Made by a program: the position numbers and the translations under genes
From: Verrucomicrobiales bacterium
GTDB taxonomy: Bacteria > Verrucomicrobiota > Verrucomicrobiia > Limisphaerales > Palsa-1400
Reading direction: 5' to 3'
DNA length: 46,830 nt
NCBI GenBank assembly: GCA_003138485.1
Contig: PLGF01000083.1
Location: 50,333-97,162 of the forward strand
The notes under the pieces: model-generated
Seen by the model: only the letters and a program-made list of their open reading frames with translations
What the model was told of the DNA's origin: nothing
Databases searched by the model: none
Shown here: positions 1-46,830 of the stretch, piece by piece
Layout of the letters: each line of letters opens with the position of its first letter
Position numbering within the stretch: position 1 is the stretch's first letter

Positions 1-3000
1 GGATGGTGTTGGTCGTTCCGATGTAATCCCGCCCGTTTATTCCCGTGCCATCGGAAGTGGAAAACACCGCGCTGACGACCGGCTGGGCCGCCGTGCCTTC
101 GCCACCGATGCGCTGGATGGAAATGTACGCGTTGGTCGCATTCTCCAACACGCCATAAACCGCCTGGCCGAACTCGATCGAACCGTCGCCGGAAATCGCC
201 CCGCCGTAAAGCCGCACGAAATTGTTCTCCGGCAATCCATCAAAGGTCGTGAAGCCTCCGCCCACGTTGATTTCATCGTTCTCCTGAATGACAATCGTAT
301 CGACATACCCGTTGGCGCCGTACCCGAAATTGATCGTCGGGTCCACCGTGCCATCGGGATTGAGCCGTGTGATGCCATTGCGCGTCACGCCGCTGGCGCG
401 GGCAAATTCGCCGCCCAACAAAATACGGTTCTGCGAATCCAGCGCGATGGCCAGAACCAAGTTGTCACACCCCGCTCCGACGTTGAAACTGGTGTCCACC
501 GAGCCGTCCGTGTTCAACCGGGCGACACAATTGTAATTGCTCCCGCTCACGTTCGTGAACGATCCCCCGATGAGGATCTGGCCGTCCGGCTGGATGAGGA
601 GGGCGCGAACCGATCCGTTGATGTCCGAGGCAACGCCGTCGAAGGCTTGGAAACTGGAATCGAGGGATCCATCGACATTGAGCCGCACCAGATGGTGATG
701 GGGTTGGTTGTTGAAGATGGTGAAATCGCCTCCCAGAAGAATCCGGTTGTTGGCATCAATGGCCACAGCACGGACCGCCGCGTTGCTGCCGCCGATTCCC
801 GCCTGCGGATTGAAATTGGGATCCACGGCTCCCGTGGCTGTCAGCCGCCCCACGCCGGGAGCGGGGTAGCCATCATAATTCTCGAAACTGCCGCCAATGA
901 CATAGTAGGCCAGATTGGGCACGTTGGTCGTCGCCCCCGGCAGGAACTGCTGGGCCACCGCATAGACCGCGTTGTCCGCTCCGGCGCCGGGGTTGAAGGT
1001 GGTGTCCAGGGACCCGTCCGGGTTCAACCGCGCGATGCCCGCCCGGTTCACCTGATCGACTTGTGAGAAACCGCCCGCCAGCATGATGTTTCCGTTGGTT
1101 TGGCCTCCCGCCGGCACCTGGCTCAACACCTGGTTGACCAAGCCGTTGGCCCCCGCCTGATTGACCAGGAACGTGCTATCACGCGAAGCGTCCGTGTTCA
1201 GCCGCGCCACGTAATCAATGGGATATTGATTGTAGAAAGTAAAGTTGCCTCCCGCCAGCAGGTCTCCGTCCGCCTGCAAGGCCAGCGAGAGAACGTAATT
1301 GTTGAATCCAATCCCGCTGGCCGTGGTCTGGTCCACCGAGCCGGCCGGGCTGAACACCAACTGATTGTCCAGTATCGTCAGCGTCGCCGTTCTGGGGAAT
1401 TGATTCGATATGGCGGCGGGACTTCCGCCAAAGAGCACCAGATTCACGATGCGGTTGGTGACGACGGTTTCATTGGGCGTATAATAGATCGGCACGACGA
1501 AGCTCTGGCTCGACACGCCCGGTGCGAAGGTAAGCACCCCGCTGGCGGCCCCATAGTTGGTCCCAGCCAGCGCCGCCGCGAACGGGGGCTGCGCGTTGGT
1601 GCCGTTAAGAGTCGCAAAGTTCACCGAGGCCGACCCCACCGTCCCGCTGGTGCGCACAACAGTGATCAACGCCTGGCTGGCGTTTTGCATCACATTGAAG
1701 TTGGACACCGAGAAATTGAAGGTGCCGAACGAATTAATCTCCTGGATGGTCACCGTCGCGTTGCTCGGATACGCGAGGATTTCATTGTTGCTCACGGTGC
1801 TGGTGACACCGAGGTTGGTCGCGCCGTAGAGGAACACTTTGAAGGTGGTGTTCCCATCCACCACATGGTCTTGCAACGTCGGGAAGGTCATGGTTTGCGG
1901 TGTCACGCTCCCGTCGGCAAAGGCGAGCAGATTGGTGACGCCGGAATAGTTGACGCCATTGATGGCCGTGCCATTGGCCGCGGCGCAGTACACGTCCAAC
2001 TGCCCTTTGGCCCCGCCCAGGCGGTTCACCGTCACCGTGGCCGGAGAGCCTTTGAGCGCGGTGTAGGAGGGCGAGCTGAATTCCAAATGACCGGGCTGGA
2101 AAAGCCCGTCGATTATCTGCACGGTTGTGCTCGAATACACCTGCGGCGGCACGTTGGTGTCCAATGCGGCGCCAGTGACATTGGTGATGAGTATCCCGAA
2201 ATACTTCGTCGGCACCAGGGTCGATTTCCCATAGATATGCACCTTTATGGGCACCGTTGTGTTGCCGCTGCTGAAACTCGCCGTGCCAAACACGGCCTGA
2301 TAATCCCCCGATGATGACCCCGTTGACACCGCGGTGCCGTTTGTCGTGGTCCAATAGGCCGTCGCATCGCCGGTGTTCCCGTTGGTCCGCGTGACTGTGA
2401 CATAAAGGTCGCCATTGGTGTCCAGCGTGACGTAGTTGGTCAAGGCGAAACCCACCACGCCCTTGGGATAGTTGTCGTTGACAATCTCCAGCCCCGCCGA
2501 ATACTGGCCCAAGGCCGGCAGGGTGGGAACCGTTGCCCCTCCCAGAGTAAGGAGGCCGGTGGAATTGAGATTCAGCAGCGAAAGGCCGGCGAACAGGTTC
2601 ACCCCCGGCGCGATTGACGTGTTGTTATTGATCTTCAACCACAGGTCGGCATCGCCAGAGTCGGGAAACGCGGGCTGAATGGTGTAATTGTATCCCCAGT
2701 AGCCGTCACTTTGCCGCCAGCCGTATTCAAGGCCCCCGCCACCAATGATAACGCTCCAAAGCTGCCAAATATCGATGTATTCCGCGGAAGGGGTGGCCAA
2801 ACCGAAGTCCGCCTGCGTGGCGCCCCCTTGAATCGTGTTGGTCCCCAGCGTGACCGCCGCCGGACCGAGGCTTCCATTGGTCCGATCCAACCCGACGTAG
2901 AGCTTGCCCGCGGTATCATCCACCGTGTAGGGATTGAGGGTCAAAGTGATGTTTCCCGGGCAATTCCCAGTCCCGCCCTGCGGCTCCGGCCCCGTGTTCG

Positions 3001-6000
3001 ACGCGGTAATCACGCGCGCCATATTCAGACGAATTCTGACGTCATCCCGCGTAAAACCGCCTCCGATGCGAACGAAGCTGCCGCCGATAAGGAGGTTGCC
3101 CGTGGAGTCGAGGGCCATGGCGTTGATATAATTTCTTTGATTGTTCTCAGCGGGCGCGTCGTTGGGATTGACCGCCCAGGTATTATAGTAATGATTGATA
3201 AGGCCGGCATATTGATTGTAGGCCGTGTCCATGAAGTAGGTGTCCAGCCAGCCGTTGGGGAACAGGCGCGCCATTCCCACCCTGCGAACCGTGTTGAAGA
3301 CTGTAAACTGGCCGCCAATATCGATGTTGCCGGTCGGTTCGATCAAGACTGAATAGATGATGTCGTTGGCGCCTATTCCGGGATCGAATGTGGTATCCAG
3401 CGCGCCGCTGGAAGTGATCCGGGCGATTGAACCGCGGGTAATCAAGTTGTAATTCTGGAACGCCCCTGCCAGGATGATTGAATTGTTATTCGGCTGCACG
3501 GCCAGACTATAGACGCTCTTGTCGGCCGCAAAGCCCGGATTGAACGAGGTGTCCAACGCGCCGCTCGGCAAAAGCCGCCCGATATGGCTCCAGTTGGTGC
3601 CGTTGACGTAAAGGAAGTCCCCGCCCAGCACGATGTTGCCCTGGGAATCCAGCGCCACCGCCCGCACCTGCTGATCCGTTCCCATGCCTGGAATCGTGCC
3701 TGAACTGGGCAGAAAGCTTGTATCCAGCGCCCCGTTGGTCATCAGCCGCGCGATATTGGCGCAGTTGGTCGTGTTGAAAGAGGAGAAATTCCCGCCCACA
3801 ACGATATTTCCATTGGCGTCAAGAGCCAGCGCCAGCACCGTGCCGTAATAGTTAAAACCCGAGTGGGTCACGAAATTGGTGTCCAGCGTCCCGTTGGGGT
3901 TCAAGCGCGCGATATGCCCGGCCACGGTGCCGTTGACAGAGGTGAAATCGCCGCCGATGTAAATCCGGCTCAGCGAGTCAATCGCAATGGCCCTGACGGC
4001 GCCATTCGGACCGCTGCCAAGGCCGTTTGCAAATCCGAAATCCATCTGCCCATTCGCTACAAGGCGCGCGAGGTAATTGATCGGGGTGGAATTGTAGGAG
4101 GTAAAGTCTCCGCCGATCACTGCCTGCCCGTTGGCCTGCACAGCCATCGCATGCACCGGCGCGCTTGCTCCCGGCAGCGGATTATACGGCGGATAGGAGG
4201 CTGCCGCCGAATCGACGTTCCAAGTCCGATCTGCGGAGCCTGCGGCCTGCTGTCCAGGGTCCGCGCTGTCGAAGTTCAGGGTGACATTGGCTTTGCTGAT
4301 ATTGCCGAGCACCACCGGCACCGTCGAACCCGCATTGGCTGAAATGTCGGCTGGAGAAAAGAACAACTGCACGTAAAGGTCCGAATCGAATTCAACCGCG
4401 CCGTTATTAGTGACCGGGATGATAATCGGCTCCGGGAGCCCATAATTCTGTGGGAACATGATTGTGCCATAAAGACCGCCGTTCTGAGGGTTCAACGCAG
4501 TTGAGAGTCCGGGGGGGTTCCCCCAGTTGTTGTTGTAGGGCAGGCAGAAGTCCCAGTCATTGGGGTTGCTGCCATTAAAGGGCAGGGCATAGTCGGAGCC
4601 GGCCACCGTTGTGAAGTCGTTGTTATCAATTGGCTGGTTTGGGTTGGCTTCGCCATCTATGACGTAGGACACCTGCATGGCCTGGCCGCCCTCCGGTTCG
4701 CGGTAAACATAAAGGGTCACATAACCATCATTCACACTTCTGTCGGCGCGGAATGTCGCCCGTTCGAAGTTCATCACGACATAACTGCCATAGGCGAGAT
4801 TCGTGGAGGTGGGCGGGCCGGCGCTGTAAAAGTTCTCCACGTTCATCGTCGCGGTTCCAAGAGTGCGCGAAATGGTGGGCGGGACAATGTCCAGACTCTC
4901 CAGCGGGTCCAGCAGCGTGGGATTGCCGTAGGGGTCCACCTGGCCGGGCACGTTGGTCAAGATCAACTCGACCAGCGCGTTGACTCCATAATACAGGTAG
5001 TTTCCGTTCGCGTCCGGATAATCCGGCCCCCCGACGCCCCCGATCCCCAAAGTCCCGCTGCCGCTGCTTCCAAGGTCCTGAGGCAGGTTCAGATAAACAT
5101 CCTGGTTCATCTGGTAATCATCGAACGTCACATTGGTGGAGTCCGTCGATTCGTAGTCCACTCCGTCCCGCGCCGAGGGCGTCATCTCGTTAACTATGTT
5201 TGTCAGGCAGAAGTAAACCACCTGCGTCGTCGTCACATTCGTGACGGTTCCGGAGTTGGTGACCGAGACGGGCGGGTTGACGACGTTGCCCATACATGGC
5301 CAATTGGTGAAAAAATTCGTTACGTTAAAGACCCCGTTCGAGCCACTCATGTCGGTCATCTGAACACCGGTGCTGGCATTGGAAACCACCATCAGCGAGT
5401 TTGTAAAATCGCCGTAGTTCGTCACATAATAACGCACCCCCAAGAGCACGTCTTCGATCCGTTGCAAGAAAGCCGTGTTGGTATAGTAACTATTGGTGTA
5501 GCTCGTTTCCGTCAGACTGCCGTTTGCGTTCATGGTGTAGTTGGTCAGGAACACGTTGCTGCCGGTGACATTGGTCTCGAAGAAGTTTTGATAGAATGTA
5601 TTGGTTACAATCAGCCTCAGTTCGCACCGTCCGCTGGAGCCGCCGACCCGCGTGATGGTAATGCGGGCGTTGGCATCACCCGCCTGATTGTGAAGGCTCG
5701 GGCTGATGTTGCCGTTCATCTCCGCCAGTATCTCATCGTCATACTCGCCCATCGGAAAGGTGGCGGCGGTAAACTGGAACGTGCCGCCCACCACGCTGGG
5801 CGCCCAATTCAATGCAATGTCCCCCTGCGCGTTGGTTCCATCCGCGGACGCACCGTCCTCTTGAATGAAATAGAGCGTTCCTTGCGTCGCCTGGAAATCG
5901 ACGCGGCTGGTCACGCCCCCGCTGGGATCCTCCTCATTGGAGGCAACCTTTGTCAGATTTGCAAACGACTGGATGGTGCCAGCCCTCAGACGGTAAACCG

Positions 6001-6343
6001 CCAGGACCGTGGGCAAGGCGTAGCCGGAATTCGGATCGACGCTGCCCCGGGTGTTGAAATCGATCGTGGTGGTGATGGGAGCGGTCCAGGCATACCAGAT
6101 GCTCGACTGCGCGGGGTTGCCCGCAACCGGGACCGGTTCCCCCGGTTCGGCGGTGGCGCTGAGGTTGGTGCCAAGGACCGTGCCGGAAATGCCGATGATG
6201 CCCTGGGCGTTGGCAAAATCGTCATTGAGCGGGGCCGGTTGCGCCTGGCTCTGGAACGCGATGCCGGCACATAGAGCCGCGGCCCAAAGCAGGCTGGACA
6301 CCCGGCCCAACTTCCTCAAAAGTTCTGGTTGCACTGTTAACAT
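1..6343 (-). CDS. Giant secreted protein, >2,114 aa, 3' end beyond the window: signal peptide, N-terminal NDDFANA (PPC-like) domain, at least 7 Calx-beta domains and two sets of 7 delta-60 repeats
   Basis: Absent from the ORF track because no stop lies in the window. Manual translation from ATG 6343 gives MLTVQPELLRKLGRVSSLLWAAALCAGIAFQSQA-QPAPLNDDFANAQG. The same frame was checked at about 5600-5160, 4560-4500, 3420-3360, 300-240 and 60-2. It shows Calx-beta motifs (VTVNRLGG...GTAINGVNY; FSTSDGTGINGRDY) and delta-60 motifs (AIDSLSRIYIGGDFTSVNG...IARLNPNGTLDTNF). Confidence 0.9.
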   Translation of the reverse strand, partial: MLTVQPELLRKLGRVSSLLWAAALCAGIAFQSQAQPAPLNDDFANAQGIIGISGTVLGTNLSATAEPGEPVPVAGNPAQSSIWYAWTAPITTTIDFNTRGSVDPNSGYALPTVLAVYRLRAGTIQSFANLTKVASNEEDPSGGVTSRVDFQATQGTLYFIQEDGASADGTNAQGDIALNWAPSVVGGTFQFTAATFPMGEYDDEILAEMNGNISPSLHNQAGDANARITITRVGGSSGRCELRLIVTNTFYQNFFETNVTGSNVFLTNYTMNANGSLTETSYTNSYYTNTAFLQRIEDVLLGVRYYVTNYGDFTNSLMVVSNASTGVQMTDMSGSNGVFNVTNFFTNWPCMGNVVNPPVSVTNSGTVTNVTTTQVVYFCLTNIVNEMTPSARDGVDYESTDSTNVTFDDYQMNQDVYLNLPQDLGSSGSGTLGIGGVGGPDYPDANGNYLYYGVNALVELILTNVPGQVDPYGNPTLLDPLESLDIVPPTISRTLGTATMNVENFYSAGPPTSTNLAYGSYVVMNFERATFRADRSVNDGYVTLYVYREPEGGQAMQVSYVIDGEANPNQPIDNNDFTTVAGSDYALPFNGSNPNDWDFCLPYNNNWGNPPGLSTALNPQNGGLYGTIMFPQNYGLPEPIIIPVTNNGAVEFDSDLYVQLFFSPADISANAGSTVPVVLGNISKANVTLNFDSADPGQQAAGSADRTWNVDSAAASYPPYNPLPGASAPVHAMAVQANGQAVIGGDFTSYNSTPINYLARLVANGQMDFGFANGLGSGPNGAVRAIAIDSLSRIYIGGDFTSVNGTVAGHIARLNPNGTLDTNFVTHSGFNYYGTVLALALDANGNIVVGGNFSSFNTTNCANIARLMTNGALDTSFLPSSGTIPGMGTDQQVRAVALDSQGNIVLGGDFLYVNGTNWSHIGRLLPSGALDTSFNPGFAADKSVYSLAVQPNNNSIILAGAFQNYNLITRGSIARITSSGALDTTFDPGIGANDIIYSVLIEPTGNIDIGGQFTVFNTVRRVGMARLFPNGWLDTYFMDTAYNQYAGLINHYYNTWAVNPNDAPAENNQRNYINAMALDSTGNLLIGGSFVRIGGGFTRDDVRIRLNMARVITASNTGPEPQGGTGNCPGNITLTLNPYTVDDTAGKLYVGLDRTNGSLGPAAVTLGTNTIQGGATQADFGLATPSAEYIDIWQLWSVIIGGGGLEYGWRQSDGYWGYNYTIQPAFPDSGDADLWLKINNNTSIAPGVNLFAGLSLLNLNSTGLLTLGGATVPTLPALGQYSAGLEIVNDNYPKGVVGFALTNYVTLDTNGDLYVTVTRTNGNTGDATAYWTTTNGTAVSTGSSSGDYQAVFGTASFSSGNTTVPIKVHIYGKSTLVPTKYFGILITNVTGAALDTNVPPQVYSSTTVQIIDGLFQPGHLEFSSPSYTALKGSPATVTVNRLGGAKGQLDVYCAAANGTAINGVNYSGVTNLLAFADGSVTPQTMTFPTLQDHVVDGNTTFKVFLYGATNLGVTSTVSNNEILAYPSNATVTIQEINSFGTFNFSVSNFNVMQNASQALITVVRTSGTVGSASVNFATLNGTNAQPPFAAALAGTNYGAASGVLTFAPGVSSQSFVVPIYYTPNETVVTNRIVNLVLFGGSPAAISNQFPRTATLTILDNQLVFSPAGSVDQTTASGIGFNNYVLSLALQADGDLLAGGNFTFYNQYPIDYVARLNTDASRDSTFLVNQAGANGLVNQVLSQVPAGGQTNGNIMLAGGFSQVDQVNRAGIARLNPDGSLDTTFNPGAGADNAVYAVAQQFLPGATTNVPNLAYYVIGGSFENYDGYPAPGVGRLTATGAVDPNFNPQAGIGGSNAAVRAVAIDANNRILLGGDFTIFNNQPHHHLVRLNVDGSLDSSFQAFDGVASDINGSVRALLIQPDGQILIGGSFTNVSGSNYNCVARLNTDGSVDTSFNVGAGCDNLVLAIALDSQNRILLGGEFARASGVTRNGITRLNPDGTVDPTINFGYGANGYVDTIVIQENDEINVGGGFTTFDGLPENNFVRLYGGAISGDGSIEFGQAVYGVLENATNAYISIQRIGGEGTAAQPVVSAVFSTSDGTGINGRDYIGTTNTI
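200..1300 (-). repeat. Second array of 7 delta-60 repeats (probable 7-bladed beta-propeller) in the giant protein
   Basis: Cores QADGDLLAGGNF, NGNIMLAGGF, AYYVIGGSF, DANNRILLGGDF, QPDGQILIGGSF, DSQNRILLGGEF, QENDEINVGGGF; boundaries approximate. Confidence 0.8.
3020..4170 (-). repeat. First array of 7 delta-60 repeats (probable 7-bladed beta-propeller) in the giant protein
   Basis: Repeat cores QANGQAVIGGDF, DSLSRIYIGGDF, DANGNIVVGGNF, DSQGNIVLGGDF, QPNNNSIILAGAF, EPTGNIDIGGQF, DSTGNLLIGGSF, mostly about 50-60 aa apart; boundaries approximate. Confidence 0.8.
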
Positions 6344-6380
6344 ATCATCAAAAGTTGATTGCTCGCGCGGACGTTTCCCG

Positions 6381-9300
6381 TTACTGGCTCTGCAACAGGA
6401 CGCTGCCGCTGTCATTCGTGCCGGCGCCACCAAGGAAATAGCCGCGCGCGTTGCCCGTGTTCTGCAAGAGCACGCCCGACATCTTCACCCGCTCGCCGGT
6501 GTTGGTATTGACCACCAGCCGGCCGCTGAAAGTTCCCGCCGCCGCCTGGACGCGCAATGTCACCACCGCGGACGTGTAGCTCAGGCTCTTGTCCAAAGTG
6601 ACGGAGTTGCTTATCTGCGGCACACCCGCGCCGCTTGCGATCACGACCGGGCTGGCCAGTTGGAGCGGCGCATTGGGTTCATAGGGAGACCCCAGCAAAC
6701 TGAGGGCGTTGGTGAAGACTGTGCCGCCGTAATAGCGGGCCTTGTTGGTTCCCTTGCTCCAGGTCACGTCGGTGGATGCCAGCCCGTCGCCGCTCACATT
6801 CACCCAGCCCATAATCAAATCGTTCCCAGCGGCTACGTAGCCGTAGAACGGCCACCGGCCGGATTTGGAGACGGGAACCGACTGGCTGAACGTGGTTCCA
6901 TCCGCCAACCCGCCGATTGCGGACAACAGTCCCAACTTGCCCACCGTTGCCGTGACATAGCTGTCACCGGCGAACACTCCTGGCACGTCGCTGACCCACG
7001 GCAGCGACCCGGTGTATTTCATGGCAAAGGGCGAGGTGTCCTTGGCCGTCCAGACCGGGCTTAAGTCGGCCCACAACTGCGCGTCCGACGCGGCCGGCAC
7101 ATCGCCCGTAATCGCGTTAGTCTTGCCAGTCATATCGAGATGAAGATTCACCGTCAGCGGCGACCGCTTGCCATCCTTGGCAATGACCTGGTCCACGCCG
7201 TTGGTGGGGAACTTGTGGCTGAACCTGTAGGTCTGCGGTCCCATGGCCAACCGGCCCGAATAAGCGCCGCTGCGGCTTAATGCAAGGGTGATGAAACCCG
7301 AATTGGCCGGGTCGAACTGGTTGGTGGGGTAAAACAAGCCGTTATAGAGGCCTTGCAAGGGGAAGAAGGGCTGTTCCACGAAATTAGCCACAACCTCAGT
7401 GTCCCCCTCCAGCTTGAATTTCAAAACGGCGCCGTTGGAACTGATAACGTCGCTCCCGCTCAACCCCCATCCGGCGAAGTTCCACCCGTTGGACGCCACG
7501 GCGGTGAGCGTGTACGTCTTGCCCAAGGCCAATTGGCTCGATTTGACAACGGGGGAGACTCTTCCCGCCCCGTTGACGGTAATACTCGCCATCGCCAGAT
7601 TAGTGCCGGAGCGGCTGATTAAGAAGGCGCTTTCCGTCGCCTCCTGACCCGGGCAGTCGAGATAAATGGCTGAATTGGTGGGGTTGTTCAAGACATAAGG
7701 CTGCCTATCGTAATTGGGCGGGAAGCCCGGGAAAAAGGAAATATCCGGGCTGGTGGCCAGGGCCGCGTTCATCAGGCAGACTTGGCTGCTGTTCTTGTAA
7801 GGAACGGCCTGGGTGCTGTTCGGCCCGGCAAAATCGGGCACCCACACCAATCGGTTGGAATACGCAAACTGCAGCTTGAAAGGGTCTATGTTCGAGTCCG
7901 CGAAATAGATCGTCAAATTGGAATCTATCAGCAATCCACTCTGGAAATCGGTGTTAAACAGCGAGTTGGTGTCAAAGTCCAAATAGTCAACATACATCCC
8001 ATTCTTGGCCCCGGCCCCGGTGAAACGAAGCGTCGCGTTGGTGGATTGCAGCGACAATGTCAGATGACCGATCACCACGTTGTTGACAAACCCTGCCGCT
8101 TTGGCGCCCATGTCCGTTCCCGCCCAGACATGGTCCACCACCGAAAGCCCTTCGGCGATCGTCACGATCTCGGTCCCAAAGAGGTCCCCGGTGGCCGGCT
8201 TCTGGAGCAGGGTGAACCCGTCGGTCGTCTCCCAATAATTCACCAGGGGCGTGTTGGTGCTGGGTGCCCCCGAAACAAGATCGGTCAACTCCCCGGTCGC
8301 GTCCGTGTCCAGAATTAACGCGCCTGACCCGCTGGCGCCAGCGTAGATGGTCGATCCGCTCACCTGGATCGCATGGGCCGACAGAGTGATGGTGGAATAG
8401 GCTTCCATAATGCCGGGCGCCTGCCGGCCCATGTCCAACGCGCCGGCTTCAACGAGAATCGCTCCCTCGTCGCCATACAACAAACCGTCATTTTCAAACG
8501 ACGCGCAATCGAACATCAGAACCGCGCCTTCGACCAGGCCAAGATTGGTCACGCTATTAACGGTGTACTTGCGGCCCGCCGGGCCGGTAGTTCCTTTATC
8601 CTGGTCGTAGCCGATGTCAAACTCGTTGTCCACCTCCACGATGGCATTGCTATTAATAAGAAGGGATTTCAATTCCGGCAGGTTCGCCTGCGTCAACGAC
8701 CCCGCGTTTTCGGTGAAGACGTTGGTGCCGTTGAGCGTGAGATTGGTGGCGGTGATGAGCACGCTGTTGAGGACGCGTAGATTGTCCTGCACCACGACGT
8801 TGGTCGCGCGCAAGGCCAGGTTTAGCGCCGTCGATTGGTATGTCCCCCGCAAATCCTGGTTCACAACCAGAATATGATAATACCAGTTGTTGGTCACGCT
8901 GAAAGCGGCATTGGTGTTTCCCTTGTTGTCGTTGGTCTGGGTGTTCGACCATGTCGCGCTCCAGGCCGCAATGTCACCGCGCAGCCGGTGAAACGCGGCG
9001 GGAAACACGTTGGAGACAAGGAGCGACTTGTTGGTGCGAGACCCCAGGGAGCTGTTGAAGTTGCCCCATTCGGAACCGTACGTAGCGCCGACCAGGTTGG
9101 TGGCGTTGAGCGTGACGACGCCTTCGGCTTGGATACGGGTGTTGGCCAGTTTCAACGTGTGGGCGTTAATCTCCACCCGACCCGCCTCATTGGTCGGGTC
9201 GGGAAGGTCCACCTCGGCCGATCCAAGCGTGTCAGACGTCGCGGGATCCAGCCCGCCCAACACTTCGGGGTCCCGTCCCACTTGGACGGCATAGGCGGCG

Positions 9301-10625
9301 GCGTAAATGTTCGGCTTTTGATTGGCAAACTCAAACGGCACATAGAACTTGGTCGTGTCCAATATCGCATTTGCCTGGTAGGCCTGCGGGTCTTGTATGG
9401 CATCATCCCATTCCAGAGGCATGGTAGTGGTGATATCAAAGCTGTTGGGCCGGCCATAGCCATTGGCATAGGCCGCATTGATGGCCAGTTGAGACGAGCT
9501 CAGTTCCCCCCCGCTGTCCAGCAGATAGATCGAGTTGGAAACCGTCGTCTCCGTTGACAGATCCACCACCTGTTCGGTGAACTGCACGATTTCGCCAACC
9601 CCCACCTGCGTGGGCGGCACCAGACTAGCTGCTGCCTGCACCTGCGGCTCGGGTGGGTAGAACAAGACATTGGCGGAGATGTTGGGATCATTGAAGTTGG
9701 TGTTAACCAACACCACGGTGTAATAAAAATTCGTCGCATTTGGGACATTTGGGACGCCTGTTTGGCTGGTTGAGACGTAGGCGGTCATGTTCGCCAGTGA
9801 GCCTTCGAAAAGCCCCGTCAGACCCAGTCCGGTCACCACACCCGTTCCGCCCCCCCCCGCACTCACCACGGTCGTCCCCGCACCGTTTCCCCGCAAATTC
9901 AAAGTGGGAGTGGGACTGAGATACCAGGAGCCGGCGCTCACATCCTGCTGGAAACCGTTGGTCACGCCCCAAACGAGATCATAGACGGTCGGCGGATTCA
10001 CAAAATACTCGCTTGTTGACGTGTCAACAAAACTATCCAACTCATAAGTTCCGCCGCCGCCCGTCGTGTTGTACTCGGTGAGCACGTAGGAGTCCGAGGG
10101 ATATCCCGCCCCCACGAAACCGCCGGACAGGTCCACATTGTTTCCCGTCAATTGCAACAACCCCGCCTGGCCCACGAGCAGGGAGCCTGAGCTGACAATA
10201 TTGGTGGCATTGACCGTAATGCTCGATCCCAACGGACCACTTTCCGGGGGGAACTGTTCGAAGGCGGTGCCGGCTGTGTTCTCAACGTATTCAGGCACCG
10301 CCGGTTCGTCGATTACGACTATCGAGCCGGTGTTATAGAAAGTTGCGGCGCTGTGCTGGGTGGTGGCGGTGGTCGTGTTAAAGGCAAATCCAGGTTCGCC
10401 GAGCATAGTGCCCTGGTTGGTCCAATACAGCGTGTCCCGGGTGATGAAAGGCAGGAGGCCCGTACCAGCTTCGAACGTAGCTCCGATCCCATTGTCGAAG
10501 ATCACGGCATCGATATTGGACACCGACGAAACGATTCCCATGTTGACGTAAATCGGCGACGGGTTCGCCGCCAGAACAGCGGGCAACGCCAAACTGAGAA
10601 TTGCTATGCGAAGAAAATGTTTCAT
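6381..10625 (-). CDS. 1,414-aa secreted protein: beta-helix/haemagglutinin-like body, divergent InlB B-repeat-like module, and a beta-rich C-terminal domain of about 320 aa
   Basis: Signal peptide MKHFLRIAILSLALPAVLA; beta-helix-like strings (LLQLTGNNVDLSGG, RVEINAHTLKLANTRIQAEGVVTLNATNL); B-repeat-like ITVNGAGRVSP...YTLTAVASNGWNFAGW...VVANF; C-terminal GLYNGLF...SGVLLQNTGNARGYFLG...SGSVLL. Confidence 0.8.
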   Translation of the reverse strand: MKHFLRIAILSLALPAVLAANPSPIYVNMGIVSSVSNIDAVIFDNGIGATFEAGTGLLPFITRDTLYWTNQGTMLGEPGFAFNTTTATTQHSAATFYNTGSIVVIDEPAVPEYVENTAGTAFEQFPPESGPLGSSITVNATNIVSSGSLLVGQAGLLQLTGNNVDLSGGFVGAGYPSDSYVLTEYNTTGGGGTYELDSFVDTSTSEYFVNPPTVYDLVWGVTNGFQQDVSAGSWYLSPTPTLNLRGNGAGTTVVSAGGGGTGVVTGLGLTGLFEGSLANMTAYVSTSQTGVPNVPNATNFYYTVVLVNTNFNDPNISANVLFYPPEPQVQAAASLVPPTQVGVGEIVQFTEQVVDLSTETTVSNSIYLLDSGGELSSSQLAINAAYANGYGRPNSFDITTTMPLEWDDAIQDPQAYQANAILDTTKFYVPFEFANQKPNIYAAAYAVQVGRDPEVLGGLDPATSDTLGSAEVDLPDPTNEAGRVEINAHTLKLANTRIQAEGVVTLNATNLVGATYGSEWGNFNSSLGSRTNKSLLVSNVFPAAFHRLRGDIAAWSATWSNTQTNDNKGNTNAAFSVTNNWYYHILVVNQDLRGTYQSTALNLALRATNVVVQDNLRVLNSVLITATNLTLNGTNVFTENAGSLTQANLPELKSLLINSNAIVEVDNEFDIGYDQDKGTTGPAGRKYTVNSVTNLGLVEGAVLMFDCASFENDGLLYGDEGAILVEAGALDMGRQAPGIMEAYSTITLSAHAIQVSGSTIYAGASGSGALILDTDATGELTDLVSGAPSTNTPLVNYWETTDGFTLLQKPATGDLFGTEIVTIAEGLSVVDHVWAGTDMGAKAAGFVNNVVIGHLTLSLQSTNATLRFTGAGAKNGMYVDYLDFDTNSLFNTDFQSGLLIDSNLTIYFADSNIDPFKLQFAYSNRLVWVPDFAGPNSTQAVPYKNSSQVCLMNAALATSPDISFFPGFPPNYDRQPYVLNNPTNSAIYLDCPGQEATESAFLISRSGTNLAMASITVNGAGRVSPVVKSSQLALGKTYTLTAVASNGWNFAGWGLSGSDVISSNGAVLKFKLEGDTEVVANFVEQPFFPLQGLYNGLFYPTNQFDPANSGFITLALSRSGAYSGRLAMGPQTYRFSHKFPTNGVDQVIAKDGKRSPLTVNLHLDMTGKTNAITGDVPAASDAQLWADLSPVWTAKDTSPFAMKYTGSLPWVSDVPGVFAGDSYVTATVGKLGLLSAIGGLADGTTFSQSVPVSKSGRWPFYGYVAAGNDLIMGWVNVSGDGLASTDVTWSKGTNKARYYGGTVFTNALSLLGSPYEPNAPLQLASPVVIASGAGVPQISNSVTLDKSLSYTSAVVTLRVQAAAGTFSGRLVVNTNTGERVKMSGVLLQNTGNARGYFLGGAGTNDSGSVLLQSQ

Positions 10626-10640
10626 ATCGTTGGATGGATT

Positions 10641-12185
10641 CTACTGCGCACCCGCCCCCCCCGTGCTCCCCGTGGCATTCGTAGCCTGATCATTAACCGG
10701 ATCCCATGTCATAACAGACCCCTGGCCGTTTACGTCCGGGTTCAAGACCTGATCTTCCAACTGGGCATAACTCGTGCTGCCGGTGGGAAATATCACCGGG
10801 GGGTTGGTGGACCCGTCAAATGACGACCACACGAAGTTCGAAGACACTATAGTCCCTTGATCCAGATAGCTTGGGTTCTCATTGTACACAGTGGGACCAA
10901 CCGAGTTGAAGGTGATGAGAAGGCCGGGCGAAAAAACGCTGCTGACCGTGTTCCCTCCCGCCGATGTCTGCGTGACGCCGTTGACCACATAACCGGCGGT
11001 GCCGCCGGAAAGACCGCGATTGACGGTCGGATAAGTAAGGGGATTTCCGGTCACGATCAAGTCTCCCGCCGATATGATGATGTCGGGCGCGGTCACCGTG
11101 CGCGTCACCTGCAACTGGTACAATAACCCATTGGTGACAAACGGTATCTTATAATGATAGACAACGGGCGTGAAGGTCGTGCTCAACTGCGCATTGTAAT
11201 GCACCTTCACAAACCTGATTTTCTCCACCCCGCCATAAACCCCGGCGTTGTTTGTGGCCGCGGCCGTCCCAGTCCCCGTCGCAGTCGTCGTCGTCGTGTT
11301 GGTGGTGGAAACAATTTCCCACGAACCGGAAACGGCGCCCCCCGCAACCGCTTCAGTATCCAACGCCTCAACGTTGTAATTGTTCTTCCTATACAGAAAG
11401 CGCAGGCCGCCGACGTCGTCCCGGGTCAGGCCCAGATAATAGCCGCCCTCATTCAGACCCTCTTTCGTCGCCACAGCCGTAAAAAGCAAGCCGTACTTGG
11501 CGGCATCGGAGGGTTGTTCGATCGCATCGGCGACCTGAATGGCGAGGGGGCAGGCATCGACGATCTGATAGTTGTATAAGGTTCCATTGACGTACGGGCT
11601 GGGCGTGAAAGTGTCGGGATCAAAACTGCGGTTGATGACCAGGTAGTCATACGCGCAAGCCGGGGGCGCGGGTTCCGATATGCGCACCCGCAAGTCCCAG
11701 ACGTGGGTTTCGCCAATCAGCCCCATGTGTTCGAGCATCAGTCCCAGCGTCCCCGACTTCAAATCGATCATATCCAGGGCCTGGGCGGAGTAGTTAATCT
11801 GCTGGTTGCCTTGGGTCAGGTACTTGCTCAGTTTGACGCTCGAAGCCGCCGGGATCGCATTCAAAACAGCCATCGCGGCATCAACCGCCTTCTCTCCTTT
11901 AGTGCCGAAATAGTGCAGAAAGGCCTCGTCATAGGCATAAGTGATGATCGGCACATTCAAACGCCCCCCCTCGCCAAAATTCTTGGTCGCGCCCAATTCA
12001 GTGTAGGTGCTGTTCGCGGACCAATAAAAACGTCTGGTGACATAATTCATGTCCGTGGTCTCCCATGTCTCCGCGGGACCCCAAAGGGAGAATGCCAAGG
12101 CGTTCCCGGCGGTCGCCGCCGCCGCCAGCAACCAGACTGAGATTCTCAAAACTCGCGACATAAAGGTTGGAATTACGGTTCGCAT
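10641..12185 (-). CDS. Secreted matrixin (M10)-like protein with a degenerate zinc-binding motif
   Basis: Start moved to ATG 12185, directly after the upstream stop. Signal peptide ...LLAAAATAGNALA; ITYAYD...AVDAAMAVLN; MMP-like C-terminal helix LTRDDVGGLRFLY; HExxHxxGxxH replaced by GLMLEHMGLIG. Confidence 0.65.
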   Translation of the reverse strand: MRTVIPTFMSRVLRISVWLLAAAATAGNALAFSLWGPAETWETTDMNYVTRRFYWSANSTYTELGATKNFGEGGRLNVPIITYAYDEAFLHYFGTKGEKAVDAAMAVLNAIPAASSVKLSKYLTQGNQQINYSAQALDMIDLKSGTLGLMLEHMGLIGETHVWDLRVRISEPAPPACAYDYLVINRSFDPDTFTPSPYVNGTLYNYQIVDACPLAIQVADAIEQPSDAAKYGLLFTAVATKEGLNEGGYYLGLTRDDVGGLRFLYRKNNYNVEALDTEAVAGGAVSGSWEIVSTTNTTTTTATGTGTAAATNNAGVYGGVEKIRFVKVHYNAQLSTTFTPVVYHYKIPFVTNGLLYQLQVTRTVTAPDIIISAGDLIVTGNPLTYPTVNRGLSGGTAGYVVNGVTQTSAGGNTVSSVFSPGLLITFNSVGPTVYNENPSYLDQGTIVSSNFVWSSFDGSTNPPVIFPTGSTSYAQLEDQVLNPDVNGQGSVMTWDPVNDQATNATGSTGGAGAQ

Positions 12186-12186
12186 C

Positions 12187-13485
12187 TTAAGGTGATGGTG
12201 ATGAACTGAGAACATACGCCTGGCCATAAAGATCATATCCCGCCCCGGCGACTTGAAAACTGGTCCAGACGACCAAGAAACGATCCACTCCGTTCCAAGC
12301 CACTGCCGGGTGCATCTGTCGATTGCGCCAGGTGGTGTTCACCTGAAAATCATTCGTACCCGAAACCTGCGTTCCGCCGGCCAAAAAGCGGCCAAAGACG
12401 CCTTCCCGCGAGCCGTCCTGGCCCAGGCTGGTCCACACCACCAGGCTCCCGGCCGGGCCGGCAGCGATTTGAGGGTGGTATTGATCTCCGTATAGGTACG
12501 TGTTGATCCGAAATTCGTACGGGCTTAAACCGGAGCCAGATGGAGAAAAGGCCCTGCCCCAAACGTCCCAACTATTGGTCGGCGCCAAGGTATCCTTCTG
12601 GCTCCAAACAACCGTGAATCCGCCGTCGTTAAGGGGCGCCACCGCCGGACTGTCACACTGGTTGGGATAGTTGGCGCGGGCGTTGATCGGGATCTCGTCC
12701 GTTTGGGGAACGCCCGCCGGACTAAAGATGCGCGCGTAAACATCCGAACTGTTGGCATACCGCTCCTGCTCGGAAATCCAGACGATAACGTAGTTGCCGT
12801 TGGCAAGGGTGGCAACCGCGGGAGCACGCTGGTTATAGCTGGTGTATTGGTTGACCAGAAACTCCTTCTCAGGCATCTTCCCGGTCGCGAGCACTCTTCG
12901 GGCGTAAATCCCCCAAAGGCTCCCGTCCTGACCAAAGCTCTGCCAAACGACGACGGCGCTGCCATCCGGCAACGGCGCCACCTCCGGGTCCGTTTGCTGC
13001 TCGGTGATATAGGAGTTGAGGCGCAGGTCTATGGTGTAAAAGTTGCTTCCGTAGTCGTTGGTGTCTTTGGAGTTGCGAGCCAGGCGGGCATAAATATCCG
13101 GCGTGCCAGCCGCCGAACTTTCCCAAACGGAAATGATGCGGCCATTGGCCAGGAGCTGGACCTTTGGCTTGATCTGGTCGCCTGTCTTGGTTTTATTGAC
13201 ACAGAAAATCGGCGACGCGCCAAAGCTGGTGTTCAGAAGCGCCCCTCCGACTCCCGCCCCGTGCTTGTCCACCACGTTGTCCTGCCAGACCAGGATGCCG
13301 GCCGATGGCGCCAACGACAAGCTCGGAAGGACTTGGTCGCCCTTGACAGCGCCCAGGATGGAGAATTCACCGCCTTGCGGCACGACGGTTACCTGTCCCA
13401 TCAGGGCCACCGAACCAGCAAGAAAAAACCCCAAGCAGAGACATCTGGGAACAGATAACATAACATCCTTATGATACTTAATCAT
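12187..13485 (-). CDS. Secreted repeat protein, probable beta-propeller (EFxVN...QxxPxVA...GxFVVVW repeats)
   Basis: Hydrophobic N-terminus, then about 7 repeats such as EFLVNQYTSYNQRAPAVATLANGNYVIVWIS...DVYARIF and DFQVNTTWRNRQMHPAVAWNGVDRFLVVWTS. The start could be ATG 13461. Confidence 0.8.
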   Translation of the reverse strand: MIKYHKDVMLSVPRCLCLGFFLAGSVALMGQVTVVPQGGEFSILGAVKGDQVLPSLSLAPSAGILVWQDNVVDKHGAGVGGALLNTSFGASPIFCVNKTKTGDQIKPKVQLLANGRIISVWESSAAGTPDIYARLARNSKDTNDYGSNFYTIDLRLNSYITEQQTDPEVAPLPDGSAVVVWQSFGQDGSLWGIYARRVLATGKMPEKEFLVNQYTSYNQRAPAVATLANGNYVIVWISEQERYANSSDVYARIFSPAGVPQTDEIPINARANYPNQCDSPAVAPLNDGGFTVVWSQKDTLAPTNSWDVWGRAFSPSGSGLSPYEFRINTYLYGDQYHPQIAAGPAGSLVVWTSLGQDGSREGVFGRFLAGGTQVSGTNDFQVNTTWRNRQMHPAVAWNGVDRFLVVWTSFQVAGAGYDLYGQAYVLSSSPSP

Positions 13486-14400
13486 TTATATCAAAACTCC
13501 CTCTTTTTGTCCACTCAAATCCAGTTCACGGAGCAGGGACGTGAATCCCCAGAGGCTGTAAAGACGCCGCAGCATGTCGTTGTCGCAATCCTTGGTCGTT
13601 AATGCCTCCAAATTCGTCCCGCAGGGCACCTCCCAATTCAATCGGACCAGTTCCTGGTTCCGCCGAACCAGTTCCGCTGACGCTTCCAATGCCGCCCGGA
13701 GGCGGTCTGAGCGGACTTCCGCCAAGCGCCGAAACAACTCGGAAATAGAACCAAACTGGTGCAACAAATCAGCAGCAGTTTTTGAGCCAACACCCGGCAC
13801 ACCCGGAATGTTATCGACCGAGTCCCCCACCAAACTCAACCAATCGACGATTTGTGCAGGTTCCACGCCCGTCTTGGCGCGCACCTCATCCGCGCCCCAA
13901 AGGGTTTCGATCTTGTCGCCCGGATTGATGAGACTGACCTGCGGCCCAACCAGTTGCATGAAATCCTTGTCCGAGCTGGCTATGATGACCTCCCAGCCTG
14001 CGGCGACCGCTTGATGGGCCAGAGCCGCGATGCAATCGTCGGCTTCGCACCCCTCTTGCAGGCACGAAGCAATGTTCGCCGCACGCAAATAAGCCACAAT
14101 CTCATCCAGTTGCCGCTCCAAATCGGGCGGCATCGGGGGCCGTTGGGCCTTATACTCCGGCAGCAAACTCATTCTTTCCCGTGCCAGGCCGCCATCCCAA
14201 ACCACCACCGCATGAGATGGCTTGGCCCTGGAGAGGACCTTGTCCAACATGCGAATGAACCCGTAGATCGCATTGGTCGCCACTCCGTCCGGCGAAGTCA
14301 GCGCCCGAATCGCGTAAAACGCCCGATACGCGTACGCATGCCCGTCCACGATCAACAATCGCGCCGTCCGCGCCGGTTCAGATGTGGGATTGCTTGGCAT
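13486..14400 (-). CDS. Stand-alone 5'-3' exonuclease/flap endonuclease (Pol I N-terminal domain family)
   Basis: LLIVDGHAYAYRAFY, VVWDG, YKAQR, EADD, SSDKD, GDSVDNIPGVPGVGSKTA (H3TH). It ends at about 304 aa with no polymerase domain. Confidence 0.92.
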   Translation of the reverse strand: MPSNPTSEPARTARLLIVDGHAYAYRAFYAIRALTSPDGVATNAIYGFIRMLDKVLSRAKPSHAVVVWDGGLARERMSLLPEYKAQRPPMPPDLERQLDEIVAYLRAANIASCLQEGCEADDCIAALAHQAVAAGWEVIIASSDKDFMQLVGPQVSLINPGDKIETLWGADEVRAKTGVEPAQIVDWLSLVGDSVDNIPGVPGVGSKTAADLLHQFGSISELFRRLAEVRSDRLRAALEASAELVRRNQELVRLNWEVPCGTNLEALTTKDCDNDMLRRLYSLWGFTSLLRELDLSGQKEGVLI

Positions 14401-14462
14401 GAAGATGTTCACGTTTGGCGCCGCGTTGCCGCTCCGGCCTGCCGGCGATTCAAGCCATTGTT

Positions 14463-17315
<2,853 letters not shown>

Positions 17316-17345
17316 TTTAAAAATCCAATCTCCGTCACCGGACCC

Positions 17346-18131
17346 CTATTTCCATCTGATTACGGTCTTCTTGTTTGTTTTTGTGGCCTGAACTCTAACG
17401 GCATTAGCGGTGATTTCAATAACATTATATGATTCCCCATCCAGTGTCAGGGGACTGTTGACGCGCACCCTGCCCATCGTCTTCCCCTCCGGTTCATATT
17501 TCAAATCCGCCACGTAACCATCCACGCGCTGGTAGGGCTTGTCCTTCGTGACAGCCGCCGTGTCTCCCGTGTCCGGAATCTCCAGGTCCAATTCTGTAGG
17601 GTCATCCGCAGCACCTTTGATGCCGCGGATGATGTAAAGGCCCGAAGTGGGCTTTACGCCCACCTTGGCATACTCCTGAATCTTCCGCGGAAGGTGAAGC
17701 AGGTCCGCGTCGATCTGCCAGGTCATGACGTATATGCCGCCGTTCCCGCTGGCGTGATCGAACGATATGATCGTGTAGCGGGGAGTGATGTTCAACACCG
17801 TCAGGGCGTCCGGCCCGGACTTCAACAATTTGAGCAATTCACCGTTGGGTTTGCGCTTCCACGTCACCGGGTTGAACAAATTGTGGTCTCCCGAAAAGAC
17901 GACCGCCGGCGCGTTGGTGATTTGCGACAAGGCCTGTTGGTCGGCGGTTAAGTCCAGCGGTGGCACCGCGGCCGGCCCCCTTCCCCTTCCCTCCCTCCCC
18001 TTTGTGGGTGGCGCGGAAATGTCGCTCGATACGTGCCCGATCTCCACTTTGATCCAAATCGCGGAACCTGCCAGGCCAAGCAATACCAGGCACAAGACAA
18101 TCTTCTCGTAATGTCGCTTCAAGAATTGCAT
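17346..18131 (-). CDS. Membrane-anchored pilus/secretion accessory protein (Amuc_1099-like, PilP position)
   Basis: MQFLKRHYEKIVLCLVLLGL N-terminal TM helix and beta-rich C-terminus; lies between the Amuc_1100-like gene and the secretin. Confidence 0.65.
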   Translation of the reverse strand: MQFLKRHYEKIVLCLVLLGLAGSAIWIKVEIGHVSSDISAPPTKGREGRGRGPAAVPPLDLTADQQALSQITNAPAVVFSGDHNLFNPVTWKRKPNGELLKLLKSGPDALTVLNITPRYTIISFDHASGNGGIYVMTWQIDADLLHLPRKIQEYAKVGVKPTSGLYIIRGIKGAADDPTELDLEIPDTGDTAAVTKDKPYQRVDGYVADLKYEPEGKTMGRVRVNSPLTLDGESYNVIEITANAVRVQATKTNKKTVIRWK

Positions 18132-18142
18132 GAAGGTTCCGC

Positions 18143-19093
18143 TTATTTGAGTCTGACCACGTCCACCGCCACCGTGACGAACAACAGGCTCTCCGCGAGA
18201 ATGACCTGCGGCGCCGACGCCACGACCACCACCGGCGCTTGCACTTGCTGCGGCGGGCGGTAATCGTCCCCAGCGCCCATCTGTCGGCGCAGGCGCCCCG
18301 GGGGATTGGGCCGGGACGGAACGCCCGGCACCGGCACAGGCCCCTCATCGTCCGACGCCGGGGCCAGGATCGGGATGGCCTCCGAGGATTGTTTCACATC
18401 AATGTCCTTGACGATGAAACAGTTGCTGGACCCGGCGAATCCAGCCAGCACCGCCGCGACTTCCGGGCTAAAGCCGCGGAAACTGATAACGTACGGCGTC
18501 ACCACTCCGGTTTGATTGGACACGGTGGTGGCCGCGAGGAAATCACCTCCCATGAAGTCATCGTTGCAAACCGAGACGCGCTGCAGCCCCACCAGATAAT
18601 TGATCTTGGCGGCGCACAAAACACGCATGATCGCCTTGATCTCTTCCAACTGCTGCATCCACGGCCCGATGCACTCGGACGAATAACTCAATCTGTTCCT
18701 TTGCACCCCAAACGTGAATTCGTAGTCGGGCGGCAACATCACCCCGGAGTTCGTCGCCGCCACGCCCAACTCAACAATCGTCTTTTGTAAATAGTCCTTG
18801 AATCCCTCCTCGTTCACCGTCGGGGGCGTCGGAACCGGCGCGAACGCCTTGCGGAAATCCTGCAGAAACGCCTTCGCCCGTTCCTGGTCCGCTTTCGCGG
18901 TGGCAATGCTCTCCTGGTTCAAATTGGGGTTTTTCTGCAAATCCTTCAGGCTGGTCACAGTCGTGCCGTATTCTTCGCTCACACCCTTGTTGTCACGCAA
19001 GGCCTCAAAAAGCAGGAACCCGCAGTATCCCGTGACGGCCAGGCCAATCGCCACGGTGATGACGAAGAAGAGGTTGCGTTTGATCCAGGCCAT
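18143..19093 (-). CDS. Amuc_1100-family pilus-like protein (PilO position)
   Basis: 316 aa: N-terminal TM, coiled coil, FKDYLQKT...FTFG...QLEEIKAIM...PYVISFRG...FIVKDIDV, Pro-rich loop, terminal LFVTVAVDVVRL. Layout and size match Akkermansia Amuc_1100 as I recall it, and the synteny fits. Confidence 0.75.
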   Translation of the reverse strand: MAWIKRNLFFVITVAIGLAVTGYCGFLLFEALRDNKGVSEEYGTTVTSLKDLQKNPNLNQESIATAKADQERAKAFLQDFRKAFAPVPTPPTVNEEGFKDYLQKTIVELGVAATNSGVMLPPDYEFTFGVQRNRLSYSSECIGPWMQQLEEIKAIMRVLCAAKINYLVGLQRVSVCNDDFMGGDFLAATTVSNQTGVVTPYVISFRGFSPEVAAVLAGFAGSSNCFIVKDIDVKQSSEAIPILAPASDDEGPVPVPGVPSRPNPPGRLRRQMGAGDDYRPPQQVQAPVVVVASAPQVILAESLLFVTVAVDVVRLK

Positions 19094-19097
19094 ACTC

Positions 19098-21011
19098 TTA
19101 CAGTTTGAAGGGCTTGGCCAGCTTCACTTTCAATGAAAACGTGAAGGTGTTGGTGTTGGAGTAGTCCGGTGTCAGCGGGTCCGTGAAGGTCGCATCCGTG
19201 AAGGTCCGATTGGTTGCCCCCACGGCATGGTAGTTGGTCATGCACTGCTGGAGCGCAAAGGCCAGGTGCGTGTTGGCTGGTTCCGGCCGGCTGACCCCCC
19301 GGCAGAGCAGTTGGATTTCAGAAATCTCATTCGCCCCGGTAATTACCGCTGGGACAGTCCGCGCCCGCGCCTGCTGCTGTTCCTGCGTCGCCCCCCCAGA
19401 TCTGCCGCCGCGCCGATCCCTTGAGGGGCGCCTTGAACCACCGCCACCGCCCCCTCCCTCCGCCCCGGCCCCGAAGGGACTCCCATTGGGCAGGATTGGA
19501 TTGAACTCCTGCACCCATATCCCCACGTCTGTGTTGGTGCCGCCATTTTCCGGGGTTTGCAGCGCCGCCTTCTGATTGGCCTCGGTCTGCAGCAATACAT
19601 TGCGCAAGTCGGTCAAGACCTGCACCCAATAAAACCGGGTGTCAGCCAGCGTCTTCATCTCGTCGGCCTGTTTCTTTATGGCGTCCCGATCTCCCAGAGC
19701 GGCGGTGTACTGCTGGTTGAGGGTCGTCAACGACGCCAGCGGCGCCTTGATCTCCTGCACCCTCTTGGCCAGCTCGACGCCAATGCGTCTCTCGGCCATA
19801 TAGATCGCATAGACAACCAGCGCGAGGCTGAAGACCGATGCGACCAGGTAGGGCTTCTTGTGCCCGAATTCCTGGCGCTGAATCGAACTTCTGGGCATCA
19901 GATTCAACTCAACGGGGCAATGGGCCAAGTCCCTCAACCCCAGTCCCACCACCTCGCCGAAGGAATGCGCGCACTTGGAGAGGGCGTCCAAATCCAGGGC
20001 GGGATCTATCTCGATGTTGCGAAACGGGTTGAAGTAATCCACGGGCACATTGAGTTTCTCGGCAAAAAACTGCGCCGTGTACGGCATGATCGACGCGCCC
20101 CCGGAAAGGAACAAACGCTGCGGCGCCGAGCCGCCTTGCTGCCCGCGGAAGAATTGAATCGTTTGATTGACTTGAATGTGCAGGCGAGTCATCACCTGGC
20201 GGGCGATCTTGGCTATGGCCGCCGCCTGCGGGTCCTCAGGGTCCGCGTAGGCGCCCCCCAGGCTGACAGACCCCTTGTCGATCTTGACCGCCTCGGCCTC
20301 GGCAAACTTCAACTTCGCCTCGTTGGCGAAGTCCTGCGTGATGGCGTTGGCGCCGATGTTGATGCTGCGGGAATAAACCTTGCCCTTCTCAAAAAAGAGG
20401 AGGTTGCTCGTCTTGGCCCCGATGTCCAGCAGCATGGCGCATCCTTCGAGATCTCCGTAGTTGTAGCGAAAGGCGTTGCACAGCGCGGCGGGGGACACGT
20501 CCACCAGCTTCAAGCGAAGGCCCGCCCCCTCGGCCACCTTGAAAAGGCCCTCGACAATCTCCGACTTGACAGCCACCAGGAGCACCTCCAACTCCCCGGT
20601 GGCCGAGGTGCCCAATATCTGGTAATCCCACACCACCTCGTCCAGCGGAAAGGGGACGTTCTGCTGCGCTTCGTAGCGGATTATCTGAGTGACTTTGGAG
20701 GTGTCCACCGGCGGCAGCTTGACGAACTTGGAAAAGACGTGGAAGCCCGGAGCGCACGCGTTGATCTGCCGGGAGCCGTAAGCCTTCTCCGCCAGCAACT
20801 CCTGCAGCCCCTTTTGCATCGCCGCTTCGCGGGTCGCCTGGTCTTGCGAGCCTTCTATCCCCAGCGCCTTGATGCCGTATTGCTTAAGACGCAGCCCGCC
20901 CGCCTCGTTAGGCTCAAACTCGGCCAGCTTCAAACTGCCGGCTCCAAAATCGACAGCCAAAAATGATTTCGAATTTAGCATTGCATTCGCTGGCGCGACG
21001 CGCCCCGCCAT
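19098..21011 (-). CDS. pilM: Type IV pilus assembly protein PilM fused to a PilN-like TM/periplasmic domain (Amuc_1101-like)
   Basis: Actin-like fold motifs AVDFGAGSLKLAE, EAQQNVPFPLDEVVWDYQ, LLDIGAKTSNL, LFLSGGAS, VGLGLR, then ELNLMP (PilN INLLP-like), a TM helix and a coiled coil. RBS GGAAGGAA precedes ATG 21011. Confidence 0.9.
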   Translation of the reverse strand: MAGRVAPANAMLNSKSFLAVDFGAGSLKLAEFEPNEAGGLRLKQYGIKALGIEGSQDQATREAAMQKGLQELLAEKAYGSRQINACAPGFHVFSKFVKLPPVDTSKVTQIIRYEAQQNVPFPLDEVVWDYQILGTSATGELEVLLVAVKSEIVEGLFKVAEGAGLRLKLVDVSPAALCNAFRYNYGDLEGCAMLLDIGAKTSNLLFFEKGKVYSRSINIGANAITQDFANEAKLKFAEAEAVKIDKGSVSLGGAYADPEDPQAAAIAKIARQVMTRLHIQVNQTIQFFRGQQGGSAPQRLFLSGGASIMPYTAQFFAEKLNVPVDYFNPFRNIEIDPALDLDALSKCAHSFGEVVGLGLRDLAHCPVELNLMPRSSIQRQEFGHKKPYLVASVFSLALVVYAIYMAERRIGVELAKRVQEIKAPLASLTTLNQQYTAALGDRDAIKKQADEMKTLADTRFYWVQVLTDLRNVLLQTEANQKAALQTPENGGTNTDVGIWVQEFNPILPNGSPFGAGAEGGGGGGGSRRPSRDRRGGRSGGATQEQQQARARTVPAVITGANEISEIQLLCRGVSRPEPANTHLAFALQQCMTNYHAVGATNRTFTDATFTDPLTPDYSNTNTFTFSLKVKLAKPFKL

Positions 21012-21055
21012 TTCCTTCCATCGACAGGTCCGGTTTTCATGTAAAAAGTCCGTGC

Positions 21056-21084
21056 TAATTACTGCATATTCAACACAGGGTCAA
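21056..21084 (-). promoter_or_regulatory. Candidate sigma70-type promoter for the pilM operon (TTGACC-N17-TAATTA)
   Basis: AT-rich patch 45-75 nt upstream of pilM with canonical spacing; the -10 is imperfect. Confidence 0.4.
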
Positions 21085-21205
21085 TTGTTTTGATTAAAAA
21101 CTGCTCCCTAGCTGGCGGCGTGCCAGCCGCCACCGCCCACTGCCGCCCGGTTCTGCTTGAGACACAAAATTGTTTTGACGCGGCGGTTGGACCGCCTGTT
21201 TCTCG

Positions 21206-21240
21206 GCGGCAAATTCACGCTTTATGCGTGAAATTGCCGC
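21206..21240. terminator. 15-bp stem-loop overlapping the UDP-glucuronate decarboxylase stop codon
   Basis: GCGGCAAATTCACGC-TTTAT-GCGTGAAATTGCCGC with 1 mismatch. There is no clear U-tract, so a terminator role is uncertain. Confidence 0.4.
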
Positions 21241-22219
21241 AACCACCGCCCCCATCTTCCATCCTGCCCTGAAAATAATCAATAGTTTTGACAATGCCTT
21301 CCTCCAGCGCAACTCGCGGCGCCCAGCCCAGCAATTCCTTCGCCCGGCTGATGTCCGGCCGCCTCTGCCGCGGATCATCCTCCGGCAGCGGCTTGAACAC
21401 AATCTTGCTCCGCGACCCCGTCAGCCGGATGATCGCCCGCGCAAACTCGAGCACCGTCATCTCGGCCGGGTTGCCGATATTCACCGGATCGTTGCCCCGG
21501 CTCATCATCAAACGGTATAGTCCCTCGATCAAATCTTCGCAGTAACAAAAACTCCGCGTTTGTTGGCCGCGGCCAAAAACGGTCAGGGGCCGGTTCCGCA
21601 ACGCCTGGCTGATAAATGCCGGCACGACCCGTCCGTCGCGCAACCGCATCCTCGGACCATAGGTGTTGAAGATGCGCGCGATCCGGGTGTCCACCTGGTG
21701 CTGGCGATGATAGGCCATCGTCAGCGCCTCGGCAAACCGCTTGGATTCGTCGTAACAACCACGCGGGCCAACCGTATTGACGTTGCCCCAGTAATCCTCC
21801 CGTTGCGGATGCGCCAACGGGTCGCCGTAAATTTCGGAGGTCGATGCCAGCAAAAATCGCGCCCCTTTGTGCTTGGCCAGCCCCAGCGCCTTGTGCGTCC
21901 CCAAGGACCCCACCTTCAGGGTTTGGATCGGCAACTCCAAATAATCAATCGGACTGGCCGGCGACGCCAGATGCCAGACATAATCAACCGGGCCATCCAG
22001 AAACAGAAACTCCGTCACGTCCTGCTGGATGAACCTGAAGCCCGCGTTGCCCGCCAGATGGGCGACATTCTCCACCGCGCCCGTGACCAGGTTGTCAATT
22101 GCCACGACCTGATGCCCGCGCGCGAGCAGGCAATCCACCAGATGCGACCCCAGAAACCCCGCCCCGCCCGTCACGACCGAGACTGGATTCTTTGCATCCG
22201 TGATTTTTTTCTTTGCCAT
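21215..22219 (-). CDS. UDP-glucuronate decarboxylase (UDP-xylose synthase), extended SDR family
   Basis: [65 protein letters not shown]. Start trimmed to ATG 22219 (MAKKKI). Confidence 0.92.
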
Positions 22220-22230
22220 GATGTTCAGCG

Positions 22231-23694
22231 CTAGCGCGCCCCCTTTCCCAGGAGGACCACCCAGATCGTGCGCCAAAGAATCCGGCAGTCCAGCCCCAAC
22301 GACCAATGGTCGATATACTCGAGGTCCAACCTCACCCAATCCTTGAAATCGGTCACGTCGTTCCGGCCCGACACCTGCCAGGTGCAGGTCAGGCCCGGGC
22401 GAACGCTCAGGCGCCTGCGGTCGGCCAGGTCGTCGAACCGTTGCACCTCATGCACCGGCAGCGGCCGCGGCCCGACCAGGCTCATCTCAAAACGCAGCAC
22501 ATTGAACAACTGGGGTGTTTCGTCAATGCTGAACTTGCGCAGCCATCTGCCCACCGGCGTCACGCGCGGGTCTTTGGACACCTTGAAGACAGGCCCGGAC
22601 ATCTCGTTCAGCGCGGCCAGCTCCCCCTGCAACTGCTCCGCGTCAGTCACCATCGAACGGAATTTGTACATGACGAATGGTTTCCCGTTCAAGCCCGCCC
22701 GCTGCTGCTTGAAAAAGACCGGACCCGGCGAAGTTGACTTGATTAAAATGGCCGCCGCGATCATGAAGGGCGAAAAAACCGCCAGCAAAACCAACCCGCC
22801 CAGAAAATCCATCACCTGTTTGATAAGCCGCGGCCAGGTGGTCTCCGGCCCGCTGCGAAAGACCAGCACCGGACGCCCGTGGAAATCGTCCACGCTGGGC
22901 CGCGACCCCTGGGCCTTGAGAAAGCCCGCCAAGAGCCAGGTCTCGATCCCTTCCAACTCGCAGGCGTGAATCGCCTCCTCCACCTGGCCAAAGAGAGTGT
23001 GCCGCGCCGCGATGACCACGGTGTTGATCGCGTTTTCGTGGAAGCACTCCGCCAAATCCTCTTTTGACGTGTGGTTCAAATCGAATTCCCCCCAAACCTC
23101 CAATTCCTGCATCCCCTGGCCGATCTCCTCCCGCAAACGCCGGGTGTCCTCGGCCACTCCCAGCAGGATCACCCGCCGCCGGAATTGCGCCTGCCCCAGC
23201 TTCGTGCGGTAGGCCGCGCGCAGCAACTCCTCCTTCAAAAACATCAGCCCAAAACTGCAAAAGCCGAAGAGCACCAGGACTCCGCGCGCCGCCTCCACCT
23301 TCAACATGAACACCATCAGGATCAGCCCCACCGAGCAAATGCAGCACGATTTGCCCAATTGCCACGCCACCTGCCGCATCGGCGAAAAAACCGGGCGCTC
23401 GTAAAAACCCTGCCATTCCAGAACCAGCGGCGTCATCGGTATCACCACCAGAAACAACCAGAAATACTCCGGCACAAATGGCTTGATCTGATCGACCGCG
23501 CGCGTCAATAACCGCGCCCCGCTCCAATCCAGCCCAATCAAATCCCCCAGCCAAACGGCCCACCGGCCCCACATGGCAACGGTCTCCCCCCAATGAAAAC
23601 GAATCAAGTGCGCCAGCCACAAGCCCAACGCAAAGACGCCCCCGTCAATGAACTGATAGACCTGCACCCGAAGTTGGCGGTCTCGACGCAACAT
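22231..23694 (-). CDS. Polyprenyl-phosphate sugar-1-phosphate transferase (WcaJ/WbaP-type priming glycosyltransferase)
   Basis: N-terminal TM helices; C-terminal catalytic domain with [61 protein letters not shown]. Confidence 0.92.
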
Positions 23695-23757
23695 CTTGAT
23701 TCACTTTATGAGCATTGGACTGTTGCCCGGCCCCAAGGCCAGGCACGATTCACTCTT

Positions 23758-24525
23758 TCATGGCTGGACCGCGACCGGCGAGAGACGCCCGGTCGGCTTG
23801 CCCTTGACCACCTGAAAGTCCGGCACTGACGCCCGGATGAATCGTTCTAATCTCTCAAATGTGGCCTGCTCCCGCCCCGGAAGGCAAGTCGCAAAATAAG
23901 TGATGTACGCCCACCTTTCCAACTCCCCCTTCTCCACCATCGTCCTGGCAATCGACCACAATCGCGTCCCCTGCTCGGAAGTAATCTTGTCCGCGGTCAC
24001 AAACCAATAGACGTACACACCGCTCATCATCATCGGCTGGCCTTGCTTGTCACGCGCCCGCATGGAAGTCGTCAATTTCATGGCCGGTAAATCGTAAGCA
24101 TAAGGCCGGTCCATGTGCAGTTGCACCCGTTCGGTTCGATCTATGGTCCAGTTCTGCCCGACCAGGCAATACTGCGGCTGATGAATGCTCGTGCGGTCCG
24201 TCCCCATCAACACCACCGTAAGCATCGCCTGGAACCCGTCCGCGCTCCTGTAGAAGCGCCGTCCAAACGTGGTGTCCCTGGGCAGCCCGTTCAACTCCGC
24301 CCCGGTGATCGGCAGGTTCGTCCCCGCTCCTCCCTCAATTTCACGCGGCAAGAGCACACTTTGGCGGGCCACCATTTCCCCATGCTCGCCGTAAAGCGGG
24401 ACCGGCCCCACAAGCACCCCCGGCGCTCCCAGCCGGTGCGTGGCGCTGACCTCCTGCAAATACCCGCCAGTCGCCGCCATCATCCCCAAGGCGGCGCCAA
24501 ATAAAGCCCATTGCGCGGCTTTCAT
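23758..24525 (-). CDS. Exosortase-associated EpsI-family protein
   Basis: N-terminal anchor, DRTSIHQPQYCLVGQNW (HxPxxC motif), YVYWF; ATGA overlap with the exosortase stop. Confidence 0.8.
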   Translation of the reverse strand: MKAAQWALFGAALGMMAATGGYLQEVSATHRLGAPGVLVGPVPLYGEHGEMVARQSVLLPREIEGGAGTNLPITGAELNGLPRDTTFGRRFYRSADGFQAMLTVVLMGTDRTSIHQPQYCLVGQNWTIDRTERVQLHMDRPYAYDLPAMKLTTSMRARDKQGQPMMMSGVYVYWFVTADKITSEQGTRLWSIARTMVEKGELERWAYITYFATCLPGREQATFERLERFIRASVPDFQVVKGKPTGRLSPVAVQP

Positions 24526-25469
24526 GCTGTCCTGGGAGGCCCCTCTCTGAGCCAATGCCCCACTGCCAGCATGCAGCCGATTGCCAGCGAATACGTCACA
24601 AATCCAAACCACTCATGCACAAACATGGCCGCCTCCTGGTCAAACGCCTGTCTCACCAGCACGATCACCAGCAGCCGGATCAAATTGCACCCCACCACCA
24701 GCGGAATCGTCAGCGCGATCATCCCCGCCCGCTTCCAAATCGAGCGGTGAGCCAAAAACGCGAAAACCGTCGTCACCGCCAGCAACGCCACAAAGCTGCG
24801 GATGCCGCTGCACGCCGCCGCCACGTCAAAGTTGATCTTCCCGCTTGCATCAAAGAGCGTTGTCCCATGAGCCATTACCGGAATCCCCAGCACAAATCCG
24901 CAAATCCATGCCGTCAGCTTCACCGTGAAGATTCGCAACGGCAGCGTCCAGCCGTCCAGGAAAATCCCGACCGGCATGCAAAAAACGAACAAAAAAAACG
25001 GAAAGAAGCTCGCCGCCAGCGTCCTCCATCCCCACGCCAATCCCACCAGGCTGTAAAGGCCAAAGAACAGCGCCACAAGCGACACACGGGGCTGCTCCGC
25101 GAGGAATCCGAGAATGTGCAAGACCAGGGCCAGCCCGGTGAGAATCAACCCCGGCCACCACGGCCCGGCCATTGACGCCGCCAATTCCTTCCGTTTGACC
25201 CAGAGCAACACAGCCACGACCGGCGGGATCAAATTCCCCTGGCTTGAATCCATCGAGGGCATGTTCCAGGCGTGGTACATCCAGAGAAACAACGAGGGCC
25301 GGGTCGTATCAAAATTGAATGAGCTGATCCCCCAAAACTCAAAGAGCACGCACCAGGCCGCCAGCAAACACAGAAAAAAGCCCTTCTCCGGCACCCGCGC
25401 CCAGTACCGTGCGAACTCCTCTGGAAAGGAGGCCTCCGGCGCAACCTCGGTTTTTGGGACAATGTCCAT
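24522..25469 (-). CDS. Exosortase/archaeosortase-family membrane transpeptidase
   Basis: Multiple TM helices; catalytic Cys (VAAACSGIRS), Arg (NLIR) and His (HEWFG). Confidence 0.9.
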   Translation of the reverse strand: MDIVPKTEVAPEASFPEEFARYWARVPEKGFFLCLLAAWCVLFEFWGISSFNFDTTRPSLFLWMYHAWNMPSMDSSQGNLIPPVVAVLLWVKRKELAASMAGPWWPGLILTGLALVLHILGFLAEQPRVSLVALFFGLYSLVGLAWGWRTLAASFFPFFLFVFCMPVGIFLDGWTLPLRIFTVKLTAWICGFVLGIPVMAHGTTLFDASGKINFDVAAACSGIRSFVALLAVTTVFAFLAHRSIWKRAGMIALTIPLVVGCNLIRLLVIVLVRQAFDQEAAMFVHEWFGFVTYSLAIGCMLAVGHWLREGPPRTA

Positions 25470-25476
25470 CGGCCAC

Positions 25477-25506
25477 ACCTTACACCGTCACCTCCTCCGG
25501 GCGCAA
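25477..25506 (-). promoter_or_regulatory. Candidate promoter TTGCGC-N18-TAAGGT, 7 nt before the exosortase ATG (leaderless-type geometry)
   Basis: Read directly from the minus strand: ttgcgc ccggaggaggtgacggtg taaggt gtggccg ATG. Confidence 0.4.
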
Positions 25507-25612
25507 TCCCATCCGTTCACCTCCCGCCCCGTTCCCTCGCGCAATCTGTCGGGGCGGCCCCGCGTCCGCCATCTCCCTTGGGCCGCCAAAAACTACCGCA
25601 AATTGGCGCGGT

Positions 25613-25801
25613 TCAGGGTTGTTTGGTGTAAGGCGCGGGTTCTTCGCGGAGAGCGCTGGAATGAACCGCGCGGCCCCGGATGGCCAGTTCCCGTTCGCGC
25701 AAGGCATCAAGCAGGCGCAACTTCTCCCCCACGGTCCGCGCCGCGAGCTCGCGCCGCAGGGCGCGTTTGCTTTCAAGAATCTTTTTCAATTTCGCGTCCA
25801 T
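25613..25801 (-). CDS. Small basic helical hypothetical protein, 62 aa; third gene of the TA-like cassette
   Basis: MDAKLKKILESKRALRRELAARTVGEKLRLLDALRERELAIR...REEPAPY; protein-like amphipathic pattern; overlaps the upstream ORF. Confidence 0.55.
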   Translation of the reverse strand: MDAKLKKILESKRALRRELAARTVGEKLRLLDALRERELAIRGRAVHSSALREEPAPYTKQP

Positions 25802-26027
25802 CAGGCACTTGGCCGACAATCAAAAAAGTTCTGATCAACTCCCCATCACCGCAAACTGTAAAGCCGGGAAATCTCTTAAACCACTTGTCTGCCGGAACCT
25901 CAGGTTCGCTGTCCAGCCAATGCGCCAGCAGGGTGAGTTGTTCGTAAGAAATCCTTCGCTCGCGCATTCGCGCCAGGAGACGGGCAAGGAGCCGATCAGG
26001 GAGCTTCTCGCGACGAATTCCAGGCAT
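25773..26027 (-). CDS. Small protein, 84 aa; candidate RelE/DUF4258-like toxin
   Basis: LLARMRERRISYEQL resembles the HAxxRMxERxIS motif of DUF4258-type proteins, followed by short beta-strands (WFKRF, FTVCGDG, LIRTFL). Confidence 0.55.
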   Translation of the reverse strand: MPGIRREKLPDRLLARLLARMRERRISYEQLTLLAHWLDSEPEVPADKWFKRFPGFTVCGDGELIRTFLIVGQVPDGREIEKDS

Positions 26028-26241
26028 CGGCTGGCCCGCCGTGGAATCCGCGCACTATCTCTGTCTGCAAACGCTCGGCTTCGTGGGAACCTTTCGCCTC
26101 GACCATTTGCCTTGCCAGTTCGCCCAACTCGTCAGGGGTCAGCCGGCGGACTTCCCCGGCTTTGCGGACAAAATCAATGACTCGATCCTGTTCCGCACGG
26201 GGCAGGCGTTTAATCTCTTCAATGATTTCCACTGATGTCAC
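25996..26241 (-). CDS. Small helical protein, 81 aa; candidate antitoxin with DUF2281-like N-terminus
   Basis: VEIIEEIKRLPRAEQDRVIDFV resembles the DUF2281/addiction-module N-terminus. GTG start; overlaps the next gene. Confidence 0.55.
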   Translation of the reverse strand: MTSVEIIEEIKRLPRAEQDRVIDFVRKAGEVRRLTPDELGELARQMVEAKGSHEAERLQTEIVRGFHGGPADAWNSSREAP

Positions 26242-26247
26242 GTTACC

Positions 26248-26276
26248 AACTTACGCGACGGGGCATTCTCATGCAG
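26248..26276 (-). promoter_or_regulatory. Candidate promoter CTGCAT-N17-TAAGTT, 6 nt before the GTG of the TA-like cassette (leaderless-type geometry)
   Basis: Minus strand reads ctgcat gagaatgccccgtcgcg taagtt ggtaac GTG, with no Shine-Dalgarno. Confidence 0.4.
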
Positions 26277-26563
26277 CCGAGAAGGGAGACATTAACCATT
26301 GAACGGCAAGCCCAATCCGCTCTTTTTTCCGGGCAACCTCCCGTGTGCGTCTGAACGCCCGGTTCCGCCGCCCGTTGACCCGACATAAGTTGTCAACCAC
26401 AGCTCCGGCGCACTGAAGGCGCGTCGGGTCAGGATACTCGATGCGCATCCGGCCTCAGATTCATCCGTCGCGCAAGTGCATGAAATGGACAAAGCTGATT
26501 CTGCTGAAAAACCTCCAGCCTGTTTTTTGGCGCGCTTCTTAACTGGTCGTGCTTGGAGGCGGC

Positions 26564-29461
26564 TTAGGCCTTTGCCTGGCGTGACGCGGCCAGTGCCTGG
26601 TGCAGAACGCCCAGCAGCGCGACGCTGCTAAAGGGCTTGGTCAACAGCGCCAGCAGGTCGAGGGTCTCCAACTCTTTGATGACCGTCCTCTCGCCCACCC
26701 CCGTCATGCCGAGAATTGGCAGTTGCGGGTCCAAGTTTCGCAAAGCCCGGACTAGCGACGGCCCGTCCATTTCCGGCATCATCATGTCCGTGAGGACCGC
26801 CCGGATCTCGGCCCGGTGCCTGGCAAAGAGAACCATGGCTTCGACCCCTTCAGCGGCGAGCACCACCCGGTAGCCATGTCTTTCCAGTGTGCGCCCGACC
26901 ACACCGCGCACGCTGGCTTCATCATCCACCACCAGGATCATTTCGCCCCCGGTGCGTGGCGGCAATGTGTCGCGCTCAGGCAGGGTGCCGGCCTTGGCTT
27001 CCAACGAGGCCGGGAGATAAAGCTCAAAGGTGGTGCCTTTGTCGATCTGGCTGTTTACCCGCACAAAACCGCTGTGGCCTTGCACAATGCCGAGCACGGT
27101 GGCCAGACCCAGGCCCGTGCCCTTGCCGATTTCCTTGGTGGTGAAGAACGGGTCGAAAATGCGGTCAAGGTGTTCAGGCGGGATGCCCATGCCGGTGTCG
27201 GTCACACTCAGGCAAATGTAATGGCCGGGTTTGGCGTGGAGCATCACGGCGGCGAACGCCTCGTCGAGGGTCAGATTTTCCGCCGCCAGGGTGAGTGTGC
27301 CGCCATCGGGCATGGCATCGCGGGCGTTGACGCAGAGGTTCATGAGCGCCTGGTTGATCTGGGTGGCGTCGCCGAGGGCCTGCCAGAGGTTCTGGGGCAC
27401 GTTGACCCGCAGTTGGATGTTCTTGGGGAAGGTCTCGCGGATGAGCTTGTTCATCTCACCAAAGAGATGCTGCACGGGCAGGGGCTCGCATGCGCTGGGT
27501 TTGCCCCGGGCAAAGAGGAGCAGTTGCTTGATGATGTCAGCCCCCCGCTGGGCGCAGTTTTCCACGGTGTGCAGCATCTCACGGCTTTCGGGATCGTCGG
27601 TCTTTTCGCGCAGGATCCGCATGCTCATCAGTATGGGCTGGAGGATGTTGTTCAGGTCATGGGCTACGCCACTGGCCAGCGCGCCGATGCTCTCCAGACG
27701 CTGGGCGCGGAAGAAATTGGCTTCGAGTTGCTTCCGCTCAGTAATGTCCTGCACTGTACCGGTCATGCGCCGCACCGGGCCGGAAGATTCCTTGACCGCG
27801 TGAATGATGGTGGCGAAGTGGTGGATGGGGCCGTGCGCGGGGTTGGTGCGGAATTCCAGCCGGCCTTGTTCGCCTGACTCTACAACTCGCTGATGAATCT
27901 CCATCAAACGCGTCCGGTCTTCGGGGTGTACCATTTCAAGAAAATCAGTGAACTGGGGCGCGCCCAACGCCGGGTCACGATCAAAAAGTCGCAGCATTTC
28001 TTTTGACCATCTGCCTTTCCCCGCGGCGAGATCAAGATCCCAACTGCCCATCCGGGTTATGGATTGGGCGGATTCAAGGTTGGACTGGCTCTCCCGCAGC
28101 GCGTCCTCCACGCGTTTGCGCTCGGTAATGTCGCGGAAAAACCCCGCCATGTATTTCTTCCCATCCAAAGTAATGGGCGCCGAACTGACGTCAGCGTAAA
28201 ACAAGGTGCCATTCCGTCGCCGAACAGGGACGTCCCGGGCTGTGGCGAGTTCGCCTCGCACCTGTTGCTCAAACGCCGCGCGAATCCATGACAGGGACTC
28301 TGGCGGGTGTATGTCGGCCAGCCCGAGGGTGCTGATTTCCTCGCGGGTGTAGCCCAGCATCCGGCACATCGTGTCGTTGGTGAGATGGAACTTCAGGGTT
28401 TCCAAGTCGGCCATCAGAATCCCGTCCGTTGCGTTCTCAAAAATAGCATGAAATCGCTGCTCGCTCTCCCGCAAAATGCGCTCGGTTGTCTTGCGTTTGG
28501 TCACATCACGCGAAATCACCATCACCTTTTCAGGCTTCCCGGCATCGTCCCGGATGATGTTGCCTTGAGACTCGATATGGCGCACCGAACCGTCCTTGAG
28601 CACGAAGCGGAATTCTGTGCGCAAACCCGTGTTGAGCCGGAGACTCTCCTTAAAGAGCCGGCGGACTCGCTCGCGATCCTCCGGATGAATCTCGGCAAAG
28701 GAATCGGTCCCACGCAAGGCCTCCGGCGGGCCGAGCACATCTGAGTAGGCGCGGCTGTTGAAAAGACGCTTGCCCTCGATATCCACAATCGCAATCAGGT
28801 CGGTGGAATTCTCGGTTATCAGCCGTAGCATCTCCTGGCTTTCTCGCAGCGTCTCAGCCGCGCGCTTTTGCTCCTCCATGGAGCGACGGAGGATTTCGAC
28901 GTCCGCCTGTTCCCGGCGCAAGGATTCCTGCGCCTGCTCGCGCTCAAAGTGGGCGCGGGCCAGTTCCCGCGAGCGCCGCCGCAGGTCCAGTTGCGTCATC
29001 ACGTAGTGACTCAAGACATGCAAGGCTTCCTGATGCCGCGCAGACATCTCGCGAGGGACGCGGTCAATGACGCACAGCGTGCCCAACGCCAGACCCTCGC
29101 ACGTGGCGAGCGGCGCGCCGGCATAAAAGCGGATGTGTGGCTCGGAGGTAACCAGTGGATTATCGGCAAACCGCTCGTCGAGGGTGGCGTCCGGCACAAT
29201 GAACAGGCCGGGCTGATGAATGGCGTGGCCGCAGAAGGAAATGTCCCGCGCCGTCTCGGTGACAGTCAGGCCGACCCGCGATTTGAACCACTGCCGGTTT
29301 TCATCCACAAGTGAGATGAGCGCGATGGGAGCTTCGCAGATGTCCGCGGCCAGTGTGGTAAGTTCGTCAAAGGCTTCCTCCGGCGGCGTATCCAGCACTT
29401 CATACTGCCAAAGAACCTCAATGCGCCGTTTTTCGTCCGGCAATGGTGACGGAGTTTTCAT
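26564..29461 (-). CDS. Cytoplasmic hybrid sensor histidine kinase (GAF, 3x PAS/PAC, HisKA, HATPase, REC)
   Basis: GAF ([10 protein letters not shown]...IRFYAGAPL...GTLCVID); three PAS/PAC units ending RDVTKRK, RDITERK, QDITERK; H-box [10 protein letters not shown]; [10 protein letters not shown]; DTGMGI; [15 protein letters not shown]; REC ILVVDDE...VLTDMMMP...KPF. Start trimmed to ATG 29461. Confidence 0.93.
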
Positions 29462-29570
29462 TGTGCCGCAGAACACCAACAAGCCCTTCCTGAACCCTGG
29501 TAAACTATATTTCTTTTCCTGCCCGATTTGCCAATCGACATTGCCAATTGAAACTTCAGCCGTTTCAGCA

Positions 29571-29598
29571 AGCCTATTATGCTCCGCCACGTTGTCAA
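29571..29598 (-). promoter_or_regulatory. Candidate promoter for the histidine kinase (TTGACA-N16-TAGGCT)
   Basis: Perfect -35 at 29593-29598 and -10-like hexamer at 29571-29576. It lies inside the spurious N-terminal extension of the track ORF. Confidence 0.5.
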
Positions 29599-29625
29599 GG
29601 CCAAAACTCCTTCAAAACCCTTCAT

Positions 29626-29780
29626 GAACGCATGACAAGAATTTCCACCTTTCTGGTAGGGGAGAGCTGCAGACGGAACTGGATAGTCGATGCCCGCTTT
29701 GCGGGCTGCTCTGCCCTGAATTCTTGGGCGGCGCAGCAGCGCCGTCCTTCCGATGGCGTGAAGATTTTTGTCATGCGCCC
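29626..29780. mobile_element. 155-bp MITE/REPIN-like element: 23-bp imperfect terminal inverted repeats enclosing two REP-like palindromes
   Basis: Left GAACGCATGACAAGAATTTCCAC versus reverse complement of right GGGCGCATGACAAAAATCTTCAC (18/23). Inside are GGTAGGGGAGAGC...GCTCTGCCC and GGCGGCGC-AGCA-GCGCCGTC-CTTCC. Confidence 0.55.
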
Positions 29781-29962
29781 CTTTCCTGGGTGGCAACTTG
29801 TCAAGCCCCAACGTCTTGTTGGTGAGCTTTTTGCGCGAGGCATTGGGGGAAAACTCAGTGAAACGTCGCGCCGACCGCGCCGCCGATGGCGTAGCGTTCA
29901 ATCATAGCGTCAGCCTGCATCTGGTTGATCGTCTCCATGGCTTCTTTGATGTCCATATTAAC

Positions 29963-30796
29963 ATGGCCCGGCCGCAAAAACTAATTGCCGCGATCAATCA
30001 GTATCGGCACCGGCGCTGGTGGAAACTGATCGATCAAACCTAGGCGGCGCACGGGGACGATCTGCTGGCGCAGATTACTGCGATTCAGACCCAACTGGAA
30101 AGGGCAAGCCGGTGGCGGATCAGAGGTTTCGCCGCGTTTTACGTGGAACAATTGATTCGCGCGCTCGACCCGCGAATTTGGTTTGCCGGTTACTTCATTA
30201 CGAGCAATTACGCCGACACGGATTTCGCGGTGGTGGCATGTTCGCTGATTCTTTCGGGAAAGAGGGCTTTCGAGGATGTAATGACAAATCCGGCGGGACT
30301 GGCGTCGCGCAAGATACCCAAAGGCGTGCCGGTCGCCAAAGTACGGACGTTGTTCAGCGAGCCGCACAACAAGAAAACGGGAAAGAAGCTGTTACTCAAA
30401 AGGGATTTCCGTGCGCGTTTTGCGGCAGCAAAGGCTTTGTTTGTTCGCGAGACAGTGGGAATAAGGCGGACTACCGGGGTCTATGAAGAACTCAAGAGCC
30501 AATTCTGGAACCGGCAGGACGCGCAACGGGGCAGCGCGCAAGCCTTTGAGCGCCTGCGTCCGATCGCGGAACCTTTGGCGGAGAATGGACATCCTGGAGC
30601 GCAGCTTTACCTGGGCTGTGTTTACTGGCTTGGAAAGGGGACTCCAAAGGACATCGATAAAGCGATCCGATATGAGGGGCGTGGCGCGAACATGGATTTG
30701 TGCGAGGCTCACCGCTGGCTGGCGAAGGCCGCCGCCAATGGCTCCGAACCGGCCAAAGAGAAACTGGCGAAAATGGCGCTCAATGGCGCTGCCTAG
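29963..30796 (+). pseudogene. DUF4240-like plus Sel1-repeat gene interrupted by an in-frame TAG at 30041-30043
   Basis: One frame reads MARPQ...WWKLIDQT*AAHGDDLLAQITAIQTQL...ALDPRIWFAGYFI...DTDF...LILSGKRAFEDVMTNP (DUF4240-like), then AENGHPGAQLYLGCVYWLGKGTPKDIDKA...AHRWLAKAAANG (Sel1). Confidence 0.6.
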
Positions 30797-30889
30797 CGGG
30801 ATAAAGACAGCAGCCGCAAGGTTCGCCCGAGCCAAAGCGTCGCGGCGGTTTTTACCCATAACGTGTCGTTTGCGACCTTTTATGGGAGA

Positions 30890-31489
30890 CTACACAGACA
30901 CGATGGCGCGCTCGTTTTTTATCAGGGGGCGCACGTCCACCGCCTCCATGCCGGCGGCGCGAATGGCTTCCAGGCCCAGTTCTGTATCCTCGTAGGCGCG
31001 GCAGTATCGCGGCGGCACGCCCAGACGGCGGGCGGCTTCCAGATAGATGTCCGGCGCCGGCTTCTGGCGGACGACGTCTTCGCTCGTGACGACGGCCTGA
31101 AAGAACCGCTGGAGGGCCAGGTGATTGAGCACTTTGTCGATGACGGTGCGCAGTCCGCCGGACGCCACTGCCATCGGAATTTTTCCGAAGTTTTCCCGCG
31201 CAATGTTCACGATGACGGGGATCGGCTGGATGTCCTGAAGGCGCAGGAGGTAAAGGTCTTCTTTTTCCCGCGAGGCGGCGACGGGGTCAAGCTGGCGGCC
31301 TTGTTCCTGGCCGAGCATTTTAAGAATGTCGCGCGAGGGGACGCCTCCCAGGGCGTAAAAGCGGTCTTCTGGAAAAACCAGTTGATGGCGCCGGGCCACC
31401 TCCTGCCATGCCTCCCAGTGCAGGGGCATGGTGTCGGCAAGTGTGCCGTCGCAATCAAAGATCAAGGCTTGTGGAGAAGTCAGAGTCAT
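30890..31489 (-). CDS. HAD-superfamily phosphatase (YqaB/beta-PGM-like, subfamily IA)
   Basis: ALIFDCDGTLADTM, AVASGG, KPAPDIYL, YEDTELGLEAIRAAGM. The real start is ATG 31489, overlapping the prfA stop (ATGA). Confidence 0.9.
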   Translation of the reverse strand: MTLTSPQALIFDCDGTLADTMPLHWEAWQEVARRHQLVFPEDRFYALGGVPSRDILKMLGQEQGRQLDPVAASREKEDLYLLRLQDIQPIPVIVNIARENFGKIPMAVASGGLRTVIDKVLNHLALQRFFQAVVTSEDVVRQKPAPDIYLEAARRLGVPPRYCRAYEDTELGLEAIRAAGMEAVDVRPLIKNERAIVSV

Positions 31490-32565
31490 AGTTTCAAGGC
31501 GGCCAGGCGCTCTTCCATGTCGTTGGCCATGAGCGGCTCGATGATGCCGTCCAGGCTGCCGTCGATAAACGTGGGCAGGTTGTAAAGGGTCAGTTCGATG
31601 CGATGATCGGTGACGCGGTTTTGCGGAAAATTGTAGGTGCGGATGCGCTCGTTGCGTTCGCCGGTGCCGACTTGTTCCTTGCGGCGCGCGGCGTACTTGG
31701 CGTCTTCCTCGGCGACCTTGATTTCCAGCAGGCGCGAGCGCAGGACGGTCATTGCCTTGACCTTGTTTTTCTGCTGGGACCGCTCGTCGGCGCAGCGGAC
31801 GATCATGCCGGTGGGTTTGTAGATGATCTGCACGGCGGAATCGGTCGTATTGACGCCCTGGCCGCCTTTGCCGGAGGCGCGGCAGACGTTGATCTCCAAG
31901 TCCTCGGGCCGGATTTCCAGATCGACCTCCTGCGCTTCGGGCAGGACGGCAACGGTGGCAGTGCTGGTGTGAATGCGGCCCTGGGCTTCGGTGGCCGGGA
32001 CGCGTTGGACGCGGTGGACTCCGCTTTCGTATTTGAGGCGTTTGAAAACATCGACGCCGGTGACGCCAAAAATGATTTCCTTGAACCCGCCCAGATCGGA
32101 GGGGCTGCTGTCCATGCCCTCGGCCTTCCAGCCGCGCGAGGCCGCATAGCGGGTGTACATGCGGAAGAGGTCGGCGGCGAAGAGCGCCGATTCGGAGCCG
32201 CCTGCGCCGGCGCGGATTTCGATGATGGTGTTGCGGGAGTCGGCCGGGTCGGGCGGGGCCAACCCCATCTGGACGCGCCTGGCCAGGGACTGTTCTTCGG
32301 GCTGAAGCAGGGCGATTTCCTCCCTGGCCAATTGGGCCATTTCGCTCTCGGCAGGCTCGGTTTGGAGCGATTGGGCGTGCTCGGCCAGATCGGACTGGAC
32401 CTTGAGGTAGCGTTCGCCGGTGGTCGTCAAGTCCTTGAGGCGCGCGTATTCGCGCGAGAGTTCCTGGAGTTTGGCGGGGTTGCCCGGCAGCTTTGGATCG
32501 CTCAAAGCCGCTTCCACCTCGGCCAGGCGGCGCGCGAATTTCTCGATGTAAGGGCGGAGATTCAT
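31486..32565 (-). CDS. prfA: Peptide chain release factor 1
   Basis: EIRAGAGG, KYESGVHRVQRVPATEAQGRIHTST (PxT anticodon-mimic motif), GGQGVNTTDSAV, RIRTYNFPQNRVTDHRI. Confidence 0.97.
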   Translation of the reverse strand: MNLRPYIEKFARRLAEVEAALSDPKLPGNPAKLQELSREYARLKDLTTTGERYLKVQSDLAEHAQSLQTEPAESEMAQLAREEIALLQPEEQSLARRVQMGLAPPDPADSRNTIIEIRAGAGGSESALFAADLFRMYTRYAASRGWKAEGMDSSPSDLGGFKEIIFGVTGVDVFKRLKYESGVHRVQRVPATEAQGRIHTSTATVAVLPEAQEVDLEIRPEDLEINVCRASGKGGQGVNTTDSAVQIIYKPTGMIVRCADERSQQKNKVKAMTVLRSRLLEIKVAEEDAKYAARRKEQVGTGERNERIRTYNFPQNRVTDHRIELTLYNLPTFIDGSLDGIIEPLMANDMEERLAALKL

Positions 32566-32582
32566 TTCCGGGCCGGGGACCC

Positions 32583-32625
32583 AAAAAACAACCCGCCCGC
32601 CAGAGCGAAAACTTCGGCGGGCGGG
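32583..32625 (-). terminator. Rho-independent terminator downstream of rpmE
   Basis: Minus strand: CCCGCCCGCC, 14-nt loop, GGCGGGCGGG, then TTGTTTTTT. Confidence 0.75.
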
Positions 32626-32640
32626 ATGGGGGAAAGGGAG

Positions 32641-32886
32641 CTAGCGCTTCTTTTTCTTGCTGGCGGCCTGGGCGGCCTGGGCAGCCTGCGTTTTGACCAT
32701 GCGTTGCTGGAATTTATCGACGCGCCCGGCGGTATCGACGAACTTCTGCGTGCCGGTGTAAAAGGGGTGGCAGACGTTGCAAATGCCCACCAAAATGGTT
32801 GGTTTGGTGGATCGGGTTTTGATGACGTTGCCGCAGGCGCAACGAATCTCCGCCGCCACATATTTAGGATGTATAGTCGCCTTCAT
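32641..32886 (-). CDS. rpmE: 50S ribosomal protein L31, Zn-binding type
   Basis: MKATIHPKY...CACGN...[25 protein letters not shown]. Start trimmed to ATG 32886. Confidence 0.96.
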
Positions 32887-32902
32887 AGAAGCAAGGGCGC
32901 AC

Positions 32903-32930
32903 AACCTACCAGCGCCGGGCGGGATGGCAA
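32903..32930 (-). promoter_or_regulatory. Candidate rpmE promoter TTGCCA-N16-TAGGTT with extended TG
   Basis: ttgcca tcccgcccggcgctgg taggtt, 16 nt before the ATG. Confidence 0.55.
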
Positions 32931-32941
32931 GCCCTATTTTT

Positions 32942-33286
32942 TCAAGTGTCCACTTCCATCGAAGCCAGCTCCAATTCGCGGCCGGCGCGGAGTTCGCCGC
33001 TGGGGTTGTGGCAATCGGGGCATTCGGAATAAAGGTTGGCGGAGACAAATTCCCGGCGGCAGGCGGCGCACCAGAATCGCGCCGGCACTTCCTCTATGGT
33101 CAATACCGCCCCCTGGGCGCAGGTCCCGTCGGTGACGGCTTCGAAGGCGAAGCGAAGGGCGTCGGGCACGACGCCGCTCAGAGCGCCGACGCGGAGGCGG
33201 ATTTCATGGACGCGCGTGGCCCCGGCCTGGCGGGCTTCGCGCAAAACCTGGCTGATGGCGCTTTGCATGATGGAATACTCATGCAT
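32942..33286 (-). CDS. hypA: Hydrogenase nickel metallochaperone HypA
   Basis: MHEYSI, VGALSGV, CAAC...CPDC, GRELEL. Confidence 0.95.
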
Positions 33287-33291
33287 CCGCG

Positions 33292-33828
33292 CTAAATTTT
33301 CTCCGCCTTTTCATAGACAACCATCTCACCCTCGCCGCGGAGGTCGGAGGGATGGTAGCGCGGGATGGGCATTTGCAATTGCTTGAATTCGACCGGCGAC
33401 ACTTTTTTGTCCACCAGGCCGACGGCCACGGCGACGCCGTAGATGATGGCTTCAGGGCGCGGCGGGCAGCCTGGGATGTAGAAGTTGACGGGGATGACTT
33501 TTTCAACCGGGCCGAGCACGGGGTAGGAATCGTGCCAGATGCCGCCGCCGCAGGCGCAGCCGCCGATGGCAAAGACGAGCTTGGGAGCGGGCATGGCGTC
33601 ATAGGCGCAACGCAGGGCGCGCGCGGTGGAGCGCATGGCCGGCCCCTGGCAGAGCATGACGTCGGCGTGCCGCGGGGAGCCGACCAGCTTGATGCCGAAG
33701 CGCTCGACATCATAGTAGGGAGTCAGGACATTGAGGACCTCGATGTCGCAGCCGTTGCAGCCGCCGCTATTGGCATGGTAAACCCAGAGTGAGCGGCCGA
33801 ACATTTTCTGGCAAAGATTTCTCAGCAT
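33292..33828 (-). CDS. Group 4 [NiFe]-hydrogenase small subunit (HycG/EchC/NuoB-like)
   Basis: GGCNGCDIE, SPRHAD, GGCACGGG, PGCPPRP. Confidence 0.92.
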   Translation of the reverse strand: MLRNLCQKMFGRSLWVYHANSGGCNGCDIEVLNVLTPYYDVERFGIKLVGSPRHADVMLCQGPAMRSTARALRCAYDAMPAPKLVFAIGGCACGGGIWHDSYPVLGPVEKVIPVNFYIPGCPPRPEAIIYGVAVAVGLVDKKVSPVEFKQLQMPIPRYHPSDLRGEGEMVVYEKAEKI

Positions 33829-33833
33829 GGGGT

Positions 33834-34358
33834 TTAATCCAGTTCGATTTTGATGTCATCGACCAGCGGTTCGGATTCCAGGAAGGAGCGGGAGCGGAAA
33901 ATCCAGCGTTCGTTTTCCAGATCGTCAAAGCGGTAGCCCTTCAGCTTGAGCTGTTCCAGGGGCGAGGTTTCCTTGAAACAACGGCCGCACCGCTGGCAGG
34001 TGCTCATAAACAAATCCAGGCGCTGATGCACGTCGCTGATCTTGTTGGTGGCGGTTTCAAACTCGTGGCTCATGGTGATGGCTTTCTCCGGGCAGACATC
34101 CGAGCAGCGTCCGCAGTAGGTGCAGCGGCGGCCCAGGTATTTGAGGATGCGAACTTCCTGGCAGACATCGAGCACGAGGATTTCGCGGGCCGGACAGTTG
34201 TTGGCGCAGGCGGCGCAGCCGATGCATTTCTGGGCGTCGAAGATGGGCCGACCGCGGAAGTTCTCCGGCACGGGCCGCGGGTGGGCGGGGTAATCAAGGG
34301 TGACGCGGCCGGCTTTGAGGCCGACCATCGCTTCTTTGAATTTGCTTGTCAGGGACAT
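33834..34358 (-). CDS. 4Fe-4S subunit of the group 4 hydrogenase (HycF/NuoI-like)
   Basis: TLDYP...FRGRP, CIGCAACANNCP, CTYCGRCSDVCP, CQRCG. Start trimmed to ATG 34358, with GGAG RBS. Confidence 0.9.
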   Translation of the reverse strand: MSLTSKFKEAMVGLKAGRVTLDYPAHPRPVPENFRGRPIFDAQKCIGCAACANNCPAREILVLDVCQEVRILKYLGRRCTYCGRCSDVCPEKAITMSHEFETATNKISDVHQRLDLFMSTCQRCGRCFKETSPLEQLKLKGYRFDDLENERWIFRSRSFLESEPLVDDIKIELD

Positions 34359-34371
34359 GATAGCATCTCCA

Positions 34372-35298
34372 TCAATGACCGTAACCCGCCAGAGCCAGCG
34401 CCGCGAAGGCCACGACGAGCAGGCCGGCGAAGTAACGGAGGGCCTGGTCAATCCGGTAGCGGGCGTGGGTCGCGGCGACGGCCGTGACGACCAGGACGAT
34501 GACCAGCACTTTGGCCCAGAAGAGCAGCCAGCCCAACGGGAAAGGCAGGCCCGATCCCCACGGCACAAAGAGCGCCGCGAACAACGCGCTGTGAATGACC
34601 AGCCGCGCCATCTGCGCGTACTTGAACAGCGCCAGCTTGGGGCCGGAGTATTCCATCAGCGGCCCTTCCATTATTTCCGTCTCGGCCTCGGATATGTCAA
34701 AGGGCACCCGCTGGACAAAGGCCTGGAAAGACAGCCCCATCACCACCAGCAAAATCAAGCCCGACCACGGAATGCCTGGCACGGCATAAACCGAGCCGTT
34801 CAAGACGGCGTCGAGCCGGAAGGACCCCGCGTGGACCGCGCCGGCAAGAAGAGCGATGGCAAACAAAGGCTCCAAGGCGATCATTGTCATCATCTCCCGG
34901 CCGATGCCCAAGAGCGAATAAGTCGATCCCGCCGCCAGGCCGCCGAGCAGTGTGCATATCCCGCAGAGGGTCAGCAGGTAGATGAGGAGAATGATGTCGC
35001 CCGCGCCATTCATGGGGGCGGGAAAGCCCATGGGCACCAGGCAGGCGGTCGTCAGCGCCGCGGCCAGCGCGAGCCGGGCGACAAATCGTTGCAGGGCGGG
35101 TGATTCGCCCGATTCAATGTCCTCCTTGCCCAGAAGCTTGAGCAGGTCGAAGTAGGGCTGCCAGAGGGGCGGACCGCGGCGCGATTGCAGACACGCGGTG
35201 ACCTTGCGCAGGATGCCTTCGCACAACGGCGCGATGAGCAGGACCACGACGACGTTGGCCAACCCGCCCGCAATCATCCGAATGACGTTAGGATTCAT
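34372..35298 (-). CDS. Membrane subunit of the group 4 hydrogenase (HycD/NuoH-like)
   Basis: RKVTACLQSRRGPPLWQPYFDLLKL, RVPFDISEAETEIMEGPLMEYSG. Start ATG 35298, with AAGGAG RBS. Confidence 0.92.
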   Translation of the reverse strand: MNPNVIRMIAGGLANVVVVLLIAPLCEGILRKVTACLQSRRGPPLWQPYFDLLKLLGKEDIESGESPALQRFVARLALAAALTTACLVPMGFPAPMNGAGDIILLIYLLTLCGICTLLGGLAAGSTYSLLGIGREMMTMIALEPLFAIALLAGAVHAGSFRLDAVLNGSVYAVPGIPWSGLILLVVMGLSFQAFVQRVPFDISEAETEIMEGPLMEYSGPKLALFKYAQMARLVIHSALFAALFVPWGSGLPFPLGWLLFWAKVLVIVLVVTAVAATHARYRIDQALRYFAGLLVVAFAALALAGYGH

Positions 35299-37000
35299 CT
35301 GACTCCTTTGCGGATGACTCCGCGGCAATCCCCCTGGCGCGCGCCAGCTTGAGCAATTCCTCCGGGGACCAGACCTTGACGGCGCCCGAGCGGAGGTCGA
35401 TGGTTTCGAGGCGGTCCGTGCAGGAGAAGCACGGGTCGATGCTGCCCAGGGAAATGGTCATGTCGGCCAGTTGCTGGTCCTTGATCATGGCGGGAACGCC
35501 CTGGAGGTTCTGATAGGTGGGGGCGCGCACGCGCCAGCGGCGCGGGCGGTTGTTCTCGCCGGTGATGACGAAATGATGGCACTCGCCGCGCGGCGCTTCG
35601 ACCGAAGAGATGCCCAGGCGGCCGACGGGCAGTTCGTCCTTGATCTCCAACTGGATCGGGCCGCTTTCCATTTTGTCCAGGCATTGGCGGATGATTTTGA
35701 TTGACTCAAACACTTCGCGCGCCCGCACCACCAGGCGCGACCAGACGTCGCCGTCGGGGGCGGTGATGACATCGAAGTCCACGCGGTCATAAGCGGCGTA
35801 GGGGTGGTCGCGGCGGCAATCAATCCCGACGCCCGCCGCGCGCGCCACCGGGCCGATCAGCCCGGCTTCCTTGACAAGATTGCGGTCGGCGACGCCGACG
35901 CCGCGGGTGCGCTTCTGGATGTTGCGGTCCTGGAGCACGGCGGCGGTGACGGCCTGCCATTCGGTTTCGAGGCGGGCGAGCACCTGGCGGAGTTCGTCTT
36001 CCAACGCGGGCGTCAAATCCCGGCGGACGCCGCCGATGACGCAGAGGCCGTAGGTCTTGCGGTTGCCGGTGATTTTCTCGGCAATCCACATGACCGGTTC
36101 GCGAATGCGGAAGGCTTGCATGAACAAAGTGTCAAAGCCGACGATGTGGCAGGCCAGGCCGACCCAGAGGAGGTGGCTGTGAAGGCGTTCGAGTTCGAGG
36201 AGGATGGAGCGGAGGTACTCGGCGCGCGGCGGGGCCTGCAAGGCGGCGGCGGCTTCGACGGCCTGCGCGTAGGTGACATTATGCACGCAGCCGCAGATGC
36301 CGCAGATGCGCTCGGCCATGATCGGGATGTCGTTGTAGCCCAGAACGGACTCGGCCAGTTTCTCGATGCCGCGATGGACCATGAAGCCGCGGTATTCGCA
36401 GCCGCGCACCCGCTCCCCTTCGACGTAGAGCCGGAAATGGGCAGGCTCGTCGAGGGTGGGATGAAACGGGCCGAAGGGCACGACCGTGCAACCCTCCGGC
36501 GGTTCGTCGAACTTGAATTCGCGCTCGTCATCGTAGTCATCGGGGACGAAATTCCACGGAATGTCCTTGCGCAGCGGGTGGACCCCATCGGGCCAGCCGT
36601 CCGGCAGGACCAGGCGTTTCGGATACGGGTGGCCGGACAGTTCGATTCCGACCAGATCGCGCAATTCGCGCTCGGCCCAGTTGGCCGCCGGCACGACCGT
36701 CGAGATGCTCTCCACACAGGGTTGGCTGGCGGGAATTTCGGTCAGGATGCTGCAAAGCAGGTGGTCGCGATCAAACGCGAAATTGTGCGCCACCAGGAAC
36801 GAGCCGGAAAACGACCGGTCATCCGCGCCAATGCTCGTGATGAAACGGGCATCCAGGTCGCGAAAAACGTATTCGCAGACGGCCTTCAGCGCGGACGCTT
36901 CGACGAAGACAAACAAGCAATGATCCGAGGGGATATCCGCCCGCCGGATGGCGGGGCCTAACTTCGCCTTCAACTGATCGAGTTTTTCGCGCGCCTTCAT
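35288..37000 (-). CDS. Group 4 [NiFe]-hydrogenase large subunit (HycE-like NuoC-D fusion with cleavable C-terminal extension)
   Basis: L1 motif ERICGICG, L2 motif DPCFSCTDR followed by a tail of about 40 aa; WAERE, HPLRKD, HRGIEK, EAPRGE. Confidence 0.95.
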   Translation of the reverse strand: MKAREKLDQLKAKLGPAIRRADIPSDHCLFVFVEASALKAVCEYVFRDLDARFITSIGADDRSFSGSFLVAHNFAFDRDHLLCSILTEIPASQPCVESISTVVPAANWAERELRDLVGIELSGHPYPKRLVLPDGWPDGVHPLRKDIPWNFVPDDYDDEREFKFDEPPEGCTVVPFGPFHPTLDEPAHFRLYVEGERVRGCEYRGFMVHRGIEKLAESVLGYNDIPIMAERICGICGCVHNVTYAQAVEAAAALQAPPRAEYLRSILLELERLHSHLLWVGLACHIVGFDTLFMQAFRIREPVMWIAEKITGNRKTYGLCVIGGVRRDLTPALEDELRQVLARLETEWQAVTAAVLQDRNIQKRTRGVGVADRNLVKEAGLIGPVARAAGVGIDCRRDHPYAAYDRVDFDVITAPDGDVWSRLVVRAREVFESIKIIRQCLDKMESGPIQLEIKDELPVGRLGISSVEAPRGECHHFVITGENNRPRRWRVRAPTYQNLQGVPAMIKDQQLADMTISLGSIDPCFSCTDRLETIDLRSGAVKVWSPEELLKLARARGIAAESSAKESDES

Positions 37001-37001
37001 T

Positions 37002-38930
37002 TCAGTGTTCTTTCGGGGCGGCGGAATTCACGGACGGCGCCGGGGGCGCGCCGCCGAGCCAGCGGAAATAACGTTTGATCTCGCCGTAATAGCCATGCGC
37101 CACGTAGCGGTTACATTCGGCTTCGCGCGCGTAACCGCAAAGCCACGGAGGCGCGGCGCGGCTGGGAGCGGCGCCGAGCCTTGAAATGAACCGGGCCGCC
37201 AGAAACGCCAGCCCCAGGACGGCCAGCAACGCCAGCGGAACGAAGATTGAATGCGACTCGACCCCGGAAAGGCCGGTCCATAGGCCGCCGGAGAATGCCG
37301 GGGCGCCGCCAAGGGTCTTGCCAAAGCCTTGCGGGCTTGCCGCCAGCGCGGCATGGACGAGGCCGTAACCAATGGCTGGCATGATCCCGAACATCAGGCA
37401 GATCAGCGCCAGCAACAGTTGGGGCATTTGCATCATCGCGCCAACTTCAAGCCGTCCCCGGCCCGCCGCCCTCTCCTTGACCAGCGCGCTGGTGCGCGAA
37501 AGGAAACTTGCGCCAAAGAACTTCACGAAAGAAGCCAGGGTCAGCGCGCTCGTCAGAATGGCAATGGCGGCGCAGACCGACAGATAGCCCGCCAGACTGC
37601 TGCCTTGCACCGTCGCGACGTAAATGGTCCATTTGCTGGCGAAGCCGCTGAAGAGCGGGACGCCCGAAATGGACAGGGAAGCAACCAGCGCCGTGGCGGC
37701 CGTCAGAGGCATATACTTGAGCAATCCACCCATCTTATTCAAGTCCTGCGTGCCCGTGGCGTGCAGCATGGAGCCGGCATTGAGGAACAGGAGCGCCTTG
37801 AAGACGCCGTGGTTGAGGGTGTGAAAAAGCGCGCCGATCATGGCCAGCGCCGCCAACGAGGCCGCCGCCGGACCCGCCGCCGGCAGGAGGGCCATGCAGG
37901 CCCCAAAACCGAGGAGGATGTAGCCGACCTGGCCGATGCTGTGGAAGGCCAGCAGCCGCTTGGTCTGCTCCTGCTTGAGCGCCTGCATCGTGCCGGTGAA
38001 GAGCGAAATCGTCCCAAGCGCCGCCACCACCAGGCCCCAGCGGGCCAGGGGAAAGTCGGCCTGCCCGCCGGCGGGCACCAGCCACAGGAAATAACGCATC
38101 ACGCCATAGACCCCGGTCTTGATCATCACACCGGAGAGCATCGCGCTTACGGGCGACGGCGCCGCCGGGTGCGCGTCCGGCAACCACACCTGGCCGAAGG
38201 GCCACATCCCCATCTTGATGCCAAAACCGGCCAGGAACAGCCCGAATGCCAACGCCGCCAATACGGGTTGCGCGTGCAGCAAAGCCGGCAGGTTCGCGCT
38301 GACGGTGTCAAAGTCGTACTTCACCCCGGCGCTGGAATTGGCGGATGCGCCCGCGCCAGCCAGAATTTCCGCGCCGATAAGGGTCGCCGCGCAAGCTATT
38401 TGCATCATCAGCAGGAACTTGTTGGCCGCCCGGACGTTCTCCGGTTTCTTGTGCTCGAATCGGATGAGCGCGTAGCCGGGCAGGGTCATCATCTGCCAGA
38501 AAATGAAGAAAAACCACATCATGTCCGTCGTGCTCAACAGTCCGTACATCGCCGCCAGAAACAGGAGAAAATAAGGATAATACCGGGCAACGCCATACTC
38601 CGCGTAATGCTTCATATAGGCGATGGAATAAAACGAAGCCGGCACAGCGATCAGAGCCGCCAGCATCAGGAACAGCGCGGTCAACCCGTCCACATGCAGA
38701 CGCAAGGCGAATCCGATGGAAGGCACTTTGCAAAACACTTCGGAGCCGGCGGAGGCGCCGCCAGCCAGCACCGTCGCCACGGCGATGAAGATCAGCGTCG
38801 AAGTCGCGGCCGTTACCAGGAAGGCGATCCACCCTGCCAGCGTCCGGTTCCGCGCGGTAAGCAACGTCAGCGCCGCTCCGGCGACGCAGATGAGAATGGA
38901 GGCGAATACCGCCTGTTCGGGAGTCATCAT
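37002..38930 (-). CDS. Antiporter-like membrane subunit (HycC/HyfB; NuoL/M/N-MrpD family)
   Basis: Many TM helices; GFGIKMGMWPF, WLPDAHPAAPSPVSAMLSGVMIKTG, KRLLAFHSIGQVG, HGVFKALLFL, PLFSGFASKW. Confidence 0.92.
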   Translation of the reverse strand: MMTPEQAVFASILICVAGAALTLLTARNRTLAGWIAFLVTAATSTLIFIAVATVLAGGASAGSEVFCKVPSIGFALRLHVDGLTALFLMLAALIAVPASFYSIAYMKHYAEYGVARYYPYFLLFLAAMYGLLSTTDMMWFFFIFWQMMTLPGYALIRFEHKKPENVRAANKFLLMMQIACAATLIGAEILAGAGASANSSAGVKYDFDTVSANLPALLHAQPVLAALAFGLFLAGFGIKMGMWPFGQVWLPDAHPAAPSPVSAMLSGVMIKTGVYGVMRYFLWLVPAGGQADFPLARWGLVVAALGTISLFTGTMQALKQEQTKRLLAFHSIGQVGYILLGFGACMALLPAAGPAAASLAALAMIGALFHTLNHGVFKALLFLNAGSMLHATGTQDLNKMGGLLKYMPLTAATALVASLSISGVPLFSGFASKWTIYVATVQGSSLAGYLSVCAAIAILTSALTLASFVKFFGASFLSRTSALVKERAAGRGRLEVGAMMQMPQLLLALICLMFGIMPAIGYGLVHAALAASPQGFGKTLGGAPAFSGGLWTGLSGVESHSIFVPLALLAVLGLAFLAARFISRLGAAPSRAAPPWLCGYAREAECNRYVAHGYYGEIKRYFRWLGGAPPAPSVNSAAPKEH

Positions 38931-39415
38931 GATCGTGCTCCTTCGCTGACGACACTGCCAATGAGGGCGGTGAGTATGGCCAGGGTCGCCCGGATGGCGG
39001 GCGAAAGAGCGGGCGAGGGTTTCAAGGACGCCGGTTGCGCGCCCAGGAGCCAGACCCGCGTTTTGCCGCCGGTTTCAACGCACTTGGCCAGCGTTCCAAG
39101 GGAAAGGTTGTGGGTGGAAATCTGCGGGAAACGCGCCGCCATCTCCTCCGAACTCAGGAAAACCGTCGAACCGGGCGCCGCGCCAATGTCCACTGCGTCC
39201 AGGAAAACCAGGTGGTCAAATCCTGTGCCGGCACAGCTCGTCACCAGCCGCTCTGGATCGGTACCGGCGACGACCACGTCGGGCACGCCGGCGCGGGTCA
39301 GAGCCTCCGCCAGCCGCACTCCGAAGCCGTCGTCGCCGCCTTGGACGTTGCCCAGCCCCATGAAACAAACACGGCCCCGAAGGGCTGACTGAAGTTGTTG
39401 GCACAAGTCGGGCAT
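38927..39415 (-). CDS. Hydrogenase maturation endopeptidase (HycI-like)
   Basis: MGLGNVQGGDDGFG, GTDPE, LVFLDAVD, STHNLSL, LGAQP. Start ATG 39415 overlaps the upstream TGA. Confidence 0.88.
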   Translation of the reverse strand: MPDLCQQLQSALRGRVCFMGLGNVQGGDDGFGVRLAEALTRAGVPDVVVAGTDPERLVTSCAGTGFDHLVFLDAVDIGAAPGSTVFLSSEEMAARFPQISTHNLSLGTLAKCVETGGKTRVWLLGAQPASLKPSPALSPAIRATLAILTALIGSVVSEGARS

Positions 39416-40263
39416 CAGATGTCCTCCCCAAGCTTTTTGATTTGTTCGTACGTGAAAACGGGGCCGTCCACGCATATATAGGCGACGCCGATGCAGCAAT
39501 GGCCGCACTTGCCGACGCCGCATTTCATGTAGCGCTCGAGAGTGGACATGATGTGGTTTTCCTTGAAGCCCAGCGCCAGCAGGTCCTTGATGACGAAGCG
39601 GAACATGACCGGCGGCCCGCAGACAAAGGCGGTGGTGTTGTCCACCGGCATGTCCACGCCGCTCTTCTTGAAAAGGCTGCCAACGACGCCGACGTGGCCG
39701 TCCCAGCCGTTGGCGGCGCGATCCACGGTGAGATGACACTCCATGGCGCCGCCCTTCTCCCAGGCGCGCAAGTCTGTCAAGTACATCAATTCGCCGGGCG
39801 TTTTCGCGCCGTAAAACACCTGGATCCGACCATACTTCGCCCGGTTTTGCAGCGCATAGACGATGCAGGAGCGCAGGGGAATCAGCCCGATGCCGCCCGC
39901 GACGAAGGTGAGGTTCCTGCCTTCGTATTCCTCCATGGGAAAGCCGTTGCCGTAAGGGCCGCGCACGGCGAACTTGTCGCGCGGCTTGAGTTGATGGAGC
40001 GCGGAGGTGCAACTGCCGACCTGGCGGATGGTGAAGAAGGTTTCCTCCTCGGTCGGGCTGGGGGGAAGGGAGGCCGGGAATTCGCCGACGCCGAAAAGGG
40101 AAACCTGGGCGAACTGTCCGGGGCGGAAGTGTTTGAACTTCGCCTGCTCGGCCGGGTCCTCGAATCGCCAGTAAAATGTCTTTACCTCGGGGATGTCGTC
40201 CACCACCCGGTCCAGGACCGCCAGCTTGGGCAGATAAATATTCTCAGTGTTGGGCGGGTTCAT
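39415..40263 (-). CDS. FAD/NAD(P)-binding [2Fe-2S] subunit (AsrB/HydG/PyrK-like)
   Basis: FRPGQF, VRGPYGNGF, VAGGIGLIPLRS, CGPPVM, LERYMKCGVGKCGHC...CVDGPVF. Confidence 0.9.
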   Translation of the reverse strand: MNPPNTENIYLPKLAVLDRVVDDIPEVKTFYWRFEDPAEQAKFKHFRPGQFAQVSLFGVGEFPASLPPSPTEEETFFTIRQVGSCTSALHQLKPRDKFAVRGPYGNGFPMEEYEGRNLTFVAGGIGLIPLRSCIVYALQNRAKYGRIQVFYGAKTPGELMYLTDLRAWEKGGAMECHLTVDRAANGWDGHVGVVGSLFKKSGVDMPVDNTTAFVCGPPVMFRFVIKDLLALGFKENHIMSTLERYMKCGVGKCGHCCIGVAYICVDGPVFTYEQIKKLGEDI

Positions 40264-41335
40264 TTTTCGGCGGTTCAGGCGCGGCGCGCCGGATCATTTC
40301 GACGATGCTGGGCATTCCAATGTCTCCGTGGCAAACGGCGGCGCAACGGCCGCAGCCCACGCAAGCGACAGCCAGTTCGCGCTGGATAAAGTATTGAGCC
40401 AGCTTGCGGAAAAAGCGGCGGTTGCGGCGGTCATGCACGGCGCGGCGGGGATTGAAACCGCCCGCCATCCGCGTGAAACCGCTCAGGCCGCAGGAATCCC
40501 AGATGCGCACGCGCTCGACTTCCTCCGGCCCCACCTGGCGGTCGGAAACGGTGAAACAGGTGCAGGCCGGACAGACATAAGTGCAGCCACCGCATTCCAG
40601 GCAGCGGTTGCCGATTTCCTCCCAAGTCTTTTCCAGAATCGTCCCCTGCGAAACATAGCGGACGGTGGCGGTAAACCAGCTCGTGGTGGTTCCAAAACGT
40701 TTGCGCACCTCCGCCAGAATGGCGCGCCGGCGTTCGACGCACGCGCCGGTTCCCTTGCGGAATATCGGCTCGGAGAAAAGCTCTTCGCCGGCCGCCGTTC
40801 CGGCCACGGCCATGAATTGCCCGTCGCCAAGGTCCATGAGCTGCAAATCAAAATGCTCCCGCGCCGCGGGGCCGGTGTCGGCGCACAGGCAGAAGCAGTC
40901 GTTGCCGATGTCCTGCGCCGGGTCGGTGCAGACCATGTTCACCAAAAAGAGGTTCTTGCGCCGCCGCTCGTAATAGACATCCCGGTAATCGCGTCCGAGG
41001 TAGAACCGGTCCAGATGCCACAGGCCCGCAACGTCGCAGGAGCGGATGCCGAAGATCGCGCGCGGGGGCGCCTCGCAAGCCGGTTCAATGGTCATCGCGC
41101 CGTTCTTCCCGTGAACTCTCATCAACCGCTCAATGTGCGGAAAGACAAACCGCTTGGGCGGGTAATACGGATTGGGCAGATGAAGCCGCACCTGAGCGCG
41201 GTTCTCGTCCGTGACGGTGTCGAAATAGCTGTCGCGGCCCCGGCCGCAGAAGGGCGCGATAACTTCCCGGCCCCGCGCGCGGAGCAGGTCCACGATCTTC
41301 AGAACGTTCCCACTGTCAATCAGACGCGCCTTCAT
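40244..41335 (-). CDS. 4Fe-4S dicluster subunit (AsrA/HydB sulfhydrogenase-beta-like)
   Basis: PKRFVFP, IFGIRSCD, D.YY..RR, CFC, CLECGGCTYVCPACTC, R.WDSC, CVGCGRCAAVC. Confidence 0.88.
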   Translation of the reverse strand: MKARLIDSGNVLKIVDLLRARGREVIAPFCGRGRDSYFDTVTDENRAQVRLHLPNPYYPPKRFVFPHIERLMRVHGKNGAMTIEPACEAPPRAIFGIRSCDVAGLWHLDRFYLGRDYRDVYYERRRKNLFLVNMVCTDPAQDIGNDCFCLCADTGPAAREHFDLQLMDLGDGQFMAVAGTAAGEELFSEPIFRKGTGACVERRRAILAEVRKRFGTTTSWFTATVRYVSQGTILEKTWEEIGNRCLECGGCTYVCPACTCFTVSDRQVGPEEVERVRIWDSCGLSGFTRMAGGFNPRRAVHDRRNRRFFRKLAQYFIQRELAVACVGCGRCAAVCHGDIGMPSIVEMIRRAAPEPPKNEPAQH

Positions 41336-43353
41336 GATGCCCCCGCTTCCAGGCGCACCGGAACGACCGAGCCGCCGCCGGCCGCGCCGAGTATCTCCCG
41401 TTTTAATTGCCGCACGAAGTACGGCACAAACGCCGTCCCGCCCCGAACTTCGGGCGTCACCCGCGCCGTGGAGGAGAGCGAGCCGCCGGCGGTGCTCAGG
41501 CGGATGCGTCCGCCGTCCCGGATGCCGAGGCGCTTGGCGTCATCGGTGTTGATCTCGACGAAACCGTCCGGATAATCCAGCAACAGGAGACGGTATTCGC
41601 GCTTCAATGTTTCGCTGTGTCTGATGAGGACATTCTGGTGCCAGTAATAGAGCGAATGGCCGAACACCAGGGTGAAGGGGTATCCGTCCGGATTGCCCGC
41701 CGATTTGGGCGGGCGGACGACGGGAGCAAATTTGAAGGGGCGGCTCATTTGATCATCGGCAAACAGGAAGCGGGTTCCCAGAGGGCGGTCAGTCGTGCAG
41801 GGCCATTGGCGGCCGTAATCGCGGGCGAGGTTCTCATGGCTGGCGCCGCTGTAGAAGGGGATGACCGTCCCGATCTCCTGCATGACATCCGCGGCGGATT
41901 GATAATTCCAATTGGCCCCCATGGCGCGGGCCAGGCGCGTCAATTGCTCCCAGGCGGGCATCGGTCCCTCGGGCGGGTCAATCACCCGTTCAGCGAGTTG
42001 AATCCGCCTCTCAGTGCTTGTGAAGGTGACGCGCTCTTCGCCAAATACCGTCGTCGGCAGCACCACATCGGCGAACTCCGCCGAATCAGTCATGAACAGA
42101 TGCTGCACCACCACCAGCTCGCATCGCCGCATCGCTTCGGCGGCGTCCCCGAAGAACGCCGTGCTAACGGGGTCATAACGCCCCAGCCAGAGCGCCTTCA
42201 GCGGCGTGGGACCGCCGCCAAAGAGCGTCTCGGCGCCCACTCCGGGCACGGCGGGCACCTTCGCTCCCCAGACGCTTTCCAACGCGGCGCGCGCCCCGGC
42301 ATCCGTGACGGGCTGATAGCCCGGCAAGCGGTCCGGCAGCATCCCCATGTCACACACACCTTGCAAATTATTATGCTCCGCCAGCGGAAACACTCCCGCC
42401 CCTTCTTTTCCCAGGTTGCCGGTCAGCAGCGCCAGATTGATGATCGCCCGGATGCTGTCCTCGTCGCGCGCTTCAATCCCGGTCGAGTATAGGATCGCCG
42501 CCGTCCGCGCCCGGCCATAGGCCAGAGCCGCCGCCTCGATCAACTCCGCCGGCACGCCGCATCCTTCGGCGGCCTGCAGCAGGTCGTACTCCCGTGCGCG
42601 GGCCAGAAAAGCATCGCATCCCTCGCAGCGGGCTTTGATGAAGGGCAGATTCATCAGCCCGCGGTCCACGATGACCTTTGCGAGCGCGCCGTACAGGAGA
42701 GATTCAGTGCCCGGTTTGATCTGCAAAAAAATGTCGGCGTTTTCCGCGATCCGATGACGGCGGGAATCAACGACGATGAGCCGGGCGCCGTTGAGCTTGG
42801 CGCGAATGACCCAGCCGCCGATGGTGGGCAACTGCCGGGCAAGGTCAACGCCATCGACAATGATGACGCCGCTGCGGGCCAGTTCGCCGATGGAGTTGGA
42901 GCTGGCGGGGACGCCGGTCATTTCCAGCAGGACGTTCAAGGAGTTGTTGCAATAGACGCCGGCGCCGTGATCCACGTTGTTGGTGCCGATGATGGCGCGG
43001 GCCAGCTTCTGCAGGAGGTATGCCTCCTCGTTGGAGCAGCGCGGCGAATCCAGGAAGGCGACAGATTCGGGGCCGTATTGGTCGCGGATTCTTTTGAGCC
43101 GGGGGGCGACGAAATCGAACGCCTCATCCCAGGAGACTTTTTCAAACCGGCCGTCCTTCTTGATCAAGGGGCTGGTGAGGCGGTCCGGGGAACTGGCCAC
43201 TTCATGCACGTGCCAGCCGCGGACGCAAATCTTCCCGCTGTTGGCGGGATGAGACATGCTCGGATACACCCCTACGATTTTGTTCCCGGCGGTTTCCAGG
43301 TAGATACCACAACCGGTGCCACAGAAAGTGCAGGTGGTGAGCTGGGGGAGCAT
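41332..43353 (-). CDS. FdhF-like molybdopterin-oxidoreductase-family protein with a degenerate active site
   Basis: N-terminal 4Fe-4S motif CTFCGTGC...CVRG and FdhF-like backbone (RCSNEEAYLLQKLARAIIGTNNVD, NNLQGVCDMG, ADVVLP). The catalytic segment reads HGAGVYCNNS and the Arg-loop reads LAEHNN. Confidence 0.85.
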   Translation of the reverse strand: MLPQLTTCTFCGTGCGIYLETAGNKIVGVYPSMSHPANSGKICVRGWHVHEVASSPDRLTSPLIKKDGRFEKVSWDEAFDFVAPRLKRIRDQYGPESVAFLDSPRCSNEEAYLLQKLARAIIGTNNVDHGAGVYCNNSLNVLLEMTGVPASSNSIGELARSGVIIVDGVDLARQLPTIGGWVIRAKLNGARLIVVDSRRHRIAENADIFLQIKPGTESLLYGALAKVIVDRGLMNLPFIKARCEGCDAFLARAREYDLLQAAEGCGVPAELIEAAALAYGRARTAAILYSTGIEARDEDSIRAIINLALLTGNLGKEGAGVFPLAEHNNLQGVCDMGMLPDRLPGYQPVTDAGARAALESVWGAKVPAVPGVGAETLFGGGPTPLKALWLGRYDPVSTAFFGDAAEAMRRCELVVVQHLFMTDSAEFADVVLPTTVFGEERVTFTSTERRIQLAERVIDPPEGPMPAWEQLTRLARAMGANWNYQSAADVMQEIGTVIPFYSGASHENLARDYGRQWPCTTDRPLGTRFLFADDQMSRPFKFAPVVRPPKSAGNPDGYPFTLVFGHSLYYWHQNVLIRHSETLKREYRLLLLDYPDGFVEINTDDAKRLGIRDGGRIRLSTAGGSLSSTARVTPEVRGGTAFVPYFVRQLKREILGAAGGGSVVPVRLEAGAS

Positions 43354-43363
43354 GATATGGAAA

Positions 43364-44374
43364 TCAAGGCGGACCCGCGGACGCCTGGCGGTAGCCAGTC
43401 AGGGCGCGCATGTATTGCGCCCGCTCAAAGGCGGAGGGGTTGGCGCAGTTGATCTGGCTGAGGCTCCCCTTGAGCTGGCCCACCGACTCAAACTTGCATT
43501 TCTCCATCCACGCCGCCAGATCGCGCTCGATGGTGCGGATCTGCCGGATGCCGTCGCGCAACAGCACCGCGCACAACATGGTTGCATCCGCTCCCGCCAG
43601 GAGGAGCTTGAGCACGTCGGCGCCGCTGTACACACCGCTGGTTGCCGCCAGGCTCGCATCCGTATGGCCAAAGAGAAGCGCTATCCAGCGCAGCGGCAGC
43701 CGCAGGGCCGACGGAGAGCTTGGCACGATGTTGGGGGTGATCTCCAGCGTTTCCAGATCAATATCGGGCTGATAAAACCGGTTGAACAACACCAAGCCGT
43801 CGGCCCCGGCCTCATCGAGCCGCGCCGCGAAGTTGGCAAAGTTGGTGAAGAACGGGCTTAATTTCACGGCCACCGGAATCTTCACTTCCGCGCTCACGTC
43901 GCGCACGATTTGCAGGTACTTCCCTTCGATGTCCGCCGCGGTTTGTTTCGCGTCGGCCGGGATGTTATAGATGTTCAGCTCAATCGCATCGGCGCCAGCC
44001 ACCTCGATGTCGCGGGCGTATTTGGTCCAGCCGCCCGACGAGCAGGCGTTCAAGCTGGCGATCACCGGGATGCCGACGGAGCGCTTGGCGCGCTCGACGT
44101 GGGCAAGGTATTCCTGCGGCTCCAGGTTGAATTCCTCCGGTTCGGGGAAGTAACTCAACGACTCCGCGAAACTGGAAGTGCCCCGCTCCAGGCTCTCCTC
44201 AACATCCAGGCGGTCCCTGAGCAACTGCTCCTCGAACAACGAATACAGCACGACGGCCGACGCGCCTGCGTCCTCCATTCGTTTGATGTTGTCAAGCTGC
44301 TGCGAAAGCGGCGAGGCCGAGCAGACCAACGGCGTGCGCAGCTTGAGTCCCAGATAGGTGGTAGTCAGGTCCAT
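43364..44374 (-). CDS. Dihydroorotate dehydrogenase-like FMN protein (PFOR-associated subgroup lacking the catalytic Cys)
   Basis: MDLTTTYLGLKLRTPL, SLFEEQ, PVIASLN, IELNIY (SCPN absent), PVAVKLSPFF, LVLFNRFYQPDID. Confidence 0.85.
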   Translation of the reverse strand: MDLTTTYLGLKLRTPLVCSASPLSQQLDNIKRMEDAGASAVVLYSLFEEQLLRDRLDVEESLERGTSSFAESLSYFPEPEEFNLEPQEYLAHVERAKRSVGIPVIASLNACSSGGWTKYARDIEVAGADAIELNIYNIPADAKQTAADIEGKYLQIVRDVSAEVKIPVAVKLSPFFTNFANFAARLDEAGADGLVLFNRFYQPDIDLETLEITPNIVPSSPSALRLPLRWIALLFGHTDASLAATSGVYSGADVLKLLLAGADATMLCAVLLRDGIRQIRTIERDLAAWMEKCKFESVGQLKGSLSQINCANPSAFERAQYMRALTGYRQASAGPP

Positions 44375-44400
44375 AAGTTAATTGATTTGTTCGGGGCGTT

Positions 44401-46830
44401 CTAGGCGGATGGCTGCACAGGGATGGTGATTTTTGGCTCGACCGGCGTGGCGGGCTCCACCTTGAGCGTGCGGCTCTGCATGAACTGGTAGAATTTCCGC
44501 CGGCTATCGACATCGGACTGCGCCCGTGCGAACAATTGGCGCGCGGCGTCCGGCTTGCTCATGGTGAGCATCTTGAAGCGGTTTTCCGAGAGCAGATAAT
44601 CCTTGATAGGCGCCTTGGGCGGCGGAGAGTCCAATTGCAGCGGATTCTCGCCGAGATCGGCCCGGCGGGGATCATAACGGTAAAGAAGCCACTGTCCGCA
44701 ATCAACGGCCAGCTTTTGCTGGCGCGCTCCCACGCCGATGTCCACCGCGATGCCGTGTGCAATGCAATGGCTGTAAGCCATGATGAGGGACGGGCCGGGA
44801 TAGGACTCCGCCTCGACAAAGGCCTTGAGGGTCTGATCATCCTTGGCCCCCATCGCCACGCTGGCGACGTACACGTTGCCGTAGGCCATCGCGATGAGGC
44901 CAAGGTCCTTCTTGCAGCCCGGCTTGCCGCCGGCCGCGAATTTGGCGACCGCTCCGCGCGGGGTGGCCTTGGACATCTGTCCGCCGGTGTTGGAATAGAC
45001 CTCCGTATCAAGCACAAGCACATTGACCTTCCGTCCGCTGGCCAGCACATGATCCAGCCCGCCGTAGCCGATGTCGTAGGCCCAGCCGTCGCCGCCGATG
45101 ATCCAAACGCTCTTCTTGACGAGATTATCGGCCAGGCTCAGGAGCAGGCGCGCTTCGGGAGAACCGAGCGCCTGCAACTTCTGCTTCAAGACGGCCACGC
45201 GCTCGCGCTGTTCGGCAATCCCCGTCTCGTCAGCCTGGTTGGAATGCAAGAGTTGGTTGGCGAGATCATCGCCGATCGTGCCGGCCAGTTTGATCACCAG
45301 TTCCTGCGCCATGTCCCTTTGCTTGTCCAGCGAAACGCGGAAGCCCATGCCGAATTCGGCGTTGTCCTCAAACAAGGAATTGCACCAAGTCGGCCCGCGG
45401 CCCTGGGCATCCTTCGCGTAAGGCGTGGTGGGGAGGTTGCCGCCGTAGATGGATGAGCAGCCAGTCGCGTTGGCGATGACGGCCCGGTCGCCGAACAACT
45501 GGGTCAGCAGCTTCAAATAAGGAGTCTCGCCGCAGCCGGCGCACGCGCCCGAAAACTCGAAGAGCGGCTGCATGATCTGCTGTTGCCGCAATTGGGACGT
45601 GTTGATCTTGCGCCGGTCCATTTCCGGCAGGCCGAGGAAAAACTTCCAGTTCTCCCGTTCGGACACGCGCAGCGGCTCCTGCGCCGCCATGTTGATCGCC
45701 TTGCGCTTGCTCTCCTTCTTGTCACGGGCGGGGCAGACTTCGATGCAGAGCGAGCACCCGGTGCAATCCTCGGCGGCGACTTGCAGGACAAAGCGCATGC
45801 CTTTCCATTCCGGCGCGCGGGCGGCGGCGGATTTGAACGTGGCGGGCGCTCCATCCATCTGCGCCGCGTCGCAGACTTTGGCGCGAATGGTGGCGTGAGG
45901 GCAAATGGTCGTGCATTTGAGGCATTGGATGCAAATCGCCTCGTTCCAGACGGGTATCTCCAGGGCGAGATTCCGCTTTTCAAACTGCGCGGTCGCCGTC
46001 GGAAACGTTCCGTCGCGCGGGAACGCGCTGACGGGCAGGTCGTCGCCGCGTCCGGCGGCCAGAGTTCCCAGAACGTTCCGCACGAACGGCGGGGCGTCCG
46101 GCGTGATGGGCGGCAAATAGCCGCCCGTGCCATTGACCTTGCTGGTCAGGGGCACTTCAAAGAGGTTGGCCAGGGTGTTGTCCACCGCCTTGAGGTTCTT
46201 CTGCACCACCTCTTCCCCCTTGCGCCCGTAGGTCTTCTTGATCGATTTCTTGATGGCTTCGATCGCCTCGTCCTTGGGCAGCACGCCCGAAAGCGCAAAG
46301 AAACAGACCTGCATGACGGTGTTGATGCGCCCGCCCATCCCGCTGCCGTGCGCCACGCTCGTGGCGTCAATTACGAAGAACCGCGCCTTCCGGTCCACCA
46401 GCGCCTGCTGCACCGGGGTTGGAAGGCGGGGCCAGATTTCGTCGCGCGACAAGGGCGAATTGAGCAGGAACGTGCCGCCGGGCACCAAGTCCCGCAGCAT
46501 GTCGTAGCGCTCCAGGAAGCCGGGCTGGTGGCAGGCGACAAAATTCGCGCGTGTGATTAAATAGCTGGATCGGATTTGCTGCCGGCCGAAGCGCAGGTGC
46601 GACACGGTCATGGAGCCGGATTTCTTGGAGTCATAGACAAAATAGCCCTGGGCGCAATAGGGGGTGTTCTCACCTATGATTTTGATCGAGTTCTTGTTGG
46701 CGCCCACCGTGCCGTCAGCACCAAGCCCGTAGAAGAGCGCCCGGACTACGTCATCGGGTTCGGTCGAGAATTCCGCGTCCACCGGGAGGCTGGTGAAGGA
46801 GACGTCGTCGTTGATGCCGACGGTGAAATG
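44401..46830 (-). CDS. nifJ: Pyruvate:ferredoxin (flavodoxin) oxidoreductase, homodimeric type; 5' part outside the window
   Basis: Frame is open to the window edge (HFTVGINDDV...). GLGADGTVGANKNS, YDSKKSG, CIQCLKCTTICPH, CTGCSLCIEVCP, FEFSGACAGCGET, NATGCSSIYGG, GGDGWAYDIG (TPP), EVYSNTGGQ. Confidence 0.96.
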   Translation of the reverse strand, partial: HFTVGINDDVSFTSLPVDAEFSTEPDDVVRALFYGLGADGTVGANKNSIKIIGENTPYCAQGYFVYDSKKSGSMTVSHLRFGRQQIRSSYLITRANFVACHQPGFLERYDMLRDLVPGGTFLLNSPLSRDEIWPRLPTPVQQALVDRKARFFVIDATSVAHGSGMGGRINTVMQVCFFALSGVLPKDEAIEAIKKSIKKTYGRKGEEVVQKNLKAVDNTLANLFEVPLTSKVNGTGGYLPPITPDAPPFVRNVLGTLAAGRGDDLPVSAFPRDGTFPTATAQFEKRNLALEIPVWNEAICIQCLKCTTICPHATIRAKVCDAAQMDGAPATFKSAAARAPEWKGMRFVLQVAAEDCTGCSLCIEVCPARDKKESKRKAINMAAQEPLRVSERENWKFFLGLPEMDRRKINTSQLRQQQIMQPLFEFSGACAGCGETPYLKLLTQLFGDRAVIANATGCSSIYGGNLPTTPYAKDAQGRGPTWCNSLFEDNAEFGMGFRVSLDKQRDMAQELVIKLAGTIGDDLANQLLHSNQADETGIAEQRERVAVLKQKLQALGSPEARLLLSLADNLVKKSVWIIGGDGWAYDIGYGGLDHVLASGRKVNVLVLDTEVYSNTGGQMSKATPRGAVAKFAAGGKPGCKKDLGLIAMAYGNVYVASVAMGAKDDQTLKAFVEAESYPGPSLIMAYSHCIAHGIAVDIGVGARQQKLAVDCGQWLLYRYDPRRADLGENPLQLDSPPPKAPIKDYLLSENRFKMLTMSKPDAARQLFARAQSDVDSRRKFYQFMQSRTLKVEPATPVEPKITIPVQPSA

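Follow-up and report, generated by a model that had tools for sequence, protein, structure and literature searches.

Gene content of the locus

In the window, i.e., the whole stretch of 46,830 nucleotides analyzed here, the 12 genes of the cluster are all encoded on the minus strand (Table 1), and their coordinates as well as their Pfam and NCBIfam matches agree with the original prediction of 12 co-oriented genes running from nifJ through the DHODH-like, FdhF-like, AsrA-like, AsrB-like, and hyc-type genes to hypA. Adjacent genes either overlap or lie no more than 26 nt apart, the widest gap (44375-44400) separating nifJ and the DHODH-like gene. The predicted operon of these 12 genes holds, but it does not end with them: the window edge is an N-filled scaffold join within nifJ, and past this join the operon extends further upstream with the N-terminal third of nifJ and, in the same orientation, a 919-aa CoA-ligase/GNAT gene, an upstream order (CoA-ligase/GNAT, then nifJ) that recurs in the five closest relatives. 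The nifJ portion within the window covers model positions 386-1165 of TIGR02176 and contains the Pfam domains POR, EKR, TPP_enzyme_C, and Fer4. The start of HycD is either TTG 35328 or ATG 35298.

Table 1. Genes of the cluster, listed from the window edge downstream.
Feature	Coordinates	Strand	Supporting match
nifJ, pyruvate:ferredoxin (flavodoxin) oxidoreductase (PFOR), C-terminal 809 aa only	44401..46830	-	TIGR02176, 1132.7 bits
DHODH-like flavoprotein, PRK07565 family	43364..44374	-	NF005741, 472.1 bits (cut-off 303); Pfam DHO_dh
FdhF-like molybdopterin-fold subunit	41332..43353	-	TIGR01591, 557.7 bits (below cut-off 666)
AsrA/sulfhydrogenase-beta-like multi-[4Fe-4S] subunit	40244..41335	-	Pfam Fer4_22
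AsrB/sulfhydrogenase-gamma-like FAD, NAD(P)H, [2Fe-2S] flavoprotein	39415..40263	-	Pfam NAD_binding_1, DHODB_Fe-S_bind
HycI-type hydrogenase maturation endopeptidase	38927..39403	-	Pfam HycI; TIGR00072, 92.7 bits (cut-off 47)
HycC/HyfB-like antiporter-type membrane subunit	37002..38930	-	Pfam Proton_antipo_M, Proton_antipo_N
HycE-type [NiFe] large subunit with fused NuoC-like domain	35288..37000	-	Complex1_30kDa, Complex1_49kDa, NiFeSe_Hases
HycD/NuoH-like membrane subunit	34372..35328	-	Pfam NADHdh, 208.6 bits
HycF/NuoI-like subunit	33834..34361	-	NF009053, 117.7 bits (below cut-off)
HycG/NuoB-like small subunit	33292..33828	-	Pfam Oxidored_q6; NF005012, 133.6 bits (cut-off 116)
HypA nickel metallochaperone	32942..33286	-	TIGR00100, 114.3 bits (cut-off 88)

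The cluster is also represented in peat RNA libraries, in which contigs from four libraries of four studies, most of them mismatch-free, cover it and bridge each junction from hypA/hycG through DHODH-like/nifJ; such contigs are compatible with more than one transcript and may include DNA carry-over.

The hydrogenase core bears out the predicted Hyc-type [NiFe] enzyme. Both Ni-Fe motifs of HycE (RICGICGCVH and DPCFSCTDR) are found in all 58 orthologues, and the C-terminal motif is followed by a tail of 40 residues that the HycI encoded in cis could remove. HycE scores 425.9 bits against E. coli HycE (7z0s_E; 40% identity over 532 aa) and 245.1 bits against Mbh, while HycG, HycF, and HycD share 48, 40, and 33% identity, respectively, with their E. 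coli counterparts. In HycF, which scores 87 bits against 7z0s_F, the cysteines at positions 46, 49, 52, 56, 80, 83, 86, 90, 122, 125, and 128 are invariant among 45 sequences and make up two [4Fe-4S] motifs and a third invariant CxxCxxC. In NCBIfam, HycC matches hydrogenase 4 subunit B best (392.7 bits, below the cut-off); it is the single antiporter-type subunit here, with a tandem second copy in 8 of 80 related loci. Queried with E. coli HycB and HycH, the 12 window proteins gave no match at E <= 1e-3, as had been predicted for HycB, and across the 80 loci the only match to the HycB query is weak and lies outside the cassette.

Conservation of the cassette and its metabolic context

A gene-neighborhood survey showed that the predicted linkage exists in other genomes, with a conserved core of nine genes encoding FdhF-like, sulfhydrogenase I (SHI)-beta-like, SHI-gamma-like, HycI, HycC, HycE, HycD, HycF, and HycG proteins. 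The cassette genes detected share order and strand in all 80 loci kept, and all nine are present in 57 of these. The incomplete loci are either cut by a contig or locus end (18) or have internal gaps (5), the latter due to a fragmentary HycE (L016, L022, L025) or to insertions (L005, L061). Relatives are encoded in 178 species genomes, and the hosts of the cassette are MAGs of Verrucomicrobiota, Acidobacteriota, Planctomycetota, Nitrospirota, and Methylomirabilota; this peat bacterium shares its layout with many uncultured soil bacteria. HypA is a lineage-specific appendage to the cassette: of 57 related loci, 6 encode it at most 1 kb downstream of HycG, and it is also found in the more distant G100.

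The PFOR and DHODH-like genes form a separate two-gene unit, linked to the cassette in this clade alone and preceding it in 5 of the 66 loci with enough upstream sequence; they do not qualify as conserved parts of the module, as had been proposed. The DHODH-like gene is a companion of PFOR, with 48 of 49 copies (51 genomes) directly downstream of a nifJ match. Because the DHODH-like gene follows PFOR and PFOR is rarely found at the cassette, the suggested pyruvate hydrogenlyase is at most a feature of this lineage. A second nifJ copy in the genome adjoins a complex-I-type operon without nuoEFG, so that in this organism ferredoxin reduced by PFOR appears to be linked with enzymes of the complex I family. 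The PFOR adjacency in this clade also points to a ferredoxin donor, which speaks against the simple two-substrate model favored below, as that model has no use for one.

No PflB, FNT transporter, or other FDH-type molybdoenzyme was found in the organism's own genome (89.67% complete), in line with the formate independence originally proposed, and no [FeFe] hydrogenase was found there.

The FdhF-like subunit and electron input

The three Pfam domains of the FdhF-like subunit (Molybdop_Fe4S4, Molybdopterin, and Molydop_binding) are intact, the protein scores 436 bits against HDCR FdhF (7qv7_S), and its four [4Fe-4S] cysteines are invariant in all 69 orthologues. The equivalent of Lys44, the electron-relay lysine, is Arg in 69 of 69; that of His141 is Asn in 67 and His in 2; and that of Arg333 is Thr in 49, Ser in 14, Ala in 3, Asn in 3, and Arg in none. 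At the Sec/Cys position, the orthologues have Cys (47), Ser (13), Gly (5), Thr (2), or Ala (2), and the window protein has a Cys at or beside this position, depending on the alignment. The same residue pattern is seen in a more distant carrier. The predicted loss of catalytic residues therefore stands for the His and Arg equivalents, but not for the Cys at or beside the Sec/Cys position.

These substitutions bear on the possibility of an ordinary formate hydrogenlyase, in which the FdhF-like subunit would oxidize formate and pass the electrons to protons. Although the overall Hyc architecture and an fdhF-like gene in cis would fit such an enzyme, we regard it as very improbable, since the catalytic Arg equivalent is missing from all orthologues and the His equivalent from 67 of 69, HycB is lacking, the TIGR01591 score falls below the cut-off, and PflB, the FNT transporter, and MoaC were not found in the organism's own genome.

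With respect to the molybdenum cofactor, moaA and moaC are both absent from 13 of 50 carrier genomes. In 12 of these 13, PF00384 finds nothing beyond the FdhF-like gene and a partial NuoG-like match. Of the 50 carriers, 35 have moaC and 34 have moaA. The 89.67% complete genome of this organism yielded no MoaC, and no MoaA above the cut-off. The FdhF-like subunit is probably a cofactor-independent relic, while in carriers with moaC or moaA it may still hold the cofactor. It could even be a Mo/W-bisPGD enzyme that acts on a substrate other than formate and couples this redox reaction to H2 and NAD(P)H, as the three intact molybdopterin-family domains, the high similarity to real formate dehydrogenases (the 436 bits against 7qv7_S), the retained Cys, the presence of moaC and moaA in about two thirds of carriers, and strong purifying selection would allow. 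This is improbable, however, in view of the 13 carriers that lack moaA and moaC (12 of them without another full-length molybdopterin enzyme), the electron-relay Lys being Arg throughout, and the variable putative metal-ligand position (Ser, Gly, Thr, or Ala in 22 of 69). Speaking against the scaffold role favored below, identities of 63-87% across phyla and a Cys in 47 of 69 orthologues are more than a mere scaffold might need.

The added NAD(P)-binding flavoprotein of the original prediction was recovered as part of a pair homologous to the beta and gamma subunits of P. furiosus sulfhydrogenase. The only PDB relative of the beta-like subunit is P. furiosus sulfhydrogenase 1 beta (9nez_B, E 5.4e-34), and its NCBIfam matches are ShyB (142 bits), HydB (134), and AsrA (118). 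The gamma-like subunit scores 206.9 bits against 9nez_C (E 3.1e-60) and 252 bits against NF006220, and its GGIG[LMI]IP motif is found in 73 of 73 orthologues. Both subunits stay below every curated NCBIfam cut-off (142 vs. 690 bits; 252 vs. 395 bits), and NAD(P)H binding by the gamma-like subunit is predicted from homology. No paralogous pair was found elsewhere in the organism's own genome. Complex prediction, proposed earlier as a check, weakly supports docking of the beta-like subunit on HycF, with a score of 0.42 against 0.00 for the best of three controls, at least 28% of contacts agreeing between runs, and a partner pLDDT of at least 76; 58 of 80 solved complexes, as against 2 of 110 mismatched pairs, reach the docking mark, and among those with scores of 0.60 or below are 7 of the 80 solved complexes and both mismatches.

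Overall, we favor, with a probability of about one half, a Hyc-type membrane [NiFe] hydrogenase in which the formate module has given way to an NAD(P)H flavoprotein pair of the sulfhydrogenase type and the relic FdhF serves as a NuoG-like Fe-S scaffold. In this complex-I-like, membrane-bound hydrogenase, the input module of HycB and catalytic FdhF would have been replaced. NAD(P)H would dock at the gamma-like flavoprotein (FAD and [2Fe-2S]), and electrons would travel by way of the beta-like subunit and its [4Fe-4S] clusters to HycF, HycG, and the Ni-Fe site of HycE, or possibly in reverse along the same path, while HycD and HycC would tie the reaction to an ion gradient. The FdhF-like subunit would no longer oxidize formate, and would persist as a scaffold with one [4Fe-4S] cluster. 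For the direction of electron flow and the coupling, we can offer guesses. From NADH to H2, electrons flow uphill under standard conditions, which speaks against this reading. Where H2 is as low as in peat, H2 evolution from NAD(P)H may come close to equilibrium, and this would make the enzyme reversible, either helped by the proton-motive force or feeding it. In this Verrucomicrobiota clade, the cassette has come to lie behind the CoA-ligase/GNAT gene, PFOR, and its DHODH-like companion, and because of this position it would be co-expressed with pyruvate oxidation, fermentation reductant being disposed of as H2.

Alternatively, the enzyme might be a three-way confurcating hydrogenase, with NAD(P)H entering via the gamma-like subunit and PFOR-reduced ferredoxin via the FdhF-like branch to form H2, or, in reverse, a bifurcating one that splits the stream, with or without ion coupling. 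It is worth noting that FNR/PyrK-type flavoproteins are the non-bifurcating partners in Nfn-type enzymes, and the gamma-like flavoprotein is of this type. This and the PFOR adjacency in only 5 of 66 loci make a three-way enzyme rather unlikely, even though the cassette lies directly behind PFOR in this clade, the second nifJ also adjoins a complex-I-type operon without nuoEFG, the [4Fe-4S] cysteines of the FdhF-like subunit are invariant, and the organism's own genome has no detected [FeFe] hydrogenase to dispose of NADH and ferredoxin. Also on its side are AlphaFold models of similar clusters, in which, according to the available text of an in silico study, Fe-S branches lead to the Fdh-like protein, to SHI-gamma, and to the large subunit; they were read there as a three-branched network for bifurcation or confurcation, the third substrate being left unnamed (PMC13582414; Front Microbiol 2026).

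Comparison with known systems

The cassette shares homologues of HycC, D, E, F, G, and I with E. coli FHL-1 (Hyc, [NiFe] group 4a; PDB 7Z0S/7Z0T), including a HycE that is fused to a NuoC-like domain, carries both Ni-Fe motifs, and ends in a cleavable tail. It differs in lacking HycB, HycH, and HycA, in its gene order (HycC-E-D-F-G rather than C-D-E-F-G), in having in cis an FDH-like subunit without the catalytic His and Arg, and in the added beta/gamma NAD(P)H flavoprotein pair. This pair matches that of P. furiosus soluble hydrogenase I (group 3b; PDB 9NEZ/9NF0), the gamma-like subunit likewise having NAD-binding and [2Fe-2S] domains, but it scores well short of the NCBIfam equivalog cut-offs and adjoins a membrane-bound group 4 enzyme instead of a cytoplasmic group 3b alpha/delta dimer.

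The cassette also has a structural likeness to the N-module of complex I with NuoG, as a relic molybdopterin-fold subunit keeps an Fe-S cluster and adjoins a nicotinamide-nucleotide flavoprotein, and family matches indicate a NuoB/NuoD/NuoI-type arm with NuoH- and NuoL/M/N-type membrane subunits. Unlike complex I, the cassette has an FAD protein of the FNR/PyrK type in place of NuoF/NuoE, an FdhF-like subunit devoid of the NuoG-type N-terminal clusters, an intact Ni-Fe centre as the terminal site where complex I has a quinone pocket, and a single antiporter-like subunit.

A formate hydrogenlyase (fdhF, hyf operon), an annotation in line with the ordinary reading above, has been described in a peat acidobacterial MAG in the accessible part of PMC6018796 (2018) and may correspond to a cassette of the present kind, on which our literature search found no biochemistry. 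Two precedents, as far as their available text goes, weaken the original suggestion that the module is new. In Saganbacteria RX5A, a group 4 [NiFe] hydrogenase adjoins asrA, asrB, and a molybdopterin oxidoreductase not classifiable as FDH, and “an oxidoreductase module” was suggested (PMC6349859; Nat Commun 2019). The clusters of PMC13582414 are FHL-like and assigned to group 4b, combine a membrane [NiFe] hydrogenase with an Fdh lacking catalytic residues and SHI-beta/gamma homologues, and are laterally transferred between phyla. By description, a typical cluster there has a HyfE-like subunit and several antiporter and ferredoxin subunits, whereas the present cassette has one antiporter-like subunit (two in the 8 loci noted above), no HyfE-like subunit, and no separate ferredoxin; their Fdh is without Cys/Sec, whereas most FdhF-like orthologues here (47 of 69) keep the Cys. 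Verrucomicrobiota are not named in the available text, and the two sets, compared by description, may overlap. The cassette is a compact version of this recently noticed design.

The nine-gene hydrogenase cassette and its distribution

Twelve co-oriented genes lie on the minus strand of the window in the order originally noted (nifJ, DHODH-like, FdhF-like, beta-like, gamma-like, hycI, hycC, hycE, hycD, hycF, hycG, and hypA), each assignment being backed by Pfam and NCBIfam and every junction being an overlap or a gap of 26 nt or less. Here, beta-like and gamma-like denote the AsrA- and AsrB-like genes, related to the beta and gamma subunits of P. furiosus sulfhydrogenase I (SHI). The PFOR gene nifJ (TIGR02176, 1132.7 bits) and the DHODH-like gene (PRK07565 family, 472 bits, above the cut-off) stand upstream of a cassette of nine genes, from FdhF-like to hycG. 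In this cassette, HycC is a HycC/HyfB-like antiporter-type subunit, HycE is NuoC-fused, and the FdhF-like product is a molybdopterin-fold protein that scores 557.7 bits against TIGR01591, below the cut-off of 666.

On sequence grounds, the hydrogenase is a genuine one of Hyc type. Against E. coli HycE (7z0s_E; 40% identity, 532 residues), the large subunit HycE reaches 425.9 bits, and against P. furiosus Mbh 245.1 bits; its Ni-Fe motifs RICGICGCVH and DPCFSCTDR are identical in 58/58 near-full-length orthologues. The 40 residues that follow the C-terminal motif form the predicted substrate of HycI, which is encoded in cis. The claim that HycB is missing also held: neither E. coli HycB nor HycH matches any of the 12 window proteins at E ≤ 1e-3, no intergenic gap is big enough for a further gene, and across 80 related loci HycB gave a single weak match, outside the cassette. 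HycF carries a third CxxCxxC motif (C122/C125/C128) that is invariant in 45 sequences, among which C67 is nearly invariant, and E. coli HycF only partially matches residues 122-128, with a Cys pattern of other spacing. This motif may bind a further cluster through which HycF connects with the beta-like subunit, and it might help to make up for the missing HycB.

In a scan of 185,579 species genomes for beta-like relatives, we found at least 178 carriers, and the loci of the best 80 of these were studied (beta-like identity 72-88%). By their labels, the MAGs behind these 80 belong to Verrucomicrobiota (among them a Methylacidiphilum MAG and Opitutae), Terriglobales and other Acidobacteriota, Tepidisphaeraceae, Nitrospirota, and Methylomirabilota. 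The detected cassette genes keep the same order on one strand in all 80, and the predicted linkage of HycE-like, AsrA/B-like, and FdhF-like genes is thus conserved in these loci. All nine genes are present in 57/80, and 18 others end at a contig or locus edge; internal genes are missing in five loci, with a fragmentary HycE in L016, L022, and L025 and insertions in L005 and L061. The foreign ORFs inserted in the latter two may be mobile elements or assembly breaks. Clustering of the ORFs in the 80 loci revealed none beyond the nine core genes common to more than five loci, and HypA follows HycG in 6 of 57. A tandem second HycC-like gene (~640 aa) lies between HycC and HycE in eight of the 80 loci (L027, L029, L030, L034, L035, L037, L056, and L057), so that the family has one- and two-antiporter forms.

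Median identities range from 58% for HycI and 69% for FdhF-like up to 87% for HycG, and such identity across phyla suggests that the cassette as a whole has spread laterally. Of 400 other genomes sampled evenly from the window's phylum, only 1 had a beta-like gene at E ≤ 1e-60; this sample evidently missed the clade of close relatives and therefore shows rarity rather than distribution. No cultured carrier was identified, all 80 loci coming from MAGs or uncultured-organism assemblies, and the available part of a Methylacidiphilum paper mentions only group 1d and 1h hydrogenases (PMC5364354).

The beta/gamma pair and the FdhF-like protein, a probable relic

The beta-like protein contains the Pfam domain Fer4_22 and has the beta subunit of P. 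furiosus sulfhydrogenase 1 (9nez_B, E 5.4e-34) as its sole relative among solved structures. In the gamma-like protein, which matches 9nez_C (E 3.1e-60), NAD_binding_1 is combined with the PyrK-type [2Fe-2S] domain DHODB_Fe-S_bind, and this bears out, at the sequence level, the prediction of an added NAD(P)-binding flavoprotein. Both score far under the NCBIfam equivalog cut-offs and are therefore relatives rather than members of those families; the AsrABC profiles TIGR02910 and TIGR02911 are among those with scores under their cut-offs.

We favor the reading, with a probability of roughly one in two, that the cassette encodes an NAD(P)H-linked, ion-coupled membrane hydrogenase of Hyc type with the gamma/beta pair as its input module. 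NAD(P)H would be oxidized, or NAD(P)+ reduced, at the FAD of the gamma-like subunit, and electrons would pass through its [2Fe-2S] cluster to the beta-like clusters, HycF, HycG, and the Ni-Fe site, with HycD and HycC coupling the reaction to an ion gradient and the FdhF relic serving as a NuoG-like scaffold bearing one cluster. The predicted complex of the beta-like protein with HycF scored 0.42 (best of three controls, 0.00; contact agreement at least 28%, partner pLDDT at least 76) and weakly supports this contact. Of 80 solved complexes, 58 came up to the tool's mark, as did 2 of 110 mismatched pairs; only 7 of those solved complexes, but both mismatches, did so at ≤0.60.

The FdhF-like protein scores 436 bits against HDCR FdhF (7qv7_S) and 348 bits against E. 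coli FdhH, and its residue states were read in 69 orthologues at positions taken from alignments to these two proteins (Sec140, His141, and Arg333 in E. coli FdhH). All four [4Fe-4S] cysteines are invariant and the Lys beside the cluster is Arg in 69/69. Where the Sec/Cys-His dyad has its His, 67 orthologues have Asn and two have His. The active-site Arg position holds Thr (49), Ser (14), Ala (3), or Asn (3), and never Arg. At the Sec/Cys position, one alignment gives Cys 47, Ser 13, Gly 5, Thr 2, and Ala 2; the same Cys falls opposite His in the other alignment. A more distant carrier of the same phylum (60% identity) has the same residue state. The original statement that FdhF lacks catalytic residues thus applies to Arg and His, but not to the Cys retained in most orthologues. 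The loss of Arg, together with the absence of HycB and an own genome (89.67% complete) in which neither PflB nor an FNT transporter was found, makes a true formate hydrogenlyase very improbable.

A relic dependent on Mo/W-bisPGD would require this cofactor to be made in every carrier. Among 50 carrier genomes, moaC was found in 35 and moaA in 34, and both are missing from 13; 12 of these 13 have no molybdopterin-family matches other than the FdhF-like gene and a partial NuoG-type match. The window's own genome likewise yielded neither MoaA above the cut-off nor MoaC, and neither an [FeFe] hydrogenase nor a further molybdopterin enzyme of full length. However, the MAG is incomplete and four of its five closest relatives (G001, G002, G004, and G007) have both moaA and moaC, so that the cofactor argument rests on the 13 double-negative carriers instead. 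As the pathway is present in most carriers, including these relatives, a Mo/W cofactor could still be present in some of them, which speaks for the FdhF-like protein as a still-catalytic molybdoenzyme acting on another substrate; given the 13 carriers that lack both genes, we consider this unlikely.

The PFOR unit and other loci of the genome

PFOR was proposed as part of the module, yet nifJ and DHODH-like precede the cassette in only 5 of the 66 loci whose upstream sequence exceeds 3.5 kb. Across 51 genomes, 49 copies of the DHODH-like gene were found, of which 48 come directly after a nifJ match and share its strand; nifJ and DHODH-like therefore form a unit of their own, joined to the cassette in the window's clade. 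The predicted formate-independent, pyruvate-hydrogenlyase-like operon accordingly stands in its Hyc hydrogenase, missing HycB, degenerate FdhF, and flavoprotein pair, but not in PFOR and DHODH-like as conserved members. We rejected a PyrD/PyrK-style pairing of the DHODH-like and gamma-like proteins because of this tie to nifJ and because DHODH-like is absent from the cassette in 61/66 loci; the PRK07565 gene looks like an uncharacterised, widespread PFOR partner. Two control genomes, those of Synechococcus elongatus and Bacteroides thetaiotaomicron, also have PRK07565 matches.

An N-filled scaffold join within nifJ closes the window, and the N-terminal third of the gene lies beyond it. The ~150 nt flanking the join duplicate the same part of nifJ at 77% identity, which casts doubt on the join, and the two halves may come from different strains or copies. 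The order 919-aa gene, nifJ, DHODH-like, FdhF-like, as read across the join, is nevertheless common to the five closest relatives. The 919-aa gene lies 32 nt upstream of nifJ, co-oriented with it, a position kept in five related loci, and its product has the architecture of an ADP-forming acetyl-CoA synthetase/Pat-type acetyltransferase; it might form ATP from acetyl-CoA or acetylate proteins. Downstream of hypA are rpmE and then prfA. Terminator-like sites (19, vs. 15.8 ± 5.1 in shuffles) were absent from the junctions within the cluster, in a scan that was not above chance. Near the 3′ end of the cluster, only one such hairpin has a long T run, and it lies past rpmE rather than past hypA, so hydrogenase transcription might run on into rpmE.

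A second nifJ comes immediately after a nuoA-B-C-D-I-H-J-K-L-M-M-N operon on the same strand. This operon lacks nuoE, nuoF, and nuoG, which hints at a complex I fed by ferredoxin. Each of the two PFOR genes in this genome is thus next to an operon of the complex I family. This arrangement, together with the position of the cassette behind PFOR in the window's organism, favors the main rival, a three-branched confurcating or bifurcating enzyme, as proposed for related clusters (PMC13582414), for which we would name PFOR-reduced ferredoxin as the third partner; we regard it as possible, if somewhat doubtful. A more speculative view, likewise tentative, is that the cassette is an independent, still-H2-active re-run of the path from an FHL-like ancestor to complex I, ion-coupled and merging electrons from NAD(P)H and PFOR-derived ferredoxin into H2. 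The FDH subunit would then have decayed to a NuoG-like Fe-S scaffold and a sulfhydrogenase-type nicotinamide-nucleotide flavoprotein been added, giving the confurcating [FeFe] hydrogenases a membrane-bound [NiFe] counterpart in phyla that dominate peat and soil.

The genome contains at least four hydrogenase-type loci. The NuoC-fused HycE-like protein on contig C82 has no match to Pfam NiFeSe_Hases in the genome scan, and its locus may encode a hydrogenase-related (Ehr-type) complex without Ni-Fe ligands.

Coordinates of features in the window, in its own genome (G000), and in related genomes (L, locus; G, genome; C, contig)
Feature	Location	Strand	Details
nifJ (PFOR)	window 44401-46830	minus	upstream of cassette
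DHODH-like	window 43364-44374	minus	upstream of cassette
beta-like	window 40244-41335	minus	
gamma-like	window 39415-40263	minus	
hycF	window 33834-34361	minus	
hypA	window 32942-33286	minus	downstream of cassette
Terminator-like hairpin	window 32592-32609	minus	past rpmE
Scaffold-join flanks	from window 46830 on (G000:C166:97163-97313; L002:2084-2241)		
919-aa gene	L002:3538-6297 (G000:C166)	minus	CoA_binding_2, Succ_CoA_lig, Ligase_CoA_2, ATP-grasp_5, C-terminal GNAT
Second nifJ copy with nuo operon	L085:31-15557 (G000:C88)		58% aa identity; end of nuoABCDIHJKLMMN operon
HycE-like, NuoC-fused	G000:C82:16900-25750 (L086)		34% identity; with three antiporter-like, HycD-like, HycG-like genes
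Ech-like group 4 cluster	G000:C94:84800-89700		44% identity to HycE, 360 aa
Full-length PF00374 protein	G000:C11:16716-18113		506 bits
[NiFe] large-subunit match, 501 aa	G000:C55:6567-7796		
Example nifJ/DHODH-like pair	G012:C55:69677-74345		
Foreign ORFs in cassette	L005:16133-18929		after HycE
Foreign ORFs in cassette	L061:12000-18100		between HycI and HycC

Expression in peat and comparison with known systems

Sequencing runs from peat that contain the stretch number 14 for DNA and six for metatranscriptomes. Contigs from four RNA libraries, which belong to four studies, are mostly mismatch-free; they cover all genes of the cluster and bridge the junctions hypA/hycG, hycG/hycF, hycF/hycD, hycD/hycE, hycE/hycC, hycC/hycI/gamma-like, and FdhF-like/DHODH-like/nifJ, with gamma-like/beta-like/FdhF-like bridged by a single 2.5-kb contig. 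These contigs fit expression and co-transcription in anoxic peat, with the proviso that DNA carry-over is possible and that a two-gene contig is not a transcript.

Peat and soil have Acidobacteriota and Verrucomicrobiota among their main bacteria, and H2 is the currency between fermenters and methanogens there. The cassette may make H2 from NAD(P)H, and perhaps from ferredoxin, instead of splitting formate. In that case, genome-based models in which clusters of this kind are tallied as formate hydrogenlyase would assign the wrong substrate, and the enzyme would be a membrane-bound hydrogenase with nicotinamide-nucleotide input, for which, as for the biochemistry of this architecture, no bench report was found in a limited literature search. 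It would also offer a living analogue of the origin of complex I, in which an NADH module was recruited and an FDH subunit decayed into NuoG. The cassette is worth bench work.

With E. coli formate hydrogenlyase, the cassette shares a HycE-type large subunit with a NuoC-like N-domain, both Ni-Fe CxxC motifs, and a HycI-cleaved tail, as well as homologues of HycG, HycF, HycD, and HycC (28-48% identity to the E. coli subunits). By contrast, its gene order is C-E-D-F-G rather than C-D-E-F-G, and its FdhF-like protein, below the TIGR01591 cut-off, has no His or Arg equivalents and a variable Cys. The group 3b sulfhydrogenases have in common with it a [4Fe-4S] beta subunit and a gamma subunit with predicted FAD/NAD(P)-binding and [2Fe-2S] domains, but in 80/80 loci the neighbors of beta/gamma are Hyc-type membrane hydrogenase genes and not those of cytoplasmic alpha and delta subunits. 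Unlike in anaerobic sulfite reductase (AsrABC), no gene for the sirohaem subunit AsrC is present in the window. A group 4f/Ehf identity was dropped, as the available text of two reports describes different complexes, namely Ehr without Ni-Fe ligands and the ehf genes of Methylocystis (10.1101/328856; 10.1101/2025.08.29.672306).

Clusters that are, or may be, related have been seen before. According to the accessible portions of these papers, asrA, asrB, cooF, and an unclassifiable molybdopterin protein lie beside an Mrp-linked group 4 hydrogenase in one Saganbacteria genome (PMC6349859, 2019), and a cluster in a peat acidobacterial MAG (fdhF, hyf operon) was named formate hydrogenlyase, group 4a (PMC6018796, 2018). 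A similar design is that of the FHL-like group 4b clusters of a recent study (PMC13582414, Front Microbiol, September 2026). According to the part of the text available, roughly half of their Fdh subunits are without the catalytic Cys/Sec and occur together with SHI-beta/gamma homologues, and AlphaFold models led to the suggestion that H2, NADPH, and a third, unidentified substrate are linked by bifurcation or confurcation. The cassette shares with these clusters the FHL-like core, an Fdh without catalytic residues, and both SHI homologues, but it has Cys at the ligand position in 47/69 with His and Arg gone. The typical 4b cluster has a HyfE-like subunit, several antiporter subunits, and several ferredoxin subunits, whereas the window has one antiporter-like gene and neither a HyfE-like nor an extra ferredoxin gene; Verrucomicrobiota go unnamed in that paper's text (PMC13582414). 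Rather than a new category, the cassette is a compact, widespread form of a design that was recognized only lately, and in silico alone.

Follow-up and report, generated by a model that had tools for sequence, protein, structure and literature searches.

An FdhF-like protein lacking the formate dehydrogenase catalytic residues is the first gene product of a conserved membrane [NiFe] hydrogenase module

A nine-gene hydrogenase module

The window, a stretch of 46,830 nucleotides from a Verrucomicrobiales genome, encodes on its minus strand a conserved nine-gene module (Table 1). The first gene specifies an FdhF-like protein (P0001) and is followed by genes for sulfhydrogenase-type beta and gamma (FAD/NAD(P)H) subunits, HycI, HyfB, HycE, HycD, HycF and HycG. 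The beta (HydB-like) reading frame begins within the end of FdhF-like, start and stop sharing 4 nt. HydB-like occurs directly downstream of FdhF-like in 76 of 80 loci. The complete set of nine is colinear in 47 of the 80; among the 53 loci whose downstream sequence extends for 9.5 kb or more, 44 show it in full. Carriers belong to Verrucomicrobiota, Acidobacteriota, Nitrospirota, NC10 and other groups. At an outgroup locus the same gene order persists to the contig end (HycD, then an ORF without a Pfam match and a NuoK-like ORF); the FdhF-like protein encoded there shares 63% identity with P0126, which in turn matches the query at 39%. The dihydroorotate dehydrogenase (DHOD)-like and pyruvate:ferredoxin oxidoreductase (PFOR) genes upstream of FdhF-like accompany it in only 5 of 80 loci.

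Table 1. Coordinates of the genes and motifs discussed, numbered from the first nucleotide of the window.
Feature	Position	Strand	Details
HycG/NuoB-like small subunit	33292..33828	-	PF01058; NF005012 133.6 bits, above cut-off
HycF/NuoI-like 2x[4Fe-4S] subunit	33834..34358	-	NF009053 (FHL iron-sulfur subunit) 116 bits; Fer4 families
HycD/NuoH-like membrane subunit	34372..35328	-	PF00146
HycE-like fused NuoC-NuoD [NiFe] large subunit	35288..37000	-	570 aa; Pfam; C-terminal extension
HyfB/HycC-like antiporter-type membrane subunit	37002..38930	-	642 aa; PF00361, PF00662; NF005086 (hydrogenase 4 subunit B) 392.7 bits
HycI-type hydrogenase maturation protease	38927..39415	-	PF01750; TIGR00072 89.7 bits, above cut-off; start codon picked by eye
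Sulfhydrogenase-gamma-like FAD/NAD(P)H+[2Fe-2S] subunit (HydG/ShyC/AsrB/PyrK-like)	39415..40263	-	282 aa; PF00175, PF10418
Sulfhydrogenase-beta-like Fe-S subunit (HydB/ShyB/AsrA-like)	40244..41335	-	363 aa; PF17179 Fer4_22
FdhF-like MopB protein, P0001	41332..43353	-	673 aa; ATG start; open frame
Former Arg333 motif LAEHNNLQG	42358..42384	-	Residues 324-332; Ala325 at Arg333, Glu326 at Gly334
Former metal-ligand loop NNVDHGAGVYCNNS	42940..42981	-	Residues 125-138; Tyr134 at Sec140, Cys135 at His141
[4Fe-4S] motif TTCTFCGTGCG	43306..43338	-	Cys8/Cys11/Cys15; fourth ligand Cys43 at 43225-43227
DHOD-like, PRK07565 family	43364..44374	-	NF005741 472 bits, above cut-off; outside conserved module
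PFOR	44401..46830	-	TIGR02176 1132.7 bits; N-terminus beyond window; outside conserved module

Profile and PDB matches identify the HycE/G/F/D/C-type hydrogenase and HycI expected of a group 4a-type formate hydrogenlyase (FHL), and the catalytic FdhF and the ferredoxin-like HycB connector are lacking. No HycB-type gene was found in the module with Pfam and NCBIfam profiles, and HydB-like and HydG-like stand in its place. The best PDB match of HycE-like is FHL subunit 5 (7z0s_E, 1.9e-126), and its translation contains both metal-site cysteine pairs (RICGICGCVH and DPCFSCTDR). The hydrogenase looks functional, given these [NiFe] motifs, the presence of HycI, and HypD in the window's genome.

HydB-like and HydG-like are most similar among solved structures to the beta and gamma subunits of Sulfhydrogenase 1 (9nez_B, 5.4e-34, and 9nez_C, 3.1e-60). 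HydB-like is under the cut-offs of NF040829 and NF040833, the beta profiles giving 142 bits (cut-off 690) and 134 bits (cut-off 750), and HydG-like scores 215 and 212 bits against sulfhydrogenase-gamma cut-offs of 600 and 650, and 252 bits against PRK08345, also under its cut-off. Because both subunits fall under the NCBIfam equivalog cut-offs, NAD(P)H use and specificity are read from family resemblance only.

Replaced catalytic residues on a retained fold

P0001 retains the FdhH fold and [4Fe-4S] site and has lost the Sec/Cys-His-Arg catalytic set. As the first-pass annotation stated, the ORF is full length. PF04879, PF00384 and PF01568 all score above Pfam cut-offs, and the Fe4S4, Molybdopterin and Molydop_binding domains in a four-domain fold place the protein in the MopB (DMSO reductase) superfamily. 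The AF2 model (pLDDT 91.1, pTM 0.92) matches E. coli FdhH in Foldseek at 31-32% identity, with TMq of 0.89 to 1aa6 and 0.90 to 7z0t_A. TIGR01591, the profile of metal-dependent formate dehydrogenase alpha (FdhF/FdhA), has a cut-off of 666.25 bits, which P0001 misses with a score of 557.7. The N-terminal 4Fe-4S motif is intact, again as first described: Cys8, Cys11, Cys15 and Cys42 of E. coli align with C8, C11, C15 and C43. Among 120 close homologues, the query counted in, the first three are Cys in 113 (the 7 gaps are N-terminally truncated sequences) and Cys43 is Cys in 119, with 1 gap.

Residues were mapped by MAFFT alignment to E. coli K-12 FdhF from NC_000913, and the substitutions proposed in the first-pass annotation are borne out. 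In the ligand loop, NNVDCCARV-U-H-GPS has become NNVDHGAGV-Y-C-NNS with no gap, replacing Sec140 by Tyr134 and His141 by Cys135. E. coli VRGQNNVQG corresponds to LAEHNNLQG, at exactly the positions given in the first-pass annotation, with Ala325 for Arg333 and Glu326 for Gly334; this Arg is described as orienting formate (PMC13653126). Thus neither the Sec/Cys ligand at U140 with its following His141 nor the Arg333 required of a formate dehydrogenase alpha subunit is present. Elsewhere, GYNPADSHP has changed to GVDLARQLP (Asn176 to Asp170, His181 to Leu175), VQDIF to VQHLF (Asp429 to His418), and the family motif TTGR..YHYH, which is STVREVGHYS in E. coli, to VFGHSLYYWH (Thr579 to Phe564, Arg581 to His566). 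E. coli Lys44 is Arg45 in P0001.

In the HMMER alignment to the Cys-type FdhF 7qv7_S, Cys135 pairs with the ligand Cys thanks to a one-residue gap that is reclosed 12 residues on, whereas alignment to the Sec-type 9t1s_L has no gap and puts Tyr134 on Sec. Because the two differ, the loop register is ambiguous by one residue.

Tyr134, Gly130, Gly132, Asp170, Glu326, Leu330, Arg392 and Gln470 each occur in 120 of 120 close homologues, His418 and Val442 in 119, and Phe564 in 117. Substitutions invariant throughout the set are neither chance nor sequencing noise. Conservation of the GVYC and LAEH variants in the clade holds for Tyr134 and Glu326, but not for Cys135 (93 of 120) or Ala325 (6 of 120); the Arg333 position is mostly Thr (109), with 4 Ser and 1 other residue. 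In 70 canonical (Cys-His-Arg) representatives, 97 columns reach 85% conservation or more. Of these the clade has kept 69 and changed 28, including K44R, C136G, R138G, N176D, H181L, G334E, G402R, G453V, D478A, T579F and R581H/N, and it lacks the C-terminal P676/K679 segment.

Cofactor synthesis, selection and predicted contacts

So, could the protein still carry a molybdenum or tungsten cofactor? Arsenite oxidase holds its metal without a protein ligand, and a missing protein ligand alone does not exclude Mo-bisPGD. The carrier genomes are all metagenome-assembled, with a completeness figure for the window's genome only (89.67%). In that 89.67% complete genome, none of the bis-MGD synthesis and sulfuration set (MoaA, MoaC, MoeA, MobA, FdhD) was found: no MoaA match exceeds 55.5 bits (cut-off 284), and searches for MoaC and MoeA_N, as well as for FocA and pyruvate formate-lyase (PFL), were negative. 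Of the 50 other carrier genomes, 37 have MoaC and 37 have MoeA_N, the same 13 being without both. MoaA is found in 0 of the 14 genomes without MoaC/MoeA (the window's and these 13), and all 8 positive genomes that were tested have it. In positive genomes the MoaA, MoaC and MoeA genes are often on separate contigs. FdhD was detected in 1 of 22 carrier genomes tested, and MobA-like matches (E ≤ 1e-25) in only 4 of the 22, those also holding other MopB enzymes. Over all 80 carriers, 19 are without MoaC and 61 have it; in the latter, therefore, cofactor use is excluded by sequence argument only.

Purifying selection on FdhF-like (dN/dS 0.14-0.17) is as strong as on the hydrogenase large subunit HycE (0.12-0.14). 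Invariant replacement residues combined with a dN/dS at the catalytic level amount to more constraint than an inert scaffold needs, which counts against the adaptor role proposed below. Contigs from four peat RNA libraries, in which DNA may be present, match the genes with 99-100% identity. They span the HydG-like/HydB-like/FdhF-like and FdhF-like/DHOD-like/PFOR boundaries.

Co-folding of FdhF-like residues 1-670 with HydB-like residues 35-363 gave an ipSAE of 0.86, compared with 0.00 for the best of three controls. Of 80 solved complexes 58 attain the mark applied, as do 2 of 110 mismatched pairs; these counts hold only roughly because our own alignments were used. At least 94% of contacts agree between runs, and partner pLDDT is at least 77. 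In the predicted complex, the cluster face of FdhF-like lies against the cluster motifs of the beta subunit, and Cys43 touches Cys248 in the HydB-like CxxCxxCxxxC motif. NuoG may hold an off-path cluster, N7. As the sole FdhF-like cluster touches the beta subunit in the co-fold, it too may sit on a side branch, off the main electron path. The electron wire of the first-pass annotation finds support in the predicted junction with an Fe-S subunit, but the term has to be qualified accordingly. The model places FdhF-like at the branch end. That is the position expected of a catalytic input subunit, and it counts against the adaptor role.

Proposed role and relation to known systems

We consider that the FdhF-like protein is probably a NuoG-like cofactor-free subunit, or iron-sulfur adaptor, of an NAD(P)H-linked ion-translocating [NiFe] hydrogenase, with no Mo/W-bisPGD and no formate oxidation. 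The cofactor-less scaffold paralleling NuoG, one of two options in the first-pass annotation, is favored by carriers without molybdopterin synthesis, the near absence of FdhD, the changed formate dehydrogenase columns and the co-fold with an Fe-S subunit. Loss of catalytic residues, operon conservation, purifying selection and the many carriers without cofactor synthesis are observed. Cofactor absence in every member and NAD(P)H as the redox partner we infer, and reaction direction and subunit order are likewise deduced.

FdhF-like would descend from formate dehydrogenase H, having retained the fold and [4Fe-4S] cluster and lost Mo/W-bis-pyranopterin guanine dinucleotide binding. FdhF-like, beta and gamma would take the places of the usual HycB and catalytic FdhF in a membrane [NiFe] hydrogenase of FHL type, composed of HycE/G/F/D and HyfB, with HycI for maturation. 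The gamma flavin would oxidize NAD(P)H or reduce NAD(P)+, electrons would pass from the beta clusters through HycF and HycG to the [NiFe] site, and their transfer would be coupled to ion translocation via the membrane arm. FdhF-like may dock its cluster face on the beta subunit as a cluster-holding structural adaptor, much as the NuoG C-terminal domain does in complex I. The hydrogenase that it would serve is an uncharacterised membrane enzyme, widespread among bacteria of soil and peat and usually labelled formate hydrogenlyase.

That annotation, taken literally as an ordinary formate hydrogenlyase, is the least likely of the readings we weighed. It would fit the first gene being FdhF-like and the closeness of HycE-like to E. 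coli FHL subunit 5, and an acidobacterial ‘fdhF, hyf operon’, which may or may not belong to the FdhF-like clade, is called FHL by Hausmann 2018 (PMC6018796). However, the Sec/Cys, His and Arg residues are gone, there is no HycB in the operon; FdhD, FocA and PFL were not found in the window's genome, and many carriers are without cofactor synthesis. Hardly more probable is the other option of the first-pass annotation, a new Mo/W-bisPGD enzyme acting on a substrate other than formate with the shifted Cys135 as metal ligand. HMMER permits Cys135 on the 7qv7_S ligand Cys at the cost of the one-residue gap, and the top Foldseek match, B. subtilis ForC (8rqz_C), is a working formate dehydrogenase with an RYCQ loop. 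Yet Ser, Arg, Thr, Gly, Asn or Ala takes the place of Cys135 in 26 of 77 orthologous same-operon loci (C 51, S 15, R 6, T 2, G 2, N 1) and 27 of 120 close homologues (C 93, G 15, S 10, other 2). Conversely, Cys135 is kept in 11 of 13 carriers without MoaC and MoeA, genomes unable to make the cofactor. MoaA, MoaC and MoeA missing from the window's genome, FdhD in a single tested genome and the large number of changed cofactor-region columns also tell against this option.

Could the emptied cleft have been re-used? Binding of a nucleotide, flavin, other redox cofactor or substrate, as a second input or regulatory site that possibly gives each hydrogenase two donors, seems to us unlikely, though more probable than either of the preceding two readings. 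It would explain why Tyr134, Glu326, Arg392, Gln470, His418, Val442 and Phe564 are so constant and why dN/dS equals that of catalytic subunits, and it agrees with the four domains, including both dinucleotide-binding-type domains, retained at high model confidence and with the branch-end position predicted by the co-fold. No search pointed to a ligand, however, and the glycine-to-bulky changes G334E, G402R and G453V look more like cleft filling. Moreover, as NuoG illustrates, a cofactor-free MopB domain can stay conserved. Nqo3 (NuoG) is listed among proteins without cofactor in Wells 2023 (PMC10100899). Somewhat less likely again, FdhF-like may be where reduced ferredoxin docks and feeds in electrons, with PFOR as one possible source, making the complex ferredoxin-driven or ferredoxin and NAD(P)H confurcating. 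PFOR is upstream on the same strand, RNA-library contigs (in which DNA may be present) bridge FdhF-like, DHOD-like and PFOR, and the [4Fe-4S] cluster is kept. Against this, PFOR adjoins in the above 5 loci only, and in the co-fold the beta subunit is predicted to occupy the cluster face. Ferredoxin-dependent group 4 hydrogenases are not known to need an FdhF-like subunit.

The cofactor-free adaptor, our preferred reading, could be taken further, although we regard the extension as improbable: the module may be an independent re-run of the step from FHL to complex I, in which a pyridine-nucleotide flavoprotein module was joined to a proton-pumping [NiFe] hydrogenase via a Mo-free FdhF, with Tyr134, Glu326, Arg392, His418, Gln470 and Phe564 forming a new ligand or redox site. 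Were this true, the new cleft site would be a second input, and phyla abundant in peat and soil would have a membrane-bound NAD(P)H/ferredoxin hydrogenase that is possibly confurcating.

Parallels with known systems are several. P0001 shares with E. coli FdhH (1aa6, 7z0t) the four-domain fold, the N-terminal [4Fe-4S] motif and an encoded FHL-type HycE/F/G/D hydrogenase, but it has replaced Sec140, His141 and Arg333, and its clade, unlike FdhH, has carriers without molybdopterin synthesis. E. coli FHL uses HycB, whereas the partner here is the sulfhydrogenase-type beta/gamma pair. The closest solved relatives of that pair, beta and gamma of P. furiosus sulfhydrogenase I (9nez), serve a soluble group 3b hydrogenase; HydG-like has the gamma-like FAD/NAD(P)H and [2Fe-2S] domains, but the genes of the pair stand beside those for FdhF-like and for a membrane-bound group 4 enzyme. 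The non-canonical formate dehydrogenase ForC of B. subtilis (YjgC, 8rqz), by its entry title a solved Mo-bisPGD enzyme, resembles P0001 in that its ligand loop has a Tyr-Cys pair and the Cys is not followed by His. The ForC Cys is at the ligand position, sixth after NNVD, whereas that of P0001 is seventh, and ForC retains the Arg (PLRGHNNVQG) that P0001 does not.

The C-terminal domain of NuoG/Nqo3 is also MopB/FDH-derived and has an NAD(P)H-oxidising flavoprotein module on one side and a hydrogenase-derived module on the other, as proposed for P0001. NuoG has an N-terminal [2Fe-2S]/HydA-like domain and additional [4Fe-4S] domains fused to its MopB domain. P0001 is without these: Pfam detects nothing in it beyond Fe4S4, Molybdopterin and Molydop_binding, and its MopB Fe4S4 domain starts at residue 6. 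NuoG is encoded with NuoE/NuoF in the nuo operon, whereas the neighbours of P0001 are HydB-like, HydG-like and Hyc/Hyf genes. NuoG profiles NF005895 and TIGR01973 give 110-121 bits on P0001 (TIGR01973 110.5 against a cut-off of 470), and NuoG is not among its best 50 Foldseek matches. In sequence and fold P0001 is far closer to catalytic formate dehydrogenases than to NuoG, and in the tree it belongs to a separate group of 650-700 aa proteins, which argues that cofactor loss occurred independently in the two.

The FdhF-like protein and its altered residues

The FdhF-like protein carries the three domains of MopB enzymes (Fe4S4, Molybdopterin and Molydop_binding; Pfam). Its top NCBIfam model is TIGR01591 (formate dehydrogenase alpha), at 557.7 bits and below the cut-off of 666.25, and its nearest solved sequences are catalytic formate dehydrogenases, namely the FdhF of HDCR (7qv7_S, 1.6e-129) and E. 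coli FdhH (1aa6, 1.1e-102). The AlphaFold2 model (67-row alignment, mean pLDDT 91.1, pTM 0.92) is matched in Foldseek by ForC (8rqz_C), E. coli FdhH (1aa6, TMq 0.89) and the FdhF of the FHL complex (7z0t_A, TMq 0.90); NuoG is absent from the first 50 matches.

We aligned the protein with MAFFT in a set of 271 that includes the product of E. coli K-12 fdhF (from NC_000913, TGA translated as Sec). Sec140 and His141 are replaced by Tyr134 and Cys135, and Arg333-Gly334 by Ala325-Glu326. Asn176, His181 and Asp429 correspond to Asp170, Leu175 and His418, and Thr579, Arg581 and Lys44 to Phe564, His566 and Arg45. The replacements listed in the first-pass annotation were all recovered at their coordinates, and the 4Fe-4S motif that it called intact does retain all four cluster cysteines. 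HMMER offers an alternative in which Cys135 falls on the ligand Cys of Cys-type FdhF through a one-residue gap, closed 12 residues on, so the register of the ligand loop is uncertain by one residue.

Representatives with Cys/Sec, His and Arg at the three positions were taken as canonical (70 proteins), and conservation of at least 85% among them defines 97 columns, of which the close clade of the FdhF-like protein retains 69 and alters 28. The altered columns lie in the ligand loop (C136G, R138G, U140Y, H141x), in the Arg333 motif (R333T/A, G334E, Q335H, V338L), elsewhere (K44R, N176D, H181L, P203S/T, G305D, G402R, G453V, D478A, I481Q, T579F, R581H/N, N662x) and at the C-terminus, where the P676/K679 segment is lost. 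Many of them are, we presume, contacts of the two MGD molecules in the FdhH structure.

In a midpoint-rooted FastTree tree of one representative per 50% cluster, the close clade is nested within a bigger group of FdhF-like proteins of 650-700 aa, all without the Cys-His-Arg set. Cys140 and Arg333 are both absent from 53 of 150 representatives in the alignment of the best 150 matches. Many of the best 150 are also FdhA/NuoG-length proteins (~890 aa) without the set (P0137, P0146, P0164, P0166, P0176, P0183, P0202, P0218, P0223, P0224, P0247 and others).

Conservation of the hydrogenase module

Eight genes follow the FdhF-like gene on the same strand (table below). The first encodes a sulfhydrogenase-beta-like Fe-S protein and has a 4-nt overlap between its start and the FdhF-like stop. 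HycB was not found among the module genes of the window; HypD and other [NiFe] hydrogenases are encoded in the window's genome.

Features of the window, with coordinates where available
Feature	Coordinates	Strand	Description
FdhF-like gene	41332-43353	minus	open from ATG, 673 residues
Module gene 3		minus	sulfhydrogenase-gamma-like FAD/NAD(P)H/[2Fe-2S] protein
Module genes 4-5		minus	HycI, then HyfB-like antiporter subunit
Module gene 6		minus	HycE-like large subunit, fused NuoC-NuoD; both [NiFe] cysteine motifs and a C-terminal extension
Module genes 7-9		minus	HycD, HycF, HycG
DHOD-like gene and PFOR	43364-46830	minus	PRK07565-type dihydroorotate-dehydrogenase-like (472 bits, above cut-off), between nifJ-type PFOR and module
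Hybrid sensor kinase	26564-29590	minus	1008 aa; GAF, several PAS, HisKA, HATPase, receiver; ~3.7 kb past the module end
Skewed region	22001-26000	minus (genes)	sugar transferase, DUF3485 and exosortase EpsH genes; GC skew strongly negative (-0.18 to -0.21), AT skew positive
Large ORFs	2-10625	minus	two very large ORFs, one of >2144 aa (DUF5122 beta-propeller, Calx-beta repeats) and one of 1414 aa (InlB B-repeat-like domain); after both, ORFs of 531 and 432 aa without Pfam match

A scan at one genome per species gave 80 loci with an FdhF-like gene, 77 of which span the ligand loop. The beta-like gene lies immediately downstream in 76 of the 80, and the remaining four stop at a contig edge. A colinear set of the full nine genes is present in 47/80 loci. 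Of the 53 loci that extend 9.5 kb or more downstream, 44 have this set and nine are one gene short at a 50% coverage threshold. Going by their record titles, the genomes holding these loci (carriers) belong to Verrucomicrobiota, Acidobacteriota, Nitrospirota, NC10/Methylomirabilota and Planctomycetota, and also include Chthonomonadaceae, Omnitrophota, Geobacteraceae and a Methylacidiphilum bin. HyfB-like antiporter genes form a tandem pair in loci L018, L032, L053, L059, L062, L072 and L078, and in L087 (9527-13098); in L046, L047 and L048, HycI and HycE have no HyfB match between them.

A set of 19 distant degenerate relatives contains no stretch conserved well enough for a metagenome profile, and a single-protein metagenome scan yielded one locus, L087. 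The FdhF-like gene there shares 63% identity with representative P0126, and P0126 shares 39% with the query. The module gene order is kept to the contig limit, with HycD followed by an ORF without Pfam match and a NuoK-like ORF, which indicates that the association of FdhF-like protein and hydrogenase predates the close clade. PFOR and the DHOD-like gene were ruled out as module members, being upstream in just 5 of the 80 loci. The gamma-like subunit is PyrK-like, and it is conceivable that it pairs with the DHOD-like product of the upstream gene.

We can rule out a pseudogene or decaying relic. The FdhF-like ORF is intact in all loci spanning the gene, and its dN/dS against four orthologues (0.14-0.17) is like that of HycE (0.12-0.14, from three pairs only, the fourth having a stop codon); the ranges are 0.09-0.16 for the beta-like and 0.11-0.17 for the gamma-like gene. 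Between 58 and 92% of sampled words of 39415-43353 are present in six peat RNA libraries. Among contigs compared from four of these, X15 record 6 (39486-42003) spans the gamma-like, beta-like and FdhF-like genes, and X15 record 7, X16 record 13 and X18 record 31 span the FdhF-like, DHOD-like and PFOR genes, all at 99-100% identity. Such libraries may contain DNA, contigs are not single transcripts, contig depth cannot rank expression, and uncovered bins in X16-X18 are uninformative.

Co-folding of FdhF-like residues 1-670 with beta-like residues 35-363, on custom alignments A1 and A3, supports binding of the FdhF-like protein to the beta-like subunit. The score was 0.86, with a best control of 0.00; this level is attained by 58/80 solved complexes and 2/110 mismatched pairs, counts that hold only roughly because custom alignments were used, and part of the score may be memory because an FdhF with an Fe-S partner resembles solved complexes. 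Contact agreement between runs is 94% or more, and the pLDDT of the beta-like partner is at least 77. The modelled interface brings the Cys43 region of the FdhF-like protein to two cysteine motifs of the beta-like subunit, C245/C248/C251/C255 and C325-C335, that show no variation in A3.

Cofactor supply and competing readings

In the window's genome (4.75 Mb, 89.67% complete), no MoaA scored above 55.5 bits (cut-off 284), MoaC, MoeA_N and FdhD were not found, and no MobA was convincing. FocA and pyruvate formate-lyase were likewise not found there. Across the 50 genomes of loci L005-L054, MoaC and MoeA_N each occur in 37, and the same 13 genomes lack both. MoaA is present in none of these 13 or the window's genome, versus 8/8 positive genomes tested. 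Because MoaA, MoaC and MoeA are often on separate contigs in positive genomes, their joint absence does not reflect one lost contig. MoaC occurs in 24 of the other 30 carriers; overall, 19/80 carriers lack it. All the genomes in this comparison are metagenome bins, and the completeness figure applies to the window's genome only.

PF00384 matches in the 14 pathway-less genomes are the FdhF-like gene and one weak partial match, which we assume is probably NuoG, with two exceptions. One genome (G021) has two weak matches besides the FdhF-like gene. The other (G034, which holds L038 and lacks MoaA, MoaC and MoeA) encodes a second strong PF00384 protein (G034:C4:74273-75337; E 2.0e-48, open frame 722 aa) that may be another cofactor-free paralogue. 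FdhD, described in the relevant passage of PMC13653126 as required by all three E. coli FDHs, was found in 1 of 22 genomes tested.

Is Cys135 a metal ligand? The first-pass annotation had raised the idea of a Mo/W enzyme that uses this shifted Cys, and had looked to conservation in an operon-linked clade as a check. In that clade, hardly any variation is seen at Tyr134 and Glu326 or in the flanks NNS and NNLQG. In contrast, residue 135 is variable: C in 51, S in 15, R in 6, T in 2, G in 2 and N in 1 of the 77 loci, and C in 93, G in 15, S in 10 and another residue in 2 of the 120 best of 4724 matches (69-100% identity). With Gly or Arg there in working orthologues, Cys135 cannot be an obligatory ligand, and the idea of a shifted ligand Cys is rejected on this variability. 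Eleven of the 13 pathway-less carriers keep Cys135. We therefore regard a Mo/W enzyme with Cys135 as ligand as very improbable.

The FdhF-like protein is best explained as a cofactor-free descendant of FdhH that serves as a cluster-bearing adaptor. The cofactor-less scaffold paralleling NuoG, the other proposal of the first-pass annotation, is thereby favored, given the 28 altered columns and the pathway-less carriers. That the module is instead a true FHL is scarcely credible. A re-purposed cleft, which we consider unlikely, or a ferredoxin entry site, which seems more doubtful still, would also fit two observations: the replacement residues are strongly constrained, and the FdhF-like protein lies at a branch end in the co-fold. 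As a cluster-bearing adaptor, the FdhF-like protein would belong to a [NiFe] hydrogenase with an FHL chassis, one that is linked to NAD(P)H and translocates ions. H2 production from NAD(P)H is uphill under standard conditions, and the complex may therefore shed reductant at the expense of the membrane potential, or may run from H2 to NAD(P)+, conserving energy.

Relation to known systems

Operons of the module type have been taken for formate hydrogenlyases in genome-based peat and soil studies; for example, an acidobacterial 'fdhF, hyf operon' is named an FHL in the corresponding passage of Hausmann 2018 (PMC6018796). If the FdhF-like subunit cannot oxidize formate, formate-to-H2 capacity is over-called in Verrucomicrobiota, Acidobacteriota, Nitrospirota, NC10 and others, and carriers would instead hold a so far unrecognised hydrogenase that is NAD(P)H-linked and ion-translocating. 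The MopB superfamily would also gain one more independent loss of Mo/W-bisPGD. The pertinent sections of Wells 2023 (PMC10100899) give Nqo3, ActB and FhcB as the MopB lineages without cofactor, and place Cys-less members of the 'cytoplasmic FDH' data set in the Nqo3 family.

A literature search of main texts that covered few subscription journals found no paper describing the module as proposed here. Group 4f hydrogenases are tied to fdhA and NuoE/F-like genes in the part of Matheus Carnevali 2018 that concerns them (10.1101/328856), which calls for experiments; in papers on group 4f, fdhA stands beside NuoE/F-like genes, an arrangement unlike the module of the window. The functional parallel is with NuoG: the role of the FdhF-like protein would be analogous, but the protein falls outside the NuoG family, and the module would offer an experimentally reachable analogue of NuoG's possible origin.
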